IMG/VR virus record: IMGVR_UViG_3300008262_000126
Coordinates: 8,321-72,320 of that record
DNA from: a virus
DNA length: 64,000 bases
Direction: 5' to 3' (one strand)
In this document: positions 1-64,000 of the stretch, one piece after another
How positions within the stretch are numbered: position 1 is the stretch's first letter
Layout: each line of letters starts with the position of its first letter
Notes under the pieces: model-generated
What the model was told of the DNA's origin: nothing
Databases searched by the model: none
What the model saw: the letters and a program-made list of their open reading frames with translations, nothing else
Position numbers and translations under genes: made by a program

Positions 1-2164
1 CGCCACCAGCACCGACGTCAATCGCGATTCTACTCGCATTGTACCCACGTGCTAAATAGTCAATAATGCGCTCCTGTTCAGGATAATCAATGCGTTGAAT
101 TCGGTACCGGACGAGAGAGTGCCATATGCCGTCAATAGACCCGAATACCTGTAGTACGGTAGGATCACTGAAGCCTGTGTCGATTGCAAACACAATACTT
201 TCGCACTTAGGAAGTTTAACAACAGGCAGTGCCTCTTGATACGTACGTCCTTTGTCCTTGTCTGATCCGCTATAACGATACGTATAAAAATCAAACGGGA
301 GAATCTTCATCTGATCGCGTGAGATAACTTGGAAAGACGGAGAACCATGCTTTCCTAGGATTAGCTGCTGAAATATGTCAGAGGATTCCCCACCAAACTT
401 GGAAAGTGCGTCGTCCCAATCAGCCTTTGTGAAGTACGGGTTGTTCGGTGCGGGTATGCGATACTTTTTAAACTTAGGAGTCTTGACATCCAAGACATAC
501 AAAGCTGTGTTACGCATGCCATTTGGCACGCCAAAATATCGCTCCTCGACCTTAGGTTCCCACGTATTCAAGGTAGGCTGCATCTGATCAAACGCAGGCA
601 TTGGAAATAACTGAAACTCGTCGCCCATAATTTTAGGAATGTGCAGACCGACCAAGTTGTTCTCGCCTTTGCTACCAGCGATACGAGCGTTTAGACGGTG
701 CCTTCGAGCTCCCATTTGAAAGTCTAACGTTCCTTTGGACCTGTTGACATTGTTATTCAAAAAGTCTTTCAGGAGGGGAGAAACGGTAAATTTTAAAATT
801 ACCTTGTCTAGAATAGGAGTTAACTGGCTGCTGTTGGGCGTCACCATAAGTTGCTCAGGGGTTCTGGGAAACTCAATAGACGAGTTGAGAACTTGGTAAG
901 TTATCAAGTCCTCTAAGATAACTGAGTTGTGTACAACAATGTTTTCGCTTATGTATGTTTCATCGTGGTAAACGTGTACTGAGTAAGTCAGCTGCATTCC
1001 ATGCCGCTGCTTGCTGCTAATGGGCTCCCAAGAGTACCAGTCAAGCACCGAGTCAGTTGTTTTTAAATTAACTGATACCCCCGGAACTTTGAAGTGGTTC
1101 CAAAACGCGTGAGCGGCGCTTCTGTCGTACGTTTCGACAACCCATTGAGAGTCGTCAATGTCAAAGATATGATGCTCTTCTGCATGATCTGCGACTTTGT
1201 ATGATTTCGTTTTTACACCAAAATACAGAAGAAGTTCCTGCCAATCCTGCACATACTTCCAATTAAACAGTTTGATCTTTACGCAGTCAAGCGAAAGATC
1301 TCCGTGCTGAGCATAGGCTGCTTCGAGAAATATACGGATGTTATCCAGTTTCTGTGTTTTGAGCCAATCAAGTTTGAACACCCGACGGTAATCTTTGCCA
1401 TACGCACCAAGCTCAATCTTAAGCTGATTGAGATAGTGCCTTACTCCGCCGGCTTTCATACGTTCAATGTAAACTTTACCAGACTCGTCTTTTCTGTATT
1501 GCAGGTACAGCGAGTTTGCTATTTCTTTAATCTCCGCATCGATGCGTTTGTAGCGTGGGACTATTGCACCCGCAGGTTTAAAATAAACACTGCCTGTGGC
1601 AAGATAGCCGAGAATGCGAAGTTCTGCCCAGCTCAGCGTATTGTGTACGCAGTGATCTGTGGGAAGTTTGTTCATAACGGCCACGACATCACCGACTTCT
1701 AAGTCCTGCATAAGGACAAAGCCTTTGGGTGTCATCACTGGATGTACGTCGGTAGCTTTGAGACTGTGGCCCGACTTAGTGGTAATTGAGTAGCATTTTT
1801 TCCATTTGTCTTTCCGGACAAACGCACGCCTCTGTGTAAAATCTCCCTTAATCGAATAGCCGTATGTTATAAAAGAGGGCTTCTTCAAAAGAGCCGTAAT
1901 CGTCTGATACCCCTCGTTTGTAAAAACTCGAGCAGACGCGGGTTGGCATTTACCAATAGCGCGACCGCCAGTCACTACGACGTGGCGTGACTGATCAGTC
2001 AGTATTTCTTTCTGGTAAGGCCGGAAAGAAAATTCTTCCTCCGGCCAGTTGCCCCTATTCATATCGGCATTGTTAGTAGAGCGTAGAAACTCGTTAAGCC
2101 AAACAGGATCTTCGAGAATTTCTAAGAGCGCTAACTCAGCGTCGTCAATCTTCGCTTTTAACAT
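1..2164 (-). CDS. terL: Terminase large subunit, intein-containing (3' end outside window)
   Basis: Manual translation from ATG at 2164: MLKAKIDD...FRPYQKEIL...TGGRAIGK|intein|SVILEDL (Walker A), IMGDEFQ (Walker B), RNase H-like nuclease motifs FAIDTGFSDPTV and IAIDVGAGG. The frame stays open to the window edge and is absent from the ORF track. Confidence 0.92.
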   Translation of the reverse strand, partial: MLKAKIDDAELALLEILEDPVWLNEFLRSTNNADMNRGNWPEEEFSFRPYQKEILTDQSRHVVVTGGRAIGKCQPASARVFTNEGYQTITALLKKPSFITYGYSIKGDFTQRRAFVRKDKWKKCYSITTKSGHSLKATDVHPVMTPKGFVLMQDLEVGDVVAVMNKLPTDHCVHNTLSWAELRILGYLATGSVYFKPAGAIVPRYKRIDAEIKEIANSLYLQYRKDESGKVYIERMKAGGVRHYLNQLKIELGAYGKDYRRVFKLDWLKTQKLDNIRIFLEAAYAQHGDLSLDCVKIKLFNWKYVQDWQELLLYFGVKTKSYKVADHAEEHHIFDIDDSQWVVETYDRSAAHAFWNHFKVPGVSVNLKTTDSVLDWYSWEPISSKQRHGMQLTYSVHVYHDETYISENIVVHNSVILEDLITYQVLNSSIEFPRTPEQLMVTPNSSQLTPILDKVILKFTVSPLLKDFLNNNVNRSKGTLDFQMGARRHRLNARIAGSKGENNLVGLHIPKIMGDEFQLFPMPAFDQMQPTLNTWEPKVEERYFGVPNGMRNTALYVLDVKTPKFKKYRIPAPNNPYFTKADWDDALSKFGGESSDIFQQLILGKHGSPSFQVISRDQMKILPFDFYTYRYSGSDKDKGRTYQEALPVVKLPKCESIVFAIDTGFSDPTVLQVFGSIDGIWHSLVRYRIQRIDYPEQERIIDYLARGYNASRIAIDVGAGG
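926..1948 (-). mobile_element. Intein (341 aa) with degenerate LAGLIDADG homing-endonuclease domain, inserted in the TerL P-loop
   Basis: Starts CQPASARVFT, has block B KATDVHPVMT, ends YISENIVVHN followed by Ser(+1). Removing it restores GGRAIGKS. LAGLIDADG-like blocks ILGYLATGS and FLEAAYAQHG. Confidence 0.93.
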
Positions 2165-2795
2165 CGTCTTCCTCTGCCTCCTCTTCGTCCCCCAAGATAA
2201 CATCGTCTTCGATGTCTGATCCTTCGCTTCCAGAGGATCTCGCCTTCTTTACAGAATAGCGGTGTTTTTTACGCCAGCCTGCGTCTTTAATATCGAAGAA
2301 GATGTCCTTCTCCTCACGCTCGGCGGTTACTGGTTTGTTACACTGATTGCAGTTAACTTTAAGTTCAAACGCACTGTGATCGTGCATAATTGAAAAGCGC
2401 GAAAGAAGTATCTTACAGTTTGGGCAATACAGCTTAATAAGCCGGCGCTCAAGAAAATCTTGAGCAGTTTGCTTCAAACTGACAATGTACTCCGCCACAG
2501 ACTCAGAGGAGTTCTGATTGCGTGTCTTTCGGTCAAGCGCAAGGGCTCGTTCAAGTTGCAGATTGCGCTCGATGATGTCCTTCAAAGAAGAACTTAATCG
2601 TTGAATCATGTCAATGTTGTCTACTGGGTCATCTTGCGTCAGTTCCTGTAGTTTTGCTTGAACGCTCTCAACAATAATTTGATTGTTGATTAGCATTTCC
2701 AAATTGGCTTTATCATTTGGGGATGATAATGTAGCCAAGTCGTATTTATCCGAATAGTCCTTCAAAATCTCATCAAACCTTCGGTTCTTAGCCAT
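2145..2795 (-). CDS. Probable terminase small subunit with C-terminal Zn-ribbon
   Basis: Directly upstream of and overlapping terL; helical/coiled-coil N-half, CPNC...CNQC, acidic tail. Confidence 0.55.
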   Translation of the reverse strand: MAKNRRFDEILKDYSDKYDLATLSSPNDKANLEMLINNQIIVESVQAKLQELTQDDPVDNIDMIQRLSSSLKDIIERNLQLERALALDRKTRNQNSSESVAEYIVSLKQTAQDFLERRLIKLYCPNCKILLSRFSIMHDHSAFELKVNCNQCNKPVTAEREEKDIFFDIKDAGWRKKHRYSVKKARSSGSEGSDIEDDVILGDEEEAEEDDVKSED

Positions 2796-2809
2796 TTCCC
2801 CTCCAGTAA

Positions 2810-2848
2810 GTGAGAGATACTAGTACCAAAGTACACAGTATCTCTCAC
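2810..2848 (-). other. Long intergenic hairpin (terminator or processing site) between nrdJ and terS
   Basis: Inverted repeat gtgagagatact / agtatctctcac. Confidence 0.5.
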
Positions 2849-2867
2849 CAATGTATCTAATAATTTG

Positions 2868-5018
2868 TCAGCGAATCGGACAAGCCCCGCCTTCGCAGTC
2901 TGTTCCCAGGTCGTCGTCGACTTCCACATTCTCGTGTTTCTCAAGAAGTGCGATAATCGACAAGCCTGTTACACCAGAGACTTCGGCCAATCGACGCTCG
3001 TACTCGAGTTCGTCAATTGCTTCGTACGGCATCAACGGGTAAGCCGTTGTAAACTTTGGAAGGAACGAAACACCAATGTAGTCTTCCCACTTGCGAAGCA
3101 GCAGTTCGATAATATCATCAACTTCGTCGGGACTGAATGTCACGGTGATTGACGTATTATGGTCAGTCCAGTACTTCTGCAAGATAAAGTAGCGATTAAG
3201 CTGTTCAACAGCACTTTCCGTTGCTGAAGCTTTCTTGGCAGACGTTTTAATTGGGAACTCTACAACCCAGGTCAATGCGCTTTTGAGTGTTGCTTCCTTG
3301 TCCGCATCGCTCATGGCTGCAAAGACATCAGGCATGCATGATGTGGCTTCTGGGAAGATTGGATACCCTGACTCGCGCATAGCTTGAGCCAGCGGGTCTT
3401 TTGACGAGATACGGACACGGCGAACGTAGTGAGGTGCGTACGATGCGTGAGCACCGCTGGAGACAGTAGGAAGTTGAGCGATTGTGCCCGACGGCTTAAC
3501 CGTTGTAACTAAAAGGGGAGTGGGAATGCGGAGTTCAGCTGCATATCCCAGAGCTGCTTCTTGAGCAACCGTATTTATAATCGCCAAAACTTCGCGCAAT
3601 GTGTAAAACTTTAAACGTGAGCGATTTGCGCCATCACGGTCGACAGTACGAATAGCATTTGAGCTTTCTTCGGTAGTCGAAACACCGAGTGCGTCGAAAG
3701 CCTCGACGTAGCCCGTTAGGCTAACTCCAGTCAATCGATCTCGCTGCTGTACTTTATTCCAGTGAGGCAGCTCAAGCTCGAGTGTGGCCATACGCACTCC
3801 GAGACGCGTGGCTTGCACTACTGCACGCTCAAGTTCAATCATATCGAGATACCCACCGTACTCGTCATTCTTAACGAAGTTACGAACGTTAATTTCGCTA
3901 AGGTTACACACACCGTTATCTGCCAAAAGAATTTCCGCACACGGGTTAGTACCGGCATACCAAGGGCGACGTTTTGCCGCAGCCACAGCATTAATAAAAC
4001 CTGGCTCGCCGTTGTTCAAAATACGGCTGAACAGCTGCGTAAGCTGCTCTTTGGTTGGTTTCTCAGTGAAGTAAACCGAATTGTTACTCATTGAGCGAAA
4101 CCGCTTGTCTTCTTTAGCGGGGTCGGACCAAAGGTCGACTTTAGCGTCAAGTACCGCAGTGTCGTTAATGTCAAACAAGGTGATCTCGGAAGAACGACGA
4201 ACGCCGCCGACAACAACGGCCTCGCCAATCAAGTTCATCACGTCCATAGCCTGAAGCGTCGAAAGACGGTCAGTGCCCTCGTTCAAGACTTTGACAATCT
4301 TCTCGTACATATCCCGCAGTGCTTCATGACCGCTGGCGCGACCGCCAAACGTTTTCAATTGCTCGCCTGCGGGACGGACGCTATCGTAGTCGACAACGAT
4401 CTTCTTATAACCCTTGAAGAAGGCTTCAAACAGGGCTTCTAAGCCCCACACCCAGCCTTCCTTGCTATCACCTACCGAAAGATACATTATGTCGCCATCA
4501 ATGGCATATTTCGAGAGCTCTTCGCGATCCGCTTTGCGCTTAGCGCTATATTCTCTGTGTTCAATGGTTACGCCGGTGATCAGCGCTGGGAATTTGGTTA
4601 CGTCCTGCGGCAAAACGCGAAAACCTACTCCAGTGCCAAGCATCATCAAATAAAATGCGTCGAGGAACGCTTGTACATCATCAACGATCATGAACGAGCA
4701 GTTGAAGTTCGAAAGCGGGTACTTCTTAGCAGCCTCTGTGCCACCGGTCCACAAAGTGCGACCTGCTGGAAAAACTGACAGATTGTACATGGCCTCAAAA
4801 AGTTCACGTGCTTCCATTTCCCGATCCAGGCGGTTAGTAATTGCGTCGAGACCCATGCTGTACTCAACCACGCGAGTAACAGTCTCTTTCCAAGTTTCTC
4901 GTCGTCGCTTGGTAGGTAAATACCGGCTATATGTACGCAGATAGACAAACTGACCGAGCAAGCTCGGCCATTGTGGATTGTCTTCAAATTTGTTTAAGAA
5001 TGACTTACTAAGTAACAT
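2868..5018 (-). CDS. nrdJ: Class II (adenosylcobalamin-dependent) ribonucleotide reductase
   Basis: YLRTYSR, PAGRTLW, FNCSF, GGVRRSSEI, TNPCAEI, TTVKPSGT, C-terminal CEGGACPIR. Confidence 0.95.
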   Translation of the reverse strand: MLLSKSFLNKFEDNPQWPSLLGQFVYLRTYSRYLPTKRRRETWKETVTRVVEYSMGLDAITNRLDREMEARELFEAMYNLSVFPAGRTLWTGGTEAAKKYPLSNFNCSFMIVDDVQAFLDAFYLMMLGTGVGFRVLPQDVTKFPALITGVTIEHREYSAKRKADREELSKYAIDGDIMYLSVGDSKEGWVWGLEALFEAFFKGYKKIVVDYDSVRPAGEQLKTFGGRASGHEALRDMYEKIVKVLNEGTDRLSTLQAMDVMNLIGEAVVVGGVRRSSEITLFDINDTAVLDAKVDLWSDPAKEDKRFRSMSNNSVYFTEKPTKEQLTQLFSRILNNGEPGFINAVAAAKRRPWYAGTNPCAEILLADNGVCNLSEINVRNFVKNDEYGGYLDMIELERAVVQATRLGVRMATLELELPHWNKVQQRDRLTGVSLTGYVEAFDALGVSTTEESSNAIRTVDRDGANRSRLKFYTLREVLAIINTVAQEAALGYAAELRIPTPLLVTTVKPSGTIAQLPTVSSGAHASYAPHYVRRVRISSKDPLAQAMRESGYPIFPEATSCMPDVFAAMSDADKEATLKSALTWVVEFPIKTSAKKASATESAVEQLNRYFILQKYWTDHNTSITVTFSPDEVDDIIELLLRKWEDYIGVSFLPKFTTAYPLMPYEAIDELEYERRLAEVSGVTGLSIIALLEKHENVEVDDDLGTDCEGGACPIR

Positions 5019-5289
5019 CGTTAGCTCCTATATTCTCGTAATAATGAACTGTCGGATCAGTAAACGCAAAGTCCGTCATTATACTCTTGACAGACTTAAG
5101 GTTATCCACATACGCAACATGACTGACCATGTGATTCCGCAACTTGTTCATGAAAAGCTGCGGATCCTCTCCGTTAAACGCAACCACTACTGTGTATGGG
5201 TCTAACCGATCATCCTTGTTAGACGCAACGGCAAATCTAACTATAAACGCACTATTCTCTTCCTTCCAGTCTACAATGCGAAACCTCAT
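5008..5289 (-). CDS. Hypothetical protein
   Basis: 93-aa ORF overlapping both neighbours in the leftward operon. Confidence 0.6.
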   Translation of the reverse strand: MRFRIVDWKEENSAFIVRFAVASNKDDRLDPYTVVVAFNGEDPQLFMNKLRNHMVSHVAYVDNLKSVKSIMTDFAFTDPTVHYYENIGANDVT

Positions 5290-5627
5290 CGAGTATCCCC
5301 ATCCCCTTGAATCACCCCGCGCTCCATACGAGAAGCAAGCTTCTCTGCGTTGTGCCAGGCTAAATTTTCAAGAGTTTGACCCATATCATCAACACAACAG
5401 GTCACATACCAGAGAACATCGCCAAGTTCGTCAAAAAGACGTTCGGCGGTTTCCTGATCAATTTGACCGTCGTGATCGCGCAAAATCTTTTTCATTTTAC
5501 CCGCAACTTCACCAGCTTCTGAAGCAAGACCAAGAATCGGATAGATTAACCGATAACCTTCCGAATACTTCTTTGTAGACACAACAAACGCCTGATACTC
5601 ATTCCAATTCAACGAAGCATCTTCCAT
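5286..5627 (-). CDS. MazG-like nucleotide pyrophosphohydrolase
   Basis: LGLASEAGEVAGKMKK...DELGDVLWYV...NAEKLASR...GDGDTR; start moved to the ATG at 5627 behind GGAGG. Confidence 0.88.
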   Translation of the reverse strand: MEDASLNWNEYQAFVVSTKKYSEGYRLIYPILGLASEAGEVAGKMKKILRDHDGQIDQETAERLFDELGDVLWYVTCCVDDMGQTLENLAWHNAEKLASRMERGVIQGDGDTR

Positions 5628-5639
5628 CTTTTTCCTCCA

Positions 5640-5890
5640 CCTAGATAATATTAAACACTGAGAACATGATAACATATAATTTAAATAAAAACAAAACATA
5701 CTAGATTTAATATCTAATATGTAAACATATGTTATATGCGCTTCTTTTTTTTTTCTCTCTTGTGGGATTATAACAATCTCGTCAAGTGATTAGTATTAGA
5801 ATTGCATTAGACAACCTCACTTACATAAACTCTCCGCTTTTATGCTATGATAGTAGCGGGTAAATATGCCCAAAATAACTTGTCAGGTGA
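5640..5890. promoter_or_regulatory. AT-rich divergent control region
   Basis: Very AT-rich gap between divergent operons; TGcTATGAT extended -10-like element near 5843-5851 on the + strand. Confidence 0.5.
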
Positions 5891-5894
5891 ATTT

Positions 5895-6287
5895 ATGAGA
5901 TATGTTAGATGTATGTTTTGTGATGAAAGGCGGAAGAGTGGTGATTTTCTCTGTGCTGCTTGCCGTACTTTATACGGACCGTATGCGGCAGAAGAGTGGT
6001 TTTCAGAATTAGTTCAGATGGAAAAAAGACAGCGGAAGATTACAAAACTTGAGTCGACTAATTTTGAGGTTGATTATCTTCCAAAAGAACCTGAAAGATA
6101 TTGGGGATCTTCTCGTCCAAGGGGTAGACCACGAACAACTGACGTTATTGAATCTTTTATAAAAAGTGTGTATTCGCCTGATCACTCAGTAAGGTCTTTA
6201 ACTAACCTATGTAATGCAACAGGTTTAATTGTTTCTCGTGAGAGTGTTCGCATGATTATCAACAAGCTAAAGTTGACAAAAAATTAA
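5895..6287 (+). CDS. Putative DNA-binding regulator (Zn finger, AT-hook, HTH-like)
   Basis: CMFC...CAAC, RPRGRPR, C-terminal SVRSLTNL...VSRESVRMII. Confidence 0.55.
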   Translation: MRYVRCMFCDERRKSGDFLCAACRTLYGPYAAEEWFSELVQMEKRQRKITKLESTNFEVDYLPKEPERYWGSSRPRGRPRTTDVIESFIKSVYSPDHSVRSLTNLCNATGLIVSRESVRMIINKLKLTKN

Positions 6288-6320
6288 GGATACTATTAGA
6301 GGACACTTTTGGAGGGGTAT

Positions 6321-7085
6321 ATGCCAATTAACATTCCGTCTACGACGACGACAACTTTGGGGACAATCGAGATAATTGGAGACTCGTCAACAACCCATTA
6401 TCAACAGTTTGTAATTACTAATTCAAGCGGTGTTGCACTGGGGACTGATTCTTTTCCGTTACCAGTCAGCATAAAAATGGATGGTTCTTTCACACAAGCT
6501 TTTAATCAAGACACAACGCTTTTTCCAAACGGTGCAGCTTACTACAATGAACCCGTAGATAATAGCGGCCCTGAACTTCAAGATGGCGAGCTTTCTGTTT
6601 TACGATCAACTGCTAAAGGTGGTTTGAAGACTGCTGGTGACGGCAGAGTAAACGAGTTAATTTCTACTATCGCCGATGGCTACGACGACATTTATGTCGT
6701 TGAGGACACCTTCGATCCTTTGACAATGGATGTCATTGATCCGTATGGTGACTTCTTTGATACGTCTCGCAATAATATTAGATACATGTATGTTCCAATG
6801 ATACGTTCTGGTTGGAGAAAACTTTCGTTTTCTTTCAAATCGTCTGTAGCCGGATCAATTTCTGTTTATGCCGACTTTGGTTCTAAAACAGCGGACTTGC
6901 AGATTACGAGTGCTCCTGTTTTTCCAGGAGCTCGTTATGGATTTGTTCCAGAACCCATAACAGCTACCGGTATCATTACAAGCATCCCGATGCTGGCTAG
7001 CGCTGTAAACGCGTTTATTATCTGCTTTACGCCGTCTGGCACAGCAGCTGGAAATTTTGAGGTTCACTTAGTTAGAGGTGCTTAA
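6321..7085 (+). CDS. Hypothetical, probable virion structural protein
   Basis: GGAGG SD; beta-rich sequence; first gene of the head module. Confidence 0.55.
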   Translation: MPINIPSTTTTTLGTIEIIGDSSTTHYQQFVITNSSGVALGTDSFPLPVSIKMDGSFTQAFNQDTTLFPNGAAYYNEPVDNSGPELQDGELSVLRSTAKGGLKTAGDGRVNELISTIADGYDDIYVVEDTFDPLTMDVIDPYGDFFDTSRNNIRYMYVPMIRSGWRKLSFSFKSSVAGSISVYADFGSKTADLQITSAPVFPGARYGFVPEPITATGIITSIPMLASAVNAFIICFTPSGTAAGNFEVHLVRGA

Positions 7086-8660
7086 ATGAACGAAGAAGCT
7101 GAGTACCTATCTCCTAGGCAGGAAGATCTTGTCGAGGAGCTAGTCAAAATAGCAGATGAGTACGGCAAGTTTGGTTGGGGAGTTGATAGCGAAGGCTCTC
7201 ACTACACCCCTGCTGAAAAGAACCCGTTTAAAGCGGAGGGATTAGTCTGCGCTAACTGCGCTTTCTACGCTAAAGATAGCGCAAGCTGTTCGATTGTTAC
7301 TGGTCAGATTGAGCCCGAAGCCATATGTAAATTTTGGATTATCGAGAACACTGACCTAAATATTCCAGACTTTGTCGAAGATCCCATGACTGAAACTACG
7401 GAAGAGGAGGAGGACAGCAATGAAACCTACTCTGCCGCTAAATACGCTAACATTAATTTCTCTCCCCCTGCCGGTGTACGGTCCGCTGCAAAGCGAGGCT
7501 TGGCACTGCACAAAGAAGGACTTAGTGGAGATGGTTTAGAACCCGCTACTGTAGCCTGGGCAAGAAAATATGTTTCAGGCCAGTCAGTTAGTCCCGAACG
7601 GGCTCGAATGGGTAACCGTTTTTACGGAAGAAACGCACGATTTGCGAATGCTCCTAAAGATTCGCCAGCTTGGGTTTCTTGGTTACTTTGGGGAGGGGCG
7701 GCAGGAAGAGGTTGGTTTGCACGCCTAGTAAGACAAATGAATAACGCTGACAAGAAAAGTTCGGCATCTGTGAAAGGTGGTTTGCGACTGGCACAAACGT
7801 CAGATATTAACCACCCGTTCATAAAAGAAATTGAGGTTGTTCTCACAGACTTTGAGCCTAACGCTAACGGCGAAGGTATCTCAAGATCAGAGATCGACAA
7901 CGTAATTCGCACTTCCCGGCTAACACCGATTAAAATATCGGTGTCTGAGAGCGGTTACGGTGGCCACACTGGAGCACATCCTGTGGGAGCCATAACCGAG
8001 GCGTTCGTAGACACGTACGAAGGACGCGATGTAATTATGGGGCGCGCTTTCATTTGGAAAGACCAATACCCCGCAGTTTATGATCTGCTAAAAACACGCG
8101 CCGACGAAAACGAGTTTATCGGAACTTCTTGGGAAGTGTACTACACCTCTGCTGAAGAGGTAAACGGCATTAACTGGCTTAAAGACGTAGTCTTTGCCGG
8201 CACCTGCATTGTAGATAATCCCGCCTATGGAAATAGAACTCCGCTACTTTCAGTAGCAGAAGAGAAGGAAAAAATGGAAGAACTGAAAAAACAAATTGAA
8301 GAACTTACGGCCGCTCTGGCCGAGAAGGAGAAGGAAGCCAATGACTTACGGACCAAAGTCCAAGCCTTCGAAGAAGCCGAACAGCATGCCAAAGCCGAAG
8401 CCAGGAAAAATGAAGTAATCGCTGAACTTTCTTCTGTCTTCGGTCAAAGCGAGATCGAGCAAAAGCTCGAATTCTATCTGTCGCTTTCTGACGATGTCTT
8501 GAAGAAGATTATTGGGGATCTGCAAAAAGCTGCTCCTACAAGCAAGTCAACTTCAAGCACCAAAGAGCCTATTTCAATTCCAGAACCCCAAAGCTCGACG
8601 ACTGACGCAGTCAGCCCTAAAGCTTTGGCAGACTTCTTGAAAAAGAATCCTAAGGTCTAA
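7086..8660 (+). CDS. Multidomain prohead protease/scaffold with N-terminal HiPIP-like domain
   Basis: CANCAFY...CSIVTGQIEPEAICKFW; PPAGVRSAAKRGL...WLLWGG phage domain; protease-like TDFEPNANG...GHTGAHPVG...GTSWE...GTCIVDNPAY; C-terminal coiled coil; lies just upstream of the capsid genes. Confidence 0.75.
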   Translation: MNEEAEYLSPRQEDLVEELVKIADEYGKFGWGVDSEGSHYTPAEKNPFKAEGLVCANCAFYAKDSASCSIVTGQIEPEAICKFWIIENTDLNIPDFVEDPMTETTEEEEDSNETYSAAKYANINFSPPAGVRSAAKRGLALHKEGLSGDGLEPATVAWARKYVSGQSVSPERARMGNRFYGRNARFANAPKDSPAWVSWLLWGGAAGRGWFARLVRQMNNADKKSSASVKGGLRLAQTSDINHPFIKEIEVVLTDFEPNANGEGISRSEIDNVIRTSRLTPIKISVSESGYGGHTGAHPVGAITEAFVDTYEGRDVIMGRAFIWKDQYPAVYDLLKTRADENEFIGTSWEVYYTSAEEVNGINWLKDVVFAGTCIVDNPAYGNRTPLLSVAEEKEKMEELKKQIEELTAALAEKEKEANDLRTKVQAFEEAEQHAKAEARKNEVIAELSSVFGQSEIEQKLEFYLSLSDDVLKKIIGDLQKAAPTSKSTSSTKEPISIPEPQSSTTDAVSPKALADFLKKNPKV

Positions 8661-8690
8661 CTTTAGTTCTTTTTCACAAGACGAATATAC

Positions 8691-8715
8691 CGAAGGACTA
8701 CGGAATTAGTCTAAA
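8691..8715 (+). promoter_or_regulatory. Candidate late promoter CGAAGG-N13-TCTAAA (copy 1)
   Basis: Same bipartite motif with identical spacing at 12144-12168. Confidence 0.5.
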
Positions 8716-8736
8716 TTTTAAATGAGGTAACTAAAA

Positions 8737-9267
8737 ATGGCAGTTATTGTAACCACGCAATTCAGCCGGCAGGGTGTCGCAGCTTCAACGATTGTTGAAG
8801 GTCGCGCCGTTGTTGTTGGCGCTTCGGGTGTGCGTGAAGATTTGCCCAATGTGACGTATGCGAGTGCTAACACTCTGCATGGCGTTTTCATTGCGTTCTT
8901 CCCACCTGACAACTTTCCTTCCCCAACGTACGAGGATTGGTATACTGTTCCAGGAACCAAGACCTACAACTTGAATGATGGCGGTCTCTACGGCGATCCC
9001 ATCTTTGATAAGAAGCAATACTTGGTCAAGCGCTCCATGTGGAAAGAACCAGTAATGGTTAGCGGTGAACTCGTTGCTTTGCATCAAGGCAAAATTGGCA
9101 TTACGACTGGCTGTTTCGTCGACTCAGCTAACATTAAAGTTCCTGGCGCTCGCGTTGCCGTCGGCGCGTCTGGTCTGCTTACTTATACCACCACTGATAG
9201 TCACACCATTGCGACCGTCGAGCGTTATCAGCCCGACACCGAAATGTTGTACATTATCATGCATTAA
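8737..9267 (+). CDS. Capsid decoration/cement protein
   Basis: 176-aa beta-rich ORF between scaffold and major capsid gene; codon usage resembles highly expressed genes. Confidence 0.6.
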   Translation: MAVIVTTQFSRQGVAASTIVEGRAVVVGASGVREDLPNVTYASANTLHGVFIAFFPPDNFPSPTYEDWYTVPGTKTYNLNDGGLYGDPIFDKKQYLVKRSMWKEPVMVSGELVALHQGKIGITTGCFVDSANIKVPGARVAVGASGLLTYTTTDSHTIATVERYQPDTEMLYIIMH

Positions 9268-9280
9268 TTAGGAGTAAAAA

Positions 9281-10231
9281 ATGAACGAGACAGAAAAGTT
9301 TCAAAAAGCCTTAGCTGAGACGGCAAAAACAGCAGGCAAAGACCTGGCAGGTAAGTCTGCTTTTGCGGAATTGTTGGTTCAGATGGTAGAGCCCAATCAC
9401 TTGACGCTCGACCTCTTTAATACGTTTATGCCCACTCGTCAGGCAAACATTGGCGATCCGATTATCCGACGTCTTCGTCGTGGTAAGTACTCGGTTCAGT
9501 CGATGGTTCCCGGCACCAATCACTTGGTCAGTCAGCCAACCACTGTCCAGGACTATCACTCATATGTGTTCGATCGTTTGATCGGCGGTGTGCGTGAGAG
9601 CCTCTGGAACGTTCAGCAGGGCAACATGATCACGGTTGAGATGATGCGTCAGCAGCTTGCGTTTGACCTTACCGACAACTTGGTGAACCGTGTGTTCAAC
9701 TTGCTGTCGTCGGTCTGGACCACTGCAAACACCCCATCACACTACGTGGAAACCGCAGCTTTGACCTACACGGCTTTGGATACGTTGATGGAAAACGTCA
9801 TGTACACCGCAGGTGGTGTCAAGGCTATTATCGGTACACGTAAAGCATTGCTGCCTATTTACAAGTTTGCCAGCTTCCGCGAATACATCTACAGCGGTAC
9901 CTCGAACGCGATTGCGTACCCTGTTAACGAGAAGTTGCTTGAGTACCTCAACACGAATCGTGTTTCGTACTACATGGGCGTGCCGTTGATTGAACTTCCA
10001 CAGGTGTTCAAGAACGACCTTCCAAACCCACGTGCAGCGCTCATTCCGGAAGACAAGATTATTCTCGTTGGCAACAACGCAGGGGAAGTCTTGTTGTACG
10101 GCGGTACTGAGTATCAAGAAAGTGTCGATATGACCATTCAGCCAGCAGACTACACGCTTCACGCGTGGATGAGCTACGGTTTGGTTGTCGACATGCCACA
10201 AAACATCGGTGTAATCAAGATTACTTCTTAA
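9281..10231 (+). CDS. Major capsid protein (HK97 fold)
   Basis: Size and position; SYYMGVPLIELPQ...IPEDKIILVG...MSYGLVVDMPQNIGVIKI C-terminal pattern; AGGAG SD. Confidence 0.85.
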   Translation: MNETEKFQKALAETAKTAGKDLAGKSAFAELLVQMVEPNHLTLDLFNTFMPTRQANIGDPIIRRLRRGKYSVQSMVPGTNHLVSQPTTVQDYHSYVFDRLIGGVRESLWNVQQGNMITVEMMRQQLAFDLTDNLVNRVFNLLSSVWTTANTPSHYVETAALTYTALDTLMENVMYTAGGVKAIIGTRKALLPIYKFASFREYIYSGTSNAIAYPVNEKLLEYLNTNRVSYYMGVPLIELPQVFKNDLPNPRAALIPEDKIILVGNNAGEVLLYGGTEYQESVDMTIQPADYTLHAWMSYGLVVDMPQNIGVIKITS

Positions 10232-10242
10232 AGGAATTAACT

Positions 10243-10755
10243 ATGGCAATGAACAACATTTACCCAACAGTCTCAGAAGAAGCGTATAAAAAATACGCAA
10301 AGGTGCCAATCAACATGCTTGCTGGTCTTCGTGTTGATCCCACCGATACAAAAGTCAATGTTGGGTGGTTACTGAGTACCGACGAAGAGAATTTCGATTT
10401 ATCGTCAAACAGTAGAAAAGCTTTTGTGTACGAGGACGAGGTAATCGAAATCTATTCAGAAATGGAAGACAAGATGTTTCGTCGTTTAAACAAAGGTCTT
10501 TTTGCAAAAGGGCTGTTGAAGGATTACCATGAGTCGCAGCTCCCCATCGACACGAGGAATTTTCTATCTGACGCGGAAGTTGCAGAAATTGTAGACTTGC
10601 GCTCGTTGGTTGAATTTACATCGCGCTTGGAAAAGTTTGACTCTCTTTCCACTTTGGAGCGAATCAAAGAATACGCCGTCTCCGAAAATAAATCGGTAAA
10701 AAAGGTTCAAGCTATTGAAGCTCGGATCAAGGCGGTACAGGATGTCGTTGATTAG
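10243..10755 (+). CDS. Hypothetical protein (post-capsid)
   Basis: AAGGA SD before the ATG at 10243; ORF track frame 10165-10755. Confidence 0.6.
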   Translation: MAMNNIYPTVSEEAYKKYAKVPINMLAGLRVDPTDTKVNVGWLLSTDEENFDLSSNSRKAFVYEDEVIEIYSEMEDKMFRRLNKGLFAKGLLKDYHESQLPIDTRNFLSDAEVAEIVDLRSLVEFTSRLEKFDSLSTLERIKEYAVSENKSVKKVQAIEARIKAVQDVVD

Positions 10756-11113
10756 TGAAGCTCTTTATATACGGGAGCAGTCTGAGCAATTTCTTGTTGA
10801 CAGCTGCGTTATCAAAGTATGGGGCGGGTTCACAACTGTTGACGGCGAGTACGCGGAGTCTTTTGCAGACTCCGCCCCTACTCCTTGTCGAGTGATCAAC
10901 AGATCAGGAAAAACAGGAATTTCTGCCAACGCTAAAGATAACATCCAGCTATTAACTAGTTTATCAAGCTATCGACTGCAACTCCCGTACGCAACTACGA
11001 TTACTACAAAAGATAAAATTTTGTATAATTCCATTCTGCATGACGTAGTATATGTACCACTCAAGCACTCATTGATGGGTGCTTTTGTCGTCTACATGGA
11101 AAAGCAGCAATGA
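10742..11113 (+). CDS. Head-closure/stopper-like protein
   Basis: DSCVI...PCRV...LQLPYATTITTKDKI pattern and position. Confidence 0.55.
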   Translation: MSLISEALYIREQSEQFLVDSCVIKVWGGFTTVDGEYAESFADSAPTPCRVINRSGKTGISANAKDNIQLLTSLSSYRLQLPYATTITTKDKILYNSILHDVVYVPLKHSLMGAFVVYMEKQQ

Positions 11114-11706
11114 CTGACCTTATTCAAACGATTAAGCAGTTTATTGTTACGTTGGATACTGTTAACGGTCAACTTGGCCAGGTCATACGCGGTCTTGTTC
11201 AACAAAACGTCGAAGATTATCTCGACACCCTCGCGGACATAAGTCCGGAAGAAGAGACACGCATGTATGGCAGGACACTTCTGCAATCAGATCTAACCAC
11301 TAATAAAAATTTTAGAGACCGCTTGAATAGCTATAAAGATGTTAATAAAGAAATAAAACAAATTACGGGAGATCCGGTTTTAACTTTGGACACTCTCGAA
11401 AATCCTTTGAAAGCTGCATTGATTGACGATTCTATTTTGCAGTTGTACAAACTCGCAAACGAGATTGTGCTTTTTATCAAAGACGGAAAGATTGATGGAC
11501 CGCGTCTCGACATTCTTGTTGAACGGGCTGTAAACGTGTCTACTAAAGACGCTACGCTGCCCGAGATTAAAGACATGCTCGAGGAGTTAGTTGATCGAGT
11601 ACAAACAATTTATTACGACAACTTCCAAAAGGAATTAGATCCAGAAGTTGACAAATATATATCGACATTAATAGATGGTGTTCTTTCTGGCAAAGGTGCA
11701 GCATGA
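11110..11706 (+). CDS. Hypothetical neck-region protein
   Basis: ATGA-coupled ORF between the head-closure and tail-terminator genes. Confidence 0.55.
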   Translation: MTDLIQTIKQFIVTLDTVNGQLGQVIRGLVQQNVEDYLDTLADISPEEETRMYGRTLLQSDLTTNKNFRDRLNSYKDVNKEIKQITGDPVLTLDTLENPLKAALIDDSILQLYKLANEIVLFIKDGKIDGPRLDILVERAVNVSTKDATLPEIKDMLEELVDRVQTIYYDNFQKELDPEVDKYISTLIDGVLSGKGAA

Positions 11707-12131
11707 TTATAAACGCGTTATACCCAAACATTTGGCGCATCGTCTCCAGGGCCTTAGTGCAGATATCTGGACAGTATGGTGGTCGCGTATTTTTTAATGC
11801 TGCCCCACCAGAAGCTCCCTATCCATATCTTATCTACCAAAGTGACAGCAGCCTCGGATACAGTTATGGCATGTTAAACATGTCGGCGTGGAAAGGAATC
11901 ATTACGATGAGGTCTATTTCCAGTACGCTCGCAGGAGCATCAGACTCCCTTGCCGAACTTTCTAACGGGTTTCCTGGTCCTTTTGTAGTATCTGGTATTG
12001 CTAACATAGCGGTGCCTTACGATGTTCAATTCTACCCGTACAAAGTTTACTCGTTTCCAGTAGAACGCCTTAACAGCACCGCTATATACACAGCGGCTAT
12101 CGGAGTCGAGGCCTTTATTACGCCGAAGTAA
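11703..12131 (+). CDS. Tail terminator/completion protein
   Basis: GGRVFFNAAPPEAPYPYLIY motif; directly before the tail tube gene. Confidence 0.7.
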   Translation: MIINALYPNIWRIVSRALVQISGQYGGRVFFNAAPPEAPYPYLIYQSDSSLGYSYGMLNMSAWKGIITMRSISSTLAGASDSLAELSNGFPGPFVVSGIANIAVPYDVQFYPYKVYSFPVERLNSTAIYTAAIGVEAFITPK

Positions 12132-12143
12132 TTTGGCTGAAGT

Positions 12144-12168
12144 CGAAGGTAGTACAACAAGATCTAAA
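12144..12168 (+). promoter_or_regulatory. Candidate late promoter CGAAGG-N13-TCTAAA (copy 2)
   Basis: Matches 8691-8715; upstream of the tail tube gene. Confidence 0.5.
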
Positions 12169-12275
12169 ACTAAAAGTTGCGGTGACTGTCGAAAGATAGC
12201 CTTTTCCGCACTTCTCCCCGGTTTCTATGCCGGCTTTATTATTACAAACCCAATCTTATGAGGAGAGTTACTTAA

Positions 12276-12707
12276 ATGGCTATTGTTAAAGGTATTGAAG
12301 GTTATTTGAAGATTCGCAACGCAGCCGACACCGGCTACGACAATGTCAAGTTTGTCTCGCAGTGGCAGGCTAGCTTGCAGACCCAGCAGGTTGATGCAGG
12401 TCCGTTCTTGAACGACAACGGTAAGATGTACACGTTCACCACCACGAAGCGTGTGAACGGTTCTTTCCAAATCACTTTGCCAACTGCTCAGCAGGACACG
12501 CACACTCGCTTGATCAACATCTCAAACTCCGGTGAGTACATCGGTGTTTCGTTGGTCTCGAAGGGTGGCTACACCATGACCATCCCATCGGCAATCATCA
12601 CTGGTTACCAGTTGACCAACGCTGCAAACGATCAGGTTACTGTCTCGTTTGACTTCATGGACAACGGTGGTTTCTCAGTGGCTCCTGCAGCCAACGGCGA
12701 CTACTAA
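12276..12707 (+). CDS. Major tail tube protein
   Basis: MAIVKGIEGYLKI...SAIITGYQLTNAANDQVTVSFDF; AGGAG SD; followed by a terminator. Confidence 0.8.
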   Translation: MAIVKGIEGYLKIRNAADTGYDNVKFVSQWQASLQTQQVDAGPFLNDNGKMYTFTTTKRVNGSFQITLPTAQQDTHTRLINISNSGEYIGVSLVSKGGYTMTIPSAIITGYQLTNAANDQVTVSFDFMDNGGFSVAPAANGDY

Positions 12708-12733
12708 ACTGCCCAGTGTTAAGCAGTAAATGC

Positions 12734-12776
12734 ACCCCCTCTGATAGATTACTATTAGAGGGGGTCACTTTTTTTT
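12734..12776 (+). terminator. Intrinsic terminator
   Basis: accccctctgatag-atta-ctattagagggggt followed by a T8 run. Confidence 0.85.
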
Positions 12777-12796
12777 AAATTTAAGGAGAGAACAGT

Positions 12797-13198
12797 ATGT
12801 TAGATTACGCATTTGGGGCCGGAGAATATTACGACAACGTGGATGATTTGCTTCAAGACGATTCAATGTTAGAGGTAGATTTGACGATTAAGGGATTAAA
12901 AAAACGATTACGTATCCGCGCTCTGAGCTTTGCGCAGATGGAGAAAATTAACCAACTTTCGCAGAAGAACGGAGAAATGGACAACACCGAGTTTACGGTA
13001 AATACTATTGTAGAGGGATTGATTCGTCCAAAAATGAATTCAGCACAGGCAAAGAAACTGCTTGATGCCAACGGGGAGGTAGTACGTGAACTCGCGGAAA
13101 ATATTTGGACTCTTGGAAAAATATCAAAAGACGCTTTCGAGAAGTACCTCGAGACACTTGAAAAGGACGCCTCTATATCGGAGCCCGTCGAAGAATAA
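12797..13198 (+). CDS. Tail assembly chaperone (gpG-like)
   Basis: Between tail tube and tape measure; LRIRALS...IVEGLIRPK pattern. Confidence 0.75.
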   Translation: MLDYAFGAGEYYDNVDDLLQDDSMLEVDLTIKGLKKRLRIRALSFAQMEKINQLSQKNGEMDNTEFTVNTIVEGLIRPKMNSAQAKKLLDANGEVVRELAENIWTLGKISKDAFEKYLETLEKDASISEPVEE

Positions 13199-13214
13199 CG
13201 CAGTCGGTATTCTA

Positions 13215-13460
13215 ATGAAAACCGCCATATCCACAAAGGATGAACTTGCGATGTGGATAGATCATTTTTTAAATTCAACGCAGTATACGGCACTAAATGC
13301 GAAGAAGCTATCTAAGCTTAGTTACGCAGATATGGCCGCAATCATTGCAATAAAACAAAAATCTTTAGAAGCTAGCGTCCGCCGCAAACTTCAAAAACAA
13401 AAGAAACTGGAAGAAAAAGAGTTAGTTGAGGAGGCGGAGACGTTCAAATTATTTATGTAG
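13215..13460 (+). CDS. Second tail assembly chaperone segment (gpT-like; start uncertain, possibly reached by frameshift)
   Basis: Frame open from 13086, overlapping the chaperone gene; no clear SD before the ATG at 13215. Confidence 0.5.
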   Translation: MKTAISTKDELAMWIDHFLNSTQYTALNAKKLSKLSYADMAAIIAIKQKSLEASVRRKLQKQKKLEEKELVEEAETFKLFM

Positions 13461-13470
13461 GTGGTGCTGA

Positions 13471-16400
13471 ATGTCAGATAGAATACAACAATTAGTAGGA
13501 TTAATTCAAACGCTGCTGCTTTTAAAAAGTACTAGTGAAGAGGCTGCTAATGTTTTTGAGAAGGTTATACAAAGTAAGGCAAACGCGCATGAGGGTGGTT
13601 TAGCCGGATATTTAAAAGAAATTACAGCAGACGCTAAAACAGCTACTACAACACTAGCTATATTAGAAAAAGAGATTAAGGCAGTAAGCGCGCTTCCAGT
13701 AAGGGCAGCAGCTGACGAAACTCTTACTTCAGAAGGTACTCGTCCGGCACCCGTAGTTTCGGATGCGGCACGTAAGCGTAAGGAAGTACAAGATCGGATA
13801 GATGACGAACGAAAAGCACTTAGAACAGAGGTGCGTGGTAACAATAGGCCAACAGTTGTAAACGTACATACAGATAGGCTAAAAAATTATGAACTTTTGC
13901 TTGCCCAGCTAGACGAACAAATAGACGAGCGAGAAGACACTCTCAGGGATCTGATCAGACGAACGCAAACTAAAATGAGAACGCCGGCAAAAACCTCTCG
14001 TTCAAGTTCACCAGTTGCGGATCCTGAGTACGCAGACATGAAATGGGCGCTTACTACACCGGATACTCGTTCCGCTACAAGTTATGCTGTTACACCGAAT
14101 CGAGGAGGACGGGTCAGCGTAGCTCAATCGGGCGGAGCAAGGCCTCCCGAAAACGCCTCCGTTTCGGCAATTGTTAAATATGTGAATACTCAACTGCGTC
14201 ACGAAAATCCAGCCGAAACTCGTCCGGAAATTGCCCCGATTGTCGCCGAACTTCAAAAACTTGTAAAAGACCGAGAAGAGGCAACTGTTCCTGCGGACAA
14301 AAATAGAATAAATCAGCAAATTAAGCAAGCATTCAAAAAGATAAATCAATCTTCTGGCACAGTAAGCAACACACAGCGACAAACGGCACAAGAATCAATT
14401 ATTGCCCCAATTATTGAAGCATTGCGGGCAGTAAAATTAGACGACCCTACACTTAATGCGGCAATGTCTCCAGTAGCTAGCAGTTCTGAAATTGAGTCCG
14501 CTCTAACCAGAGCCGTTGAAATGTTGGTAACTAGACTTGAGAATGGTGCAGCAGGAAGAGTAGGAGAAACAGCTTTAAGTACTGAAGGTTTTGAGTTTTT
14601 ACGTCCGGCGGCTTTTGATCAGTTGCTGAAAAGATTGAAAACGGTAGTTGCAGAAGCAACGACTCGACCGGTAATACCAAGAAGCCGAACAGTCGATCCA
14701 GGTACTGCAGAAGAAGTAGATTCTTCTGCGTTATTTTTGGGAACTGACTTTAGCATACAAAATGCCGGAGAAGATGGTAGTCCTCAAGTAGTAGACGCTT
14801 TACGGAGTAGCCGAGTATTTCCGGGACAGGTAACCAGAATCGGTGCTAACATTTCAAAGTATATTCAATCACTCAAAGCTTCACTAAATCCTACGCGTCG
14901 TTACAGTTCGGAAGCGCAAGGCGTAGACGTTCGTGCCGGTTCCCAAGTAGTAGCCGGAAGCTCAAGCGCCGTTTTCGGTGGGGGCATGGACGCCGAAGTA
15001 CAAAAGGCGGTTGACGCGCTCTTTTCAACCGTTATGCAGGACATAGAAGAAGGAAACATAAGGCCCGCTTCGATCGCAGGGCAGACTGTAGACTTGCCTG
15101 AATCTCTTGCAAAAATGGTTGTGGAGGCGATTCAATCTAGTTCAATTTTGTCAGAACACACAACAGCTTTCGGTAGAATGGCTGGAACTCGGGGACCTAG
15201 AGGGGCGATAGTTACTGGAGATCCAGTACGAAAGTTTGTTGCTTTGTTTGCGGGCGATTTAATAAATCAATATACTTCGACAGGGGCTGTTTCAGATCAG
15301 TCCGCTAGTCGTTTTGTAGAGCAGACAGTTGCTCCGGAACAAGAACAGGAAGTTACGTTGGCAGCAACTCACGCAAAACGTTTGCGCGAAAGACTTGTTT
15401 ATCAGAGAGATCAGGCAGATCTCAGTATGGTAACTGCGGCTCCAGCAATGGCTAATCGCTACAGAACTGAGTCGGCAAAGCTTGGCAAAGAGATACAGTT
15501 ACTGGATGAGATTCTGGCTGAATCTGAAAATCCAGAAGAGGAAAAAAAGTTAGCGCAAAGACGTGGACAGATAGCACTTCCGGGCAGTAACACAGCTCCC
15601 GCGTTAACGCGAGATCAAGCACTAACTGTTTTATTTAAACAGTCTATTGGATCCATTCCTGCAACACCTGATGCGGTAGCGCCGATTATAAGCAAAGCTC
15701 AGGAAGTTTCTGCGGGACTTGCACAATCGGGACTTACAATTCCAGCAAGACCCTCTTATGGAACTAGTCCCGTACAATCGTTAGTAGAGTATATGACATC
15801 CGGTCAGTCTATGGCACTAGACCGTTATCAAACTACTCCAATTACGCAGCAGTTAGACTCAGCCGGTAAAGTGTCGTCAGGTCAGCAAAATCGAGAGTTT
15901 ATCGAAATTATAAGCGATGCTTTTGGTTTATCTCGACAGTCTGCTTCTGCGGGTAATGTCATTACTGGTTTGTATCATGGAGCACGTGCGACAGACGCCA
16001 GCGGTAAAATGCTTGAGGGAGAAGAGCTTGATCAATCGCTTGGCGGTGGCTACAGAACAAAGAAAGGTTTGCAATCAATTGTTCAAGCATCCGCAGAGAT
16101 GGGTAGTTATGGTTCCGGCGGTATTCCCTTAATTGAGTACGCTAAGTTAGCAACTTCAACCGACCTTGACGCAGAGGAGCAGAGTCTATTTCAAGAGGTG
16201 CAGGCAAAACTTCCGCATCTGCAAGCAATAGATTCTGATTCACTTAAGCAACTTGCTGAGTTAGACACGTCGATGGATCCCAAAGAGTTAATTAAACGCG
16301 TGTTGACTTTGGCAGCCCCAGCAATAAAAAATCAAATAGTTGCTTCAATTAGGCGACGAGGTGGCGCTGCCGGCATGGGAGTTGATGAAGTCACTCAAAT

Positions 16401-19400
16401 GATTTCGGATTACGAAACAGCCGGGGTTGCTCCAGCAGGGTTTCAAGATGAATTTCGCGCTTTAGCGATGTTTGATCCTGCTAACATAAACACAACCGAT
16501 GTATCTGCAGCGGTTAACCGATCGCTTTCGTTGTTCAGCAATTTATTAACTGACAACGTGCAGTCAGGCGAAGGTATGCCTCAGTTTGCAGCCCGAGTTT
16601 TAGGAAGACAGGACCGACTAGTTGGTACGGGTCCGGATGTAGCTGCAGCCGTTCCTGATCAAGGAGCGTCTTACAGCTTGATGGGCAAGGGTGCAGAAGT
16701 TGCAAATCAAGAGTCTGGTCAAGTTGTCGGTGGTACGTATGGTCGCAATGTAGAAAATCAAATAAAAATTCAAGAAGCAATGAGTGAGTTTGAGCAGTTA
16801 ACTGCTGAAATAGAGGAAATGCAGAGAAGGATAGCTTTAGCACCTCACGAAGCTGATAAAGTACTTCCAGTTATCGAGCAAAAAAACAATCAACTTAAGA
16901 TTCTTAAACAAAAACTTGATACTTACAAAGCATCAGAACCAGATCCTATTTCTCAAAAATTTGAAGCTCTTTCCACAATTGCCCAAATGGACAATATTGA
17001 CCCCGCAACAAGAAGTGCTGCAATTTACGATTTAGGCATTATGCAGGAAATTTTTAATCAAACTGGCCGATACCAGATTGACGAATCCCAAGGATACGGA
17101 ACTGGTACTCAAGAGCAACGCCTTACTAATTTGATGGCTCATAAAGCAAAGTTAGACCGTTTGCAAAAATTGAGAGAAGAACGAGCAGCGTTAGAGGCAG
17201 AATCACCTGGAGATGGTCCCGCTAAGGCAGTTGAAGCTGTAATTAAAGAATCAGACGTTGATGGAGAAATTGCAGCTGTCACAAAAGACATTAGCGACAT
17301 GAAGTCCGAAGGTACGGGGTCAGAAAAAAAAGTTGATGCTTCACCTTATGCAAATATGAATATGACGGAATTGGAAGATCTTTATCAGAGATCTTATCAA
17401 AAATATGATAGAGCTATGTCTGCTGTACCTGGAATAGAAGAGGCAACCCAGAGATACCACAACTATGAAGGCGAGGATGACGAACAAGAATTAGAAATCT
17501 TAGTAAAAGCTCTTGAAGGCGCACGGGAAAATAACCCAGAGGTTGCAAAACTGTATCAAGAGCATCAAGCAGTAAGTGACGAGTATGAACGCCGTATCAA
17601 GGCTAATATCGAAAATAACCGCGCAATACAAGAAAAATTATCTCCTGCTGAAACTTCGGTTATGGCAACTTCAGTGCCAGGAACAATAGATGAAGAAATA
17701 GCAATAGACGAAAACGCCGTACCTTTAAAAATCCCTAGAATAAATCTTACAGAAAGTAAAGATATCACTGATGATGTTACGGCTGAGGATAAGTCAGTTT
17801 TTGTACACCCGGCTACTGTGGAAGCACAACTTATAGAATCTCCGGCCTTTACGGCATTTTTAGCTGGTAAAGAAAATCAGATAATAAGTGGTAATCAAGA
17901 TCGACTAGCCATCCGTCAAGATGCGGAAACAGGTGCACTTACGGCAGCGGTGGCTGATGGAGCGAGTTCGTCTTGGTTTTCCGCGAGGTTAGCCAACATG
18001 CTAGCAGAAGAGGCTGTTAACTTACCTACAGACGAGCCTTTTACAACCGAATCAATTTTATCGAGAGTTAATAACAGATCGGCACAAGAACAAGTAGACA
18101 AAATTTTAGAATATTTTACTGACGAGGACTATCAAACCCGTTATCAATTGCAACGTATGGGTTTAGAAAAAAATGATAAATCGAAAGAAAAATTTAAAAA
18201 ATTTTTACAACCTTTTGAAGAGGCCGGTACAAGCCCAACTGTCAGAGAACTTATAGCATTTTTACACGGTGAAAAAGCTGCAAACGACCCTGCCAACATT
18301 GGCCAGGTTGCCGGTGCTACGTTTGCCGGTTATCGCAGAACAAGAAGTTCAGAAGGCTACAAGCATGAATTTCTTACTGCTGGAGATGCTTTAATAGAAT
18401 CGGCTGATTTAGGTATTGCTAAAGAGACGCTGGGCGAAAATAAAACGAATCCGGACGGAACTCCCTACACAGGACCGCAAACTGCAGGGATTATATCAAC
18501 TGAAAGTGGAATAGCTCACCCAGGAAAAGTTTTGACAATTGAGTCAAAAACTCCGGCACGTGTTTTCTTAGCGTCCGACGCATATTCACATAGCGGAGAA
18601 TTCAGCCGACTTGATCCGGAAGTTGATGCTGGAGGTTTTGTTAACTTAGGTGAAAGACTGCTTCTTGACGAGGGGGAGTTAGGTACTCGGCAAGACGACC
18701 GAAGTTTTATAGGCATTACAGGAAGCGAGCAGACGGGTCCTGTAGTAAAGACCGGCGGACTTGCTGAAGAGGGATTTACAGGATTAGAATTTACCGATCA
18801 GTTAGAAGCGTACTTAGCACAAGAAAAACGTAAATTAAGTCAGATAAATCAATTGCTGACCGACAGGCCGGATATAGATAAAGAGTTAGAAAGAGAACGT
18901 CAAGCATTACTTAAATCTGCTGAAGCCGAAGTTGAACAACAAGGACAACTTGCAGAAGAAATAACAAACACACATCGAGCGATTGCTGATGAATATGACG
19001 CGGTTGTTGACAGATTAATGAAAAACAGATACGCCGGTCCCGAAGAAAAAGCTCAAGATAGCGAAAAACATCGAAAACTGGCGCAAACGCCGGAAATGCA
19101 AGAAGTTTTAAAAGCAAGAAGAGAGGCGTTTAAAGCTGAGCAAAAGTACAAGCAGATAGTAGCCGAAAACCCGCCGACAAGTGCAGAAAAAGCTAAAGTA
19201 GTTACAGAAAACAATATTCAGGCATTAACAGAAGAGCTTACAAAAAGAGGAGTAATCTTACCGACTGAGACAACACCAACAGCGGAAACTGTGATACCGG
19301 TAACTGACGTTACATCGGTTGCTGAAGAACCAAAAAGAATTGCAGATGAGCCTGTTAAAGTCAGTGCCGAAATTAAAGCATCGCCCGAAGAGATTCAAAA

Positions 19401-22400
19401 AAGAAAAGCAGACCTAGATTTACAAATAGCCGAAGCCGCAAGAGAAGCAGCACAATCACAACAGGTTATAGAGTTAATGCAAAGACAGGCCCAGGGTTTA
19501 GACACGGAAGATAGCGACATTCGTTTTGTTGTTGACAATACAGGCATTCCGGTAAGTTACGAAGATAAGCAGGTAATTGACCGAACTTCTTTGCGTCCGC
19601 TAGTGCGGACAAAAATGACTGTTGATGACACTGGTGAATCAGGATTTGTTTCTAATTTGAATGTTAGAGATATCGTAGATCAAGCAGAAGCAGTCAAGCC
19701 AACCGCCGAGTTAATGGACGAAATCGGTAAAATGTCCGATGCCGATCTCGCTGCTGTCAAAATGCCTTCAAAGGTTCTTACAGACGAAGAGAAAGAAAAA
19801 TATCAATACTTAAGACAAGCGTCGAAACAGGCAAAAGAAGAAGCACGTAAAATCTATGAAGCTGACACTCCCCTTGGTGAAGCAATTCGAAAATATTACA
19901 GAATTACCAACGTAGAAGAGCGGGACAGAATGACGCTGGGAGACATAGGAAGCCCGGCAATTCCCGGATTAAAGGAAGCCGTAGCTGAGTACGAATTACA
20001 GCGGGGTATATCACTTGGATCAGACGAGCAAACGGGTAAGCTTGGAAAGGCGAGTGAAGCCACGCCACTACAACTCGCCGCTCGTTTATTCAGATCGTCT
20101 CGTGCAGCAGTCAGAGCGTATGAAACAGAATTTGGAGTAGAGCCTGCGTTTAGTGCGCGCGAGGTAATGGACGAGCTCTTAGCATCTTCCGCAAGAGCCG
20201 AAGTAGATAGCGCTCCAGCTGGATCTGCAGAAACAGCGGTAGCATTGGACAAAACTATTTCAAGCTTTGAAGGGGGAATACCTGAAATTAAAGGCTCTAC
20301 TGATAGAGCACCGAGAAGACCTAGAAGAGCCCCGGCTGATGTAGTTGCAGACGTTGAACAACCTTACACTGAGAATCAGTTAAAGTATGCTCGAGCACAG
20401 GTAAGGGCTTTAGCTGGCAGAACCGACCTCACAGCCGAACAAAAAAGACAATTAAGCGAAGCAAGAAAAAAATTACACAATTATGCAATGAAGCGGTTGA
20501 CGACTAATTTCGGGGACAACAAAGGCGTGATGCAAATTGCAAACGTAGTTGCCGGTTTAACTCCTCCTGATTGGGCAAAAGATGACGTGCAGAGTGCCCG
20601 TGTTTCGGCAATATCACAAGCAATGGCTGACTTAAAACCAGGACAGTTGGCGAAGTTGAAAGACGTCGATCTTAGAGACCCAGTGCAGATGGATATACTT
20701 TCAAAAGATCCGGCGCTGCAGCCAATAATGGCGTTGCTGGCTGATCAGGATATCGATGCCGCGCTTAAGTATAGATCAGGCACGACGGAATACGATGAGG
20801 CAAAAGGACTGCTATCTGCAATTGAAGGGGCAAAGAAACGCTTACCTGTTCCTGAGCCAACGGCTGGCGTACCGACTGACGCAAGGCGATTGTTTTTTGA
20901 CTTAGAAACAAACTTTGCAAAAAAACCTGAAGACCGGTTAATCTTTCAAGCAGCTACAGGCGTTAACGACGGAAAAGTCAGCGACATGTACGCAGTTCCC
21001 TTAGACTCGAGCGCTGAGGAGATAAACAGAATAGCGGTGGACCCCACAATTCCCGATGACGAGAAGAGAAAATTAATTAGAGAACTCGCTCTTAAACGAG
21101 CTGGAAAACCTCCTTTAGTTGAAGGCAGAGCCAGCGGTAACGACGTTAGTTCGGGAGTTATCGATAATCTAGTTAATGCTGCAATGTCGGGACGTCAAAT
21201 ACTTACTCAAGGCCAAATACGCGGAGATTTACAGAGTCAAATTCTAGCTGCCACTACAGTAGCAGGGCATAACATTGAAACCTTTGACTTGCCCACAGTA
21301 TACGGCGGCGAAATGGCTGTTCCGGATGCAGTAAAAGCAAAAACAGAAGACACATTGCTGATGAGTCGTAACATGTATCCAGGATCTCACACACTGAGTG
21401 ATACATATGAGGTGGTTACCGGAGATCCGCTAGTCAACGCTCACGATGCACGCGCAGACACGGAAGCAGTGCAAAGAATATTTCCTCAGGTTTCTGATCC
21501 AGAGGAACGTGCCAAAATAACAGAAGCATATTTAGCAAAACATGGAATTACAATGGATTCCGCTGTTGGTCAGCTTGTTGCTACACCTAAGATAGCAGAC
21601 ATTGCAGATACGGAAGAACGAAAGAAAGCATCTAGACAAGTGGCTGAGGCGCACGCTTTCTATCAACCTTTAGCGGACATGCAGGACTTTACACGCCGTA
21701 TCGCAAAAAGCGGCGGTAAAACAATACTGAGGGACGCTGATAAAACAGTGGCTGCTGAACAAGGCTGGTACGATATGAGTCCAGCTGCGAAAGCTAGTTT
21801 ATTCGAACGAATGAACAAAATGTTTGTAGGACATACTAAGCTCAAAGGGAAAAAAATAGAAGAACTTGACGACGCAGAGTTAGGCGAGTTTGTTAAGGAA
21901 ATAAATGCTACCTACTTAGAACCCAATGCAGATGCGGCAGTAGGTGGGGATTTCGGCGGAATGAAAAGACTGCTGGAGGAAAAAGTAGGCGGGAAAATGG
22001 CGTTCTCTGATTTTCGAACACCAGCTGAACGCCTTGCAGCCATTAAAGGTAGAACAATTGAAGATGTAATGAGCACAGCAGGTTCTTCGGGTGTTAAAGT
22101 TGGTCCTGCCATAAGTAAAGAAACAGTGGGCGATGCAATTGAAGATATATCATTAGCAACTGAAAGACCGACAAAAGTGAAAACTCCCGGATCTGCACCA
22201 TCGGTAACTGCAAGTACTTCGGACGGCGGCTCAAAAGAACCCCCAAGAGAACCACCAGTTACTTTCTCAGACGACGCGGACTCTGGCGAGCGTGGTGGTC
22301 CTGGCGGCGGTATTACTACAATAGCTTCGGCTACTATCGACACGTTGCATGCCGGTGCGGTAGAGATAAACATTCATGGTGGTAACGTTACTATAGATGC

Positions 22401-25400
22401 CAACTTCAGTGCAGGCGCTGCAGAGAAAATGCAAAAATCGTTAGTGTACATATCAAATAAAGATGGTATGAACGTAAACGGCGATGTCACTAGTGTAGGT
22501 ACGGGCGGTGGTGGCGGTGGCTATCGACGGGTGTCAGTTGCTGACAGATCTATATTAAATCAACTTGACGCAGCAAAAAACCAGATAGCTGGGCAACTTC
22601 AAACAGAAACTGACCCAGCAACACGAGAACGGTTGCGCGGTAACCTCAATGAGGTCAGCAGGCAAGCAATTCGCGCCATTATTGAGCCTAAGGTAAAAGC
22701 AATTGATAGCGAAGGTATGGAACCTTACGTCAACGAACGTTTTTACTACGGGGATGAAACAACAGATTCTAAAGAATCGTTGACATATTACAATGACGCG
22801 GTGGCACAGGCACATCAAGACCTCACTACACAACTTGAAGCTCAACAGGCAATTCCAGAAGGAACTGACGGAAGAGATGAAGAAATTCAGCGAATACAAA
22901 AGCAAATATCGTTAGTTGAGGAACTTATCAATGCGCTTACAGAACTTAATCAAGCAGAGCAGCGTGTAGGTAGTGCAACTTCAACTAGAGCAATTGTTGA
23001 TCCTACTGAAGTAAAAAAACCAGCATATCCTACGAATAATAGCGGTTATCGAAAGTTGTCTCCAGAAGATCGTGCTTCATTAGCCGTACTCGACGCTACA
23101 AAAAATTCAATAAGCGAGCAGCTGAGAACTGAGCAAGATCCAGAAGCCAGGGCAAGATTAAAAGAAACACTAACCGGTGCGAGCAAAAAAGCAATTGCAG
23201 ATATTATTAAACCGAAAGCAACAAAGCTACTTGGCTATGGTTTTGTAAATACTGTCGACGCCTTATCAACATCTCCAGAAGACTCATTAGTTAACTATAG
23301 TCAGGCGGCGCAGAGCAAACTTAGCGAATTAAACGGTAGATTGTTTATGATCGAGAGCGAGCGAGAAGATGCTCCGGGTCGTGAAGAAGCAATCGAGAGA
23401 ACTAAAAGAGAAATACAGCAAGTCCACGAGCTTATAGACGCTTTGACCGAGCTTAATCAGGCTGAGCAACGAGTTGGTGCAGCTGGTGCAACACGTAATG
23501 CTGAAAGTCCTTACGGACCAAAACCAACTGCAGATCCGCGTGCAGGAGCTAACAAATATAGAAAAGTTTCGTTTGCGGACCAGGCTTCTTTTAATGTTCT
23601 GGAATCTACAAAAAATGAGGTATCCGCAAGACTGAGAGATGAGACCGATTCAGCAGCACGTGACGCGCTGCGTCAGAGTCTTGTAAATGCAAGCGAGCGG
23701 GCTATTAACGAAGTTATTAAACCTAAAGCGGCGAAGGTATTAAATCCGACGCAGCTTGCGGCGCTTTCGGCTTTGCCAATGGGTCCTGAAGAAGCACTAG
23801 TCTCTTACAATGAAATGGCCCAGTATAATCTCAATAATCTCTCAACCGAATTGGCTACACAAGAGGCACTGCCTGAAGGTACAAGCGGAAGAGATACAGA
23901 GATTGAAAGATTAAAAGCAGAAATAGCCGCGGTTGAGGAGCTCATTAATGCACTGACCGAATTAAACGCTATAGAACAACGCGTTGGATCGGCAAGTGGT
24001 ACACGCAATGTAAACAGTCCGTACGGTACTACATCCGGAACTGGTACGGGAACATCAGCAAGTAAATACTACTCAAGAAAAGCGAAAGAAGACGAGCAGG
24101 TATTTCTACAGTTAGCGCGAAACTCATTCGATCAATCAGCGGGGTCTATGGGTATTGCGGGCGGAACAACGGCCGATTCTCGTAAATTTTTAACAGACCT
24201 TACGCGCAGTACTGCAACGACAATGATTAACAGTTCGGGAATACAAGCTCCGGGAATGGCCGCCGATATTGCAGCGATTGCAGCAACAAGTCCCGAAGTA
24301 CAGTCAGCTTATGATGATGCAGCTAAAAGTTTAACAGATTTTAGTGGAAAAGTTGGCGGTACAATTACAGACGTCGCTGACGACTTATTTACTGTAGTTT
24401 CTGGATTAGAGAAGCTGAAAGCGGCGCTTACTCCTATAGCAGCTACCTCTCCTCAAGCAGCAGCAGCTTTGGCGGTTGTTCAAACTGCTATTGACGAAAC
24501 AAGTGCGGCTGGAAAAGAACAGCGGGGAACTGCAGGTGTAATTGAAACGGACAATCGAAAGAAAGTTTCGCTTGTCGAAGAACAAATGCAAGCAGCAGCA
24601 AGTAGACCTGGATTTTTTGCCGGCGGCAGACGTGAAAGAGAAATGAGGCAGATACAAGAGGGATACATAAGAGACACCTTCGGTAAGGAAGGACTAGACG
24701 CCCTTATGCACCGAGGTAGAATAAGAGCATACACAGCAACAGGAAAACGTGTCGACATGGCGCAAGCAACTGTACAAGAGCAGCGAGACACAGTTGAACG
24801 ATTACAAAAACAAGGTATTAATATTACTGCTGAAGATATGACAGGTATAGCACGAATGTCCGGCAGAGTCGAACAGACAAAAAGATCTGCACCGATGGGC
24901 GATAAGTTATTCTATGCTGCGTCAAAAATTAGAGACACGCAGAGTGTAGTTCAAGCGGCAGTTGATACTGTTACTAGTCTAGCAAACATACCGCAAATGG
25001 CCGGAGGAATGATTCAGCAGTTTGCGAGTAGTGCTACAGGATCTAACAGGGTAATGACAACCGCAAGAGGGTTAGCACTTGATCCAGAGAATTATACAGC
25101 CGCATTAAATGCGGCTGATATGCAGAGAAAGCAATTCGGCGGCTCATTAACTTCAAATCTAGGTCAAGTTACTAGCTTTATTCCCTTGTCAAACGCGTAC
25201 GGTGTAGATATTGGAAAGTCTGTAAAAGTAGCTAGAAAATTAGCCGCGTTTGACCCAGCTCAGGGTATGGAAGGTGCTGGCATAGCAATCAAAGAATTTC
25301 TATCTGGTAACGTTTCGTCTCTCTCACGTCGATTTGAAATTAATCGATCCGCGCTTTCTAAAATTAATACCGGCGATGCAACACAAATGCTTGATAGTCT

Positions 25401-28400
25401 TGATCAGCTTCTTTCAAGTATGGGCGTTACTGATAGACTTATTGATGAGCAAGCAAACTCTATGGCGACTAAATACGACAAGATGATCGGTAATCTGGAA
25501 AGTGTGCAAATTAGCTCAACTACGGCGATAGTCGACTTTATCACTCCGGCGCTTGAATCTTTAATTGGAGAGCAGTCGTACTTTGGTAAGAATGTAAAAG
25601 AGCGTTCACTTAATACCGTGCTTAAAGAGACCATTACATCTTACGGCGATGACATATTAAGCGATCCGGAAGCTGGATTAGACAGCGTTAATATTGGCGG
25701 CAGTTTAAGCACGTTTACTTCGCAAATGGACACAATTTTAGAAGCGGCAAATAAACGAATGGCCGGAGAGGCGGGAAGGTATAATAGTGCTACTGGCGCT
25801 TCTGTATCAGTTCCTGGTTATCGTCTACTCGGTAACATGAAGCCTCAAGAACGAGCAAATATTCAATTTGATGCGCTGCTTGGGCAGGCACAAGGATTAA
25901 ATGCAACTCAAGCAATTATGCAAGCCATGCGAAATAATCCCGGAGATTACAACTCAAGTCCTGAATTTTTAAATCAACGCGAATCTTTAAAAACTAGACA
26001 AGTGAAAGTTGATCCGGTTGCTTACGCAGAAGCTTACAAAAAAGCCGAAGCTGGTTTGCTTGTAGCGGATCAAGGCGCAACAGATCTCAGCGGTCTGGGC
26101 TTGGGGTATATAAACTTTAATGCCGAGCCCGTAAAAGAAAAACCTCTTATGACTAAGGGAAGAGTAAGAAGACAAGTTGACGCTGATACGTTCGATATAG
26201 AAATACCGGGACGCAAAGACTTGGTCAGGGTTAGAACGGGTGTTATAGACGCACAGGAAAAAGGAACGCAAGATGAGCTTGCAGCCCGTGTTGGCGGTGC
26301 CGATATAATAGGAATGGACCGAGCCATGATTGGTGGGGAGTATAAACCCGGACAGGGACCGGAAATTACATTAGTAGGAACTTTAAAAAACATTGACGAG
26401 AACAATAGAGTAGTTGCTCAACTGTTAAATAGCGAGGGTAAGAATTACTCGCTTGAAATGATAGCAACCGGAAATGCATCTTCAGCTTTTATGCAAGGAC
26501 TTGATAAACAGACTATAGATAGTCTTGCATACATAGAGAAGGTAGTTGCCGATAATGGAGTAGGTCCGCAAAACAGAATAGCTAGAGATTTAAACCTTGG
26601 AGGAGCTCCCGAAATTTCAGAAGAAGTGCGTAGTTCCTATTTCTGGAATAAATATGGATTAGGTATAGGTGGATCCGCAATAGCAGGGGGAGCAGCCGGT
26701 TTAGGCGGAGCAGCGCTTGCTACCAACGCCACACTTGGTACAGCTGGATTGGCAGGCCTTGGTGGATTAGTAGCTGCTGAAATAGCCGCTGCAATAGCCC
26801 TCCCTGCCGTGGCGGCCGTGGGTTTATATGCAGGCGGGGCTTATGTGTCAGATCGGCTAGATAGTTCTCCCGAAAAAATGAGAGAATTGTATAAAATGCA
26901 AAGTGATCTAGATCGACAAGATGCAAAAATGAACATATTTAATACATTTGCAGATCAGGCAAACTTAAATGCTGAGCAAGTTGGTAAATATGTGGGTGGT
27001 GCTAAGTATCGATCTGACATGCCAAGTAAGGAAATTGTACTTACTCCGGGATTTGGACCGGGAGCTCCAATTATTCCAGGTACTGCACCAACAAAAACAG
27101 CTTTTGAAATTATGCAAGATAGCAAGGCTTCGCTAGGACAGGTTTATTTAGCAAACTACGAAGAAGCTTCCAAAAGTGGACAAGAGCGGTTTGCAACAGC
27201 CGGCGACGCAACTAAGAGAATATTAGAACGTCAGGTGTACGATCCGGTATCAGAAACCATGATGTCTTATGTTGATTACGAGGCTCAAACAATAGCGCTT
27301 AAGAAAACAGCCGATGTTGATCCGACGGCATACAGAAAATTTGATGCGATGCGCGGAGAGATTTTAAAACCTATAGGGCAAACTGGAGCACTTATTGAAA
27401 ATGAGAAATTAGTTGAGCGGGGCATTAAATATGGAACCAGGTTAGACAAACGAGCATTAGCTGAAGCCGAGGCTTCTCCATTTCGAGCAGACGTTGCAGA
27501 TTTAACTAAAAAAAGAGACGACGCGTTTAATGCAGGAGCCGTAGCTGAAGGTCAAAGATATAAAACTCAAATTGATAAAGCTAATGCTGAAATAGAAAAA
27601 ATTACGTATACAGATGCTGAATGGGATAAAATACCAGAAGCTGCGCGTTACTTAATAATGTCGGCTGAAGAAGTCGCAAATATGACTGCAGAAGAAATAA
27701 GATTTGCAGCTGATCAAACCTACCAACAAGGGCTTAATCCAGTTGACTATAAGCAAGAAGCAAAAAACTTTTTTGACGGTACAATGGACCGTAATTTTCA
27801 AAGACGGCAACAGCGTGTAGACACAACTTTAACTGCTTTTGCAAGACAGTCAATTATGGGATTAGGCGATGCGTCGGCGTTGCCTAATGACATAGCTAGA
27901 CAAGTTGTTAACTCTGGTGGAGCGGGGGTAATTGACAACACCCCAGAAGCGAGAGCTGTGCGTATGGTAGGGCGTTCAGGCTTAATGCCAAAAAATAGAG
28001 ATTCTGCGCTAGACACTGTAGCAATGCTTACCGAAGCACAAAGAGCAGCAGTAAGAGAGCAATTAGATATTGCAAGAACAAATCGTCAAGTAGCTTTAGC
28101 TAATGCACCAGAAGCTCAATTATATAAATCAGGATTTACAAATTTTGTTATGGCAATGAATAAAGCAGGAGCAACTGCAGAGGATCTTGGTCGATCTTTT
28201 ATGAACACCATGAACATGATGTCCGAAGGCAATCCTAGATACGGCTTAGACTTAGCACAGCAAATGACTGGTTTTAGCTACGAGGCTATGATCGGTATGC
28301 AACTTCGTCCGCGCACTGGTGTAGATGCCGAGGGTAATCCTATATCAAGTCTTAACGGCGCGAACGGTATGCCTTACGGGTATAATGCAAAACCCGGCGA

Positions 28401-30036
28401 GATTATTAGTGGGCCAATGGTCATGCCGTACACTTCAGGCCCTCGAGGAACAATAGCGTACTCGAGAGACATGATGGCAGTAGGTGCAAACGGTGTTCGA
28501 GAAGGCGCTTTAGGTATTGCTCCTTCGCAATGGCAGCAGTTTGTATCAAACGCTACAAACGCAAATGCCGAGTTACAAAGACGTGCAATGAGTAATGCAA
28601 TGCAAGAACGCGATTTGAATAAGAATCACCAGCGTAATCTTGAAGATATTACTCGAAACGGCATGCGTCAGTTAGAGAGCATTCATTTAAATTACACACG
28701 AAACATGCAACAGATGACCATGCAAGCAGACCTTGTTAAGGGAGCGACCCGAGCAAATGCAACAAGAAGCATTGCAATGGCTGCTATCGACCCTACAAGC
28801 AAAGCAGCTCTTAACAGCCAATACTGGGCGCAGGATATGTATTCTCAGCATCTAGGTCAAGGCGATTCGAAAAATTTCTTAAAAGACAGCGCAAACATAG
28901 CAACTCTTACAGCGATAGATCCTTCATTGTCTGCAGACATAAGCGCATTAGAGACTACAAACGCCGCGTATGAAAGCTCAGCCATAACAGACCCAAATAG
29001 GCAGAATCTGCAAGATGCAAAAAGAGCGACTATAGAACCAATTTTAACTAAGCTACGGGGCCTTATTGAAACTGAAGAAGATCCAATAAAAAAAGCCGCA
29101 CTCCAGACGGCCCTTGTTCGTTTAAGTCCAGATGCATCAAAAACAATAGCAGCTCAAACTGAAAATGACAAATGGTTAAAGCAGACGCTCGGTGATAAAA
29201 TAACTCAAAAGCAATTAGGTCAACAAATTGCTGACCAAGAGTTTCAAAATCAGTTTAGACCGTTGGATATTGCAAATGACTCAGCAAGTTTAGCTGAAGC
29301 AGGAAAATCAAAAGATCCTTTAGCTTTTCTTAATGCAAAACGTTCAAGTCTGTCAATGTACCGCGGATTTGCTCAGTCTGATATTGGTTTAGCTGAAACT
29401 ACAAATAGCTTGACAGGTTTGTTAGGAACTGGTAGTCTTTTTGAAACGAATACTACCGAAGCGTTTAAGCAAATAGCTGAAGTTGCGGGTAGCGCGACTC
29501 AGGGAGTTCTTTATAGTCTTGACGATTTTGAAACCTCGTTTCAACAACAGATGGAAGATGCTCTTAGAAACTTCGAACGACAGCGTTTGGATATGATCCA
29601 GGCCTTTGCTGATGCTGCGGTTGAAATTGCGTCAATTGTTCCTGAAGAAATGGTACCAATTATGCAAGCTACAAGTGCCTTTATGAATACGCAACGACAA
29701 GCCGAGTTACTCTGGCTGTCTGGAAGAACAGACGAAGCCAACGCACTTGCCTACCAAGGCATGCTAAAGCTTGGCGAAGTTGTGTACGGTGAAGGTAAGG
29801 GTAAAGAATATGCAGACAAATATAGTCAGAACTTTCAAGACATGGCAGACGTTGCAGCACGAGACGTTCCTCAAGGTGACTTAGGAAAGTTTGCTGTAAA
29901 GACAGAAGACGGTTGGGCATTGCTGGTAAAAGAGACTAAGTCCGCACGAGTATACGACAGGCCTCCTCCTAATAAGGATAAAGAGACTCTGAATCAAGGG
30001 AATGGTCCGTTTGTTGCACCGGGTGGCAAAGGCTAA
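13471..30036 (+). CDS. Giant tape measure protein (5521 aa) with embedded PP2C, DEDDh exonuclease and SNase-like domains
   Basis: Position after the chaperones and before the tail-tip genes; TMP signature LAAFDPAQGMEGAGIAIKEFLSGNVSSLSRRFE near 25240; Gly/Ala hydrophobic stretch at about 26650-26850; enzyme motifs listed in findings. Confidence 0.88.
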   Translation: MSDRIQQLVGLIQTLLLLKSTSEEAANVFEKVIQSKANAHEGGLAGYLKEITADAKTATTTLAILEKEIKAVSALPVRAAADETLTSEGTRPAPVVSDAARKRKEVQDRIDDERKALRTEVRGNNRPTVVNVHTDRLKNYELLLAQLDEQIDEREDTLRDLIRRTQTKMRTPAKTSRSSSPVADPEYADMKWALTTPDTRSATSYAVTPNRGGRVSVAQSGGARPPENASVSAIVKYVNTQLRHENPAETRPEIAPIVAELQKLVKDREEATVPADKNRINQQIKQAFKKINQSSGTVSNTQRQTAQESIIAPIIEALRAVKLDDPTLNAAMSPVASSSEIESALTRAVEMLVTRLENGAAGRVGETALSTEGFEFLRPAAFDQLLKRLKTVVAEATTRPVIPRSRTVDPGTAEEVDSSALFLGTDFSIQNAGEDGSPQVVDALRSSRVFPGQVTRIGANISKYIQSLKASLNPTRRYSSEAQGVDVRAGSQVVAGSSSAVFGGGMDAEVQKAVDALFSTVMQDIEEGNIRPASIAGQTVDLPESLAKMVVEAIQSSSILSEHTTAFGRMAGTRGPRGAIVTGDPVRKFVALFAGDLINQYTSTGAVSDQSASRFVEQTVAPEQEQEVTLAATHAKRLRERLVYQRDQADLSMVTAAPAMANRYRTESAKLGKEIQLLDEILAESENPEEEKKLAQRRGQIALPGSNTAPALTRDQALTVLFKQSIGSIPATPDAVAPIISKAQEVSAGLAQSGLTIPARPSYGTSPVQSLVEYMTSGQSMALDRYQTTPITQQLDSAGKVSSGQQNREFIEIISDAFGLSRQSASAGNVITGLYHGARATDASGKMLEGEELDQSLGGGYRTKKGLQSIVQASAEMGSYGSGGIPLIEYAKLATSTDLDAEEQSLFQEVQAKLPHLQAIDSDSLKQLAELDTSMDPKELIKRVLTLAAPAIKNQIVASIRRRGGAAGMGVDEVTQMISDYETAGVAPAGFQDEFRALAMFDPANINTTDVSAAVNRSLSLFSNLLTDNVQSGEGMPQFAARVLGRQDRLVGTGPDVAAAVPDQGASYSLMGKGAEVANQESGQVVGGTYGRNVENQIKIQEAMSEFEQLTAEIEEMQRRIALAPHEADKVLPVIEQKNNQLKILKQKLDTYKASEPDPISQKFEALSTIAQMDNIDPATRSAAIYDLGIMQEIFNQTGRYQIDESQGYGTGTQEQRLTNLMAHKAKLDRLQKLREERAALEAESPGDGPAKAVEAVIKESDVDGEIAAVTKDISDMKSEGTGSEKKVDASPYANMNMTELEDLYQRSYQKYDRAMSAVPGIEEATQRYHNYEGEDDEQELEILVKALEGARENNPEVAKLYQEHQAVSDEYERRIKANIENNRAIQEKLSPAETSVMATSVPGTIDEEIAIDENAVPLKIPRINLTESKDITDDVTAEDKSVFVHPATVEAQLIESPAFTAFLAGKENQIISGNQDRLAIRQDAETGALTAAVADGASSSWFSARLANMLAEEAVNLPTDEPFTTESILSRVNNRSAQEQVDKILEYFTDEDYQTRYQLQRMGLEKNDKSKEKFKKFLQPFEEAGTSPTVRELIAFLHGEKAANDPANIGQVAGATFAGYRRTRSSEGYKHEFLTAGDALIESADLGIAKETLGENKTNPDGTPYTGPQTAGIISTESGIAHPGKVLTIESKTPARVFLASDAYSHSGEFSRLDPEVDAGGFVNLGERLLLDEGELGTRQDDRSFIGITGSEQTGPVVKTGGLAEEGFTGLEFTDQLEAYLAQEKRKLSQINQLLTDRPDIDKELERERQALLKSAEAEVEQQGQLAEEITNTHRAIADEYDAVVDRLMKNRYAGPEEKAQDSEKHRKLAQTPEMQEVLKARREAFKAEQKYKQIVAENPPTSAEKAKVVTENNIQALTEELTKRGVILPTETTPTAETVIPVTDVTSVAEEPKRIADEPVKVSAEIKASPEEIQKRKADLDLQIAEAAREAAQSQQVIELMQRQAQGLDTEDSDIRFVVDNTGIPVSYEDKQVIDRTSLRPLVRTKMTVDDTGESGFVSNLNVRDIVDQAEAVKPTAELMDEIGKMSDADLAAVKMPSKVLTDEEKEKYQYLRQASKQAKEEARKIYEADTPLGEAIRKYYRITNVEERDRMTLGDIGSPAIPGLKEAVAEYELQRGISLGSDEQTGKLGKASEATPLQLAARLFRSSRAAVRAYETEFGVEPAFSAREVMDELLASSARAEVDSAPAGSAETAVALDKTISSFEGGIPEIKGSTDRAPRRPRRAPADVVADVEQPYTENQLKYARAQVRALAGRTDLTAEQKRQLSEARKKLHNYAMKRLTTNFGDNKGVMQIANVVAGLTPPDWAKDDVQSARVSAISQAMADLKPGQLAKLKDVDLRDPVQMDILSKDPALQPIMALLADQDIDAALKYRSGTTEYDEAKGLLSAIEGAKKRLPVPEPTAGVPTDARRLFFDLETNFAKKPEDRLIFQAATGVNDGKVSDMYAVPLDSSAEEINRIAVDPTIPDDEKRKLIRELALKRAGKPPLVEGRASGNDVSSGVIDNLVNAAMSGRQILTQGQIRGDLQSQILAATTVAGHNIETFDLPTVYGGEMAVPDAVKAKTEDTLLMSRNMYPGSHTLSDTYEVVTGDPLVNAHDARADTEAVQRIFPQVSDPEERAKITEAYLAKHGITMDSAVGQLVATPKIADIADTEERKKASRQVAEAHAFYQPLADMQDFTRRIAKSGGKTILRDADKTVAAEQGWYDMSPAAKASLFERMNKMFVGHTKLKGKKIEELDDAELGEFVKEINATYLEPNADAAVGGDFGGMKRLLEEKVGGKMAFSDFRTPAERLAAIKGRTIEDVMSTAGSSGVKVGPAISKETVGDAIEDISLATERPTKVKTPGSAPSVTASTSDGGSKEPPREPPVTFSDDADSGERGGPGGGITTIASATIDTLHAGAVEINIHGGNVTIDANFSAGAAEKMQKSLVYISNKDGMNVNGDVTSVGTGGGGGGYRRVSVADRSILNQLDAAKNQIAGQLQTETDPATRERLRGNLNEVSRQAIRAIIEPKVKAIDSEGMEPYVNERFYYGDETTDSKESLTYYNDAVAQAHQDLTTQLEAQQAIPEGTDGRDEEIQRIQKQISLVEELINALTELNQAEQRVGSATSTRAIVDPTEVKKPAYPTNNSGYRKLSPEDRASLAVLDATKNSISEQLRTEQDPEARARLKETLTGASKKAIADIIKPKATKLLGYGFVNTVDALSTSPEDSLVNYSQAAQSKLSELNGRLFMIESEREDAPGREEAIERTKREIQQVHELIDALTELNQAEQRVGAAGATRNAESPYGPKPTADPRAGANKYRKVSFADQASFNVLESTKNEVSARLRDETDSAARDALRQSLVNASERAINEVIKPKAAKVLNPTQLAALSALPMGPEEALVSYNEMAQYNLNNLSTELATQEALPEGTSGRDTEIERLKAEIAAVEELINALTELNAIEQRVGSASGTRNVNSPYGTTSGTGTGTSASKYYSRKAKEDEQVFLQLARNSFDQSAGSMGIAGGTTADSRKFLTDLTRSTATTMINSSGIQAPGMAADIAAIAATSPEVQSAYDDAAKSLTDFSGKVGGTITDVADDLFTVVSGLEKLKAALTPIAATSPQAAAALAVVQTAIDETSAAGKEQRGTAGVIETDNRKKVSLVEEQMQAAASRPGFFAGGRREREMRQIQEGYIRDTFGKEGLDALMHRGRIRAYTATGKRVDMAQATVQEQRDTVERLQKQGINITAEDMTGIARMSGRVEQTKRSAPMGDKLFYAASKIRDTQSVVQAAVDTVTSLANIPQMAGGMIQQFASSATGSNRVMTTARGLALDPENYTAALNAADMQRKQFGGSLTSNLGQVTSFIPLSNAYGVDIGKSVKVARKLAAFDPAQGMEGAGIAIKEFLSGNVSSLSRRFEINRSALSKINTGDATQMLDSLDQLLSSMGVTDRLIDEQANSMATKYDKMIGNLESVQISSTTAIVDFITPALESLIGEQSYFGKNVKERSLNTVLKETITSYGDDILSDPEAGLDSVNIGGSLSTFTSQMDTILEAANKRMAGEAGRYNSATGASVSVPGYRLLGNMKPQERANIQFDALLGQAQGLNATQAIMQAMRNNPGDYNSSPEFLNQRESLKTRQVKVDPVAYAEAYKKAEAGLLVADQGATDLSGLGLGYINFNAEPVKEKPLMTKGRVRRQVDADTFDIEIPGRKDLVRVRTGVIDAQEKGTQDELAARVGGADIIGMDRAMIGGEYKPGQGPEITLVGTLKNIDENNRVVAQLLNSEGKNYSLEMIATGNASSAFMQGLDKQTIDSLAYIEKVVADNGVGPQNRIARDLNLGGAPEISEEVRSSYFWNKYGLGIGGSAIAGGAAGLGGAALATNATLGTAGLAGLGGLVAAEIAAAIALPAVAAVGLYAGGAYVSDRLDSSPEKMRELYKMQSDLDRQDAKMNIFNTFADQANLNAEQVGKYVGGAKYRSDMPSKEIVLTPGFGPGAPIIPGTAPTKTAFEIMQDSKASLGQVYLANYEEASKSGQERFATAGDATKRILERQVYDPVSETMMSYVDYEAQTIALKKTADVDPTAYRKFDAMRGEILKPIGQTGALIENEKLVERGIKYGTRLDKRALAEAEASPFRADVADLTKKRDDAFNAGAVAEGQRYKTQIDKANAEIEKITYTDAEWDKIPEAARYLIMSAEEVANMTAEEIRFAADQTYQQGLNPVDYKQEAKNFFDGTMDRNFQRRQQRVDTTLTAFARQSIMGLGDASALPNDIARQVVNSGGAGVIDNTPEARAVRMVGRSGLMPKNRDSALDTVAMLTEAQRAAVREQLDIARTNRQVALANAPEAQLYKSGFTNFVMAMNKAGATAEDLGRSFMNTMNMMSEGNPRYGLDLAQQMTGFSYEAMIGMQLRPRTGVDAEGNPISSLNGANGMPYGYNAKPGEIISGPMVMPYTSGPRGTIAYSRDMMAVGANGVREGALGIAPSQWQQFVSNATNANAELQRRAMSNAMQERDLNKNHQRNLEDITRNGMRQLESIHLNYTRNMQQMTMQADLVKGATRANATRSIAMAAIDPTSKAALNSQYWAQDMYSQHLGQGDSKNFLKDSANIATLTAIDPSLSADISALETTNAAYESSAITDPNRQNLQDAKRATIEPILTKLRGLIETEEDPIKKAALQTALVRLSPDASKTIAAQTENDKWLKQTLGDKITQKQLGQQIADQEFQNQFRPLDIANDSASLAEAGKSKDPLAFLNAKRSSLSMYRGFAQSDIGLAETTNSLTGLLGTGSLFETNTTEAFKQIAEVAGSATQGVLYSLDDFETSFQQQMEDALRNFERQRLDMIQAFADAAVEIASIVPEEMVPIMQATSAFMNTQRQAELLWLSGRTDEANALAYQGMLKLGEVVYGEGKGKEYADKYSQNFQDMADVAARDVPQGDLGKFAVKTEDGWALLVKETKSARVYDRPPPNKDKETLNQGNGPFVAPGGKG
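22522..24010 (+). repeat. Three tandem 170-175-aa repeats inside the TMP
   Basis: Units start YRRVS/YRKLS/YRKVS at 22522, 23047 and 23557 and end ELI(N/D)ALTELN(QA/AI)EQRVG. Confidence 0.85.
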
Positions 30037-30040
30037 TTTA

Positions 30041-30078
30041 TGGTATAATGCAGAGCAGGGTTTAAACCCTGCTCTGCA
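30041..30078 (+). promoter_or_regulatory. Extended -10 element (TGGTATAAT) followed by a perfect hairpin
   Basis: TGGTATAAT at 30041-30049, then tgcagagcagggtttaaaccctgctctgca palindrome. Confidence 0.5.
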
Positions 30079-30092
30079 AGGAAGGTTAAAAT

Positions 30093-30509
30093 ATGACATA
30101 TACGATACAGCCCATTTACCTCAGTGGTAGTTTACACGGGTATGGATTTTATCAAGATTTAAAAGCAACTTCGATTAGCACCACAATGAACAATGTAGCT
30201 GAGGTGTTGCAAGCAGTTGACGGCACCAATTCGTATCTTCACAGGTCATACAAGCATGTGTGGAACGTAACCTTTAACATGATTGTTTATTCTGGTTCTG
30301 CTGGTTATCCGTTGGCCACAGTTGCAAATTTACGTGGTATCTATCAGGGATTTTCCAGCGTGTCAACGAGCGTTATTTTTTGTTTTGAATCCAAACAGTA
30401 CCCTGTTTTTTTCGAGCCAGGTAGCTGGCAAGCGGAGTTGGCTTCGACAACTGTCACAATGACGAACAAGCCGTACTATAACGTCTCGTTTAGGCTGGTG
30501 GAGATATGA
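30093..30509 (+). CDS. Distal tail (Dit-like) protein
   Basis: First gene after the TMP; AVDGT...YKHVWNVTF...YNVSFRLVE. Confidence 0.6.
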   Translation: MTYTIQPIYLSGSLHGYGFYQDLKATSISTTMNNVAEVLQAVDGTNSYLHRSYKHVWNVTFNMIVYSGSAGYPLATVANLRGIYQGFSSVSTSVIFCFESKQYPVFFEPGSWQAELASTTVTMTNKPYYNVSFRLVEI

Positions 30510-32074
30510 GTTACGTTCTTGCGTACAAAGTATACATTGCTCCAATTTCGGTTCCTTTCTATTTAATAAAAACTTCGGCAAATTTAGTATCTGGCTCAGC
30601 TGTTCAATCTGTTGATTCGGCACAAACTACTAGTTTAGATTTTACTGCAGGCATTACACTCGGTGTGACAAGCCCACCACAGTCGACCATAGTACTTATT
30701 AAAAACAACTTAACGACAGTTACCTCTAGAATGTTTAACTGGCGGATGGCGAATGTTGCGGTACAGTTCTCTATAGACGGACTTAACTTCTACGATGCGT
30801 TTTCTGGTTTTATCGACGGGCGTACTGAGGATTTAAATACTGTCAGCTTTCGTTGTCTCGGTTACCTTGGTTACTTAGACTACTATAAATACGCAACTCC
30901 CTTGTGGAGAGAAAAGCCAGCCGCCTCATATATTCCAGATCCCCCATCTGAGTGGAATACTACTATCAGTGGTCTATGGCGTCGTATGTACAACGACCAA
31001 AACCCTGCAACGCTTAGCGGATCATTTACCGGTACGGTAAACACAGTGTTCTGGTTCCTCGGTGGCAGACCGTACAAGTATCGTGATGAGGCTGTACGAG
31101 CAGGGGACACCGTTCGATTTTGGTACGACTGCGATCATGCCCCAATTACACCAAACTTTACATGGCTTAATCAGGAAAACATATCCGATGACTTTGCCAT
31201 GCTTGCCTCTAGTGCAGGGGGGCAAATAATTCAGGGCAGTAATGGGGTACTTAAATTTATCAATCCGCACTCTTTTGTCCCTGCGACTAAGAGTGTAACT
31301 ATTACAGATTCAATGTTTCGATCTATTAGTGTTGACGAAGTCTCGTCGACTACGTTTGGAAAAGCAATTGTGACGTTTTCCCCTAGAATGCTGGGAGCAA
31401 ACAAGGCAGTGCTTGATTCAAACATAGGTGTGTATCTTCCGTACAACGAAGAGTACACGCACGAGGTTGAGTTTACGCAGCCTGTAGATCGGCTTACAAA
31501 CAACACTTATTTCGGTTCTGGTATTACGTTTGGCCAGACCGGTGGCTACTTTAAAACTGCAGCTCAGTTTATGAAAGTAGTTGTCAAGAGTGTAGACGAA
31601 GCACGCAGCTTGTACTTATCTAAACTAACGCTGTATGGCATACCAATTGTTGCTGGTGAGCCTCAGACAATTAAACGTGACATACCGCTGGACTTCACCG
31701 GCCTCGTGACCGCGGGTATTGTTCCCAGCGGGTTTAGAGAAGTTAACGTTAGAGAAAACCCGTACATACAAACAAAAGAACACGCAACTCGAATGCTCGA
31801 TGTTGTTAAGTATCTGCATAAACGACCGCGTCCTGTAGTGCGTGTAGTTGACATTGTCTTTAACCCGTCGCTTGAAATCGGTGACGTGATCAACATCAAC
31901 AGCGTTTATTACGGACTCTCGGGCAAGTTTAAAGTTACCGACATTGCAATAAAAAACTCAGGTGCGTTTATGGATATCAGCTGCGTAGACGTCTCAGATA
32001 TTAAAACACGCGAAGAGCTGTTTGTTATTGGAGAAACGTACGCAAGCGACACGGTTAAGTATTTATCTTGGTAG
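30506..32074 (+). CDS. Tail tip/baseplate hub protein
   Basis: FSGFID..., ENPYIQT...FNPSLEIGDVINI hub-like C-terminus; position. Confidence 0.65.
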   Translation: MSYVLAYKVYIAPISVPFYLIKTSANLVSGSAVQSVDSAQTTSLDFTAGITLGVTSPPQSTIVLIKNNLTTVTSRMFNWRMANVAVQFSIDGLNFYDAFSGFIDGRTEDLNTVSFRCLGYLGYLDYYKYATPLWREKPAASYIPDPPSEWNTTISGLWRRMYNDQNPATLSGSFTGTVNTVFWFLGGRPYKYRDEAVRAGDTVRFWYDCDHAPITPNFTWLNQENISDDFAMLASSAGGQIIQGSNGVLKFINPHSFVPATKSVTITDSMFRSISVDEVSSTTFGKAIVTFSPRMLGANKAVLDSNIGVYLPYNEEYTHEVEFTQPVDRLTNNTYFGSGITFGQTGGYFKTAAQFMKVVVKSVDEARSLYLSKLTLYGIPIVAGEPQTIKRDIPLDFTGLVTAGIVPSGFREVNVRENPYIQTKEHATRMLDVVKYLHKRPRPVVRVVDIVFNPSLEIGDVININSVYYGLSGKFKVTDIAIKNSGAFMDISCVDVSDIKTREELFVIGETYASDTVKYLSW

Positions 32075-32083
32075 GAGGTTTAT

Positions 32084-34621
32084 ATGATTTTTGCTTTAGG
32101 GCGAGTTCCTAAATTCTTTGAAGGACAGGAACTCTCAGCGCAGGATTTAAATAACTTAGCTCAGAACGTAGAGATTATGGAGCAGGTTGTTAAAGGACCT
32201 GATCGGTTGTTTCTAAGCGACTGGAAATTAGCTCCCCCGGTATTTAAGCTTATAGAGCAAAAAACGAATACCGGTGATCCGGCAACACTTGAGGGTTTGA
32301 CCTTTGCCATGAGTCTATCTGAAATAGACGTGTGGGAAGGTTCCTTCTTATATCGGGAAGGAATGCACACTTTGAGATTTGGATTTAACACGTACGCAGT
32401 GAAAGAAAGAGGTGACTCTTTTGGAAGATCTCCGTTAGATTTAGTAGACGCATACTCTGTAAATTACGGAAAGGAAGGCGATAATAGTAAATGGGTTAAC
32501 CCTTCGACTAGTTTGTTTTTGTTGCTCAAGTACACAGACATGCCCGTAAATCAAGTTATAAGTAAGCACAAAAAGTACGCAATTAGCTGGGTTTATGACA
32601 GTTCCAAGAAAACTCAATATAAGCAACCGTCAGACAGCGACATAAATTCGTTTACAATGATTGACGACAGTACTGCTCTCGATGGTAGTAATTGGACCGC
32701 TAATGGTACTTCTGCGGCAGGTTATCACACATACACTCTAGACATCACCAAGTACAATTTTGTGCCTGGTGAAATTGTCTCGTTAAAATTCAAAATAAAA
32801 ACACGCGATGGTAAACCGGTTTTAAGTTTGGGCAGAAGATTTTATTTCAGTATGGTCTACGCTAACATCGATCACGATGTCAGTAGCTATTCGTGGAAGA
32901 GCATTAGCAGCGACAGTATAACGACGCTGAGTCATATAAAAGATGTCGCGGAAAATCAACGCATGCTCGTTGATTACTTTCAAAAATACGACATTCCGTT
33001 ACGTGCTGCAGTTTGGGATCAGGTGATGGCAGGTACTTCTCAATTTCCGTACTACGGTCGTTTTATAGCCACAGCGCTTCAAAAATTAGCAAGCTGGGGG
33101 TTAGTCCACGGTGACGATTACTTAGTAATGGATTTCAATACTTCGGAAGCTCGTTATTACTTACCGATGCGTTTTGATTTAAAGAACACTGTCAGCATAT
33201 CTTACAACGTGGCGGTCAACACCCGAAGTGCTTTTTCTTTGCAGGGGCTGTTGAGTAAATTCGCTATCGCCGCATACCGTAACAAAAAAACTTTTTATTA
33301 TGCGTCTACTAAAAACGCACCTTCTTTTTTAATAGCTTACAACCACAAAGATAGCGAGAATACAAAAGATCGATATCCGTGGGTTGTTGGTCTTGGTCAA
33401 ATGAACTATGGCGACTATGTTAACAACGTTTCGTCAGCAGGCGGTCGTTTTCAATATGCTAATTTTCTTGCCCGAGTAGGATTAACAAATTTTATGGGTA
33501 AGATTTCAGTCGATACTGCTAATGATGTTCAGTCTTCTATCTTGCCGATAGGTTTACTACCTACACCCGCTGGTTATCCAGACCCCAGAGAGTTTTTGTA
33601 CATGCAGGGACCCCAACCAACAGGTCAAGCTTCCTGGCAGGGATTTTATTTTATCCTGCCTAGTTTTATAACGGGTAAAGTACCGTATTACAATTCAACT
33701 GGTGGCAACGCCGTCGGCCTGGAAGATAAAATGTTTCTCGGTCCGCGTGCTGTAAGTGGCGAATTTCGTGACGCTTCTATTTATGTAGACAATTTTAATT
33801 TTTCACTTAAGCAACACACAGGCACAGGAAACAGTGATTACTACTACCCCGCAATATACGAAGAGTATGGTTTAAACAACCATGCGACTTATCGCTATGA
33901 AAAAAATGATGCGTACACAGACTTTACTGTTAACTTAAAAGAAAGCTCTCCCTCGTATACCAACGCTATCGGTTATTACGGTGCCGGTAGTGGTATGATC
34001 CTGGAGTCTTTTGATACACGTGCATTCAACAAAGCTAGCTATATCGCTACTTTCCGACTTGCTGAGGTAACCAGAAAAACAACTGTTGAGCCGGGTCTTC
34101 CTGAAGGTAGATTTCAGTCATTTAACTCAGTTGCTTTTTCAGGTGTGCTTGGTTATGTAAAACGTGTGAACGACCGCCAAAACGAAATTCACACTTATAT
34201 TAACAGCGACCCTGTATACAAGTACATCCCGGTGTTCTGGACGAAGCCCAAAAGTTCTTTAAAGCATTTTGAAGATCTAGTTCAAGGACTGGACCAGAGT
34301 GCTGAAAAATTCTACTACGCTGCCGAATTCAACACAATCTACTTCAGTAACATACGCCAGGCTGATTATTTAATTGTGCGTGGAAGAAACATAACTATCG
34401 GTTGGGGAGGCTTTAATAAAGTATACAGAGATAACCCGCAAAGTATCTTGTTTCCTGCTCCTCTTGAATTAGAGTTTTCTAATTCAAGTAATCTGACCGG
34501 AAGTGACATAGAGACGGTTATTATTGGCTTCGACACGCTGAGTAGCCTGACGTATGGGGAGCGGTACTACATTCAAGGAGATGTTTATTATGCAGCTGAG
34601 ACTATGGGTATACCATCATGA
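32084..34621 (+). CDS. Minor tail protein
   Basis: N-terminal PKFFEGQELSAQDLNNL, typical of minor tail proteins; GGAGG SD. Confidence 0.55.
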   Translation: MIFALGRVPKFFEGQELSAQDLNNLAQNVEIMEQVVKGPDRLFLSDWKLAPPVFKLIEQKTNTGDPATLEGLTFAMSLSEIDVWEGSFLYREGMHTLRFGFNTYAVKERGDSFGRSPLDLVDAYSVNYGKEGDNSKWVNPSTSLFLLLKYTDMPVNQVISKHKKYAISWVYDSSKKTQYKQPSDSDINSFTMIDDSTALDGSNWTANGTSAAGYHTYTLDITKYNFVPGEIVSLKFKIKTRDGKPVLSLGRRFYFSMVYANIDHDVSSYSWKSISSDSITTLSHIKDVAENQRMLVDYFQKYDIPLRAAVWDQVMAGTSQFPYYGRFIATALQKLASWGLVHGDDYLVMDFNTSEARYYLPMRFDLKNTVSISYNVAVNTRSAFSLQGLLSKFAIAAYRNKKTFYYASTKNAPSFLIAYNHKDSENTKDRYPWVVGLGQMNYGDYVNNVSSAGGRFQYANFLARVGLTNFMGKISVDTANDVQSSILPIGLLPTPAGYPDPREFLYMQGPQPTGQASWQGFYFILPSFITGKVPYYNSTGGNAVGLEDKMFLGPRAVSGEFRDASIYVDNFNFSLKQHTGTGNSDYYYPAIYEEYGLNNHATYRYEKNDAYTDFTVNLKESSPSYTNAIGYYGAGSGMILESFDTRAFNKASYIATFRLAEVTRKTTVEPGLPEGRFQSFNSVAFSGVLGYVKRVNDRQNEIHTYINSDPVYKYIPVFWTKPKSSLKHFEDLVQGLDQSAEKFYYAAEFNTIYFSNIRQADYLIVRGRNITIGWGGFNKVYRDNPQSILFPAPLELEFSNSSNLTGSDIETVIIGFDTLSSLTYGERYYIQGDVYYAAETMGIPS

Positions 34622-36978
34622 GTAAAAATAAACCAGCACCGCGTATAGATCTTGAGTACAATAAAGATTTAAAATATCCAGACATTAATGATTACTTGAA
34701 AGACAGCATGTATGCTTCTAATCTTTCTGATTACCCAGACAACCAACGAAATGCCGTCGTTAACTTCAGAGCTATTCCAAACACTCTGGCACTCAAGGAA
34801 ATAACAGTCGGTGAGAATAAAGCTTCTCTGCGCGTCTGGGTGGGCGACATGAAACTGTTTGGATACAATCCTGAACTTGAGCTTGTAGATAGCATGGATT
34901 TATTAATTGACTCTTTAAATGACGGGGACACTGAAGAAGTCGAAGGAACTAAAATTTTAAAAATTTTTAAAAAAGGTTCCAAGTTAAATTTGGACTTAGT
35001 TCAAAATTCAGAAATACAAGCGTTTAAACTGCCTTCACTTGTTAACTATTCAATTACTTTCCCGATTGCGACTGTGATTGACATATACAACTATGTCTTT
35101 GGCACAAGAGCTAAACAAGCAAAGACTTATTTCACAGGGGCTGAAACACTAGAAGACACGGACTTTCAAGAAGCATTTTTAGACAATGTTTATCGTTGGG
35201 AAATACCAGCACTGCTTAGATACTACCCAGTCGGTTCAGACAAGCCTGATGGTTTTATCGGAGTTGAGATCTCGTTATCAAGCATACTGCCGCAGTATCG
35301 AAAAAGAATCGAGTTGACATCCAGCAGTGTCGAGTATAATACAAACTTTTCCCTAAGCTCTTTTGATTTGTTTAAGTTAAGCTACATAACTAATCAAGAA
35401 GGGCGTATCCGGATAAAGGCGCAGATACGCGGGTTTCCCATAACTAAACAGACAGACAGTGCAGAGCTTGAACTTGTCGAACGAGAACGAACTTCGATAC
35501 TTTCTAATTTTTACGCATTTTCATACATCGTATATCAACACTCAGGGTTTTACGTATCTTACCCTGCTTTAGATTTTACCTACGACTTATACGTCAGTGC
35601 GGATAGCATAGCCGAATTACAAAACGATGCATTCGGCGTCTTTCAAGCATCGCCGACTAAAGTCGTTAATAACCTAAACATTACCGCAGTCAAATCGGGA
35701 ATGAAGGTACTGGAAAAAAACGCTGACGCTAACAACCCTTTCTTTGTTAGTGTTTGGTTTTCCTGTAAAAATAAAACACTTGCACTTCAAAAAGATAAAT
35801 TAAAGTTTATTTTAAATTTTCGACAGAGTAGAGTAGGCGATGACTCGCAGTCAGATACCAGTGGTTTCTTTAACGATGTTGCATTAGATGCTACTGCAAT
35901 AGCCGGGGATTTTTGGACAGACACTAAAAACCCCCGTAAAATCGACGTTGACAAGTCAGTAAGAACTTCATCAACACTGTATCGAAGTAATGCTGTAAGC
36001 GTTTCAGAGAAAAAAGTTCTCTCGGTTTTTCAAAGACTTACGCCAAATAACGATAAATACATGTCAAGCATTTTATCTAAGTGCTCTGTTAATTTGACGT
36101 TAACTAACTCTAACACGGAAACCAATACTTACTCCTACAGAATGGATATTTCTTGGCCTACAGTGGATGGTAAGAACGCTTTTGACAAAACAGCTTTGTA
36201 TAATCTTATTAAAGCTCGCTTTGTGCAACTTTCAATTAGCGACGTCTTTCAACAGGTTATTTTTGACGGTCGTTATAGACGTCCTTTTTATGACGTTTAC
36301 GAAGATAACTCGAAAAATCCGTTGTTTACCAGCTTGCCTGGTTGGAGAGCAAACTATTACACTTGGTTCACGAACAGTTGGACTGGTTTAAATGGAGACG
36401 AGGCTGCGGCAATAAACAAGATCGGTGTGGCTCCAAATAAGTCAGCGAACGGGTCTTTTTTTGTGCAACAAGCTAACTCTAAACGTCAAACTGTAGTCAA
36501 CTTAAGAGGTACTGAAAGAGACAATATAGATCTTTTAGAATACATTCCTCAAACATACATAGCGTTGAGTACTACCGAGCCGGCTGATACACAACCAAGT
36601 AGGGCATTTTTTTGTCTGCAGGGTATGGCTATGCTAGGAAGCGCTTCCATAAAAGGCGGCGTACTACAACCATTTACATTTTACCCTCAGTTTGCTAAAC
36701 CATTAACAAATGTTAGAAGCGATTTCAATGTTATTAATCCGGTTGTATTTGACCAGTCTACTGGGAAAGTTAAGATAACAATTTCCCCACAGGATGTTCT
36801 TAAGGCCATGAGGAAGATTCTAGGTGTGACGACTTTTCCGTCGGGTGTCTACCACATGTATTACATAATGAATCTAAATGAGGTACCCGATAGCGAGTCC
36901 CGCATATTTACAAATCTAATGGAAGGAAGCAAACAGAAATCAACACTTATTTTTGTTGTAGCGCATCAGGTTAAATAA
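34618..36978 (+). CDS. Hypothetical, probable tail protein
   Basis: 786-aa coupled ORF inside the tail module. Confidence 0.5.
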   Translation: MSKNKPAPRIDLEYNKDLKYPDINDYLKDSMYASNLSDYPDNQRNAVVNFRAIPNTLALKEITVGENKASLRVWVGDMKLFGYNPELELVDSMDLLIDSLNDGDTEEVEGTKILKIFKKGSKLNLDLVQNSEIQAFKLPSLVNYSITFPIATVIDIYNYVFGTRAKQAKTYFTGAETLEDTDFQEAFLDNVYRWEIPALLRYYPVGSDKPDGFIGVEISLSSILPQYRKRIELTSSSVEYNTNFSLSSFDLFKLSYITNQEGRIRIKAQIRGFPITKQTDSAELELVERERTSILSNFYAFSYIVYQHSGFYVSYPALDFTYDLYVSADSIAELQNDAFGVFQASPTKVVNNLNITAVKSGMKVLEKNADANNPFFVSVWFSCKNKTLALQKDKLKFILNFRQSRVGDDSQSDTSGFFNDVALDATAIAGDFWTDTKNPRKIDVDKSVRTSSTLYRSNAVSVSEKKVLSVFQRLTPNNDKYMSSILSKCSVNLTLTNSNTETNTYSYRMDISWPTVDGKNAFDKTALYNLIKARFVQLSISDVFQQVIFDGRYRRPFYDVYEDNSKNPLFTSLPGWRANYYTWFTNSWTGLNGDEAAAINKIGVAPNKSANGSFFVQQANSKRQTVVNLRGTERDNIDLLEYIPQTYIALSTTEPADTQPSRAFFCLQGMAMLGSASIKGGVLQPFTFYPQFAKPLTNVRSDFNVINPVVFDQSTGKVKITISPQDVLKAMRKILGVTTFPSGVYHMYYIMNLNEVPDSESRIFTNLMEGSKQKSTLIFVVAHQVK

Positions 36979-39083
36979 TGAACGAAGACTTTTTTCAAAA
37001 CATCTCCAGTACCGGAAATCCGATTGAGTACGCGGACACGGTACAACGTTATCAAACGCAACTACCTTTGGGAATTTCCTGGCCAACCGTGACGGGATCT
37101 TTAAATCCTAGCGACTTGTACACTGACGATACGTCTCTGTATATGTATTATCCCTCGGGTGTTAATAAGACTGCGATCGCAATTCAGCAAAGAGATCGCT
37201 ACGGCGGTATTACTTTTACTTTGGTCAGCGGGTCGACTAACTTGTACATTCAAGCCTCTGAGTATTTTGCAGATCCAAATCCTGCGTTTATCTCAGGCCC
37301 TTATACTGTTTCAGGAGAGGGCGGTACTAATTTAATCAATGCTTCTTATCTGAGCGACACTCCTGAAAATCCAGAAAACTACTGGATTAATTTACCAAAC
37401 CCCGGTACTTACAAGGTGGTTTTTCCAAACCCTGTAATAAGCACTGCAATCAGCGTTACTCACTCGGGATCCTCGCCGTACGTACTCAGTCAGATGCTTC
37501 CGAGAAAGTCGGTAGGCAGCTACGACATAGACGTAAACTCTATCCGAGCGTACCACGTTACGGCTTCGTTTATCGATGCTGTGGCTATACAAGTCTCGGA
37601 CAGTATCGTAGTCGGTCCTGATCTAATTGGCGCTAAGAGTATCGATGGTTCAAAGATTATCGACGGTACAATCTCCGGCGTACTCATTCGAGATGGCACG
37701 GTCACTGGTAATAAAGTACTAGCCGGTACTATCAGCGGAGTTCTGCTCCAAGCGGAAACAATTACAGCTACTCACATTGCAGTAAGCGGCATTACCGCAA
37801 ACAGATTAAACGTGACTCAACTTGATGCGGTGGCTGCTAACATGGGTACTCTAGTAGTTAACAGCGGTATTTCGGTTGGAACGAACGGATACATCACAGT
37901 ACCAAGTGGGTATATCTCAGCAGGTAAAGCAAAATTAGACAATACTGGTTTATCTATAGGGGACTTTAATACTGCTCTGGAGAATACAAATGCGCTACGA
38001 GTTGTAGGAAGCGGAGAGTCCGCCAACATTGTAGGTATGGCTTTGTATAACGGATCATTTTCTCCAACAATCCCGCAAGCAGTAATACAGCTTGACGGTA
38101 CAAACGCACTCGAGGTTGAGAACAATCAGACTAATGGGCTTATTAATTTTAACTTTAACCAAAACCCCGCCGGGAGTTCTTCTTTGAGGATATACAACGG
38201 AGACTTGCACTTAGCTCCATTTCGACCTTCCTACCCAGGTACTTTTTTTCCGGGAGTTGTTAGGGGCTATAACAGCGCAGGAGCACAGCTGTATGCACTT
38301 GACCACGAAAGTTACAGAACTTACTATGCAGACGGCGCTGTCAAGCATATTTTAGCTGCTGATCGACTTGTTAGCTACTACAATGATGGGTCCACGCGTT
38401 TTTCTCTGGGTGATGGTGGTCTGGAAATATGGAATCCTGCTGTAAGTACCGTCTCGGCAGTCGGACAGATTGATGCTGACGGTAACTTGTTCGCTGAAAG
38501 TGCTACTGTTTTTGGTAATTTAGGTGCAGTCGGTGACCTTTCAATTGACGGGGGTGTCGGGATTGGTACTGATAACGATAAAGTAACGATCGCAGCATCT
38601 ACGGGGAATACTGCTATTGCCGGTACACTCGAGGTTACTAATAAAATAACCTCTAGTTATATGGGTTACATTACAGCTAGAAGAACAGCAGACGTTGCAA
38701 TTACAACCGCGGGCACAACTATTGTATGGAATAACGCACTGCGTAGTAATAAAATTACTGTACCTACAAACTCATCTACGATTACCATAACAAATGCAGG
38801 CTACTACATGTTCTCGGCTACCTTCGCAACACTCGCCAACTTGACAAGCCTTCGAATGACTTTAACAAGAGGCGGTGCTAACTACGTGAGTACTTTACAC
38901 GGAGCTGGTTTAGGTACTGGAGGTGGTTATATATTTAACTTTAATATTGGGTTTTTTGCTTCGGCAAATTCAACTTATACCGTAGTCCTCACACCCTCAG
39001 CAAATACAACACTGAACGCTAATGGTGAAGGCTTTGCAGGACCATCCCCACTTATGAATATATTCCAGGCTATAGGTGTATAA
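36978..39083 (+). CDS. Tail fibre/receptor-binding protein
   Basis: 10-aa fibre repeats (IDGSKIIDGT-ISGVLIRDGT-VTGNKVLAGT-ISGVLLQAET), beta-rich C-terminal head, followed by a fibre chaperone. Confidence 0.75.
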   Translation: MNEDFFQNISSTGNPIEYADTVQRYQTQLPLGISWPTVTGSLNPSDLYTDDTSLYMYYPSGVNKTAIAIQQRDRYGGITFTLVSGSTNLYIQASEYFADPNPAFISGPYTVSGEGGTNLINASYLSDTPENPENYWINLPNPGTYKVVFPNPVISTAISVTHSGSSPYVLSQMLPRKSVGSYDIDVNSIRAYHVTASFIDAVAIQVSDSIVVGPDLIGAKSIDGSKIIDGTISGVLIRDGTVTGNKVLAGTISGVLLQAETITATHIAVSGITANRLNVTQLDAVAANMGTLVVNSGISVGTNGYITVPSGYISAGKAKLDNTGLSIGDFNTALENTNALRVVGSGESANIVGMALYNGSFSPTIPQAVIQLDGTNALEVENNQTNGLINFNFNQNPAGSSSLRIYNGDLHLAPFRPSYPGTFFPGVVRGYNSAGAQLYALDHESYRTYYADGAVKHILAADRLVSYYNDGSTRFSLGDGGLEIWNPAVSTVSAVGQIDADGNLFAESATVFGNLGAVGDLSIDGGVGIGTDNDKVTIAASTGNTAIAGTLEVTNKITSSYMGYITARRTADVAITTAGTTIVWNNALRSNKITVPTNSSTITITNAGYYMFSATFATLANLTSLRMTLTRGGANYVSTLHGAGLGTGGGYIFNFNIGFFASANSTYTVVLTPSANTTLNANGEGFAGPSPLMNIFQAIGV

Positions 39084-39409
39084 TGATCATTTTTAAAATT
39101 TACGACCCCGACACGATTACCCTTGGTTATTGGGATGAGTATGGTACGCCCTACTCAACCCCATTACCCGAGGGGAGCGCTGTCCAAGAGAAACCTTTTA
39201 CGTTTGTGCAAGCCCTGAGAGAACTCCGTACGAGACGCAACACGTTTCTGTACGAGAGCGATTGGACTCAGCTGCCGGATACTGGATTAACCGCCGACAA
39301 GCTACTTGAGTGGCGAGAGTATCGACAGGCTCTCAGAGATCTGCCAGCTCTGGTTGCTACCGCAGGGTGGGGCAACGTTACATGGCCGCAACCACCGCTT
39401 GACAGATAG
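39083..39409 (+). CDS. Tail fibre assembly chaperone
   Basis: LRTRRNTFLYESDWTQLPD...WREYRQALRDLP...WPQPP signature. Confidence 0.85.
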   Translation: MIIFKIYDPDTITLGYWDEYGTPYSTPLPEGSAVQEKPFTFVQALRELRTRRNTFLYESDWTQLPDTGLTADKLLEWREYRQALRDLPALVATAGWGNVTWPQPPLDR

Positions 39410-39440
39410 ACGCGCATAACCTAAAATAATGGAGGTACAG

Positions 39441-40025
39441 ATGATAATCACTGTATGTAATTTAGACTATTTAATAGAGCCTGTTCGCATGCGTCTGGGT
39501 GATTTTGAAGGAACTGTTTATTCAAACGCGTTAGTTAGGACCGCCCTTGTAAATGCGGTTAAGTTTCTTCAAAAACGTTGGCGCTCTAAGTATCAGGTGC
39601 TGTCTTCGGGCATGATTGCTGACATTCAGCCCAGCGGGTTTGCAGAGCAGGGATTGATTTGGGTAAGTACCACAAACGGGTACTCGTTTATTTCGGCTGG
39701 CTTTGAGGTTAACGACGTTTTTCGAAACCCGTTTCTTGAATTTGATCAGCCGTCTCCACCAGTTGTAGAGCAGAATGACGAAGATGCTATTGTATTAGCG
39801 GCGGCTTATCTTGTTCACCTGGGCAAATTGACTTCAAGTTCGGCCACGTTTGTCTCGTGGTCAACTGAAGATATAAAGTACACAAATTCAGAATCAAGCA
39901 GGTCGATGAAGGTAGTGCTTGATACGCTAATGGCAGAACTCAACGTGCTGTTTAAGACGCGTATCGCTCAGCCTAAAGCAACTCGCCAACCGCTGAATAT
40001 TGTAGTAGGTACGAAAGTATACTAG
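39441..40025 (+). CDS. Head-tail adaptor-like protein
   Basis: YLIEPVRMRLGD...YSNALV N-terminus and SWSTEDIKY C-terminus resemble adaptor proteins. Confidence 0.5.
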   Translation: MIITVCNLDYLIEPVRMRLGDFEGTVYSNALVRTALVNAVKFLQKRWRSKYQVLSSGMIADIQPSGFAEQGLIWVSTTNGYSFISAGFEVNDVFRNPFLEFDQPSPPVVEQNDEDAIVLAAAYLVHLGKLTSSSATFVSWSTEDIKYTNSESSRSMKVVLDTLMAELNVLFKTRIAQPKATRQPLNIVVGTKVY

Positions 40026-40033
40026 GAGGATGT

Positions 40034-41251
40034 ATGGGTAAGGTAATTCCGAAGATGTTGTATATCGGGGATTTTCCAGTTCCGACTGGATTTGGGATCG
40101 TGTCTGCAAACTTGATTAAGACGTTTAAGCAGTACTACGATGTGACCGTACTGGGTGTTAATTTCTATGGGGATTATAATCCAGCAAATGACGGGGTGAA
40201 GGTTTATCCGGCTTCGGGTAACGGTAGCGACATTTGGGGAAAAGGGCGACTTGCTGAAATGCTTATGCGTGTCAAGCCGGATGTTGTTTTCGTGTTGAAC
40301 GATCCATGGATTGCCATGGAATATTCTGCAATCTTTATGAAGTTAAAAGAACAGTATCCTGCACTTCACAGCAAGTTTGTGGTTTACACGCCCGTTGACG
40401 CCGAAAACGTCAAGCTGGATTTTATCGATGGCCTGCGTGCTTATGACGCTGTGATCACGTACACTCAGTTCGGCGCTGCTCAACTTGTAAATTGTAAGAA
40501 TAACGCAGGTGAGATTGTAGGTCTCAAGGACATTATGGTAATTCCTCACGGTGTTGATACCGAAGTATTCAAGCCGCTTAAGGTTTCTAAGGCGCAGCTG
40601 CGAAAGCAACTAAACCTGACAGATCAGGATTTTGTTGTTCTCTGTCTTCAACGAAACCAGCCTAGAAAACGATTAGACTTGACGTTCTACTACTTTGCTG
40701 AGTGGGTCAAGCGGTACGACTTGCCACCGAGCGTAAAGATCTACTACCACGGCGCTCTGCAGGACTACGGTATCGACATCATTCAATGGTGCGAATACTT
40801 GGGTATTATCGATCGGCTAGCAATCTCGTCTCCCGATATTCGACCAGACAACGGTTTAACTGTTGAGCAGATTAATATGATCTACAACAACGCCGATGTG
40901 TTCTTTACCACTACTGCAGCCGAGGGCTGGTGTTTGCCAGCATCCGAAGCAATGGCCGCAGGTATTCCGGTCATTCTGCCTAAGCACTCGGCGTTAGCTG
41001 AATGGCCGGAAGGTAACGCCCATTACATGGATGTGTACCCGTTCCCACAACTAACCGATCGCGGTTTGAATACTATTCATCATGTTACTGAAATGGAAAG
41101 TGCTATTGAATCACTCCACAAATTGTACACAGATCACGAGTATCGTGCGCGTCTCGGTAAGGCAGGGCACGACCACATGAACAAAGAGAAGTTTCAGTGG
41201 AGTGTGATTGCAAATCAATTCATGGAGATTATAAATGGAGTCATCAAGTAA
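40034..41251 (+). CDS. GT-B (GT4-like) glycosyltransferase
   Basis: PTGFG, IPHGVDTEVF, RNQPRKRLD, EGWCLPASEAMAAGIPVI. Confidence 0.9.
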   Translation: MGKVIPKMLYIGDFPVPTGFGIVSANLIKTFKQYYDVTVLGVNFYGDYNPANDGVKVYPASGNGSDIWGKGRLAEMLMRVKPDVVFVLNDPWIAMEYSAIFMKLKEQYPALHSKFVVYTPVDAENVKLDFIDGLRAYDAVITYTQFGAAQLVNCKNNAGEIVGLKDIMVIPHGVDTEVFKPLKVSKAQLRKQLNLTDQDFVVLCLQRNQPRKRLDLTFYYFAEWVKRYDLPPSVKIYYHGALQDYGIDIIQWCEYLGIIDRLAISSPDIRPDNGLTVEQINMIYNNADVFFTTTAAEGWCLPASEAMAAGIPVILPKHSALAEWPEGNAHYMDVYPFPQLTDRGLNTIHHVTEMESAIESLHKLYTDHEYRARLGKAGHDHMNKEKFQWSVIANQFMEIINGVIK

Positions 41252-41411
41252 ATTAGAGCAAATGGCGAAGAAGTATGCAAAACGGCTGTTGACACGGCTC
41301 GAAGCATATGGTATTGTTAACAACGAAGTTCGGAAAGCAGTGCTTGATGAACTCAATTCGATGGCGAGAGAGATCGCCTCAATGCAGGAGAAAAAAGATG
41401 GCATTCGGTAA
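41235..41411 (+). CDS. Small hypothetical protein (58 aa, not in ORF track)
   Basis: MESSSKLEQMAKKYAKRLL...; GGAG SD; fills the gap between the glycosyltransferase and SSB. Confidence 0.55.
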   Translation: MESSSKLEQMAKKYAKRLLTRLEAYGIVNNEVRKAVLDELNSMAREIASMQEKKDGIR

Positions 41412-42282
41412 GATGATTGGTGGACAGCAGCAGGCAGGCAGCAATTCAGGCGGCGGTAAGAACCCGTTTATTGACGTTCGCGAAGGTAAGCGTGTCATTC
41501 GTTTTCTTCCAGATCCAGCACAGCCAACAGAACCGCTTTTGGGCCAGACTGTTTTGTCTGTTTGGATGACTGTGAAGAAGGGCGAGGCTGACGTTCAGCG
41601 GAGAATTTTTGTTGATTACTCAGCACGCTCAATTCTTCCAAAACAGTATAATGATGCAATTCGTCGGCGCTTCTTTATGAACGTTCTCGACAAGAGCATG
41701 GTTGTCAAGTTGGAAGATGGTTCTCTTATCTACGGTAATAATCAGAATCAGTATCTCATGTCGCAAAACGGCGAGCTCGTACCAGTAACTGGTAAGAAGC
41801 CAGAGCGAAACATGCAGATCATGGTTCTTGAGGGCAGCGTCTCGTCTGGTCAAGGACGTAATGGGTTGCTTAACGAAATCGAAGAGCTCAGCAAGTCTGT
41901 GTTTGACGAAGAGACGAGCGAACTTATTCCAATTACCAACGTGGACATTGAAGTTGTCACTCGTGGCAAAGGCTTAAACACGAACCGCGCTGTGTACGTT
42001 GGTGCTAACCGAGATCCCATTCCTAGTGAGATTCTCAAGTTGCCAATGTTCGACATCGACGCCTACGCAAAGCCATTCCCGGCTGACGCCATCAAAGATC
42101 TACTCAAGGGGCTGGACTATGGCGAAGTTCTTAAGGCACATGGCATTACAGTAATGCCGCGTTTGATTGAAAAGGATTCGGCGTCAACCGATACAGTTTC
42201 AGCAGCAGCGGTTGTCAAGAAGGCCATCGAAAGTACACCAAGCAAGGCTATTCCAGCAGCAGACACTTTGTTTGACGACTAA
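41398..42282 (+). CDS. Single-stranded DNA-binding protein (gp32-like)
   Basis: EGKRVIRFLP, RFFMNVLD, VTRGKGLNT, acidic C-terminus LFDD; first gene of the replication module. Confidence 0.7.
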   Translation: MAFGKMIGGQQQAGSNSGGGKNPFIDVREGKRVIRFLPDPAQPTEPLLGQTVLSVWMTVKKGEADVQRRIFVDYSARSILPKQYNDAIRRRFFMNVLDKSMVVKLEDGSLIYGNNQNQYLMSQNGELVPVTGKKPERNMQIMVLEGSVSSGQGRNGLLNEIEELSKSVFDEETSELIPITNVDIEVVTRGKGLNTNRAVYVGANRDPIPSEILKLPMFDIDAYAKPFPADAIKDLLKGLDYGEVLKAHGITVMPRLIEKDSASTDTVSAAAVVKKAIESTPSKAIPAADTLFDD

Positions 42283-42293
42283 GTGAGCAAGGG

Positions 42294-42330
42294 CGGTGGG
42301 CGGTGCTAAACACACCGCCCGCTTTTTATT
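42294..42330 (+). terminator. Intrinsic terminator
   Basis: gggcggtg / caccgccc stem followed by a T run. Confidence 0.75.
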
Positions 42331-42340
42331 TGGAGGTTTT

Positions 42341-43276
42341 ATGGGCAGAGGGTACAAGACCGAATGTCCGCAATGCGGCGGGGATAATCTGTATGTAACT
42401 CCGGACAATGGAATGGCTTATTGCTTTAATTGCGAATACCGATCGAGTCCTGAACAAGCTGACCGCACTCAAGACGAGCGTGGTCTTCCTTTTCAAGGGA
42501 GCGGCGAAGACTTAGAGGCTATACGCCGAGTCTACACAGACGCTGCTAATTATTATCACGCCTGTCTAACGCCGCAAGCTCGTGCATATGCTAATGATCG
42601 CGGTATAACGGACGAGTCAATCAAGAAGTTTAAAATTGGCTATTGTCCGGAGGTTCAGAACTATGACAGGCAGTTACACGACGTCTACGTCCGGGCTGGA
42701 TTAATTACCACTTCAGGTAAGCCTACTCTGGCAGAGCGGCTAACTTTTCCCTATCTCGATCCAACGACCTCACAAATCGTAGACATCCGTGGTAGATCTA
42801 TGGATGGGGCTGATCCTAAGTATAAAGGGCCGTTCGGTACGACCTCTTCAAGAGGAGCTGGAGAATGGCCGTTTAACGCCGAGGATCTAAAGGGTGACCA
42901 CTTAATTACGGAAGGTGAGATTAAAACTATTGTAGCCAGTCAGCTCGGCTTTAAATCAGTAGGGCTGCCAGGTATAGCCGTATGGCGTTGGAGACTTCGC
43001 TCTATGGCACGCGGTCGACAGACAGTAGTATTCGATTCTCAACTGCAGGCTAACACACGTGAGTCTGTATACACAGCTATTGACAAGCTGTCGCAGAAAC
43101 TACCGAATCTTCACATAGCCACGCTCCCGCTAGGCAAGCACAACAAAATGGATCTCGATACCTACTTGTTGACAAAGGGAGCAACCGAGTTTAAACTCAT
43201 CTTAGACAAGGCGTTGCCTTACAACGAGTGGGCAAATTTATTACGGAGGCCGTATGTACTACGACAAGGACGCTGA
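42341..43276 (+). CDS. DNA primase (Zn-binding + TOPRIM)
   Basis: CPQC...CFNC, RLTFP, IRGR, ITEGEIK, VFDS, DLD. Confidence 0.88.
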   Translation: MGRGYKTECPQCGGDNLYVTPDNGMAYCFNCEYRSSPEQADRTQDERGLPFQGSGEDLEAIRRVYTDAANYYHACLTPQARAYANDRGITDESIKKFKIGYCPEVQNYDRQLHDVYVRAGLITTSGKPTLAERLTFPYLDPTTSQIVDIRGRSMDGADPKYKGPFGTTSSRGAGEWPFNAEDLKGDHLITEGEIKTIVASQLGFKSVGLPGIAVWRWRLRSMARGRQTVVFDSQLQANTRESVYTAIDKLSQKLPNLHIATLPLGKHNKMDLDTYLLTKGATEFKLILDKALPYNEWANLLRRPYVLRQGR

Positions 43277-44447
43277 GTGGCGATTACTCTCCTCGCTGAT
43301 GGCAAATCCCGAGAGTCTGCACATTATCACGCCCGCTTTGTTTTCAGACGAGCGTAAGGATATTCTGCTGGCTATGAAGGAAGCTTACGTGCGTTACGGT
43401 GAGTGCTCGTACGAAGTGATGCGGATGGCTCTTGCAGGGGATGTTCCTGCTCAAATGCTTGTTCAGGTTTCGGTTAACCAGCAGGCCGTGATCGATGAGC
43501 TGGGGTTCATCGCTCGCCGACGCCAGCTCTTTGAAGCGTCAAAGTCGTTAGACTTCGAGTCGAAGCAGTACTACCCGAACGAGGATAAGATCGAGGATAT
43601 CCTAAACTTTCCTCCAATTCTGCAAGCCCACGATACAACGCTTGTTCCGGGTGCCCAGCGGATGCTCGGCGACCTGAATAAGAAGGTAGACGGTTCGTAC
43701 AAGTTTACGCACACCGGTATTAAGTTCTTGGATACTATGCTGGGTGGTGAGTGGTTACCGAAGACACTCAACATCATTATGGCCAAGCCGGGTACGGGAA
43801 AGACCGCACTGATCGGTCAGTCTATGCTTGAGATGGCTCGTCAGTACGAAACCCGCTCGTTGTTCTTTTCACTTGAAATGAGTAAGGAGCAGTTGATTAG
43901 TCGTTGGGTTGCCTACTTGCTGAAGATGGATGCCAGCAACCTTCAGTTCGGGCGAGTTACAAAGGAGCAGGCTGAGAAGGTCGAGCAGGCTGTTATGTAT
44001 CTGCAGTCGCTACCAATGTCTGTAATTGACGATCCAACAATCAACCTGTCGACAATACGGAAAGAGATTCGGGATTGCGCTCGTATTGGCTGTAAGGTAG
44101 TCTTCCTCGACTACTTGCAAATTGTACGGCATTCTCCCACAGCTAACCGGAACAATGACCTTGGCGAGGTAGCTCAGACTTTGAAGGAAGCCGCCAAAGA
44201 AGCAAACATCGCAATAGTACTTCTTAGCCAGATGACTAAGGGTCGAGAGGGATTGGATGCAGTCAGAGATTCCGGTGAGGTGGCGCAAGTGGCAGACGCG
44301 GTTATCGAGATGGCGCCAATTGACGACCTCTCTGATGATTTGGGCAATCGGGCTATCAGTCTAAAGTTTCATAAAAATCGTAATGGGAAGCTCGGAGTGA
44401 GCACGGTGATATTTAATGGGAGTACGCAAAAGTTCAGCAGTCAGTAA
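43254..44447 (+). CDS. dnaB: DnaB-like replicative helicase
   Basis: AKPGTGKT, FSLEM, FLDYLQ, LLSQ, KNRNG. Confidence 0.93.
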   Translation: MYYDKDAEWRLLSSLMANPESLHIITPALFSDERKDILLAMKEAYVRYGECSYEVMRMALAGDVPAQMLVQVSVNQQAVIDELGFIARRRQLFEASKSLDFESKQYYPNEDKIEDILNFPPILQAHDTTLVPGAQRMLGDLNKKVDGSYKFTHTGIKFLDTMLGGEWLPKTLNIIMAKPGTGKTALIGQSMLEMARQYETRSLFFSLEMSKEQLISRWVAYLLKMDASNLQFGRVTKEQAEKVEQAVMYLQSLPMSVIDDPTINLSTIRKEIRDCARIGCKVVFLDYLQIVRHSPTANRNNDLGEVAQTLKEAAKEANIAIVLLSQMTKGREGLDAVRDSGEVAQVADAVIEMAPIDDLSDDLGNRAISLKFHKNRNGKLGVSTVIFNGSTQKFSSQ

Positions 44448-45021
44448 GCCGATAACAAGTCCACAAGCCGCAGAGCAATTGAAGGCGGAGCGCCGAGAGC
44501 GTAACCGCCTCAATCGCCAGCGAGCAAAGACCATGGAGCGTAGAATAGCTAAGTATCTGGGCGGTGATCGAACTCCTCAGTCAGGAGCGGGAAATAGTAA
44601 GGGGGATGTTACCGTACTGTTTACCAATCGTCCTGGTAGGTATGTGATAGAGTGCAAGCTCACCGAGCTTTTTGATCGCCATGGCCCATCCATCACGATT
44701 AGTAAGGCCTGGTTAGCGAAGATACATCGAGAGGCTCAGCAGATGAACGCGGTCTTCGGAATGCTCGTATACCGCTACCACGGAAAGCCAGACGACTTTG
44801 TTCTTATTAGGACTCAGGATATGCGAAAGGTGCTTAAGTCTCCTGTAGAAGCCGTCAGCGACCTGAGCTTTGATAATCCAAAGACAAAGACGTTTGCGAT
44901 GCCCTTAGCACGTTCGCTCGTCTGCAAAGAAGGAACCGGATTAACTTGTGTCACAATTGACTTCGTGCTATATTATCTCATGACGCTAGAACGTTTTAAG
45001 GAGTTAATTGACGAAGTATGA
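44416..45021 (+). CDS. Holliday junction resolvase (PD-(D/E)XK, Hjc-like)
   Basis: ERRIAKYLGG.RTPQSGA...KGDV...IECK. Confidence 0.75.
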   Translation: MGVRKSSAVSKPITSPQAAEQLKAERRERNRLNRQRAKTMERRIAKYLGGDRTPQSGAGNSKGDVTVLFTNRPGRYVIECKLTELFDRHGPSITISKAWLAKIHREAQQMNAVFGMLVYRYHGKPDDFVLIRTQDMRKVLKSPVEAVSDLSFDNPKTKTFAMPLARSLVCKEGTGLTCVTIDFVLYYLMTLERFKELIDEV

Positions 45022-45332
45022 AACCTAAAGAGTTTCCAGAACAGGCACTATTAGCACCCTTATTAGGCAACGAAGTGATCTTGAAGTTTGACGGGCTCGA
45101 GTTTCCTACTCGGTTACTAAGCGCTGAGCTTCAGAAACTGACTGGGCTAGCCAACCCGCCAGATAAGAGAATGAATGCTGAGGGTAAAATGTACACTCCT
45201 AAGTGCCTTCGTCTCGTTTGCGAGGCGGGGGCTCTTGTGATGTGTATAGAGGATTACAAGTTTGTGGCCGTGCACAAGGGTGTTGCCTTTATGTTCGACT
45301 CGTATACCTTGGAGGTTCGTCTTGCAAGTTAA
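45018..45332 (+). CDS. Hypothetical protein
   Basis: Coupled ORF between the resolvase and polymerase genes. Confidence 0.55.
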   Translation: MKPKEFPEQALLAPLLGNEVILKFDGLEFPTRLLSAELQKLTGLANPPDKRMNAEGKMYTPKCLRLVCEAGALVMCIEDYKFVAVHKGVAFMFDSYTLEVRLAS

Positions 45333-47268
45333 CATCGTAACTACGGTCACCGGTTTAATGGATTCGCTCGCAGCAATTAACATTCAATTGACTCGCAACC
45401 CTCGTCGTCTTTTAGTAGACACCGAGACTACTGGATTAGATCCACGGCAGTCTATGCTGCTGCTTGTACAGATTGCGACCTTTGAAGAGGTGTTCGTGTA
45501 CGACTTTACGCAGCTGCCGGTAGAACTGATTAAGGAGTTCAAGCCGCTTCTGACAGACCCGACAGTTATCAAGGTGTTTCAGAATGCCAGCTTTGACATC
45601 AAAGTCTTCTTTGCTCTGGGTAAGTACATTGTCGATCCGATTCACGACACGCGTGTTGTCGAGGCTCTGCTCACAGCAGGCATAGTGGGCGTACGTAACG
45701 ACTTGGCGAGTATCGCTCAGCGTCGGTTGGGGGTAAGTCTGGATAAGTCTGTGCGTACTCAGTTCACTGACGGTTCTTTCTCAGGCATCAGTGCCGAGCA
45801 GATTGAGTATGCAGCTAAGGACGTCATTGTACTCAAGGACATCTTTACTCAGCAGATTGCAGAAGTTAAGCAGCATTCCCTGCAGCAACCATACCGGCTT
45901 GAATCCAAACTAACAAAGGTTGTTGCGATGATGGAGTACTTTGGCATGCCGTTTAACGCACAGCATCTCAAAGACATGGAGCCTACGTTCGATACGCTAA
46001 TCAAGAATGCCGAACGCATGCTTCAGCGTATGGTAATCGAAGCCGGTGTTGCTGAGGAGATTGTGTTTACCCGCGATGGTTACTCCGCTGTGAACACATC
46101 GTCTACTCAGCAGATGCTGAAGTACTTTCACGCGGTAGAGATGGACCTGGACAATCTAAATGCTCAGACCGTGACCGAGTGGGATTTTAAGAACCGTAAG
46201 AGTGCTAAAAATCACACGGTCAGTACCTCAATGTTTGATGAGGATCTTGTAGAGTCTATTGAGTCTTACGGACGCTACGACAACTACAGGCTTAATTCCT
46301 ATGCGTTTCTTGTAGGGGCTCGCAAGCTTCAGTCAACGTACGTTCGCGGATTACAGGAAATGGAAAACCCTGTAACTGGGCGTATTCACTGTACGTTTAA
46401 TCAGATCGGCGCTGCAACAGGCCGGTTCAGTAGCTCTCGTCCGAACCTGCAGAACTTACCCTCCGATCAGAAGATGAAAGACCTGGGCATTCAGCAGAGC
46501 ATACGACACGCCTTTGCAGTCAAGGGCGAAGGTCGCAGGATGATTATTGCCGACTACTCGACAATTGAACTTGTAATCATTGCTGATGCCAGCGGGGACC
46601 AAGGACTCATCGACAACCTGGACGACCTGCACACGTATGTAGCTAAGCACGTACTCAAGGTAGAGGATATCACAACGCAGAATAAGAAAGAGCACCCGTA
46701 CAAAGTATGGAGAGAAGCGGCAAAGATGGTCAACTACTCAATTGCTTACTCTGTTGGCGGCGACAACCTGGCTAAGCAGATGACGATCAAGCTTGCTCCT
46801 GTGAATGCAAAGTACTCACCGAAGCAAGGAGAAGCAATTATTGAGCAGTGGAAGGCTATGTTCCCAGCTGCTACGCTGTGGCTTAAGAAGAGTGCGCGTT
46901 CTGCTGTTGTTAACGGCTGGGTGGCAGATAGCTATGGTCGTAAGCGTTTCTGGAACAGGGACGACTTCACGATGAAGTGGAAGAAAGAGGCAGCAGAGCG
47001 TGAGGCTTCTAACTTTCCGATTCAAGCCCTGTCTGCTACAATGGTCAAGTTGGCCCTTGTCAAGACATTTGAAAGGTTAGATATGAAAAGGGCTGTAATT
47101 GTCTCGACAGTCCATGATGAGATTATTGTGGAGAGTACTGTCGAGTACGCTGAGCAGGCTCGCCTGATTCTAAAAGAAGCCATGGAGGAATCTGCTCGCG
47201 AGGTTCTACCTAATCTCGGGAGTACGGTAATTGTGGATCCCGCTATATCTATGAAGTACGACAAGTAA
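45322..47268 (+). CDS. polA: Family A DNA polymerase with 3'-5' exonuclease
   Basis: DTETTGL, NASFD, YAAKD, ATGRFSS.RPNLQN, ADYSTIEL, motif B, NFPIQ, VHDE; TTG start behind GGAGG. Confidence 0.93.
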   Translation: MQVNIVTTVTGLMDSLAAINIQLTRNPRRLLVDTETTGLDPRQSMLLLVQIATFEEVFVYDFTQLPVELIKEFKPLLTDPTVIKVFQNASFDIKVFFALGKYIVDPIHDTRVVEALLTAGIVGVRNDLASIAQRRLGVSLDKSVRTQFTDGSFSGISAEQIEYAAKDVIVLKDIFTQQIAEVKQHSLQQPYRLESKLTKVVAMMEYFGMPFNAQHLKDMEPTFDTLIKNAERMLQRMVIEAGVAEEIVFTRDGYSAVNTSSTQQMLKYFHAVEMDLDNLNAQTVTEWDFKNRKSAKNHTVSTSMFDEDLVESIESYGRYDNYRLNSYAFLVGARKLQSTYVRGLQEMENPVTGRIHCTFNQIGAATGRFSSSRPNLQNLPSDQKMKDLGIQQSIRHAFAVKGEGRRMIIADYSTIELVIIADASGDQGLIDNLDDLHTYVAKHVLKVEDITTQNKKEHPYKVWREAAKMVNYSIAYSVGGDNLAKQMTIKLAPVNAKYSPKQGEAIIEQWKAMFPAATLWLKKSARSAVVNGWVADSYGRKRFWNRDDFTMKWKKEAAEREASNFPIQALSATMVKLALVKTFERLDMKRAVIVSTVHDEIIVESTVEYAEQARLILKEAMEESAREVLPNLGSTVIVDPAISMKYDK

Positions 47269-47277
47269 GGAGAATGT

Positions 47278-47526
47278 ATGCCGTTTACGATTGAGATGGA
47301 GATCAACGTTTTTAAAAACCTCGAACCGGATCCTGGGCAGCATTACGCGTGGGTAGCCCACATAATGCAGACGTCCGACTGTGTCGATATCTCTGACGAG
47401 AATGAGCTGTTTTACGGCATGAGTCCTTTGGCTGCTTATCAGAAAGCAGCGGTTGCCTTGGGTGTTCTGTTGAAGTCTCCTACGTTTTACAACCCGCTTA
47501 TCAAGAAGGCATTGAACAATGAGTAA
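47278..47526 (+). CDS. Hypothetical protein
   Basis: AAGGAG SD; 82 aa. Confidence 0.6.
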   Translation: MPFTIEMEINVFKNLEPDPGQHYAWVAHIMQTSDCVDISDENELFYGMSPLAAYQKAAVALGVLLKSPTFYNPLIKKALNNE

Positions 47527-48478
47527 GAAGCTTAACCTGGACGGCATGTCTTTTGGGGACACTCCTCAGAATTACCGTTACTTCCCGTCGTCGATTCGCT
47601 CGCTCAACAGGGCACTGGGTAGTAGCAAAGGCATCAGGGGTGGAACTATCATGCAGTTGCTCGCTGAACCAGGGCATGGCAAGACCACGCTGGCTTTGGA
47701 TTACCTGGCGCAGGCACAGAAGCGTGGCATTAAAGACGTGAGCTTGACCATTGGTAAAACTACGCGGACAATTAATTCTTTATTTGTCGACCTTGAACGC
47801 ACGTTTGACACCGAGTATGCCAAACTGCTTAACGTGGACGTTACAAAGCTGCTGGTATATCGACCCGATTACGCAGAGCAATGCCTGCCTCAGATTGAGT
47901 ACTTTCTCAGTCAGGGAATTCAGGTAGTGATCTTTGATTCAGTTCCCGCAATTGTAACAAAGGATGAGTTTGAAAAAGAGGTAGACGATCCAGCCCGCAT
48001 GGCCGGAGCAGCTAACTTACTCTCGCGCTGGATTGTACGTTTGATCGGTCCTGTAGACAATGCCGACGCACTGTTTATTTTTGTTAATCAGTACCGTGCT
48101 AATCTATCGCCGATGGCCAGATCAGATAAGAAACCATTCGGTCCCCGGTCACTGCGTTACTTTAGCCGCATTATCTTAGACCTAGTTAAAGTTCGCAACG
48201 AGGAGGATAAGTCACACATTCAAGCGACAGTCTCCAAGAATAAACAAGCCGCTGAAGGACGACGCTGTGACTACCTTATGCTTAAGGGAAAGGGATTGGC
48301 GCCTGCTTACGACCTTATGTCACTTGCTCTGGAGTATGATATAATTCATAAGTCAGGGGCGTGGTATGAGTATCAAGGGCAGAAAGCCCAAGGTCTCGAT
48401 AATTGTGTACTGACCTTTGATTTGGAATCCATAGCCAGTCAAGTAGACAAGTGCTTAGAGGAGGAACTCGGTGAGTGA
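47519..48478 (+). CDS. recA: RecA/UvsX-like recombinase
   Basis: AEPGHGKTT, FVDLE, IFDSV, FVNQYR, KNK, SGAWY. Confidence 0.9.
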   Translation: MSKKLNLDGMSFGDTPQNYRYFPSSIRSLNRALGSSKGIRGGTIMQLLAEPGHGKTTLALDYLAQAQKRGIKDVSLTIGKTTRTINSLFVDLERTFDTEYAKLLNVDVTKLLVYRPDYAEQCLPQIEYFLSQGIQVVIFDSVPAIVTKDEFEKEVDDPARMAGAANLLSRWIVRLIGPVDNADALFIFVNQYRANLSPMARSDKKPFGPRSLRYFSRIILDLVKVRNEEDKSHIQATVSKNKQAAEGRRCDYLMLKGKGLAPAYDLMSLALEYDIIHKSGAWYEYQGQKAQGLDNCVLTFDLESIASQVDKCLEEELGE

Positions 48479-48815
48479 TTTAGAAACGTGGGTACAGAAT
48501 TCGCCCGATTACTACGAAGTAACTCAAGCGTATAAAGGCTACGGTCGTTTGAAACAGATGATTATCCTTAAAGAACGTGACATTGAACGCGTTGAACAGC
48601 AGATCGCTGTCGAGGAAGATAAGCCACGCAGCAATGTAGCTCGGTCTCGGAAAATTCAGGAGACTTCGACGCTGCTCGATGAACTTGCAGAACTTAAAGC
48701 TCAGTTTGCTGAGCACGAAGCCTACGTTAAATCGCTAGAGTATCACAAATCTATGTTTGCGAGTGCCGCATACACCATAAAGATGCGGTTTGACGCACCG
48801 ATGGGGAACGAGTAA
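48471..48815 (+). CDS. Coiled-coil protein, possibly a UvsY-like recombination mediator
   Basis: All-helical 114-aa ORF directly after recA; function inferred from context. Confidence 0.4.
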   Translation: MSDLETWVQNSPDYYEVTQAYKGYGRLKQMIILKERDIERVEQQIAVEEDKPRSNVARSRKIQETSTLLDELAELKAQFAEHEAYVKSLEYHKSMFASAAYTIKMRFDAPMGNE

Positions 48816-49567
48816 TGAATAGTCTCCCTGAATTTAGTGCTTCGCGCTTTAACCTGTACAAGACTTGTCCAAGACTGTACAAGATGCAGTACAAGGAAGG
48901 TCTCGAGGGAAACAAGCACGTCTACACAGTGATGGGTTCTGCCCTGCACTACGCCATTGAGTCTTACTACGGCGGCAAGACAAACGCAATTCCCCTTTTC
49001 TCTTCTTACTTTAACGAGGCGATTGCTTCGGCAGTCGGGAGCGAGCGGGGTCTTGTAGCTTCTAATCTTATCGGTAAGGCTTCTCAACTCGGGCAGTCGA
49101 TTCTCCGTGAGATGAACTGGGATCAGTTTAATCCGACTCACCTTGAGTACGGGTTTAAGTTGCCGTTTCCCACAGAAAACCCGCTTGTTCTTATGCGTGG
49201 TTTTATTGACATGATCACTGACGACGGTTGTATTATTGACCACAAGAGTGGTAGTAAAAAACCAACTGCTAACGAATTAGCAAACAACCCGCAGTTGCTT
49301 ATTTACGTATGGGCTTATGAGCGCTTGTTTGGACACAAACCAAAGGCAGTTTACTGGCATCATTTGCGAACGCTTGAACTAGTGGAGGCAAAGGTGATGG
49401 TCGACTATGACGAGAAATTAAAGAAACTGGAGGAAACGCTAGTGCACATAATGAATGATACTGAGTTTGAACGAATCCCTCAAGGGTATTTCTGTAATCG
49501 TATCTGTGCTCATGTTGAGCTGTGCTGGCCGTCAACGAATTATGAAGAGTCGCCTTTTACTACGTGA
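48815..49567 (+). CDS. Cas4/RecB-like PD-(D/E)XK exonuclease
   Basis: SASR...CPR, GSALH, GFID, IIDHKS, QLLIY, C-terminal C..IC.....C. Confidence 0.88.
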   Translation: MNSLPEFSASRFNLYKTCPRLYKMQYKEGLEGNKHVYTVMGSALHYAIESYYGGKTNAIPLFSSYFNEAIASAVGSERGLVASNLIGKASQLGQSILREMNWDQFNPTHLEYGFKLPFPTENPLVLMRGFIDMITDDGCIIDHKSGSKKPTANELANNPQLLIYVWAYERLFGHKPKAVYWHHLRTLELVEAKVMVDYDEKLKKLEETLVHIMNDTEFERIPQGYFCNRICAHVELCWPSTNYEESPFTT

Positions 49568-49922
49568 GGTTTTTCGAGACTGGTTTGCAAACCGGTTAAG
49601 CGACGAAGACCGAATTAATATCGAGATGGTGGTTGCCGCAAACAGTCACTTTCTCACAGACAACCACCCACTAACACTGAAGATACTGAGCGATTGGTCT
49701 TCGGGTTACCTACTCCACGAGATCGCTCACAGGCATAATCTGCACGTTGGTGTAACCAGGGACATACTTAAGTTCGCTTTTGAACTGCTAGGACGCAAAC
49801 TTGACATAGACGATGGTAGTGTTCTACGAGAAGTACCCGCTCAGTTACATATAACGGCGCGCAATGTATTCAACGCTTACTATGATACGTTTACAGAACT
49901 TCCAGAGAGAGATCTGGAGTAA
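49542..49922 (+). CDS. Hypothetical protein (possible HTH)
   Basis: GYLLHEIAHRHNL resembles an HTH; start uncertain. Confidence 0.45.
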   Translation: MKSRLLLREVFRDWFANRLSDEDRINIEMVVAANSHFLTDNHPLTLKILSDWSSGYLLHEIAHRHNLHVGVTRDILKFAFELLGRKLDIDDGSVLREVPAQLHITARNVFNAYYDTFTELPERDLE

Positions 49923-49932
49923 CTAAGGAGTA

Positions 49933-50952
49933 ATGATGAAGGGTATTTATTACAGTAACGGCAGCTACGGCATTCGATGGTGGGACAAAGAGCAGAAGAA
50001 GATGGTACACGGCGGTCGCTACCCCACACAGCAAGAAGCTGCCGATGCTCTAACCAAGCGCACAAGTGCCGAGGACGTTCCCCTTATTAAAGGTCCCGAT
50101 GTCTTTAAGTACGACGCTAATGTTGCCGATCGTATGTGGGAGATGGCTGCTGAGGTGTACGAAAAGAATAAGAAAGACCAGGTTGCTAAAAAGAGTCAGT
50201 CAATTCACCTCGGCAACAAGCCGACAGGGATTGCTTTTCTATCCGACTTGCATCTAGGTAACTCTGGAACTGACTACGGCGCCATCTTCAAGGACACAAA
50301 GCTGGTCGCGGACACCCCAGGAATGTATGCGGCCTTTCACGGCGACGGTATCGACAATTGGATTACGCCTAAACTGCAATCACTGCAGCGCAACCAGGCG
50401 GTAAGTTTCCAGACTGAGCTGATGTTGTTTCGTCGCTGGCTTGAACTTATTCAAGAGAAGCTGCTGTTAGTTGTCAGTGGTAACCATGACAACTGGACCA
50501 GCAAGATTTCAGGCGTCGATATCATCCCAAGTCTGCTTGAGAGTACGACAATTCTGTACGATCCTAATGAAATTTACGTAGACATATCGTGCGGATCCTA
50601 CTCTTGGAATGTCTTGATTCGTCACAAGTGGAAGTACAGCAGTATCTTTAACCCAACCCACGGTATCGAAGTCGGCTTTGATCGATTGTCACGACCTTTC
50701 GATATCGGTATTGGGGGTCATACACACATCGGTACTCTGTTCCGCCCTTTTTACCGACACGGAGAAGAGCGGTTGGCGCTGCTGACTGGGGCGTACAAGC
50801 GTATCGATTCCTTCTCAAAGGAAATTGGCTATGCAGAGACGGCAAACAACGGGTGTGGCGCTATTATCTTTATGCCAGATGGCAAGATGTGGTATAATTC
50901 TGACTTAGAGGTAGCATGTAACTACCTTACGTACTTACGAGGAGAGCGCTAA
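49933..50952 (+). CDS. Calcineurin-like metallophosphoesterase with N-terminal AP2-like domain
   Basis: SDLHLG, GDGID, GNHD, IRH, GHTH; N-terminal KGIYY...GRYPTQQEAA. Confidence 0.85.
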   Translation: MMKGIYYSNGSYGIRWWDKEQKKMVHGGRYPTQQEAADALTKRTSAEDVPLIKGPDVFKYDANVADRMWEMAAEVYEKNKKDQVAKKSQSIHLGNKPTGIAFLSDLHLGNSGTDYGAIFKDTKLVADTPGMYAAFHGDGIDNWITPKLQSLQRNQAVSFQTELMLFRRWLELIQEKLLLVVSGNHDNWTSKISGVDIIPSLLESTTILYDPNEIYVDISCGSYSWNVLIRHKWKYSSIFNPTHGIEVGFDRLSRPFDIGIGGHTHIGTLFRPFYRHGEERLALLTGAYKRIDSFSKEIGYAETANNGCGAIIFMPDGKMWYNSDLEVACNYLTYLRGER

Positions 50953-51143
50953 TGGACACTTGTTCTGTATGTCATGAGTATTTAGACCAGTGCATCTGCG
51001 ACGATTACACGGTGTCCAGGCGTGATTCTTTCCATGTTCCGGATCGATCTGAGCAAGAGAGAGAGCGACGCAAGCTTGAAGAATTTGAGATACTGAAGCG
51101 ACATCATTATGGGCAGGTGGATCATGAACGCAAACATTCCTAA
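50952..51143 (+). CDS. Small Cys-rich hypothetical protein
   Basis: CSVC...CIC; GGAG SD. Confidence 0.5.
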   Translation: MDTCSVCHEYLDQCICDDYTVSRRDSFHVPDRSEQERERRKLEEFEILKRHHYGQVDHERKHS

Positions 51144-51327
51144 ACTTATTCAAGCCGAGCTTAAGCAGGCTAAAGCTACTCCCGAGGAGCTGGCTGACTT
51201 TATGGGGGTGTCCATTGAAAGACTGGAACAGATTCTTAAAGGATTGCACAAGCCTTCTGTTTCTGAAGGTATTGCGATTGCTCAATTTTTTGACCTTGAA
51301 CCTATGCTATTTTTAGGAGGTAAGTGA
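51124..51327 (+). CDS. XRE-family HTH protein
   Basis: TPEELADFMGVSIERLEQILKG..KPS. Confidence 0.75.
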   Translation: MNANIPKLIQAELKQAKATPEELADFMGVSIERLEQILKGLHKPSVSEGIAIAQFFDLEPMLFLGGK

Positions 51328-52013
51328 TGTCAGTGCTAGGAACAGCGGAGATTATTGCGATTACGAAGCCGACTGGTAAACTTATAGATCTCACAGTGGC
51401 CGAATTTTTAGCGTATACCGCTCGGGTATCTAACCCGTCGAACCAAGAGAACCATGCAACAGCTACCAAACTGTTACGGTATCTGGTTAAGCACAGTCAT
51501 TGGTCACCGTTTGAGATGGTTAATGTGGTCATGGAAATTAACACAACTCGCGATGTTGCTCGTCAGATCTTGCGCCACCGCAGCTTTTCTTTTCAAGAGT
51601 TTAGTCAGCGTTATGCGAATCCTTTAGACGACTTGGGTATGATTACTCGAGACTTGCGGCTACAGGACACAAAGAATCGCCAGAGCAGCTTGCACACAGA
51701 CGATCAGGATTTACATGACGCTTGGGAAGCTAAGCAGCTGGCTCTCCAGGTTGAAGTAGCACGCACTTACAACTGGGCAATTCAGAACGGTGTTGCCAAA
51801 GAAGTTGCCCGCAGTATAATTCCCGAGGGCCTTGTCAACTCTCGGATGTATGTGAACGGGACACTACGCTCTTGGCTACACTACTGTGCTGTTCGTTGTA
51901 AGTTGGACACACAAGAAGAGCACCGAGTGGTTGCTCAGCAAGCTTGGGAGTTGATTCAGGGCGAGTTTCAGGCTCTTCGCGAAATTTCACTGTTGGAGGA
52001 TAAGGATGTTTGA
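51324..52013 (+). CDS. thyX: Flavin-dependent thymidylate synthase
   Basis: HWSPFE, RQILRHRSFSFQEFSQRY, LRSWLHY, QEEHR. Confidence 0.96.
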   Translation: MMSVLGTAEIIAITKPTGKLIDLTVAEFLAYTARVSNPSNQENHATATKLLRYLVKHSHWSPFEMVNVVMEINTTRDVARQILRHRSFSFQEFSQRYANPLDDLGMITRDLRLQDTKNRQSSLHTDDQDLHDAWEAKQLALQVEVARTYNWAIQNGVAKEVARSIIPEGLVNSRMYVNGTLRSWLHYCAVRCKLDTQEEHRVVAQQAWELIQGEFQALREISLLEDKDV

Positions 52014-52465
52014 TGATAAGGATGTTTGATCCCGAGCTACTTAAGAAAGCCGCAGAGGCTCGAATTAGATTGGAGGAGGCGCAGGGTAAGATTCGTAACG
52101 AAGTTACTGACTCTGACTGGGTACCGCTTCTGAAGACAACCGGCTATATGCCAAAGAATGAGCACTTGATTCCAGAGCAGACGAGAGAATTCCAGTCTAT
52201 TTTGGATAGCTTGCTCGAGATGCACAAGAGAAAGACCGCCGACTACTCATCATGGAACATCAAGGGGGCAGGTGAGCAGGGAGTAGCCGTTCGCTTGTGG
52301 GATAAGACAGCCCGTCTTATGAATCTGATGGGGTGGGATATCGGTACTGGTAAGTGGTCGCAACCCAAAGAACCAAAGAACGAGTCAGTCGATGACACTC
52401 TTATGGATCTGGCCAGCTACGCAATTATTATGATAATACTACGACGAGGAAAGTGGGGTAAGTAA
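52010..52465 (+). CDS. Nucleotide-modification-associated domain (DUF1599/Nmad1-like) protein
   Basis: KRKTADY...GVAVRLWDKTARL...ESVDDTLMDLASYAII. Confidence 0.75.
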   Translation: MMIRMFDPELLKKAAEARIRLEEAQGKIRNEVTDSDWVPLLKTTGYMPKNEHLIPEQTREFQSILDSLLEMHKRKTADYSSWNIKGAGEQGVAVRLWDKTARLMNLMGWDIGTGKWSQPKEPKNESVDDTLMDLASYAIIMIILRRGKWGK

Positions 52466-52466
52466 A

Positions 52467-52712
52467 ATGAGTGAACTAAACGAATTGAGTTACAATTCAG
52501 CCGAAGATCCGCTGAGTCCTGTGGGTAAAGACTGTACTATCTGTAGCACCGAGTACGAAGATGAGGATTGGGGAATGATGGGGTGGATCGGTATCTTGCC
52601 GCTCTCTCTGTGCCCTAACTGCTCGTCAGGCATATTTCACATGGTTCTGTCTACAACTTCTCCCGAGGACTTGGAAGAGGCTGCCGCAATTCAACGCATG
52701 GAAGCGGAATAA
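52467..52712 (+). CDS. Small Zn-finger hypothetical protein
   Basis: CTIC...CPNC. Confidence 0.55.
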   Translation: MSELNELSYNSAEDPLSPVGKDCTICSTEYEDEDWGMMGWIGILPLSLCPNCSSGIFHMVLSTTSPEDLEEAAAIQRMEAE

Positions 52713-52757
52713 TAAGGTCAACCAGTACCAGTGGTTAACCCCCACTGGTACACACAT

Positions 52758-52833
52758 GCCGGCGTAGCTCAGCGGATAGAGCATCTGCCTTCTAAGCAGG
52801 TTGTCGGGGGTTCGATTCCCTCCGTCGGTACCA
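52758..52833 (+). tRNA. tRNA-Arg (anticodon TCT)
   Basis: GCCGGCG/CGTCGGT acceptor stem, TAGCTCAG D-arm, loop CT-TCT-AA, GGTTCGATTCC, encoded CCA. Confidence 0.96.
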
Positions 52834-52870
52834 AGCTACAGCAGTAGCAATAAACAACAGGAGTTATGGA

Positions 52871-53464
52871 ATGAAACCAAGATTTACAATAGTTGCAACT
52901 GACTACGACCAGTGGGTTTCTAGAGAGGGAGCGTACAGAGGTTTGAAAAGTCTCGCTGATCAAACATTTAAAAATTTTGAAGTTATCCTTCTGCACGACG
53001 GTCCACGAACACTAGATGTTTCTTCTGACTTACACCTAGATGAATTAAATTTGAACATTACCTGCATCAGCACGCACCAACGGTTTAACATGTGGGGCCA
53101 CCCGCAGCGTCATTTAGGGGTTCAGATGGCAAAAGGCGACTACATAATTCACTTTAACTGTGACAATTATTTAGAACCTTTCGCTTTAGAACTGCTAGAT
53201 AAAACTATTACAGAGCAGAATGAAATAGACGCAGTCGTTTTCTCAATTCGTTGGAACGGGCAGTATTTTAAGGGCGTGCCTGTGCATACCGGAAACATTG
53301 ACTGTCTTCAGATGTGCGCTTCGAGCAAAGTATGGCGAGAAATTGGCGGATGGTATCGTTACGATGGGTGCAGCGATGGATTTATTTATGAAAACATCGC
53401 AACCAATTATCCGTTTTATCATTTAGACACAATCCTGGGTGATAACTATATCTCGATAAAGTAG
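52871..53464 (+). CDS. GT-A (GT2-like) glycosyltransferase
   Basis: SLADQTFKNFEVILLHDG, AKGDYIIHFNCDN, IGGW...SDG. Confidence 0.85.
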   Translation: MKPRFTIVATDYDQWVSREGAYRGLKSLADQTFKNFEVILLHDGPRTLDVSSDLHLDELNLNITCISTHQRFNMWGHPQRHLGVQMAKGDYIIHFNCDNYLEPFALELLDKTITEQNEIDAVVFSIRWNGQYFKGVPVHTGNIDCLQMCASSKVWREIGGWYRYDGCSDGFIYENIATNYPFYHLDTILGDNYISIK

Positions 53465-53511
53465 ACAAGCCTGTAACGAACATCACCATTTAGGAAATAA
53501 AAGGAGTAGGT

Positions 53512-54207
53512 ATGAAACAAAATAATCAAATGAAATTCAATCGAATTGTCGTAGAGTCAACATATTCGCGTACAGATCTTTGTGACTTGGGTGCTCACCA
53601 TGTTACAGATAAATCCCCTTATTGCGAAGCAGCAGCCAGTCACGTAAAACATCCGTACACACCTGTGTACGATTTTCTCTTTTCAACGTTTCGCGACAAG
53701 GCAATTAATATTGGCGAGATCGGAATTGACGCGAATGCATCTATGCGCTGCTGGCGAGAATACTTTAAAAAAGCGTCTATTTGGGGATGGGAATACGATG
53801 CAGAAAAGATTAAGCGAGCCGAGCAAGATAATTTAGAGAACACTACGTATCTACACATGGATGTGCGTGATGGCGTATCTATTCGGGAAGGACTTAGCAA
53901 ACCAAACGTTCTGTTTGACATTATTATTGAAGACTCGTCACACCGCGTGGAGGATCAAATCCGAATAACTCAGCAAGTTCACCAGTTTATTTCACCTGGC
54001 GGTTATTTTATAATTGAAGATGTGGATAAGAAACACGATTTAGCAGGATATTATGAAGCTTTTGCTGATGTCTTAAAGTACTACACAAGTGTAACTGTAG
54101 TAGATGCAGATCACGAAAACAAAGTACGGGGAAATGGCACGTTTGATACACCTTATGACGACAATCGACTGATTGTGATGGTAAGAAACAGTCAACCGGC
54201 TGAATAA
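53512..54207 (+). CDS. Class I SAM-dependent methyltransferase-like protein
   Basis: TDK...HPYTPVY, EIGI, FDIIIEDSSH, PGGYFIIEDV; resembles sugar O-methyltransferases. Confidence 0.75.
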   Translation: MKQNNQMKFNRIVVESTYSRTDLCDLGAHHVTDKSPYCEAAASHVKHPYTPVYDFLFSTFRDKAINIGEIGIDANASMRCWREYFKKASIWGWEYDAEKIKRAEQDNLENTTYLHMDVRDGVSIREGLSKPNVLFDIIIEDSSHRVEDQIRITQQVHQFISPGGYFIIEDVDKKHDLAGYYEAFADVLKYYTSVTVVDADHENKVRGNGTFDTPYDDNRLIVMVRNSQPAE

Positions 54208-54283
54208 GCAATTAACTTATAATTTGGTGTATAATGAATACCAGCGGGGTAATAAGGCTCCGCTGGTACTTATGAGGTAAGCT

Positions 54284-54490
54284 ATGAGCAGCATGCGAGA
54301 ACATCTGGGCAGTCAGGCAAGCACGGTTATGCGTCAGTACGCTGACCATCTACTCTACGACGGGAATCTTACTGAGGTCGACCTCGAGAGTCTGGACGAG
54401 GCGTTGGAGGCAGCGAAGCAGGTCATTGAAGCTATCGAAGCAATCAAGACAGTTTTTGCATCTGCAAAGACAAAGGAAGTGACAAAATGA
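54284..54490 (+). CDS. Hypothetical protein
   Basis: GAGG SD; preceded by TATAAT (54230-54235) and a hairpin. Confidence 0.55.
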   Translation: MSSMREHLGSQASTVMRQYADHLLYDGNLTEVDLESLDEALEAAKQVIEAIEAIKTVFASAKTKEVTK

Positions 54491-54684
54491 TAAATGGATA
54501 CAGCGACGAGAAAGTTATTGCGGATCTGCAAAAAGATCTTAAAGAGCTGCAAAACATGTCTCGAGTGTTTGAGCCGCGAGGAGTCACTATCTGGTGGGAC
54601 CTCCAAAGTGATCTGAAGGCAATTGAAAAAGTCATTAAAGACCTGCGTCGTGAGATAAACTCACAAAACAATCCGGGCCAATAG
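54487..54684 (+). CDS. Hypothetical protein
   Basis: ATGA-coupled; the last codons overlap the 5' end of the tRNA. Confidence 0.5.
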   Translation: MINGYSDEKVIADLQKDLKELQNMSRVFEPRGVTIWWDLQSDLKAIEKVIKDLRREINSQNNPGQ

Positions 54685-54750
54685 CTCAAAGGTCAGAGCA
54701 GATCGCTCATAACGATTTGGTTGCAGGTTCGAATCCTGCTTGGCCCACCA
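54675..54750 (+). tRNA. tRNA with CAT anticodon, probably Ile2 (lysidine, reads AUA)
   Basis: GGGCCAA/TTGGCCC acceptor stem, loop CT-CAT-AA, CCA end. Lacks initiator features and resembles bacterial Ile2 more than elongator Met. Confidence 0.9.
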
Positions 54751-54786
54751 ATTAACTAGCACAGCGAAGGAGGGGTAGTAAAAAAT

Positions 54787-55002
54787 ATGAGCTGGAAGAA
54801 ACGAGACCGGAAAATTGTAACATGGTCTTACACCTTCTACGGCTGCGTGTTTTGTAAAAATGAAGACTTAGTTAAAGTCAACATTTACGAAGTTATCTAC
54901 AACTACTACAACTGTCACAGGAATAATAGACGAGGGAGCATTCGTGATAAAGCCGATTACATAGCTCAGCAACGGCACCGGAAAGATCATAAACAAAACT
55001 AG
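54787..55002 (+). CDS. Hypothetical protein between tRNAs
   Basis: GGAGG upstream; CVFC motif. Confidence 0.45.
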   Translation: MSWKKRDRKIVTWSYTFYGCVFCKNEDLVKVNIYEVIYNYYNCHRNNRRGSIRDKADYIAQQRHRKDHKQN

Positions 55003-55086
55003 CCAGAGTGGCGGAATGGCAGACGCTGCGGTCTTAAAAACCGTTGAGTAACACTCGTACGGGTTCGACTCCCGTCTCTGGCACCA
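55002..55086 (+). tRNA. tRNA-Leu (anticodon TAA)
   Basis: GCCAGAG/CTCTGGC acceptor stem, loop CT-TAA-AA, long variable arm, GGTTCGACTCC, CCA. Confidence 0.96.
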
Positions 55087-55144
55087 GTACCCTGCAGGGG
55101 GTAGCAAAAAATTAGATTAATCACAATTCTACAAGGGGGAAGGC

Positions 55145-55786
55145 ATGACAAAAATTGACACAGGTTTGATTACGTACACTGCTACAAAAACTGACACTAT
55201 TACAGACAAGTCAGGTGCTTTGTATATTACTTCTATGGGTGCAACCGCGCCAGGTACGCCATTCGGCATTAGGGTATGGCGTATCGCAAAAGGAATGAAA
55301 GTAAGACAAGAAGTCCTGTTTTATCCGGGAGACCACGGCGGTCTTGCTGTACTCTGGGGTAAGCTTTTCTTTGTGCACAATCAAGCAGGATCGAAAAAAA
55401 TTGTGCTTGAGGAAATTCCAGGGTTTATTCCGGAAGACGGCACACTGTCGAGTACAACGGTGAACCTCAACGAGTCTCAATTAGCACTTATAAACAAGAT
55501 GATCGAGACGGCCACTAAACGAGCTGAGGGGGCTTATGCTCAGTCTAGTCAAGCAATGGCTCGCATCGTTGCTTTGGAAAAGCGTATCGCTGCACTTGAA
55601 GCACGTCCGGCTGCTTCTTCCAGTCCTGCAGGCTTGTCCAAGGCGCAGATTGAAGACGTTGTGTGGACCAAGATCTGGGATATCTTCTTCCTGCTCCGTG
55701 GTGGAATGAACGAAGGTTCATCAAAGATGACCGACGTACAGAACTGGATTAATGACCTGACCGCTTTTATTCGACGCGTTAAGTAG
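55145..55786 (+). CDS. Hypothetical protein with coiled coil
   Basis: 213-aa ORF; RIVALEKRIAALEAR heptads. Confidence 0.65.
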   Translation: MTKIDTGLITYTATKTDTITDKSGALYITSMGATAPGTPFGIRVWRIAKGMKVRQEVLFYPGDHGGLAVLWGKLFFVHNQAGSKKIVLEEIPGFIPEDGTLSSTTVNLNESQLALINKMIETATKRAEGAYAQSSQAMARIVALEKRIAALEARPAASSSPAGLSKAQIEDVVWTKIWDIFFLLRGGMNEGSSKMTDVQNWINDLTAFIRRVK

Positions 55787-55796
55787 GAGGATACTG

Positions 55797-56228
55797 ATGG
55801 CTAAGCGTTTCTTTATCAAGCCTTTAGCTGACCTCCATAGCGGAGAGTTTCCTATGAGGGCGGACATCGATCTTCCGGAAGGTGCGTCTGTCGAGTGCCA
55901 GCAGTACAGCAATCACATTTACCTACTGATACACTACACGCCTCAGCAGACGCACATGCACAAGCGGGAGATACTGATGGCCTTGGAGGGAGATGATATC
56001 CCGAGTAACTATGAGTATATTGGTGGCATTATTGCCAATGATGCTGGCCCTTCTGACGAGGAGCTGGATAACGAAGAGGAGGACGACGATGATTTCATTG
56101 ACGTACCTCGAGATCCCGAGCAATTTTATAAGCTACTGACTATGATTAACGTGTACATTTCACCGGAAAAACGAAAGGTATACGATTCAAAATCATGGTC
56201 ATTTTTAGGAGCAAACGATGCCACTTGA
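55797..56228 (+). CDS. Hypothetical protein
   Basis: GGAGG SD; acidic insert. Confidence 0.6.
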   Translation: MAKRFFIKPLADLHSGEFPMRADIDLPEGASVECQQYSNHIYLLIHYTPQQTHMHKREILMALEGDDIPSNYEYIGGIIANDAGPSDEELDNEEEDDDDFIDVPRDPEQFYKLLTMINVYISPEKRKVYDSKSWSFLGANDAT

Positions 56229-56565
56229 CATCGACATGGAAAATTTAGAGACGCTTGAGCGGGTTATCAAAGAGATAAGCCAGTCTATGCGTATTGATCT
56301 TCTGCAGGATAAGTATGGACGTGATGAATACGAACGCCGCTATGAACTTTTGTCATCGATGCGTACATCGTTGACCTGGACTGTTAACTACTTCGATTAC
56401 TATCGCATTTATGAGGACTCAGATCCCATTCAACTGCTTAGCGAAATTGATAGTACAATACAGATGGTGGGTGGAGATGGTTCAGATACTGAATACTTTA
56501 CCCGCGGTGGTAATCTTGCAAAGTTGCTTAGGGAACAATATGATAAAGATGAAGGTAATCGGTAG
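56218..56565 (+). CDS. Hypothetical protein
   Basis: AGGAG SD; coupled to neighbours. Confidence 0.6.
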   Translation: MPLDIDMENLETLERVIKEISQSMRIDLLQDKYGRDEYERRYELLSSMRTSLTWTVNYFDYYRIYEDSDPIQLLSEIDSTIQMVGGDGSDTEYFTRGGNLAKLLREQYDKDEGNR

Positions 56566-56794
56566 TGAACTGTACGGGGATGCATGGCGACAGGCCATGC
56601 TCAAGGAACTAACGCCGCATATACCAAGTGGCGTGTCGTTAGGGATAGCCGACGATGATTTTGGATTAACCATGCTGGACTACATTGTTGACGGAACCAT
56701 CGAGATGATTAATCAGTATAATCAATCCGCCGGTATTAGCGGAAGGTGGTTTCTTCTAGATGCAGATCTATACTATGATGATGAGGTAATATAA
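56540..56794 (+). CDS. Hypothetical protein
   Basis: Coupled ORF upstream of the lysin; start uncertain. Confidence 0.5.
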   Translation: MIKMKVIGSELYGDAWRQAMLKELTPHIPSGVSLGIADDDFGLTMLDYIVDGTIEMINQYNQSAGISGRWFLLDADLYYDDEVI

Positions 56795-57402
56795 TGACAG
56801 ACGCAGTTACACGGGAGTCTCCCATTATGGGGGCTCCCAGCTGCACACAGGCAGCAGTACTTAAGTATTTGCTAAGACCCAAGGGCAACTACACAGAGAT
56901 TGATTTGGAGAACGTAATAATCCCCGCATACTTCGAGCATGGTATACAAATGGGAATAAATCCCGTAATAGCCATTGCTCAAGTAATCCACGAGACTGGT
57001 TTTCTCACAAGCTGGTGGAGCAACCGACCGAGAAGAAATCCCGCCGGTATTGGAGTAACAGGACAAGTAGCCGAAGTACTACCACCCGGAGCAAACGTCT
57101 ATGACTGGGCCTATGATGAGAGCATCAAGAAGTGGAGAAAGGGCCTATCATTCGAGTCATGGCTCTTTAATAGTGTCCCCGCACATATCGGTCGTCTTCT
57201 TGGTTACACATTAAAACCAAAAGACATGACTGATGCACAATGGCATTACTTCAGCCTGCATACAGCACGAAGAAATGTTCCCGCTCGAGTACTTGGATGT
57301 GCTCCAACACTCGCAGGATTAGAAGGAACATGGGCTGTACCAGGTAAGGGATATGCAGATAAACTCGCCGCCCACTGTAATCGAATGATCGAAGGGAAGT
57401 AA
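56794..57402 (+). CDS. Glucosaminidase (GH73-like) endolysin
   Basis: GINPVIAIAQVIHETG...NPAGIG...F.SW...AH...GTWAVPG.GYADKL. Confidence 0.8.
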   Translation: MTDAVTRESPIMGAPSCTQAAVLKYLLRPKGNYTEIDLENVIIPAYFEHGIQMGINPVIAIAQVIHETGFLTSWWSNRPRRNPAGIGVTGQVAEVLPPGANVYDWAYDESIKKWRKGLSFESWLFNSVPAHIGRLLGYTLKPKDMTDAQWHYFSLHTARRNVPARVLGCAPTLAGLEGTWAVPGKGYADKLAAHCNRMIEGK

Positions 57403-57406
57403 CACA

Positions 57407-57799
57407 ATGATGAAGCAGCTATCGTTCTGGACCGAGGAAGAGATGGGTGGGGGTAAAAAACAAGTCCCGAGCGTATCAATGCATATTGATCTTTTAAGAA
57501 GATCAGAAGTGATGCAACAGATAGGATATGAACTTCTCATTGAAGTAACAGCCTACACAAGTATGACTGAGGCGAGAAAACATCCCGGCTTTATAACAAG
57601 TCATCCCGCAGACTATCATCTCGGTTTCTATGAATCAGAAAATGTCATATATGCAGTAGAGATGGGAGAAGGAGAGAAGCTGTACGTTTTAGTTAATTAC
57701 CTCAAGAGCATATGGGACGGGACGTACGAGTATCAGCACGCTAGCCTCCATCTCTCTCAGATCTCTGCACGCAGGTACATGACCAGCCTACAGGGATAG
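57407..57799 (+). CDS. Hypothetical protein
   Basis: Last gene of the rightward block. Confidence 0.55.
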   Translation: MMKQLSFWTEEEMGGGKKQVPSVSMHIDLLRRSEVMQQIGYELLIEVTAYTSMTEARKHPGFITSHPADYHLGFYESENVIYAVEMGEGEKLYVLVNYLKSIWDGTYEYQHASLHLSQISARRYMTSLQG

Positions 57800-58290
57800 T
57801 TATCCACATCTTGTACACAATTTGTACACATTATGACTGGGGGTTGTAGCACATACGACTACCCAGTCATTTTTGTTATGTCACTATAGGAAGTGGCACA
57901 CTCACATGATCAGTGTATGACAGTGTCGCGGACTTCTCTGTAACTTTCAAAATGGTTTCAAAATGTGCATAAATTTGCTGCAATCTTGGCCAAAAGTGGC
58001 AAAATGCTGCAGAAATGCTGTGAAATTGTTCACAAATTCTGGGTAACCTGTGAAAATGTTCACAATGTTATGTAAAACTGTAAAAAATGGCAGAAATTGT
58101 GGCCGATCCGACTGGCATCAGGAAATTTTGCACCAGTTTTCAAAGCAACATTAGTTTCAATTATGTTGCTTTGGCCGAAATTCAGGAAAGTTTGTGAAAA
58201 TGTGTACAAACGCTTATGTGAAAAAGCGCACAAAGCGGCATCCCCCTCGGCACCCCCTGAATGCTTGGTTCCCCTCGGCACCCCTCCCTT
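57800..58290. other. Origin-like non-coding region (DnaA-box-like repeats, phased A-tracts, palindromes)
   Basis: TTATCCACA at 57800, TTGTACACA at 57811 and 57822, A-tracts every 10-11 bp, TGTGA-N6-TCACA at 58019 and 58049. Confidence 0.55.
57833..57874 (+). terminator. Intrinsic terminator ending the rightward block
   Basis: atgactggg / cccagtcat stem followed by TTTT. Confidence 0.7.
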
Positions 58291-58391
58291 GCATAAACAT
58301 CGGCTAACACACATCAATAGCCGACCGTCGTTTAAATCAGGTACTCACATAAAAATAGCCCCCCACTTGCTATAGTTATGGCCTTAGCTAC

Positions 58392-58435
58392 AAAAAATAC
58401 AGCAGACAAGATGCATCAATGCCCTTGCTGCTGTA
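58392..58435 (-). terminator. Intrinsic terminator ending the leftward early operon
   Basis: tacagcag / ctgctgta stem followed by T6 on the minus strand. Confidence 0.75.
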
Positions 58436-58451
58436 CTTCTTAGAGAACCTG

Positions 58452-58519
58452 ACGGCTCATCAGTGCAGATGTGATCTGCATACGGCCCACCCACGCGTGT
58501 GAGTGGACCGTTTCGCCGT
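58452..58519 (-). ncRNA. Hammerhead ribozyme, type II topology
   Basis: ACGGC-GAAA-[stem III CGGUCCAC/GUGGGCCG]-UA-[stem I UGCAGAU/AUCUGCA]-CUGAUGA-GCCGU: complete core, three paired stems, GUA cleavage triplet. Confidence 0.9.
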
Positions 58520-58521
58520 GA

Positions 58522-58791
58522 CTATTCCTGCCAGTCGATGATAGTCAGCTCATCGATAGGAGTACCGTTACCGAAACGACGCTTAGCATCCGCAATCACG
58601 GCCATCATTCGCGGGTACTGACGATTGAAGTAGTCAGTAGGACCGAAGTGCTCCACCCACTGCGTCTCGTGACGCCGTGTTTGGTACGCCAGTAGCAGCT
58701 GAACGTCTGCAAGTGGCCACGCCAAGTCAACTTCAATGCTGTCGACGTCGCCTGCTGGGTCCATGTACTCAATTACAGTGAACTTAGCCAT
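58522..58791 (-). CDS. Hypothetical early protein
   Basis: AAGGAG SD before the ATG at 58791. Confidence 0.65.
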   Translation of the reverse strand: MAKFTVIEYMDPAGDVDSIEVDLAWPLADVQLLLAYQTRRHETQWVEHFGPTDYFNRQYPRMMAVIADAKRRFGNGTPIDELTIIDWQE

Positions 58792-58855
58792 AACTATCAC
58801 GCTCCTTATAGATAAGCGGAGTAGCAAGATACTACTCCGCACAGGCCACAGTGGA

Positions 58856-59164
58856 TTATTCCTCGTCGTTGATTGACTTGATCATGGCAACGAGCTTCTG
58901 GACATCGATACGCGGATGCAACTCGATGTGACCCATACTGACTGCGTCGAAGTACAAGTCGAGCGCCTCGATACAACAGTTGACGAGCCTGGGTAGCGCC
59001 TTCATCTCGTACTCGTTGGGCCCGGTGCCGCTCTCACCATCGTAGTCGACACTTGCCAGATCCTGATGGATCGGGTTGAGCAGGTGCAGGTCTTCCAGTT
59101 GGCTGATTGCGTCACCCATGGTGTACGCTGCGGTCTCGATGCCACGATACTTGTTGTAAGACAT
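58856..59164 (-). CDS. Hypothetical early protein
   Basis: AAGGAG SD; 102 aa. Confidence 0.7.
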   Translation of the reverse strand: MSYNKYRGIETAAYTMGDAISQLEDLHLLNPIHQDLASVDYDGESGTGPNEYEMKALPRLVNCCIEALDLYFDAVSMGHIELHPRIDVQKLVAMIKSINDEE

Positions 59165-59228
59165 GATACTCTCCTTATAAGAAAGCGGAGTAGCACTTTA
59201 CTACTCCGCAGGGACCCCACTGTGTAGA

Positions 59229-59672
59229 CTACTTAGCCCAGGCCTGCATGTCCTTGAGCCACTCGGTCAACGACTCGTCACGGTCCTCGTCGAAGTCCGA
59301 GATAGTGACCGTCGTGAACAGATCAATCTCCTGATCTGCATTGTAGTTGCAGACCCAGAGTTCGTATCCGAGCTGCAACATGTGCACCGCTTGATCGAGT
59401 GTCAGCAGGTTGTCGCGGTGATTGTGGCGGAAGTAGTCACGCCGCAAGTCAGGCAAATCCGGAACGAGGTTGACTAAGCTAATGCCGATGTTGTAGCTAG
59501 AGTGACCCAGCTGCTCGGACAAGTCGTTCTCCAAGTCGGCGCGGTTACCGAAGTACCGCACGAACATCCACTCGCCGAACTCTTCGCAGTTGTCGACGTG
59601 GTAGAGATCCGACACGGCCGAGATCAACGAATCCTTCAACACCTTCTCACTCACGGTAATCTTGATGCTCAT
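59229..59672 (-). CDS. Hypothetical early protein
   Basis: AGGAGG SD; 147 aa. Confidence 0.7.
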   Translation of the reverse strand: MSIKITVSEKVLKDSLISAVSDLYHVDNCEEFGEWMFVRYFGNRADLENDLSEQLGHSSYNIGISLVNLVPDLPDLRRDYFRHNHRDNLLTLDQAVHMLQLGYELWVCNYNADQEIDLFTTVTISDFDEDRDESLTEWLKDMQAWAK

Positions 59673-59730
59673 TGCATCCTCCTATAGGTAAGCGGGATAG
59701 CACTTTACTATCCCGCATGGACCACAACAA

Positions 59731-60210
59731 CTACTTGACGTGATGGATAGGCAACCACACGATGGTCGCACCCCAGCCACCCGGTACGTAGATCTCAGTG
59801 TAGCTGCTGTCACTGAGCAATTCTTTAGCAGCGACGGAGTAACAGAACGCGACCTTGAAGGACACGTGGTAGTATGCCTCCATGCTGCCGTCGTACAGCT
59901 GCACGAACTGGATGACAGCGATGTTGAAGTCGCTGCGTTCGTTACAGTGATCAAGGCCGATGACGACCTGCTCTCCGTTGAACTGGGTAGTTGGTCGCTC
60001 AAAGTTCCACTTAGCCATGTTGCTTTCCTCTTTCTCGATCTGGATGATGGTCCACCCATCACCGTTCCGATACCCAACCTGGTAGTCGTCGACATCATGC
60101 ATCCAGTAGAAGATGTGCTCGTCGTTCGACTTACCATCCCACTCACCGATGCCAATCAACACCTGGAGATCGGTACCGTCATTCCACTGAATCAATGCGC
60201 GCTTTTCCAT
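59731..60210 (-). CDS. Hypothetical early protein (possible internal start at MAKWNF)
   Basis: AAGGAG SD; internal GAGG...ATG. Confidence 0.65.
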   Translation of the reverse strand: MEKRALIQWNDGTDLQVLIGIGEWDGKSNDEHIFYWMHDVDDYQVGYRNGDGWTIIQIEKEESNMAKWNFERPTTQFNGEQVVIGLDHCNERSDFNIAVIQFVQLYDGSMEAYYHVSFKVAFCYSVAAKELLSDSSYTEIYVPGGWGATIVWLPIHHVK

Positions 60211-60275
60211 CTCTCTGCATTCTCCTTTATGGATAGACCCGGGAACCGAATTGTCCCCGGGTCATACTCCCAATA

Positions 60276-61094
60276 CTAGTGGTTCTTGAGTACGATCGAC
60301 ACTGGGATGTCGTTCAATACAAAGCGCTTCCGATACAGCATGTAGTCCTCTTCCCAGAGAACACGGTCAAGTCTGCTGCTATCGGCCACTGCACACAGAC
60401 CACAGTCACTGCAGCTCTTTGCCTTACCTGCCTGTTCAGGACAGTATACAGCACGTTGACCGAGACTCCTGAGCTCACTGACAGCCTGTGGTACGTCTTG
60501 CTCGCCCACTGCGTAGGCCACAGTCCAGCCCATTTCAGTCGCCTGCTTAGCATCAGCAAACGTCTGAACAGAAGCATGGAACTTGCGGCGCAATACCTGC
60601 ACTTCGGGATACCGCCACGTAGCAGTAAAGCCGATCACAGGTATGCCTAATGGCAACGCACGCTCGATGGCATACAGGATGATGTCGATAAACTCCATCC
60701 ACGGTTGACCCGTAACCGGATGGAGTATGTCGCCACCTGTCTGGAAACGAATGCCATCGACTGTCTTACGTCCGGCCTCGTGCATCAAGAAGATGCGATC
60801 GAAGCGCTCACGCACAGGAGCCAACGCACCGTCAGACGTATCTGCACCAGCGAATTTGGAAGCCGCAACGCTGAAGGACACATGCCCACGCTTGGTGTAG
60901 CAGGCTTTCAGCTTGAGCTTCTTGAGTTCGTCCGCGTACAGAGACTCCGGGTGGAACCAACATGTCGTAGGGCATGTCGGCCCCACCTCGGTGTAGGTGG
61001 TGATCCAGTTGTACATCGTGGACGTACCCACGAGCTTGGTGTTGCCGGTGTTCTCGACTACGGTCACTGCGGTCTTTTGTGCTTGCTTACGCAT
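60276..61094 (-). CDS. Gp88-like Cys-rich (Fe-S/radical-SAM-like) protein
   Basis: NTKL...TCPTTC...ACY...IRFQTGGD...HAS...CPEQ...SCSDCGLC. Confidence 0.65.
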   Translation of the reverse strand: MRKQAQKTAVTVVENTGNTKLVGTSTMYNWITTYTEVGPTCPTTCWFHPESLYADELKKLKLKACYTKRGHVSFSVAASKFAGADTSDGALAPVRERFDRIFLMHEAGRKTVDGIRFQTGGDILHPVTGQPWMEFIDIILYAIERALPLGIPVIGFTATWRYPEVQVLRRKFHASVQTFADAKQATEMGWTVAYAVGEQDVPQAVSELRSLGQRAVYCPEQAGKAKSCSDCGLCAVADSSRLDRVLWEEDYMLYRKRFVLNDIPVSIVLKNH

Positions 61095-61156
61095 AGTAGT
61101 TGCATCTCCTGTATGCGGTAGGGCACAGTACCCTACCGCTGATTGCTAATCAGACA

Positions 61157-61459
61157 CTAGGGCATGGAATCGCCTGGACCGAAAGTCTCTGTGATGCGGT
61201 ACTCTTTGGCAGCCTGATCGACACGTCGCTGAGACTCAGCCATATACGCATCGTAGTCGGGACTTACTGAGACACGCACGCCGTTCTCCCAAGTCTCTAA
61301 CAACGGACGTGAACCGTCGTAAAGTATACGACCGTAGATCGAACCGTCCCGATACTTGAGCGACGCGCGCAGTGAGAACAGACTCCAGGCAAACCGACCA
61401 CCTCCAGTTTTGTACCGGAGGTGAAAGAAAACCAACACCATGAATCCGAATGGTGGCAA
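61157..61459 (-). CDS. Hypothetical early protein
   Basis: ORF with upstream GGGGGTG SD; start uncertain. Confidence 0.5.
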   Translation of the reverse strand: MPPFGFMVLVFFHLRYKTGGGRFAWSLFSLRASLKYRDGSIYGRILYDGSRPLLETWENGVRVSVSPDYDAYMAESQRRVDQAAKEYRITETFGPGDSMP

Positions 61460-61504
61460 GTGGTAATCACCCCCTTTCTGTGAGAGCTAACCGATATATG
61501 TAAA

Positions 61505-62365
61505 CTACTCGGATACAGAATGATCTGTATCCAAATAGGAAACTGCCTTACTGGCTGCAGCAATCGTACGCTGCAGAACAGTCTTGTCTTCCTTGATTGC
61601 CTTCAGCCACGAGGCCAGGTACTCAAGGTGGTCAGGCCGCGGCTCGACAGCCATTCCAAGACCTGCACCGACCAGCGCCGCTCCGAACTCTGCGACAAGT
61701 TCCTCGAACGCTCGAGCCTCGATATTGTACGAATACTTGTACAATTCGGGTCTGTTCAGACGCGCCTTGTGCCCAGTCCAGTGCACAAATTCGTGAGCCA
61801 GCGTTGCGTAGTATGCAATGTTGTCATCGAATAAGTTGATGGGTGGCATGTACAACCGATCAGTCGATGGATCATACGCCGCGTATGGTCTTGTGTGCTG
61901 TACTCTGACCCCGTGTCGATCAAAATATGCCTCAACCTCGGGCAACTTAGGAACAACTTTCTGCTGTTCCCACGTGAATGGGTTACCATCCTTGTCAAGG
62001 ACCTGAGTACCGTTGAAGACTGCATACGCTTTGGAATGCATGTAGGCAACGTACTCCTCGTCGTTGTCACGCTTCCTGATAATTGGCGTAGGCTTGCCAT
62101 ACACAAACCCGCTGGCACGTGTACCCTCAGTGATTGTGTATCCGGCAGTCTTCCATTGTAGGAAGGTACCCCAATACGGACACTCAACCCCGGACAACAT
62201 GAGGTTGATGGCGTTCTGACCGGAGTACACATTGCCAGATGCCACGTTCTTGTGGCGCAGCGTAACCCAAGGCTTGGTCCACTTACCCTCGATCAAACCC
62301 TGCTCCAACGAGGCCACCATCTTCTCGACCAGCGCGTCCTGCAGTTCCTGTACTCGATTCGTCAC
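61505..62365 (-). CDS. ardC: ArdC-like antirestriction protein (ssDNA-binding domain + zincin-like domain)
   Basis: WTKPW...YSGQNAINL...WGTFLQW...YAVFN..Q...TLAHEFVHWTGH..RLNR...AFEELVAE...YLASWL; GTG start behind AAGGAG. Confidence 0.9.
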   Translation of the reverse strand: MTNRVQELQDALVEKMVASLEQGLIEGKWTKPWVTLRHKNVASGNVYSGQNAINLMLSGVECPYWGTFLQWKTAGYTITEGTRASGFVYGKPTPIIRKRDNDEEYVAYMHSKAYAVFNGTQVLDKDGNPFTWEQQKVVPKLPEVEAYFDRHGVRVQHTRPYAAYDPSTDRLYMPPINLFDDNIAYYATLAHEFVHWTGHKARLNRPELYKYSYNIEARAFEELVAEFGAALVGAGLGMAVEPRPDHLEYLASWLKAIKEDKTVLQRTIAAASKAVSYLDTDHSVSE

Positions 62366-62430
62366 AGTCTTTCTCCTTGCACTTGCATTACTTGCCCACA
62401 TCCGACGCAGGTGGGAGTTGCCAGACATTC

Positions 62431-62757
62431 CTAGAGATCAGCCTTGTAGATAACCTTGTGACTCCACGTCTCGAACACCTCTACGCTTGTAAAGGGCTTG
62501 TTGCTTGCCTGCCAGACATAATCGACCAGGCTTTGACACACCTCCTGCTTAAACGACAACTCAGCGGCATCTGTAGCTTCGATGTCAATCATGCACGTCC
62601 GTGTCCGTATGCAGTACTCCGTGGCCTTGATACCAATGTCGTGCCACTGGCGCTTCCACCCACCCTTCCACACAGCGTCGTGGAACTTCTTGCTCATACC
62701 CAGGCCGAAGGGAACGGACTTCTTCGCACTCGCCACAAACTTGATTGAGTAACGCAT
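62431..62757 (-). CDS. Hypothetical early protein
   Basis: AAGGAG SD before the ATG at 62757. Confidence 0.6.
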   Translation of the reverse strand: MRYSIKFVASAKKSVPFGLGMSKKFHDAVWKGGWKRQWHDIGIKATEYCIRTRTCMIDIEATDAAELSFKQEVCQSLVDYVWQASNKPFTSVEVFETWSHKVIYKADL

Positions 62758-62832
62758 CTTGCTCTCCTTGTGCTCTTGCACTTATAATACTATACCGGTG
62801 TTTAACGAGGTTCGCCGGCTACCTCACACAAA

Positions 62833-63294
62833 CTAGTTCCGCCAGCCGGGCAGGAAAGCCCACAACACGTCGAGCGCGTTGCCACTCAGAGCACGCTTCG
62901 TACGGTCGTCAACCGTAATGTACTGCTCTGAGGCCCACTCCTTGGTGTAGGCCTCTACCCGCTTGCGAGCCTCGGTCATTTCCTTCTGGTAGAAGGAAAG
63001 GAGATCAATGGCTTTACGCGGATACGGATTGTCGTCCTGCAGCCGATGTGGCCAGCTAGCATACTCGACAATAGAATCTGGTGCGTACACCAGATCCCGC
63101 AACTCGAAGCCATCCTCGATCTCGCGAGTGGTCCAGACTTCCGGACCACGACCATACCTGTAGGCACGGCTGTAGCTGAAGACCGACCAGAGAACCTCCT
63201 CCTCGGTGAAGGGCGTTTCCTTCACCAGCACGAACGAGAACCGCTTCTCGTTGTCGAACGAATCCTGGATGGCGACGATATGGCGATTTGCCAT
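62833..63294 (-). CDS. Hypothetical early protein
   Basis: AAGGAG SD before the ATG at 63294. Confidence 0.65.
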   Translation of the reverse strand: MANRHIVAIQDSFDNEKRFSFVLVKETPFTEEEVLWSVFSYSRAYRYGRGPEVWTTREIEDGFELRDLVYAPDSIVEYASWPHRLQDDNPYPRKAIDLLSFYQKEMTEARKRVEAYTKEWASEQYITVDDRTKRALSGNALDVLWAFLPGWRN

Positions 63295-63363
63295 GGTGTT
63301 TGCTCCTTTCAAGAGCTAAAGAATGTTACCTCGCATCCGACGCAGGCGAGAGTTGCCAACACA

Positions 63364-63738
63364 CTACAGGCCCTGGAACTCGTCCGAACGGCCAACTAGG
63401 TACCACGTACACATGTACTTAGTACCCGAAAACACAGGTAGGTCTAACTGCGGCTCTGTCACGTGAAAGCACCGCAGACTAGTATCCCACCTCAGCCTGA
63501 GGCAGGGGTCAGTCAAATCCTCGTATCCGTGCATACGAGTATACTGATCCCGCCTACCCTTGAGATACGTCAGCATAGTCGCCCGCGTACCAACACGGAC
63601 AATGGTATCCTGACGGCCAAACACTTTCCACTCCTGTGCACTTGCCTCGTACACAGGAGGGAGCAAGTTGGTGTACCGCGCTATCGTGGCCGTTTCCGAC
63701 TCACGATAGATGTGCGGCTGCTTGCCACGTACTTTCAT
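63364..63738 (-). CDS. Hypothetical early protein
   Basis: AAGGA SD; ATGA-coupled to the upstream gene. Confidence 0.55.
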   Translation of the reverse strand: MKVRGKQPHIYRESETATIARYTNLLPPVYEASAQEWKVFGRQDTIVRVGTRATMLTYLKGRRDQYTRMHGYEDLTDPCLRLRWDTSLRCFHVTEPQLDLPVFSGTKYMCTWYLVGRSDEFQGL

Positions 63739-63986
63739 ACCAGTCCTTTCTCCCACAGGTTAATTGTGTACCAGCTCTCAATGCCATCATACATGGCCTT
63801 GAGGTCTTCCTGCTTCGGATCGTTGTACGAGAGTTTTTGGAACTCGTGCATGCCATACAGGATACCCTCGAACTCCGACCAGTCTTTCCGGTACGCTGCG
63901 AATAACAGCGCGCGAATCTCCGTGTTCTCAGGCAATGCCTTCGAGAACTCACGGATCCGGTACATCAAGTCTGCATGTGTTTCCAT
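63735..63986 (-). CDS. Hypothetical early protein
   Basis: AAGGAG SD; 83 aa. Confidence 0.65.
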   Translation of the reverse strand: METHADLMYRIREFSKALPENTEIRALLFAAYRKDWSEFEGILYGMHEFQKLSYNDPKQEDLKAMYDGIESWYTINLWEKGLV

Positions 63987-64000
63987 GCTGTGCTCCTTTC

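Follow-up and report, generated by a model that had tools for sequence, protein, structure and literature searches.

A 5,521-residue candidate tape measure protein with predicted phosphatase- and nuclease-type modules in an uncultured phage

Results

A giant gene follows a chaperone-like pair

The DNA analyzed here is a stretch of 64,000 nucleotides (the window) from a viral record of 72,320 bp that is rated about 95% complete. A single stop-free ORF occupies 22.9% of this record (Table 1); it starts with an ATG, and a AGGTGGTG-like Shine-Dalgarno sequence lies ahead of the start. Directly upstream is a pair of chaperone-like reading frames. The first, ORF1, is a probable XkdN-like tail assembly chaperone, whose match to Phage_TAC_5 was weak (19 bits, under the Pfam cut-off of 27), and the second lies in the +1 frame, overlaps ORF1, and stops 10 nt before the giant gene. 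By likeness to the G/GT chaperones, the pair may give rise to a frameshift product. Downstream of the giant gene, five large ORFs (138 to 845 aa, positions 30093 to 39083) are followed by a tail fiber assembly gene. These five yielded no informative family match, the one weak PHROG match being to a family with no assigned function. Flanked by the chaperone-like pair, with its sub-cut-off match, and by the tail fiber assembly gene, the giant ORF occupies the gene position of a tape measure protein (TMP). An earlier note on this DNA had described an uninterrupted 16.5-kb ORF in the TMP slot, and this description was borne out. The source is probably a long-tailed, non-contractile, uncultured freshwater phage; the sheath model PF04984 matched none of four records, a result that speaks only weakly for such a tail in view of the divergence of the phage.

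Table 1. Features of the giant gene and its upstream neighbors (window coordinates; aa, residues of the giant protein)
Feature	Position	Strand	Basis and remarks
Probable XkdN-like tail assembly chaperone, ORF1	12797..13198	+	phrog_389, E 2e-4; Pfam PF08890 (Phage_TAC_5), E 0.0014
Second chaperone-region frame	13083..13460	+	Three-frame translation
Giant ORF, candidate TMP with enzyme modules, cysteine-free	13471..30036	+	5,521 aa
Conserved N-terminal region, aa 300-1250	14368..17220	+	phmmer, 10/16 relatives
Variable cassette around the PP2C module	17725..19352	+	Run X2 contig matches both flanks at at least 90% and joins 17725 to 19352
Predicted PP2C/PPM-fold module with helical insertion, aa 1449-1756	17815..18738	+	AF2, Foldseek, and structural Z scores
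Predicted DEDDh (DnaQ-like) 3'-5' exonuclease module, aa 2468-2686	20872..21528	+	Invariant motifs, AF2, Foldseek, and Z scores
Three tandem repeats, about 170 aa each, aa 3013-3530	22507..24060	+	Self-comparison
Conserved TMP-like core, aa 3546-4200	24106..26070	+	Present in 16/16 relatives; TMP_3-like motif block at about aa 3873-3994
Staphylococcal-nuclease-like module, aa 4230-4365	26158..26565	+	PF00565; profile against PDB
Gly/Ala-rich hydrophobic segment, aa 4395-4460	26653..26850	+	Hydropathy scan; sole such segment in the protein
Conserved C-terminal region, aa 4750-5490	27718..29940	+	phmmer, 14/16 relatives; BLASTP adds the remaining two

A common frame is shared by giant relatives

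Sixteen giant relatives of 3,660 to 6,477 aa, from several sources, have a common frame with the window protein. The closest one (P0003 / G001, 6,477 aa) shows 89% identity in the best alignment and carries the N-terminal region, PP2C module, DEDDh module, repeats, core, SNase-like module, and C-terminus in the same order, but its PP2C and DEDDh modules are separated by about 1,060 extra residues, among them a NUDIX domain. As shown in Table 1, the N-terminal 3,000 or so residues comprise a conserved region, the variable cassette with the PP2C fold, and the DEDDh module, which is again conserved, with the repeat array preceding the core. The C-terminal 2,000 or so residues are the conserved TMP part, which consists of the TMP_3-like core, the SNase-like domain, the Gly/Ala-rich membrane segment, and the conserved end. 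No Pfam, NCBIfam, or usable Atlas match was obtained for the N-terminal region (aa 300-1250). Repeat copy number among the relatives was 3, 1, or 0, and the 3 × 170-aa array was the only repeat found, neither a repeated border peptide nor flanking DNA repeats being detected at the cassette borders.

PHROGs returned nothing for the giant protein, and Pfam searches with the whole protein and 10 tiles gave sub-threshold PP2C_2 and SNase matches only, plus chance-level ones. A muralytic domain was not detected by Pfam in the whole protein or the tiles, nor was a peptidase able to release the modules found in any Pfam tile. When all three thirds of the protein were compared by tblastn with 50,697 GenBank phage records, no relative was retrieved. 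A scan of viral contigs with the DEDDh alignment yielded one further locus, and a metagenome scan yielded one more. A genome scan of GTDB for prophages found no relative, so no host can be named.

The C-terminal third is indirectly linked to recognized TMPs

The core carries the motif LAAFDPAQGMEGAG at aa 3924-3937. No direct match of the giant protein was found to the TMP models of Pfam (whole protein and tiles), PHROGs, or NCBIfam; PF20155 (TMP_3) and PF10145 (PhageMin_Tail), searched genome by genome, each matched 0 of 5 records, and a TMP-core profile had 0 matches in the PDB. Among the other ORFs of five related records, none matched a TMP model and none a sheath model. Homology to recognized TMPs was found through an intermediate, P0021. 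This ordinary TMP-like protein of 988 aa has a Peptidase_M23 domain and matches TMP_3 at E 6.9e-7, although its own TMP_3 score of 29.6 bits lies under the Pfam cut-off of 41. P0021 aligned with the window protein on the core motif (database E 2.6e-3; pairwise BLASTP E 4e-9), and hhalign of the core against P0021 gave a probability of 86.8% over 116 columns, inside the TMP_3 region of P0021. As a lead only, TMP families made up 29 of the 30 named Atlas neighbors of aa 3546-4200. The C-terminal third of the giant protein is, by this indirect route, TMP-like. The TMP core that the earlier note had placed near aa 3920 is supported by its motif and by alignment with the TMP_3 region of P0021, but all direct TMP models miss it.

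Two enzyme folds are confirmed by structure prediction and a third module is supported by profiles

The DEDDh module was predicted by AF2 with a pLDDT of 89.3 and a pTM of 0.81. Foldseek returned 309 matches to this model at E ≤ 1e-3, with TREX1, TREX2, ExoI, and RNase T as leaders, and structural comparison gave Z 14.1 with Escherichia coli ExoI (1fxx; 171 aa, rmsd 3.7) and Z 13.2 with the Pol III epsilon subunit (2gui; 156 aa, rmsd 3.0). The motif residues D2477, E2479, H2600, N2601, D2606, H2658, and D2663 were invariant in 11 of 11 aligned sequences, and D38, E40, D167, H219, and D224 in module numbering correspond to D2477, E2479, D2606, H2658, and D2663; we take these residues to be the Exo I, II, and III motifs. 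Sequence models captured the module poorly: Pfam RNase_T (PF00929) matched it in 0 of 5 records, NCBIfam gave weak matches only for its tile (polC, epsilon, and a DEDD-exonuclease model, E 0.011-0.079), the DEDDh profile had a PDB match at E 0.012, and the sole match of a word-based search with the module alone was an identical 184-aa fragment. The predicted model thus confirmed an RNase H-like exonuclease fold, and the DEDDh exonuclease with retained catalytic residues that had been proposed at about aa 2470-2670 holds. Invariance of the catalytic residues in all 11 sequences argues that the module may be active. Helices flank both this model and that of the PP2C module.

The AF2 model of the PP2C module, built with seven sequences, was of moderate confidence (pLDDT 73.9, pTM 0.78; 64.6-67.7 for the other four models). 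Foldseek gave 103 matches at E ≤ 1e-3, and those listed were PPM-fold enzymes throughout. The top structural match was Lem3 (8alk_A; Z 18.5, 248 aa, rmsd 4.2), alongside PPM1B (2p8e; Z 16.5, 217 aa, rmsd 3.4) and RsbX (3w40; Z 16.0, 190/199 aa, rmsd 2.9). D38 and D57-G58 were invariant in 7/7 sequences, and the GD, SDA, and DDR motifs were kept in the giant relatives covering those columns; presumably these are the canonical metal-binding aspartate motifs. PP2C_2 was the top or sole Pfam family in all four homologues scanned, each time at less than 24 bits (window, 17.3; L008, 20.3; P0022, 19.9; P0023, 21.9). In the window, the match had an E value of 0.0036 as a tile and reached 17.9 bits (E 7.4e-5) when scored for one genome, both below the cut-off. 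Phmmer with the module against PDB sequences found 0 matches at E ≤ 1, and an exhaustive HMMER search retrieved three proteins only. At the level of the predicted fold, the model therefore confirmed the PP2C module that the earlier note had recognized at about aa 1470-1750. Lem3 being a phosphocholine hydrolase from Legionella, the module may act on something other than a phosphoprotein.

The SNase-like module is predicted from sequence profiles. Against a PF00565 cut-off of 21 bits, the window scored 19.2 and G001 18.9, whereas G004 (29.5) and G003 (21.1) passed, so that two of the five related records exceeded the cut-off, in both cases at the corresponding position; P0014 carries a precomputed PF00565 match. 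When a four-sequence profile was compared with the PDB, the best 60 matches were all thermonuclease (E 0.007-0.075), and phmmer with the module found 0 matches among PDB sequences at E ≤ 1. Its catalytic residues were compared by eye with what we assume to be the corresponding SNase numbering. In every case, the module lies directly before the hydrophobic segment. Two relatives aligned poorly in the N-terminal half of the domain, and hence their active site may be lost. The presence of an SNase-like domain is supported by these profile matches; for the thermonuclease suggested earlier at about aa 4230-4365, the HMM evidence stands, with fold and active site as predictions.

Cargo differs within the family, and cysteine is absent from it

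The cassette around the PP2C module was 62% identical to that of the closest relative, versus 94% and 88% for its flanks. Besides NUDIX, a cpYpsA domain was found in relative G005, and precomputed Pfam matches included NADAR, DUF7831, and E3_binding among the relatives. The NUDIX, NADAR, and cpYpsA domains are related to nucleotides, NAD, and ADP-ribose. The swapping of cargo among related TMPs that the earlier note envisaged was thus observed (NUDIX, NADAR, cpYpsA, and DUF7831). Its view of all the enzymes as cargo survived in part: PP2C is variable, occurring in only 4 of 16 relatives, whereas the nucleases are conserved frame, DEDDh and SNase each being present in 11 of 16.

There is no cysteine in the 88,360 residues of the giant protein and its 16 relatives, while the other ORFs of the window have 52 in 8,734 aa. 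P0020, P0021, and gp96 of Thermus phage P23-45 also have none. This absence from about 88,000 family residues suggests that selection has favored passage of the chain while unfolded.

Discussion

Known systems

The idea has a published precedent that is absent from the earlier note. In gp96 of Thermus phage P23-45 (also P74-26, G20c, and TSP4), a virion TMP of 5,002 aa, an active RNA polymerase forms the N-terminus (Chaban et al. 2024, PMC10770324), and the Fig. 1e legend of that paper states that an antibody against an N-terminal fragment detects gp96 in virions. In the model set out in the same paper, the enzyme exits together with the TMP, and the entry pore is its place of action (PMC10770324). 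Gp96 and the window protein are alike in their length of about 5,000 aa or more, their TMP slot in a long-tailed phage genome of 72-84 kb, the location of their enzyme domains N-terminal to hydrophobic membrane segments, and the lack of cysteine; the delivery model proposed for the window protein is also the same. However, sequence similarity was not detected (best BLASTP E 0.24; phmmer, nothing), no metallopeptidase was found in the Pfam tiles of the window protein, and three hydrolase-type modules, with cargo varying among relatives, stand in place of one polymerase. The N-terminal region was considered as a gp96-like polymerase and rejected, having no conserved DxDxD and no similarity; the sole DxDxD of the window protein is at aa 2425, outside this region. 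In the literature searched for enzyme-laden TMPs, gp96 was the only true precedent, and the viral-polymerase survey of PMC10770324 might list more fusions.

Polyvalent proteins (Iyer et al. 2017, PMC5512222) also combine several unrelated enzyme domains of variable content in a chain that has been proposed to enter along with the DNA and to act early. The carrier here is, in contrast, a tail ruler. Peptidases are said to be pervasive in polyvalent proteins and have been proposed to cut their own chains (PMC5512222), whereas none was found in the Pfam tiles of the window protein. In PMC5512222, "tape measure," "SNase," "PP2C," and "DEDD" have 0 occurrences. Ordinary hydrolase TMPs, such as P0021, which has the core motif in common with the window protein, and the mycobacteriophage TM4 TMP (PMC1796659), likewise have an enzyme built into the ruler, but the window protein is five times longer and its cargo would be directed at targets of an intracellular type, not at peptidoglycan.

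A probable enzyme-carrying tape measure protein

The reading we favor, with a probability of roughly 60%, is that the giant protein is the TMP of a long-tailed freshwater phage, enlarged into an enzyme carrier. Because a protein in the TMP slot has a phosphatase-type and two nuclease-type domains, the tail probably brings ready-made enzymes into the host. The giant chain would be built into the tail tube while extended or partly unfolded, and the total absence of cysteine would fit this. Upon infection, it would leave the tail before the DNA, with the hydrophobic segment inserting in the membrane and the enzyme modules refolding at or inside the host cell to act before any phage gene is expressed. 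The nucleases would act on nucleic acids or nucleotide signals, and the PP2C-fold enzyme on a protein modification of the phospho, AMP, or phosphocholine type. If the enzymes do travel with the TMP, long-tailed phages deliver pre-made proteins without gene expression in the host, and such delivery would let them disarm defenses that act in the first minutes. The NUDIX, NADAR, and cpYpsA cargo of the relatives points toward counter-defense delivery. Folded domains, three or more abreast, may not fit the tail tube lumen, and a structural question is raised by the storage and passage of folded 20- to 35-kDa domains through so narrow a tube.

We put forward, more tentatively and as a possibility short of even odds, that the tail tube is a protein-delivery conduit, in which a conserved cysteine-free TMP frame with fixed DEDDh and SNase modules would accept recombination-swapped cassettes (PP2C-fold, NUDIX, NADAR, and cpYpsA/SLOG), so that a strain-specific anti-defense or takeover set is injected ahead of the DNA. 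If true, phages would have their own equivalent of modular secreted effectors, and its scope would far exceed that of the one polymerase fusion published so far. The relatives suggest that the enzyme-carrying TMP principle is widespread in uncultured freshwater phages.

The frame status of DEDDh and SNase, as against the sparse PP2C module, also fits a TMP whose conserved nucleases serve entry itself and not host takeover or counter-defense, acting on the envelope or the phage DNA ends, with the SNase-like domain perhaps being a structural OB-fold part of a channel. Its constant place before the hydrophobic segment and the possible loss of its active site in two relatives agree with this, and staphylococcal nucleases are typically secreted and Ca-dependent. 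We nevertheless consider an entry role unlikely, as the DEDDh catalytic residues are invariant throughout and the NUDIX, NADAR, and cpYpsA domains of relatives have no obvious part in DNA entry.

Globular domains suit a tail tube poorly, and lambda gpH is processed. The giant chain could accordingly be a polyprotein, cleaved at assembly so that only its C-terminal TMP part resides in the tail, while the enzymes function at a late stage inside the producing cell or are packaged in another place, e.g., in the head; the self-cleavage proposed for polyvalent proteins (PMC5512222) would provide a parallel. This is quite improbable, given that no peptidase domain was found in the Pfam tiles, that the entire chain with its enzyme modules is free of cysteine, and that the N-terminal fragment antibody detects the P23-45 protein in virions (PMC10770324, Fig. 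1e legend).

The failure of every TMP model on the giant protein, together with the five ORFs at 30093-39083 and their lack of informative matches, would leave room for a giant protein that is ejected from the virion or lies inside it, has no more than a motif in common with TMPs, and is no length ruler, the true TMP being another, unrecognized gene. Its position directly after the chaperone-like pair, the hhalign and BLASTP link to the TMP_3/M23 protein P0021, the Atlas neighbors, and a hydrophobic segment, repeats, and absent cysteine as in gp96 make this very improbable and favor the enlarged TMP.

Assembly integrity and translation

An assembly chimera, a concern that the earlier note had itself raised and that the metagenome contig origin and the lack of a single examined contig spanning the gene might foster, has a negligible probability, and the ORF holds, because contigs from runs X4 and X5 of other studies are at least 99% identical in 29 of 30 bins and the 16 relatives from several sources are collinear, including the 6,477-aa ORF on an 82.6-kb contig rated 100% complete. 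Parts of the stretch were matched in 20 rows from 17 studies; runs X2 and X3, which gave no cover in several bins, were excluded from the integrity argument, and the runs with a low share were left aside as indicators of habitat. The phage tRNA-Arg(TCT) and tRNA-Leu(TAA) match the codons AGA and TTA, both of which are enriched in the giant gene (AGA, 39% versus 15%; TTA, 37% versus 19%). This fit between phage tRNAs and enriched codons indicates that the giant gene is likely translated.

The giant ORF is intact and lies in the tape measure position

The giant ORF (13471-30036, + strand) was stop-free and encoded a protein of 5,521 aa, accounting for 22.9% of the linear 72,320-bp virus record, which CheckV rated ~95% complete and of which the window comprises bases 8321-72320. 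Its ATG was preceded by a AGGTGGTG-like ribosome binding site, and an A-rich coding strand coincided exactly with the gene. As shown in the table, two overlapping frames end just ahead of it. This arrangement (12797-13460) resembles the chaperone pair that precedes tape measure protein (TMP) genes, with a putative frameshift between the frames; +1 is the rarer frameshift type. The ORF, lying right after the chaperone-like pair, was uninterrupted and in the TMP position, as the earlier note had claimed. A sheath model matched none of four related records. A ribonucleotide reductase large subunit with a B12-dependent class II insertion domain is encoded at 2868-5018 (-), ahead of the head genes and in the opposite direction.

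Features around the giant gene, and occurrence of its modules among 16 giant relatives
Feature	Position	Strand	Evidence or occurrence
Head-module-like genes, then small tail genes	upstream of giant gene		ORF size and order; majority without family match
XkdN-like tail chaperone ORF, weak match	12797-13198	+	phrog_389, E 2e-4; Pfam Phage_TAC_5, E 0.0014, 19 bits (cut-off 27)
Second frame, +1 relative to chaperone ORF	opens ~13083, ends 13460		10 nt upstream of giant gene
Five ORFs, 138-845 aa	downstream of giant gene		sole family match one weak PHROG, function unknown
Tail-fibre-assembly gene, glycosyltransferase, replication genes	beyond the five downstream ORFs		
tRNA-Arg(TCT)	52758-52833		phage tRNA gene, Rfam
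tRNA-Met(CAT)	54675-54750		phage tRNA gene, Rfam
tRNA-Leu(TAA)	55002-55086		phage tRNA gene, Rfam
N-terminal region			10/16, phmmer
PP2C module	aa 1449-1756		3/16, phmmer; a fourth by BLASTP
DEDDh module	aa 2468-2686		11/16, phmmer
TMP-like core	aa 3546-4200		16/16, phmmer
SNase module	aa 4230-4365		11/16, phmmer
C-terminal region			14/16, phmmer; remaining two by BLASTP

The earlier note had allowed for an assembly chimera, and no single contig of the four sequencing runs from other studies (X2-X5) that were compared with the giant gene spanned it whole. A chimera is nevertheless very unlikely, because X4 and X5 contained pieces at least 99% identical (41 of 43 and 47 of 49, respectively) in 29 of 30 bins, and a collinear 6,477-aa ORF was present on a record of 82,652 bp with a completeness rating of 100%. 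Furthermore, parts of a central 10-kb stretch occurred in 20 rows from 17 studies, mainly lake or freshwater metagenomes, one row possibly being the source sample. X2 and X3 represented a variant strain: at a 90% identity threshold, a single X2 contig passed from 17725 straight to 19352 and so left out the PP2C cassette. Each of these two runs also had a contig in which 19409 was followed, after four intervening letters, by the earlier position 17686; the variant strain therefore has post-cassette spacer-like sequence ahead of the PP2C cassette too. No flanking repeat was found in the window around the cassette.

The core aligns with a tape-measure-like protein of ordinary length

The giant protein, whole or tiled, had no direct TMP match in Pfam, nor was one found in PHROGs or NCBIfam, and none of five related records matched either TMP_3 or PhageMin_Tail of Pfam. 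Among the named Atlas neighbours of aa 3546-4200, 29 of 30 were TMP families (19 PhageMin_Tail, 8 TMP_3, and 2 TMP_2; scores 0.93-0.94), a recognition slightly below the tool's benchmark and thus a lead only. A word-based search of ordinary-length proteins returned two matches, P0020 (1,044 aa, E 2.4e-22) and P0021 (988 aa, E 2.6e-3, computed for 5.8 billion sequences). P0021 carries Peptidase_M23 at its C terminus and matched TMP_3 at E 6.9e-7 (29.6 bits, not reaching the cut-off of 41); P0020 matched it at E 0.0038. The giant protein aligned with P0021 by BLASTP (E 4e-9) and by hhalign with a 5-sequence profile (probability 86.8%, E 4.2e-6, 116 columns), and its core motif, LAAFDPAQGMEGAG...SLSRRFEIN, paired with LSASDPMQGFEGAV...SLRERFEVD within the TMP_3 region of P0021. 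This motif block was near-invariant across relatives of just 33-42% overall identity. Three further traits were counted as TMP-like, namely the sole hydrophobic segment, which is Gly/Ala-rich (aa 4395-4460), three tandem repeats of ~170 aa (aa 3013-3530), present in three, one, or no copies in relatives, and the complete absence of cysteine. The recognizable TMP core that had been proposed is thus backed by alignment to a TMP_3 region, but not by any direct library match, and we put the probability that the giant protein is a TMP at roughly 85%.

Two enzyme folds and a probable third are embedded in the protein

The DEDDh module was recognized by structure. Its AlphaFold2 model (mean pLDDT 89.3, pTM 0.81) gave 309 PDB matches at E<=1e-3 in Foldseek, headed by TREX1, TREX2, E. 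coli exonuclease I, and RNase T. VIA-align scored it at Z 14.1 against exonuclease I (1fxx; 171 aa, rmsd 3.7), 13.7 against the DinG exonuclease domain, 13.6 against a DnaQ domain, and 13.2 against Pol III epsilon (2gui; 156 aa, rmsd 3.0). Residues D38, E40, H161, N162, D167, H219, and D224 of the module (D2477, E2479, H2600, N2601, D2606, H2658, and D2663 of the protein) were invariant in an 11-sequence alignment. Sequence-level matches were weak (NCBIfam, E 0.011-0.079; PDB profile, E 0.012), and Pfam RNase_T matched none of five records. The exonuclease assignment made from the sequence was therefore borne out by fold and by catalytic residues, against which stand the weak or missing library matches.

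For the PP2C module, PP2C_2 was the top or sole Pfam family in the window, in a close relative, and in two small proteins obtained by an exhaustive HMMER search, always under the 24-bit cut-off. D38 and D57-G58 were present in every row of a 7-sequence alignment, and the GD, SDA, and DDR motifs were retained in the giant relatives covering those columns. The best model, which includes a long helical insertion, reached pLDDT 73.9 and pTM 0.78 (the remaining four, 64.6-67.7). Of the 103 Foldseek matches at E<=1e-3, all those listed were PPM-fold enzymes. VIA-align placed it closest to the Legionella phosphocholine hydrolase Lem3 (Z 18.5, 248 aa, rmsd 4.2), followed by human PPM1B (Z 16.5, 217 aa, rmsd 3.4) and RsbX (Z 16.0, 190/199 aa, rmsd 2.9). 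Since enzymes that cleave off phosphocholine or AMP are among the top matches, the label "protein Ser/Thr phosphatase" assumes too much; the PPM fold itself stands by model.

In the window, Pfam SNase reached 19.2 bits (single-genome E 8e-5; cut-off 21). At the corresponding site of giant ORFs in related viral records it scored 18.9 (G001), 21.1 (G003), and 29.5 bits (G004), with no match at that site in G005. P0014, another giant relative, has a precomputed SNase match, and one source annotates two relatives as thermonuclease-family endonucleases. A 4-sequence profile retrieved 236 PDB sequences at E<=10, of which the best 60 were all staphylococcal nuclease or thermonuclease (E 0.007-0.075). 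These searches align the C-terminal half of the domain only; to the eye alone, the N-terminal motifs DADT and RVRTGVIDAQE look like the metal-binding and catalytic sites of SNases. Thus, the SNase assignment gains from the above-threshold relatives and the PDB profile, but the window's own copy stays below the cut-off and its catalytic residues are candidates judged by eye.

Relatives share a frame but differ in cargo

A search limited to proteins of 3,036-9,662 aa returned, besides the giant protein itself, 16 relatives (3,660-6,477 aa) from NCBI, JGI, ENA, and Logan assemblies. Module counts across these relatives indicate that both nucleases belong to a conserved frame and that PP2C is variable. 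The earlier note had proposed comparing related TMPs for swapped cargo, and relatives do hold other domains: P0003, 89% identical, has ~1,060 extra residues with NUDIX (27.8 bits, cut-off 21.1), G005 encodes cpYpsA (26.6 bits, cut-off 26.2), and precomputed domain matches comprised NADAR, DUF7831, E3_binding, and cpYpsA. The relatives were mosaic, the G005 protein for example being P0018-like in front and P0017-like behind. Separately, P0005 and P0006 appeared collinear apart from ~933 additional residues in P0005, which hold a second, partial PP2C-like stretch (aa 1689-1791), a pattern suggestive of a duplicated or inserted cassette.

A known giant tape measure protein offers a precedent

In Thermus phage P23-45, the TMP gp96 (5,002 aa) is a virion protein, as Chaban et al. 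2024 (PMC10770324) showed. It has an active RNA polymerase as its N-terminal part and metallopeptidase and transmembrane domains in the remainder, and the authors propose that the enzyme works at a TMP-formed pore. The two proteins have in common the gene slot, giant size, enzyme-before-membrane-segment order, and zero cysteine, but the giant protein has no sequence similarity to gp96 (best BLASTP E 0.24). A conserved DxDxD was absent from its N-terminal region. The terms tape measure, SNase, PP2C, and DEDD occur nowhere in the polyvalent-protein paper (PMC5512222), which stresses built-in peptidases, whereas a search for a peptidase in the giant protein found none. The literature searched yielded no description of a multi-enzyme TMP, and 50,697 GenBank phage records gave no match to any part of the protein. 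The ORF check and the DEDDh and PP2C fold models confirm a giant ORF with enzyme modules in the TMP slot, and HMMs support the SNase module; with gp96 as precedent, an enzyme-delivering TMP is a plausible interpretation, in which delivery, targets, and tail length are predicted. At 0.15 nm per residue, a ruler made of the entire chain would give a tail of about 800 nm, and one made of the C-terminal 2,000 aa a tail of about 300 nm.

Cysteine is absent and codon usage is distinct

No cysteine occurred in the 88,360 residues of the giant protein and its 16 relatives, and 25 other window ORFs had 52 in 8,734 aa. Cysteine was likewise absent from gp96, P0020, and P0021. Its absence may reflect selection for unfolded passage through a narrow channel and the periplasm. 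Of the few cysteines in structural ORFs, 5 lie in a 524-aa head-module protein (7086-8660), which has a weak N-terminal HiPIP match (PF01355, E 0.01, aa 45-84).

Across the whole window, Rfam at gathering thresholds detected the three tRNAs only, with no hammerhead ribozyme at 58452-58519 (-). Within the giant gene, 39% of the 327 Arg codons were AGA, compared with 15% of 399 in the 25 other ORFs; TTA accounted for 37% of 426 Leu codons and 19% of 736, respectively. The phage tRNA-Arg(TCT) and tRNA-Leu(TAA) therefore fit the codons most used by the giant gene.

Follow-up and report, generated by a model that had tools for sequence, protein, structure and literature searches.

What is a phosphatase-like domain doing within a giant gene that lies where a tailed phage would be expected to encode its tape measure protein? 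The question is raised by a window of 64,000 nucleotides (the whole stretch of DNA analysed here) from an uncultured phage of ~72 kb, in which one plus-strand open reading frame (13471..30036; ORF list and translation) encodes a protein of 5,521 amino acids. The initial annotation had placed a PPM/PP2C-type domain at 17830-18720, inside this protein, on the basis of six PPM motifs in a given order. We found all six motifs in that order and in one frame within this single ORF; the claimed span holds every one of them, and the fold that we modelled extends over ~17827-18759. From the model and the comparisons described below, we take the feature to be real: the giant tail protein contains a well-supported, apparently intact, predicted PP2C-type domain.

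The AF2 model was built for residues 1434-1775 (window 17770-18795), of which model residues 20-330, corresponding to residues ~1453-1763 of the protein (17827..18759, plus strand), make up the folded part; it had a mean pLDDT of 75.9 and a pTM of 0.80, from an alignment of five sequences only. A structural search of 48,161 chains, run without filters, returned 37 with Z values of at least 8, which filled ranks 1-37 (Z 17.4-9.7) and were PPM/PP2C-family proteins by title, apart from the uninformative titles of 4oic and 4iip; the next match, Taspase, had a Z value of 6.9. Because the chains at this level were PPMs alone, we assign the domain to the PPM/PP2C group at the level of the fold, in which helices flank a central beta-sandwich of two antiparallel sheets, and a PPM fold is indeed what the model predicts, in agreement with the initial annotation. 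Foldseek against the PDB gave 73 matches at E ≤ 1e-3, all of them PPMs among the matches listed, and a language-model look-up (Atlas) led to PP2C_2 sets for 24 of 30 matches. The top match and the longest alignment were with Legionella Lem3 (Z 17.8, 222 residues aligned, 11% identity), and the best-fitting PPM core was that of Bacillus subtilis RsbX (3w40; Z 17.4, rmsd 2.8, 187 of 199 residues aligned, 16% identity). The pseudo-PPM TAB1 was also among the structural matches (Z 13.4).

The profile search did find the domain with Pfam PP2C_2 (PF13672; E 0.0032, profile positions 12-75 of 209), but at 17.5 bits (17.9 bits in the genome search), below the cutoff of 24. Because it fails this cutoff, we regard the domain, as far as sequence comparison goes, as a divergent offshoot of PP2C_2 and not a textbook member. 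NCBIfam gave no match for the domain, phmmer against the PDB sequences gave none at E ≤ 10, and tblastn against 50,697 phage records gave none; a sequence-profile search of the PDB returned Lem3 as its single, weak match (E 0.07). An exhaustive HMMER search of 1.84 billion representatives produced only three matches at E ≤ 1e-3, and none of the 7,999 scored candidates passed in a profile search with alignment A1 among proteins of 175-676 aa. Nevertheless, hhalign aligned the phage domains with a cellular PP2C_2 family, four of whose five members score above the Pfam cutoff, with a probability of 94.8% (E 5e-8). The alignment extends over 49 columns near motif 2, and because only these were covered, motifs 8 and 11 are not linkable by sequence. 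In a viral structure library, 15 PPM-fold matches were found at E ≤ 1e-3, 12 from giant viruses or entomopoxviruses, two without a name and only one bearing a phage name. Two further proteins were considered and set aside: P0005, as a bridge to a solved PPM, matched only an irrelevant profilin (E 0.6) and had no relatives in viral contigs, and P0003, as a sign that the position of the domain varies, has an N-terminus unlike those of the giant homologs.

The motifs are distributed along the domain as follows, all on the plus strand. Motif 1 (GNQDRLAI, 17890..17913) supplies the putative metal ligand Asp1477, which is the invariant D44 of alignment A2 and lies inside the Pfam PP2C_2 alignment, and motif 2 (AAVADGASSS, 17944..17973), with Asp1496 and Gly1497, forms the core of the hhalign match. 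There follows, according to the secondary structure of the model, a helical insertion of ~90 residues (model residues 93-179, 18046..18306), which separates motif 2 from the GAT strand and disrupts sequence-profile alignments. The next conserved stretch (18313..18390) comprises GATFAG (18313-18330) and TAGDA (18376-18390), which we take to be motifs 5 and 6 in the numbering of Bork; A183, T184, G205 and D206 of A2 are invariant here, and the Gly-Asp pair is at residues 1638-1639. Asp1639 is a possible candidate for a third-metal ligand, and the TAGDA stretch pairs with the ‘IGDG’ stretch of Lem3 in the weak profile match. Motif 8 (VFLASDAY, 18562..18585) has an invariant L-A-S-D-A with Asp1703 at the end of model strand 265-268, and motif 11 (RQDDRSFI, 18688..18711) has an invariant D-D-R-S with Asp1742/1743 just before model strand 313-316.

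The claim that all metal-binding Asp positions are retained holds as regards conservation: D1477, D1496-G1497, D1639, D1703 and D1742/D1743 are invariant in four of four giant homologs at 25-73% identity, against 50 of the 342 positions of the first sequence overall. These counts refer to A2, which contains giant homologs only and was used because A1 placed the C-terminal half of P0005 doubtfully (the true motif 8 of P0005 is probably its YLMTD stretch). In the model the metal-binding Asp positions sit at strand ends, as those of PPM motifs would. The acidic residue of motif 1 and the Asp-Gly of motif 2 are identified by both the Pfam PP2C_2 and the hhalign alignments, whereas D1703, where one strand ends, and D1742/1743, where another begins, follow the right order and are equated with motifs 8 and 11 by order and strand position only. 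The corresponding M1/M2 ligands are D38, D60 and G61 in PPM1A and D82, D105 and G106 in Lem3, as given in PMC10115812; the motif 8 and 11 Asp residues of known PPMs are D239 and D282 in PPM1A and D254 and D394 in Lem3.

The domain is under ordinary purifying, not diversifying, selection, with a dN/dS of 0.30 compared with 0.68 in the adjacent linker. It has diverged faster than its surroundings (73.7% identity versus 93.7% in the flanks; dS 0.67 versus 0.14), and dS is mosaic along the giant gene (0.14, 0.67 and 0.014). This separate history and faster evolution would fit the pattern of conflict genes.

That the domain lies inside a tape measure, as had also been proposed, is supported by gene position, alongside weak homology. 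The order in the window is a capsid-like gene, a tube-like gene, an overlapping pair, the giant ORF, large tail genes and a fibre-assembly gene, so that the giant ORF lies downstream of the tube and chaperone pair and upstream of the distal tail and fibre genes, as a tape measure gene would; the order around the giant ORF is the same in the L014 phage, which is 45% identical. The candidate major tail (tube) protein (12276..12707, plus strand) is a lead only, its nearest Atlas cluster carrying Phage_tail_2 on 25% of its members. The overlapping, chaperone-like pair (12797..13198 and 13086..13460, plus strand) matches phrog_389, ‘XkdN-like’ (E 2e-4), and in this phage, as in L014, the second ORF of the pair is shifted to the +1 frame; a canonical -1 slippery heptamer was not seen in the overlap. 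Within the giant ORF, residues 3902-4005 (25174..25485, plus strand) matched the ‘tail tape measure protein’ of phage D6E by tblastn, weakly (35.6% identity across 104 residues, E 2e-4), and there was a weak match to the phrog_305 tape measure family (E 9.4e-4). Pfam and NCBIfam contained no tape-measure match for the giant ORF, the ORF taken as 2,000-aa pieces matched no PHROGs family at E ≤ 0.01, and its N-terminal 1,250 aa had no tblastn match among the 50,697 phage records. A Kyte–Doolittle scan revealed a single strongly hydrophobic, transmembrane-like segment (residues 4424-4459, 26740..26847, plus strand), and three tandem repeats of ~175 aa each, starting at residues 3018, 3193 and 3363 (22522..24090, plus strand), could be seen by eye in the translation. 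The giant homologs, of 5,424-6,477 aa, have the same architecture, and that of P0008 also has the C-terminal module, as judged by segment-wise BLAST. We therefore identify the giant ORF as a tape measure tentatively, from its place in the gene order and these weak matches. By the usual rule of about 0.15 nm per residue, a tape measure of this size would predict a tail several hundred nm long.

The PPM domain is not the only enzyme-like module in the giant ORF. A DEDDh (DnaQ-like) exonuclease domain, with the motifs FFDLET, HNIETFD and HDARAD, lies at 20833..21570 (plus strand; phrog_192, E 6.6e-8); it also has weak PDB and NCBIfam matches, and its motifs are all retained in four of four giant homologs. 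With these two the ORF contains several unrelated enzymatic domains, in the manner of polyvalent proteins. An SNase/thermonuclease-like stretch (26113..26580, plus strand) is an unconfirmed lead, scoring 18.1 bits against a Pfam SNase cutoff of 21 (20.2 bits in the L014 homolog); its AF2 model, from a two-sequence alignment, was poor (mean pLDDT 50.9), and one homolog carries the JGI label ‘endonuclease YncB’. Among the relatives, the close relative L003 has a NUDIX domain above the Pfam cutoff beside its PPM domain, and the P0008 homolog has a second PPM-like copy. A zincin peptidase of the polyvalent type (ArdC-N and MPTase-PolyVal, 307 aa) is encoded by a separate gene on the minus strand (61505..62428), and Pfam found no MPTase-PolyVal peptidase inside the giant ORF. 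A virion RNA polymerase like that of gp96 of Thermus phage P23-45 was considered for the N-terminal region and rejected, as no DxDxD motif is conserved among the four homologs.

What the analysis shows directly is the fold, the conservation of the catalytic residues, purifying selection, the place of the gene and an architecture of several enzymes; that the domain is active, travels in the virion, is delivered and has a host target is inferred. In our reading, an uncultured siphovirus-like phage encodes its tape measure protein in the giant ORF: the C-terminal ~1,600 residues would form the canonical tape-measure module, and an extension of ~3,900 residues ahead of it would carry the enzyme modules. 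We place the PPM domain in this long N-terminal cargo extension because of the gene position, the weak tape-measure homology near residue 3900 and the presence of other enzyme domains. One such module would be a metal-dependent phosphoesterase of PPM/PP2C fold, divergent but related to PP2C_2 and with its predicted metal-binding Asp residues intact. As part of the tape measure it would be incorporated into the virion, would exit the tail together with the tape measure at infection, and might then strip phosphate-linked groups from host signalling or defence proteins before phage expression begins. Delivery is plausible by analogy with P23-45, in which the enzyme fused to a giant tape measure has been shown to travel in the virion and to act on infection. 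The phage thus probably carries a ready-made, predicted PP2C-type enzyme into its host; for the complete reading, in which the tape measure of a siphovirus-like phage bears a PPM phosphoesterase as virion-borne cargo that is delivered and acts on host proteins, we put the chances at about even.

The fold does not fix the class of substrate, because RsbX ties with Lem3 in the structural comparison. Lem3 and SidD are PPM-fold enzymes that strip phosphocholine or AMP from Rab1, and the phage domain might likewise be a phosphodiesterase that removes phosphocholine, AMP or another nucleotidyl group rather than plain phosphate. Lem3 is both the top structural match and the sole PDB sequence-profile match, and PMC10115812 states that in canonical PP2Cs an Arg before motif 1 binds the substrate phosphate and proposes that an Arg to Leu/Phe change at this site decides specificity. 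The residues fifth and fourth before the motif-1 Asp in the four phage homologs, mapped by sequence offset only, are I-S, A-K, L-R and G-Y, with no conserved Arg or Lys. However, the missing Arg is not diagnostic, because the cellular PP2C_2 relatives likewise have none at that offset, and RsbX, a plain phospho-Ser/Thr phosphatase, fits the model with the better rmsd; we consider this alternative unlikely. The same ambiguity weighs on the proposal that the delivered domain serves counter-defence, dephosphorylating the targets of Ser/Thr kinase-based abortive infection (Stk2-like or kinase toxin–antitoxin) and so rescuing infection, since the fold suits a phospho-Ser phosphatase and a phosphodiester-removing PPM alike. 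Kinase defence exists, and the phosphatase of the KKP module is described as neutralising kinases (bioRxiv 10.1101/2022.09.05.506569); the faster evolution and separate history of the domain, its duplication in the P0008 lineage and its position beside NUDIX in that of L003 also speak for such a role. On the other hand, selection on the domain is of the ordinary purifying kind, and no kinase or FHA partner was found in the 54 of 83 window ORFs of at least 100 aa that were scanned, or, in the remaining 8.4 kb of the phage, in 11 of the 31 ORFs of at least 70 aa, the ORFs outside the scan being mostly overlapping or antisense frames. Counter-defence in this specific form we regard as rather improbable. 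Equally doubtful is its broader version, in which the tape measure would be a syringe-loaded tool kit whose PPM and DEDDh modules (with NUDIX in relatives) precede the DNA and erase phosphorylation-based alarm or abortive-infection signalling before transcription.

Two further readings would deny the domain a role as a delivered enzyme. It might serve the phage inside the producing cell, regulating assembly or dephosphorylating phage proteins, or be removed before or during assembly; by our own reasoning it is not obvious how the lumen of the tail tube would accommodate a folded domain of 30 kDa midway along a tape measure, and the separate zincin peptidase could in principle process large proteins. 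Yet the ORF is uninterrupted in four of four lineages, and the N-terminal enzyme of P23-45 stays on the full-size tape measure of the virion (PMC10770324), which makes such a role improbable in our estimation. Alternatively, the domain might lack catalytic activity, like the pseudophosphatase TAB1, and have been retained as a structural or binding module that contributes to assembly or to receptor contact. Pseudo-PPMs do exist, TAB1 is itself among the structural matches, and the sequence is too divergent for family thresholds, but every acidic motif position is invariant down to 25% identity, far above the overall level of invariance, and the dN/dS value argues against it as well; this we hold to be very unlikely. 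A delivered PPM phosphoesterase remains our preferred reading.

To our knowledge, very few cases of enzymes fused to tape measures have been described; the known ones are muralytic domains and the virion RNA polymerase of P23-45. In our literature search, we came upon no report of a tape measure or any other virion protein that contains a PPM/PP2C domain. Should the domain prove active and be delivered, the immediate-early tools that phages bring along would come to include protein dephosphorylation, and phosphorylation-based defence would gain a natural, testable antagonist; were the tool-kit reading true, it would provide the first case of a protein phosphatase that a virion delivers for counter-defence. 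The family offers a compact, well-defined construct of ~340 residues and five candidate Asp mutants for a direct assay.

The polyvalent proteins of phages and conjugative elements described by Iyer et al. (2017; PMC5512222) are giant polypeptides with several enzymes, and are proposed to accompany the DNA into the host and to act early against its defences; the words ‘PP2C’, ‘phosphatase’ and ‘tape measure’ are absent from the main text of that paper, and, unlike in polyvalent proteins, the hallmark MPTase of our phage lies outside the giant ORF. Sle1-type effectors of actinobacterial contractile injection systems are described as built on a scaffold related to tape measures, with functional domains that can be exchanged (PMC13277306), but these are cargo of bacterial injection systems and their functional domains are different. 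The cellular PP2C_2 proteins, including the free-standing ~240-aa proteins from Thiotrichaceae MAGs (L006-L010), share the fold and the order of motifs with the phage domain, and the context of motif 2 is nearly alike (ADGA-S/T-x-S-[WF]-[FY]-S ... A-x-[LM]-L). In contrast to them, the phage domain has a long flap-like region as well as the helical insertion that follows motif 2, and is embedded in a 5,521-aa protein instead of standing free. RsbX, the feedback phosphatase of the stressosome, is a minimal PPM that lacks a canonical flap; it differs in acting in the cytoplasm, as a 199-aa regulator in a partner-switching cascade.

Lem3 (8anp/8alk), which shares the tied top match, also has extra helices around its core, and PMC10115812 describes for it a metal site of four Asp and a Gly, together with a fifth Asp that serves a third metal, a pattern that agrees with the five conserved Asp positions of the phage domain. 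Lem3 and SidD are delivered effectors that reverse a protein modification, as the phage domain may be, although their route is bacterial type IV secretion into eukaryotic cells and not a phage tail. [quoted passage not shown] For gp96, both presence in the virion and activity have been demonstrated, whereas for the protein described here they are predicted, and the enzymes differ, gp96 having a two-barrel RNA polymerase at its extreme N-terminus and the present protein a PPM domain at ~1453-1763 together with a DEDDh domain. What the two have in common is a giant tape measure, of 5,002 aa in P23-45 and, if our assignment is right, of 5,521 aa here.

The initial annotation had placed a PP2C/PPM-type Ser/Thr phosphatase domain at 17830..18720 on the strength of six short motifs, all of which we found in frame and in the order given, between 17890 and 18711. 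Comparison with the Pfam PP2C_2 profile bore this out in part: the domain gave a match (E 0.0032, 17.5 bits; 17.9 bits for the same match in the genome search), spanning positions 12-75 of the 209 in the profile, but the curated cutoff of 24 bits was not reached. The NCBIfam profiles did not match the domain, and no match to it was found among PDB sequences, searched with phmmer, or in 50,697 phage records. Sequence methods by themselves give only a hint of PPM identity.

An AlphaFold2 model of residues 1434-1775 of the giant ORF, built from A1, a five-sequence alignment (mean pLDDT 75.9, pTM 0.80), gave 73 Foldseek matches in the PDB at E <= 1e-3, PPM throughout among the matches listed, with RsbX at the top (8.5e-7). 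A comparison independent of Foldseek, covering 48,161 representative chains, placed 37 at Z >= 8, all of the PPM/PP2C family going by their titles (two titles being uninformative); RsbX (Z 17.4, rmsd 2.8, 187 of 199 residues aligned) and Lem3 (Z 17.4) were among them, and the first chain below the PPM group, Taspase1, had a Z of 6.9. Re-alignment of Foldseek's best 999 chains again gave a tie, with Lem3 at Z 17.8 (222 aligned) and RsbX at Z 17.4. As an independent line, in a protein-language-model look-up 24 of 30 matches, at 0.95-0.96, were to PP2C_2 clusters. Because the top structural matches are PPMs only and the look-up points the same way, the outcome named initially as counting against the assignment, that no PPM fold is predicted, is not what we found; judged from the model, the domain has the PPM fold. 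Two features set it apart from a minimal PPM: ~90 residues forming a bundle of helices are inserted after motif 2, ahead of the core strand that follows, and a loop modelled at low confidence (model residues 223-238) occupies a flap-like position.

When 1.84 billion representatives were searched exhaustively with HMMER, three proteins matched at E <= 1e-3: P0003, a 429-aa fragment, P0004, of 5,424 aa, and P0005, a free-standing protein of 319 aa with a PP2C_2 match of its own (21.9 bits, profile positions 11-174). A word-indexed search of proteins of 3,036-9,662 aa added the giants P0007 (6,477 aa) and P0008 (6,357 aa), whose domains are 72% and 45% identical, respectively, to that of the window. 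The relatives of P0005 are free-standing proteins of ~240 aa in Thiotrichaceae/Beggiatoa-like MAGs (loci L006-L010), and four of the five pass the Pfam PP2C_2 cutoff. Profile-profile comparison of these relatives with the phage domains gave a probability of 94.8%, but the aligned part was limited to 49 columns around motif 2. Among cellular proteins, this family comes nearest to the phage domain in its motif 2 context. The family may be a clue to the origin of the domain, or to the host of the phage.

Across the four giant homologs, aligned as A2 (25-73% identity to the window), the residues that do not vary include D1477 of motif 1, D1496-G1497 of motif 2, the A-T of the GAT strand, G1638-D1639, L-A-S-D1703-A of motif 8 and D1742-D1743-R-S of motif 11. 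Motifs 1 and 2 are linked to the PPM family through actual alignments (Pfam and profile-profile), and motifs 8 and 11 only by their order, their sequence pattern and where they fall in the model, at the ends of strands. In PPMs, M1 and M2 are reported to be held by four Asp residues and a Gly carbonyl, and a third metal by a fifth Asp (PMC10115812); the five conserved Asp positions fit this pattern in number and order. The structural tie lies between RsbX-like enzymes, acting on phospho-Ser/Thr, and Lem3-like enzymes, acting on phosphodiesters. By a crude offset mapping, the phage domains do not share the Arg described as decisive in the Lem3 paper (PMC10115812) at the offset where it would be expected, and the cellular relatives also lack it.

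The location of the domain inside a tape measure protein is supported by gene order and weak tape-measure homology, and on this positional and weak homology basis we regard the giant ORF (13471..30036, + strand, 5,521 aa) as a putative tape measure. It matches phrog_305 (tape measure) at E 9.4e-4, contains three tandem repeats of ~175 aa each and is strongly hydrophobic in only one segment, residues 4424-4459. The phage of P0008 (L014; 45% identical) keeps the gene order, including an overlapping ORF pair upstream of the giant gene, the first member of which, in the window, weakly resembles an XkdN-like tail chaperone (E 2e-4). In each phage the second member occupies the +1 frame (window 12797..13460, + strand; L014 2436..3099); a canonical -1 slippery site was not seen, and a programmed shift of +1 or -2 could operate. 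Because the stretch resembling the annotated tape measure protein of phage D6E starts only at residue ~3900, the C-terminal ~1,600 residues are read as the canonical tape-measure module and everything upstream as an N-terminal extension.

Each of the four giant homologs found carries the PPM domain; together they represent few records (two IMG/VR contigs, one metagenome contig and clusters). They share a conserved N-terminal block, a central region that varies and contains the PPM domain, repeats followed by the tape-measure core, and a C-terminal part. The most conserved block (residues ~500-1250; 14968..17220, + strand) matched no family, and no DxDxD motif is conserved in it among the four homologs. 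Also common to them are a DEDDh/DnaQ-like exonuclease domain (20833..21570, + strand; phrog_192, E 6.6e-8), with its three motifs kept in every homolog, and a SNase/thermonuclease-like stretch (26113..26580, + strand), which scores 18.1 bits in the window and 20.2 in L014 against a Pfam cutoff of 21; JGI names a homolog of this stretch 'endonuclease YncB', and its AF2 model is too poor to serve as a fold test. The central region varies by lineage: P0007, in phage L003, has ~1,060 extra residues beside the PPM domain, among them a NUDIX domain that scores 28.6 bits (cutoff 21.1; L003:11570-12769), and P0008 carries two PPM-like copies, the additional one being more divergent and lying ~600 residues upstream of the main copy (L014:8057-9079).

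Codon-by-codon Nei-Gojobori comparison of the giant ORF with its L003 homolog gave, for N-terminal residues 1-1295, an amino acid identity of 93.7%, dS of 0.14 and dN/dS of 0.24; for the PPM domain, 73.7%, 0.67 and 0.30; for the linker after it, 48.9%, 0.63 and 0.68; for residues 1943-3000, 82%, 0.38 and 0.32; and for residues 3001-4000 (22471..25470, + strand), 100%, 0.014 and 0 (dN = 0). The PPM domain is under purifying selection, as is the remaining protein. Its synonymous divergence is about five-fold higher, which shows that the domain has had a history of its own; the central region is not simply evolving quickly but has been swapped through recombination. The block at 3001-4000, which includes the three repeats, is identical in protein sequence to L003, with dS of 0.14-0.67 in the other parts, so that a single gene forms a striking mosaic of recombined segments.

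The source record, an IMG/VR virus of 72,320 bp with a completeness rating of 95%, of which the window covers bases 8321-72320, devotes about 23% of its length to the giant ORF. It also encodes an intein-interrupted terminase large subunit (2..2203, - strand; intein-like splicing domain PF14890, 1.1e-7, below cutoff), a class II ribonucleotide reductase, a portal-like gene, a capsid-like gene (22-23% identity to Bacillus phage Basilisk-group proteins), small head-tail genes, a tube-like gene of 143 aa (a lead only, from Phage_tail_2 on 25% of the members of the nearest Atlas cluster), four large unannotated genes, a tail-fibre assembly gene (PF16778, 1.3e-16) and a replication module of primase, DnaB, PolA and RecA. 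A free-standing 307-aa protein (61505..62428, - strand) combines ArdC-N (7e-18) with an MPTase-PolyVal zincin peptidase (4.4e-36), the hallmark of polyvalent proteins, which is encoded here separately from the giant ORF.

By analogy with gp96, the tape measure of Thermus phage P23-45, the PPM domain would be virion-borne cargo acting at the very start of infection, and its target might be phosphate-linked modifications on host proteins. The role initially suggested, the reversal of kinase-based anti-phage defence, is a speculative reading compatible with the evidence, and kinase-phosphatase defence modules such as KKP are reported to exist (bioRxiv 10.1101/2022.09.05.506569). Rival readings are that the domain acts in the producing cell, that it is cleaved off before assembly, or that it is a dead scaffold; against the last stand the invariant Asp positions and the dN/dS of 0.30.

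Literature searches on tape measure proteins with PP2C or threonine phosphatase, and on anti-defence or injected proteins and ejected virion nuclease domains, listed no paper that describes a PPM domain in a tape measure. In one paper naming both a tape measure and a threonine phosphatase, the phosphatase is a separate gene, and the words 'PP2C', 'phosphatase' and 'tape measure' are absent from the main text of the polyvalent-protein paper (PMC5512222). In a viral structure library, 15 entries matched at E <= 1e-3, by their names 12 from giant viruses or entomopoxviruses, two unnamed and one a phage protein of 271 aa. Tape measures that carry fused enzymes are known, and a PPM domain would be a further cargo of this sort. 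The closest published case to the giant ORF is gp96 of Thermus phage P23-45, a tape measure of 5,002 residues whose N-terminal 1,200-1,540 residues are reported to be an active RNA polymerase, present in virions within the full-size protein and transcribing the pre-early genes; its authors propose that the polymerase works at the pore made by the ejected tape measure (PMC10770324).
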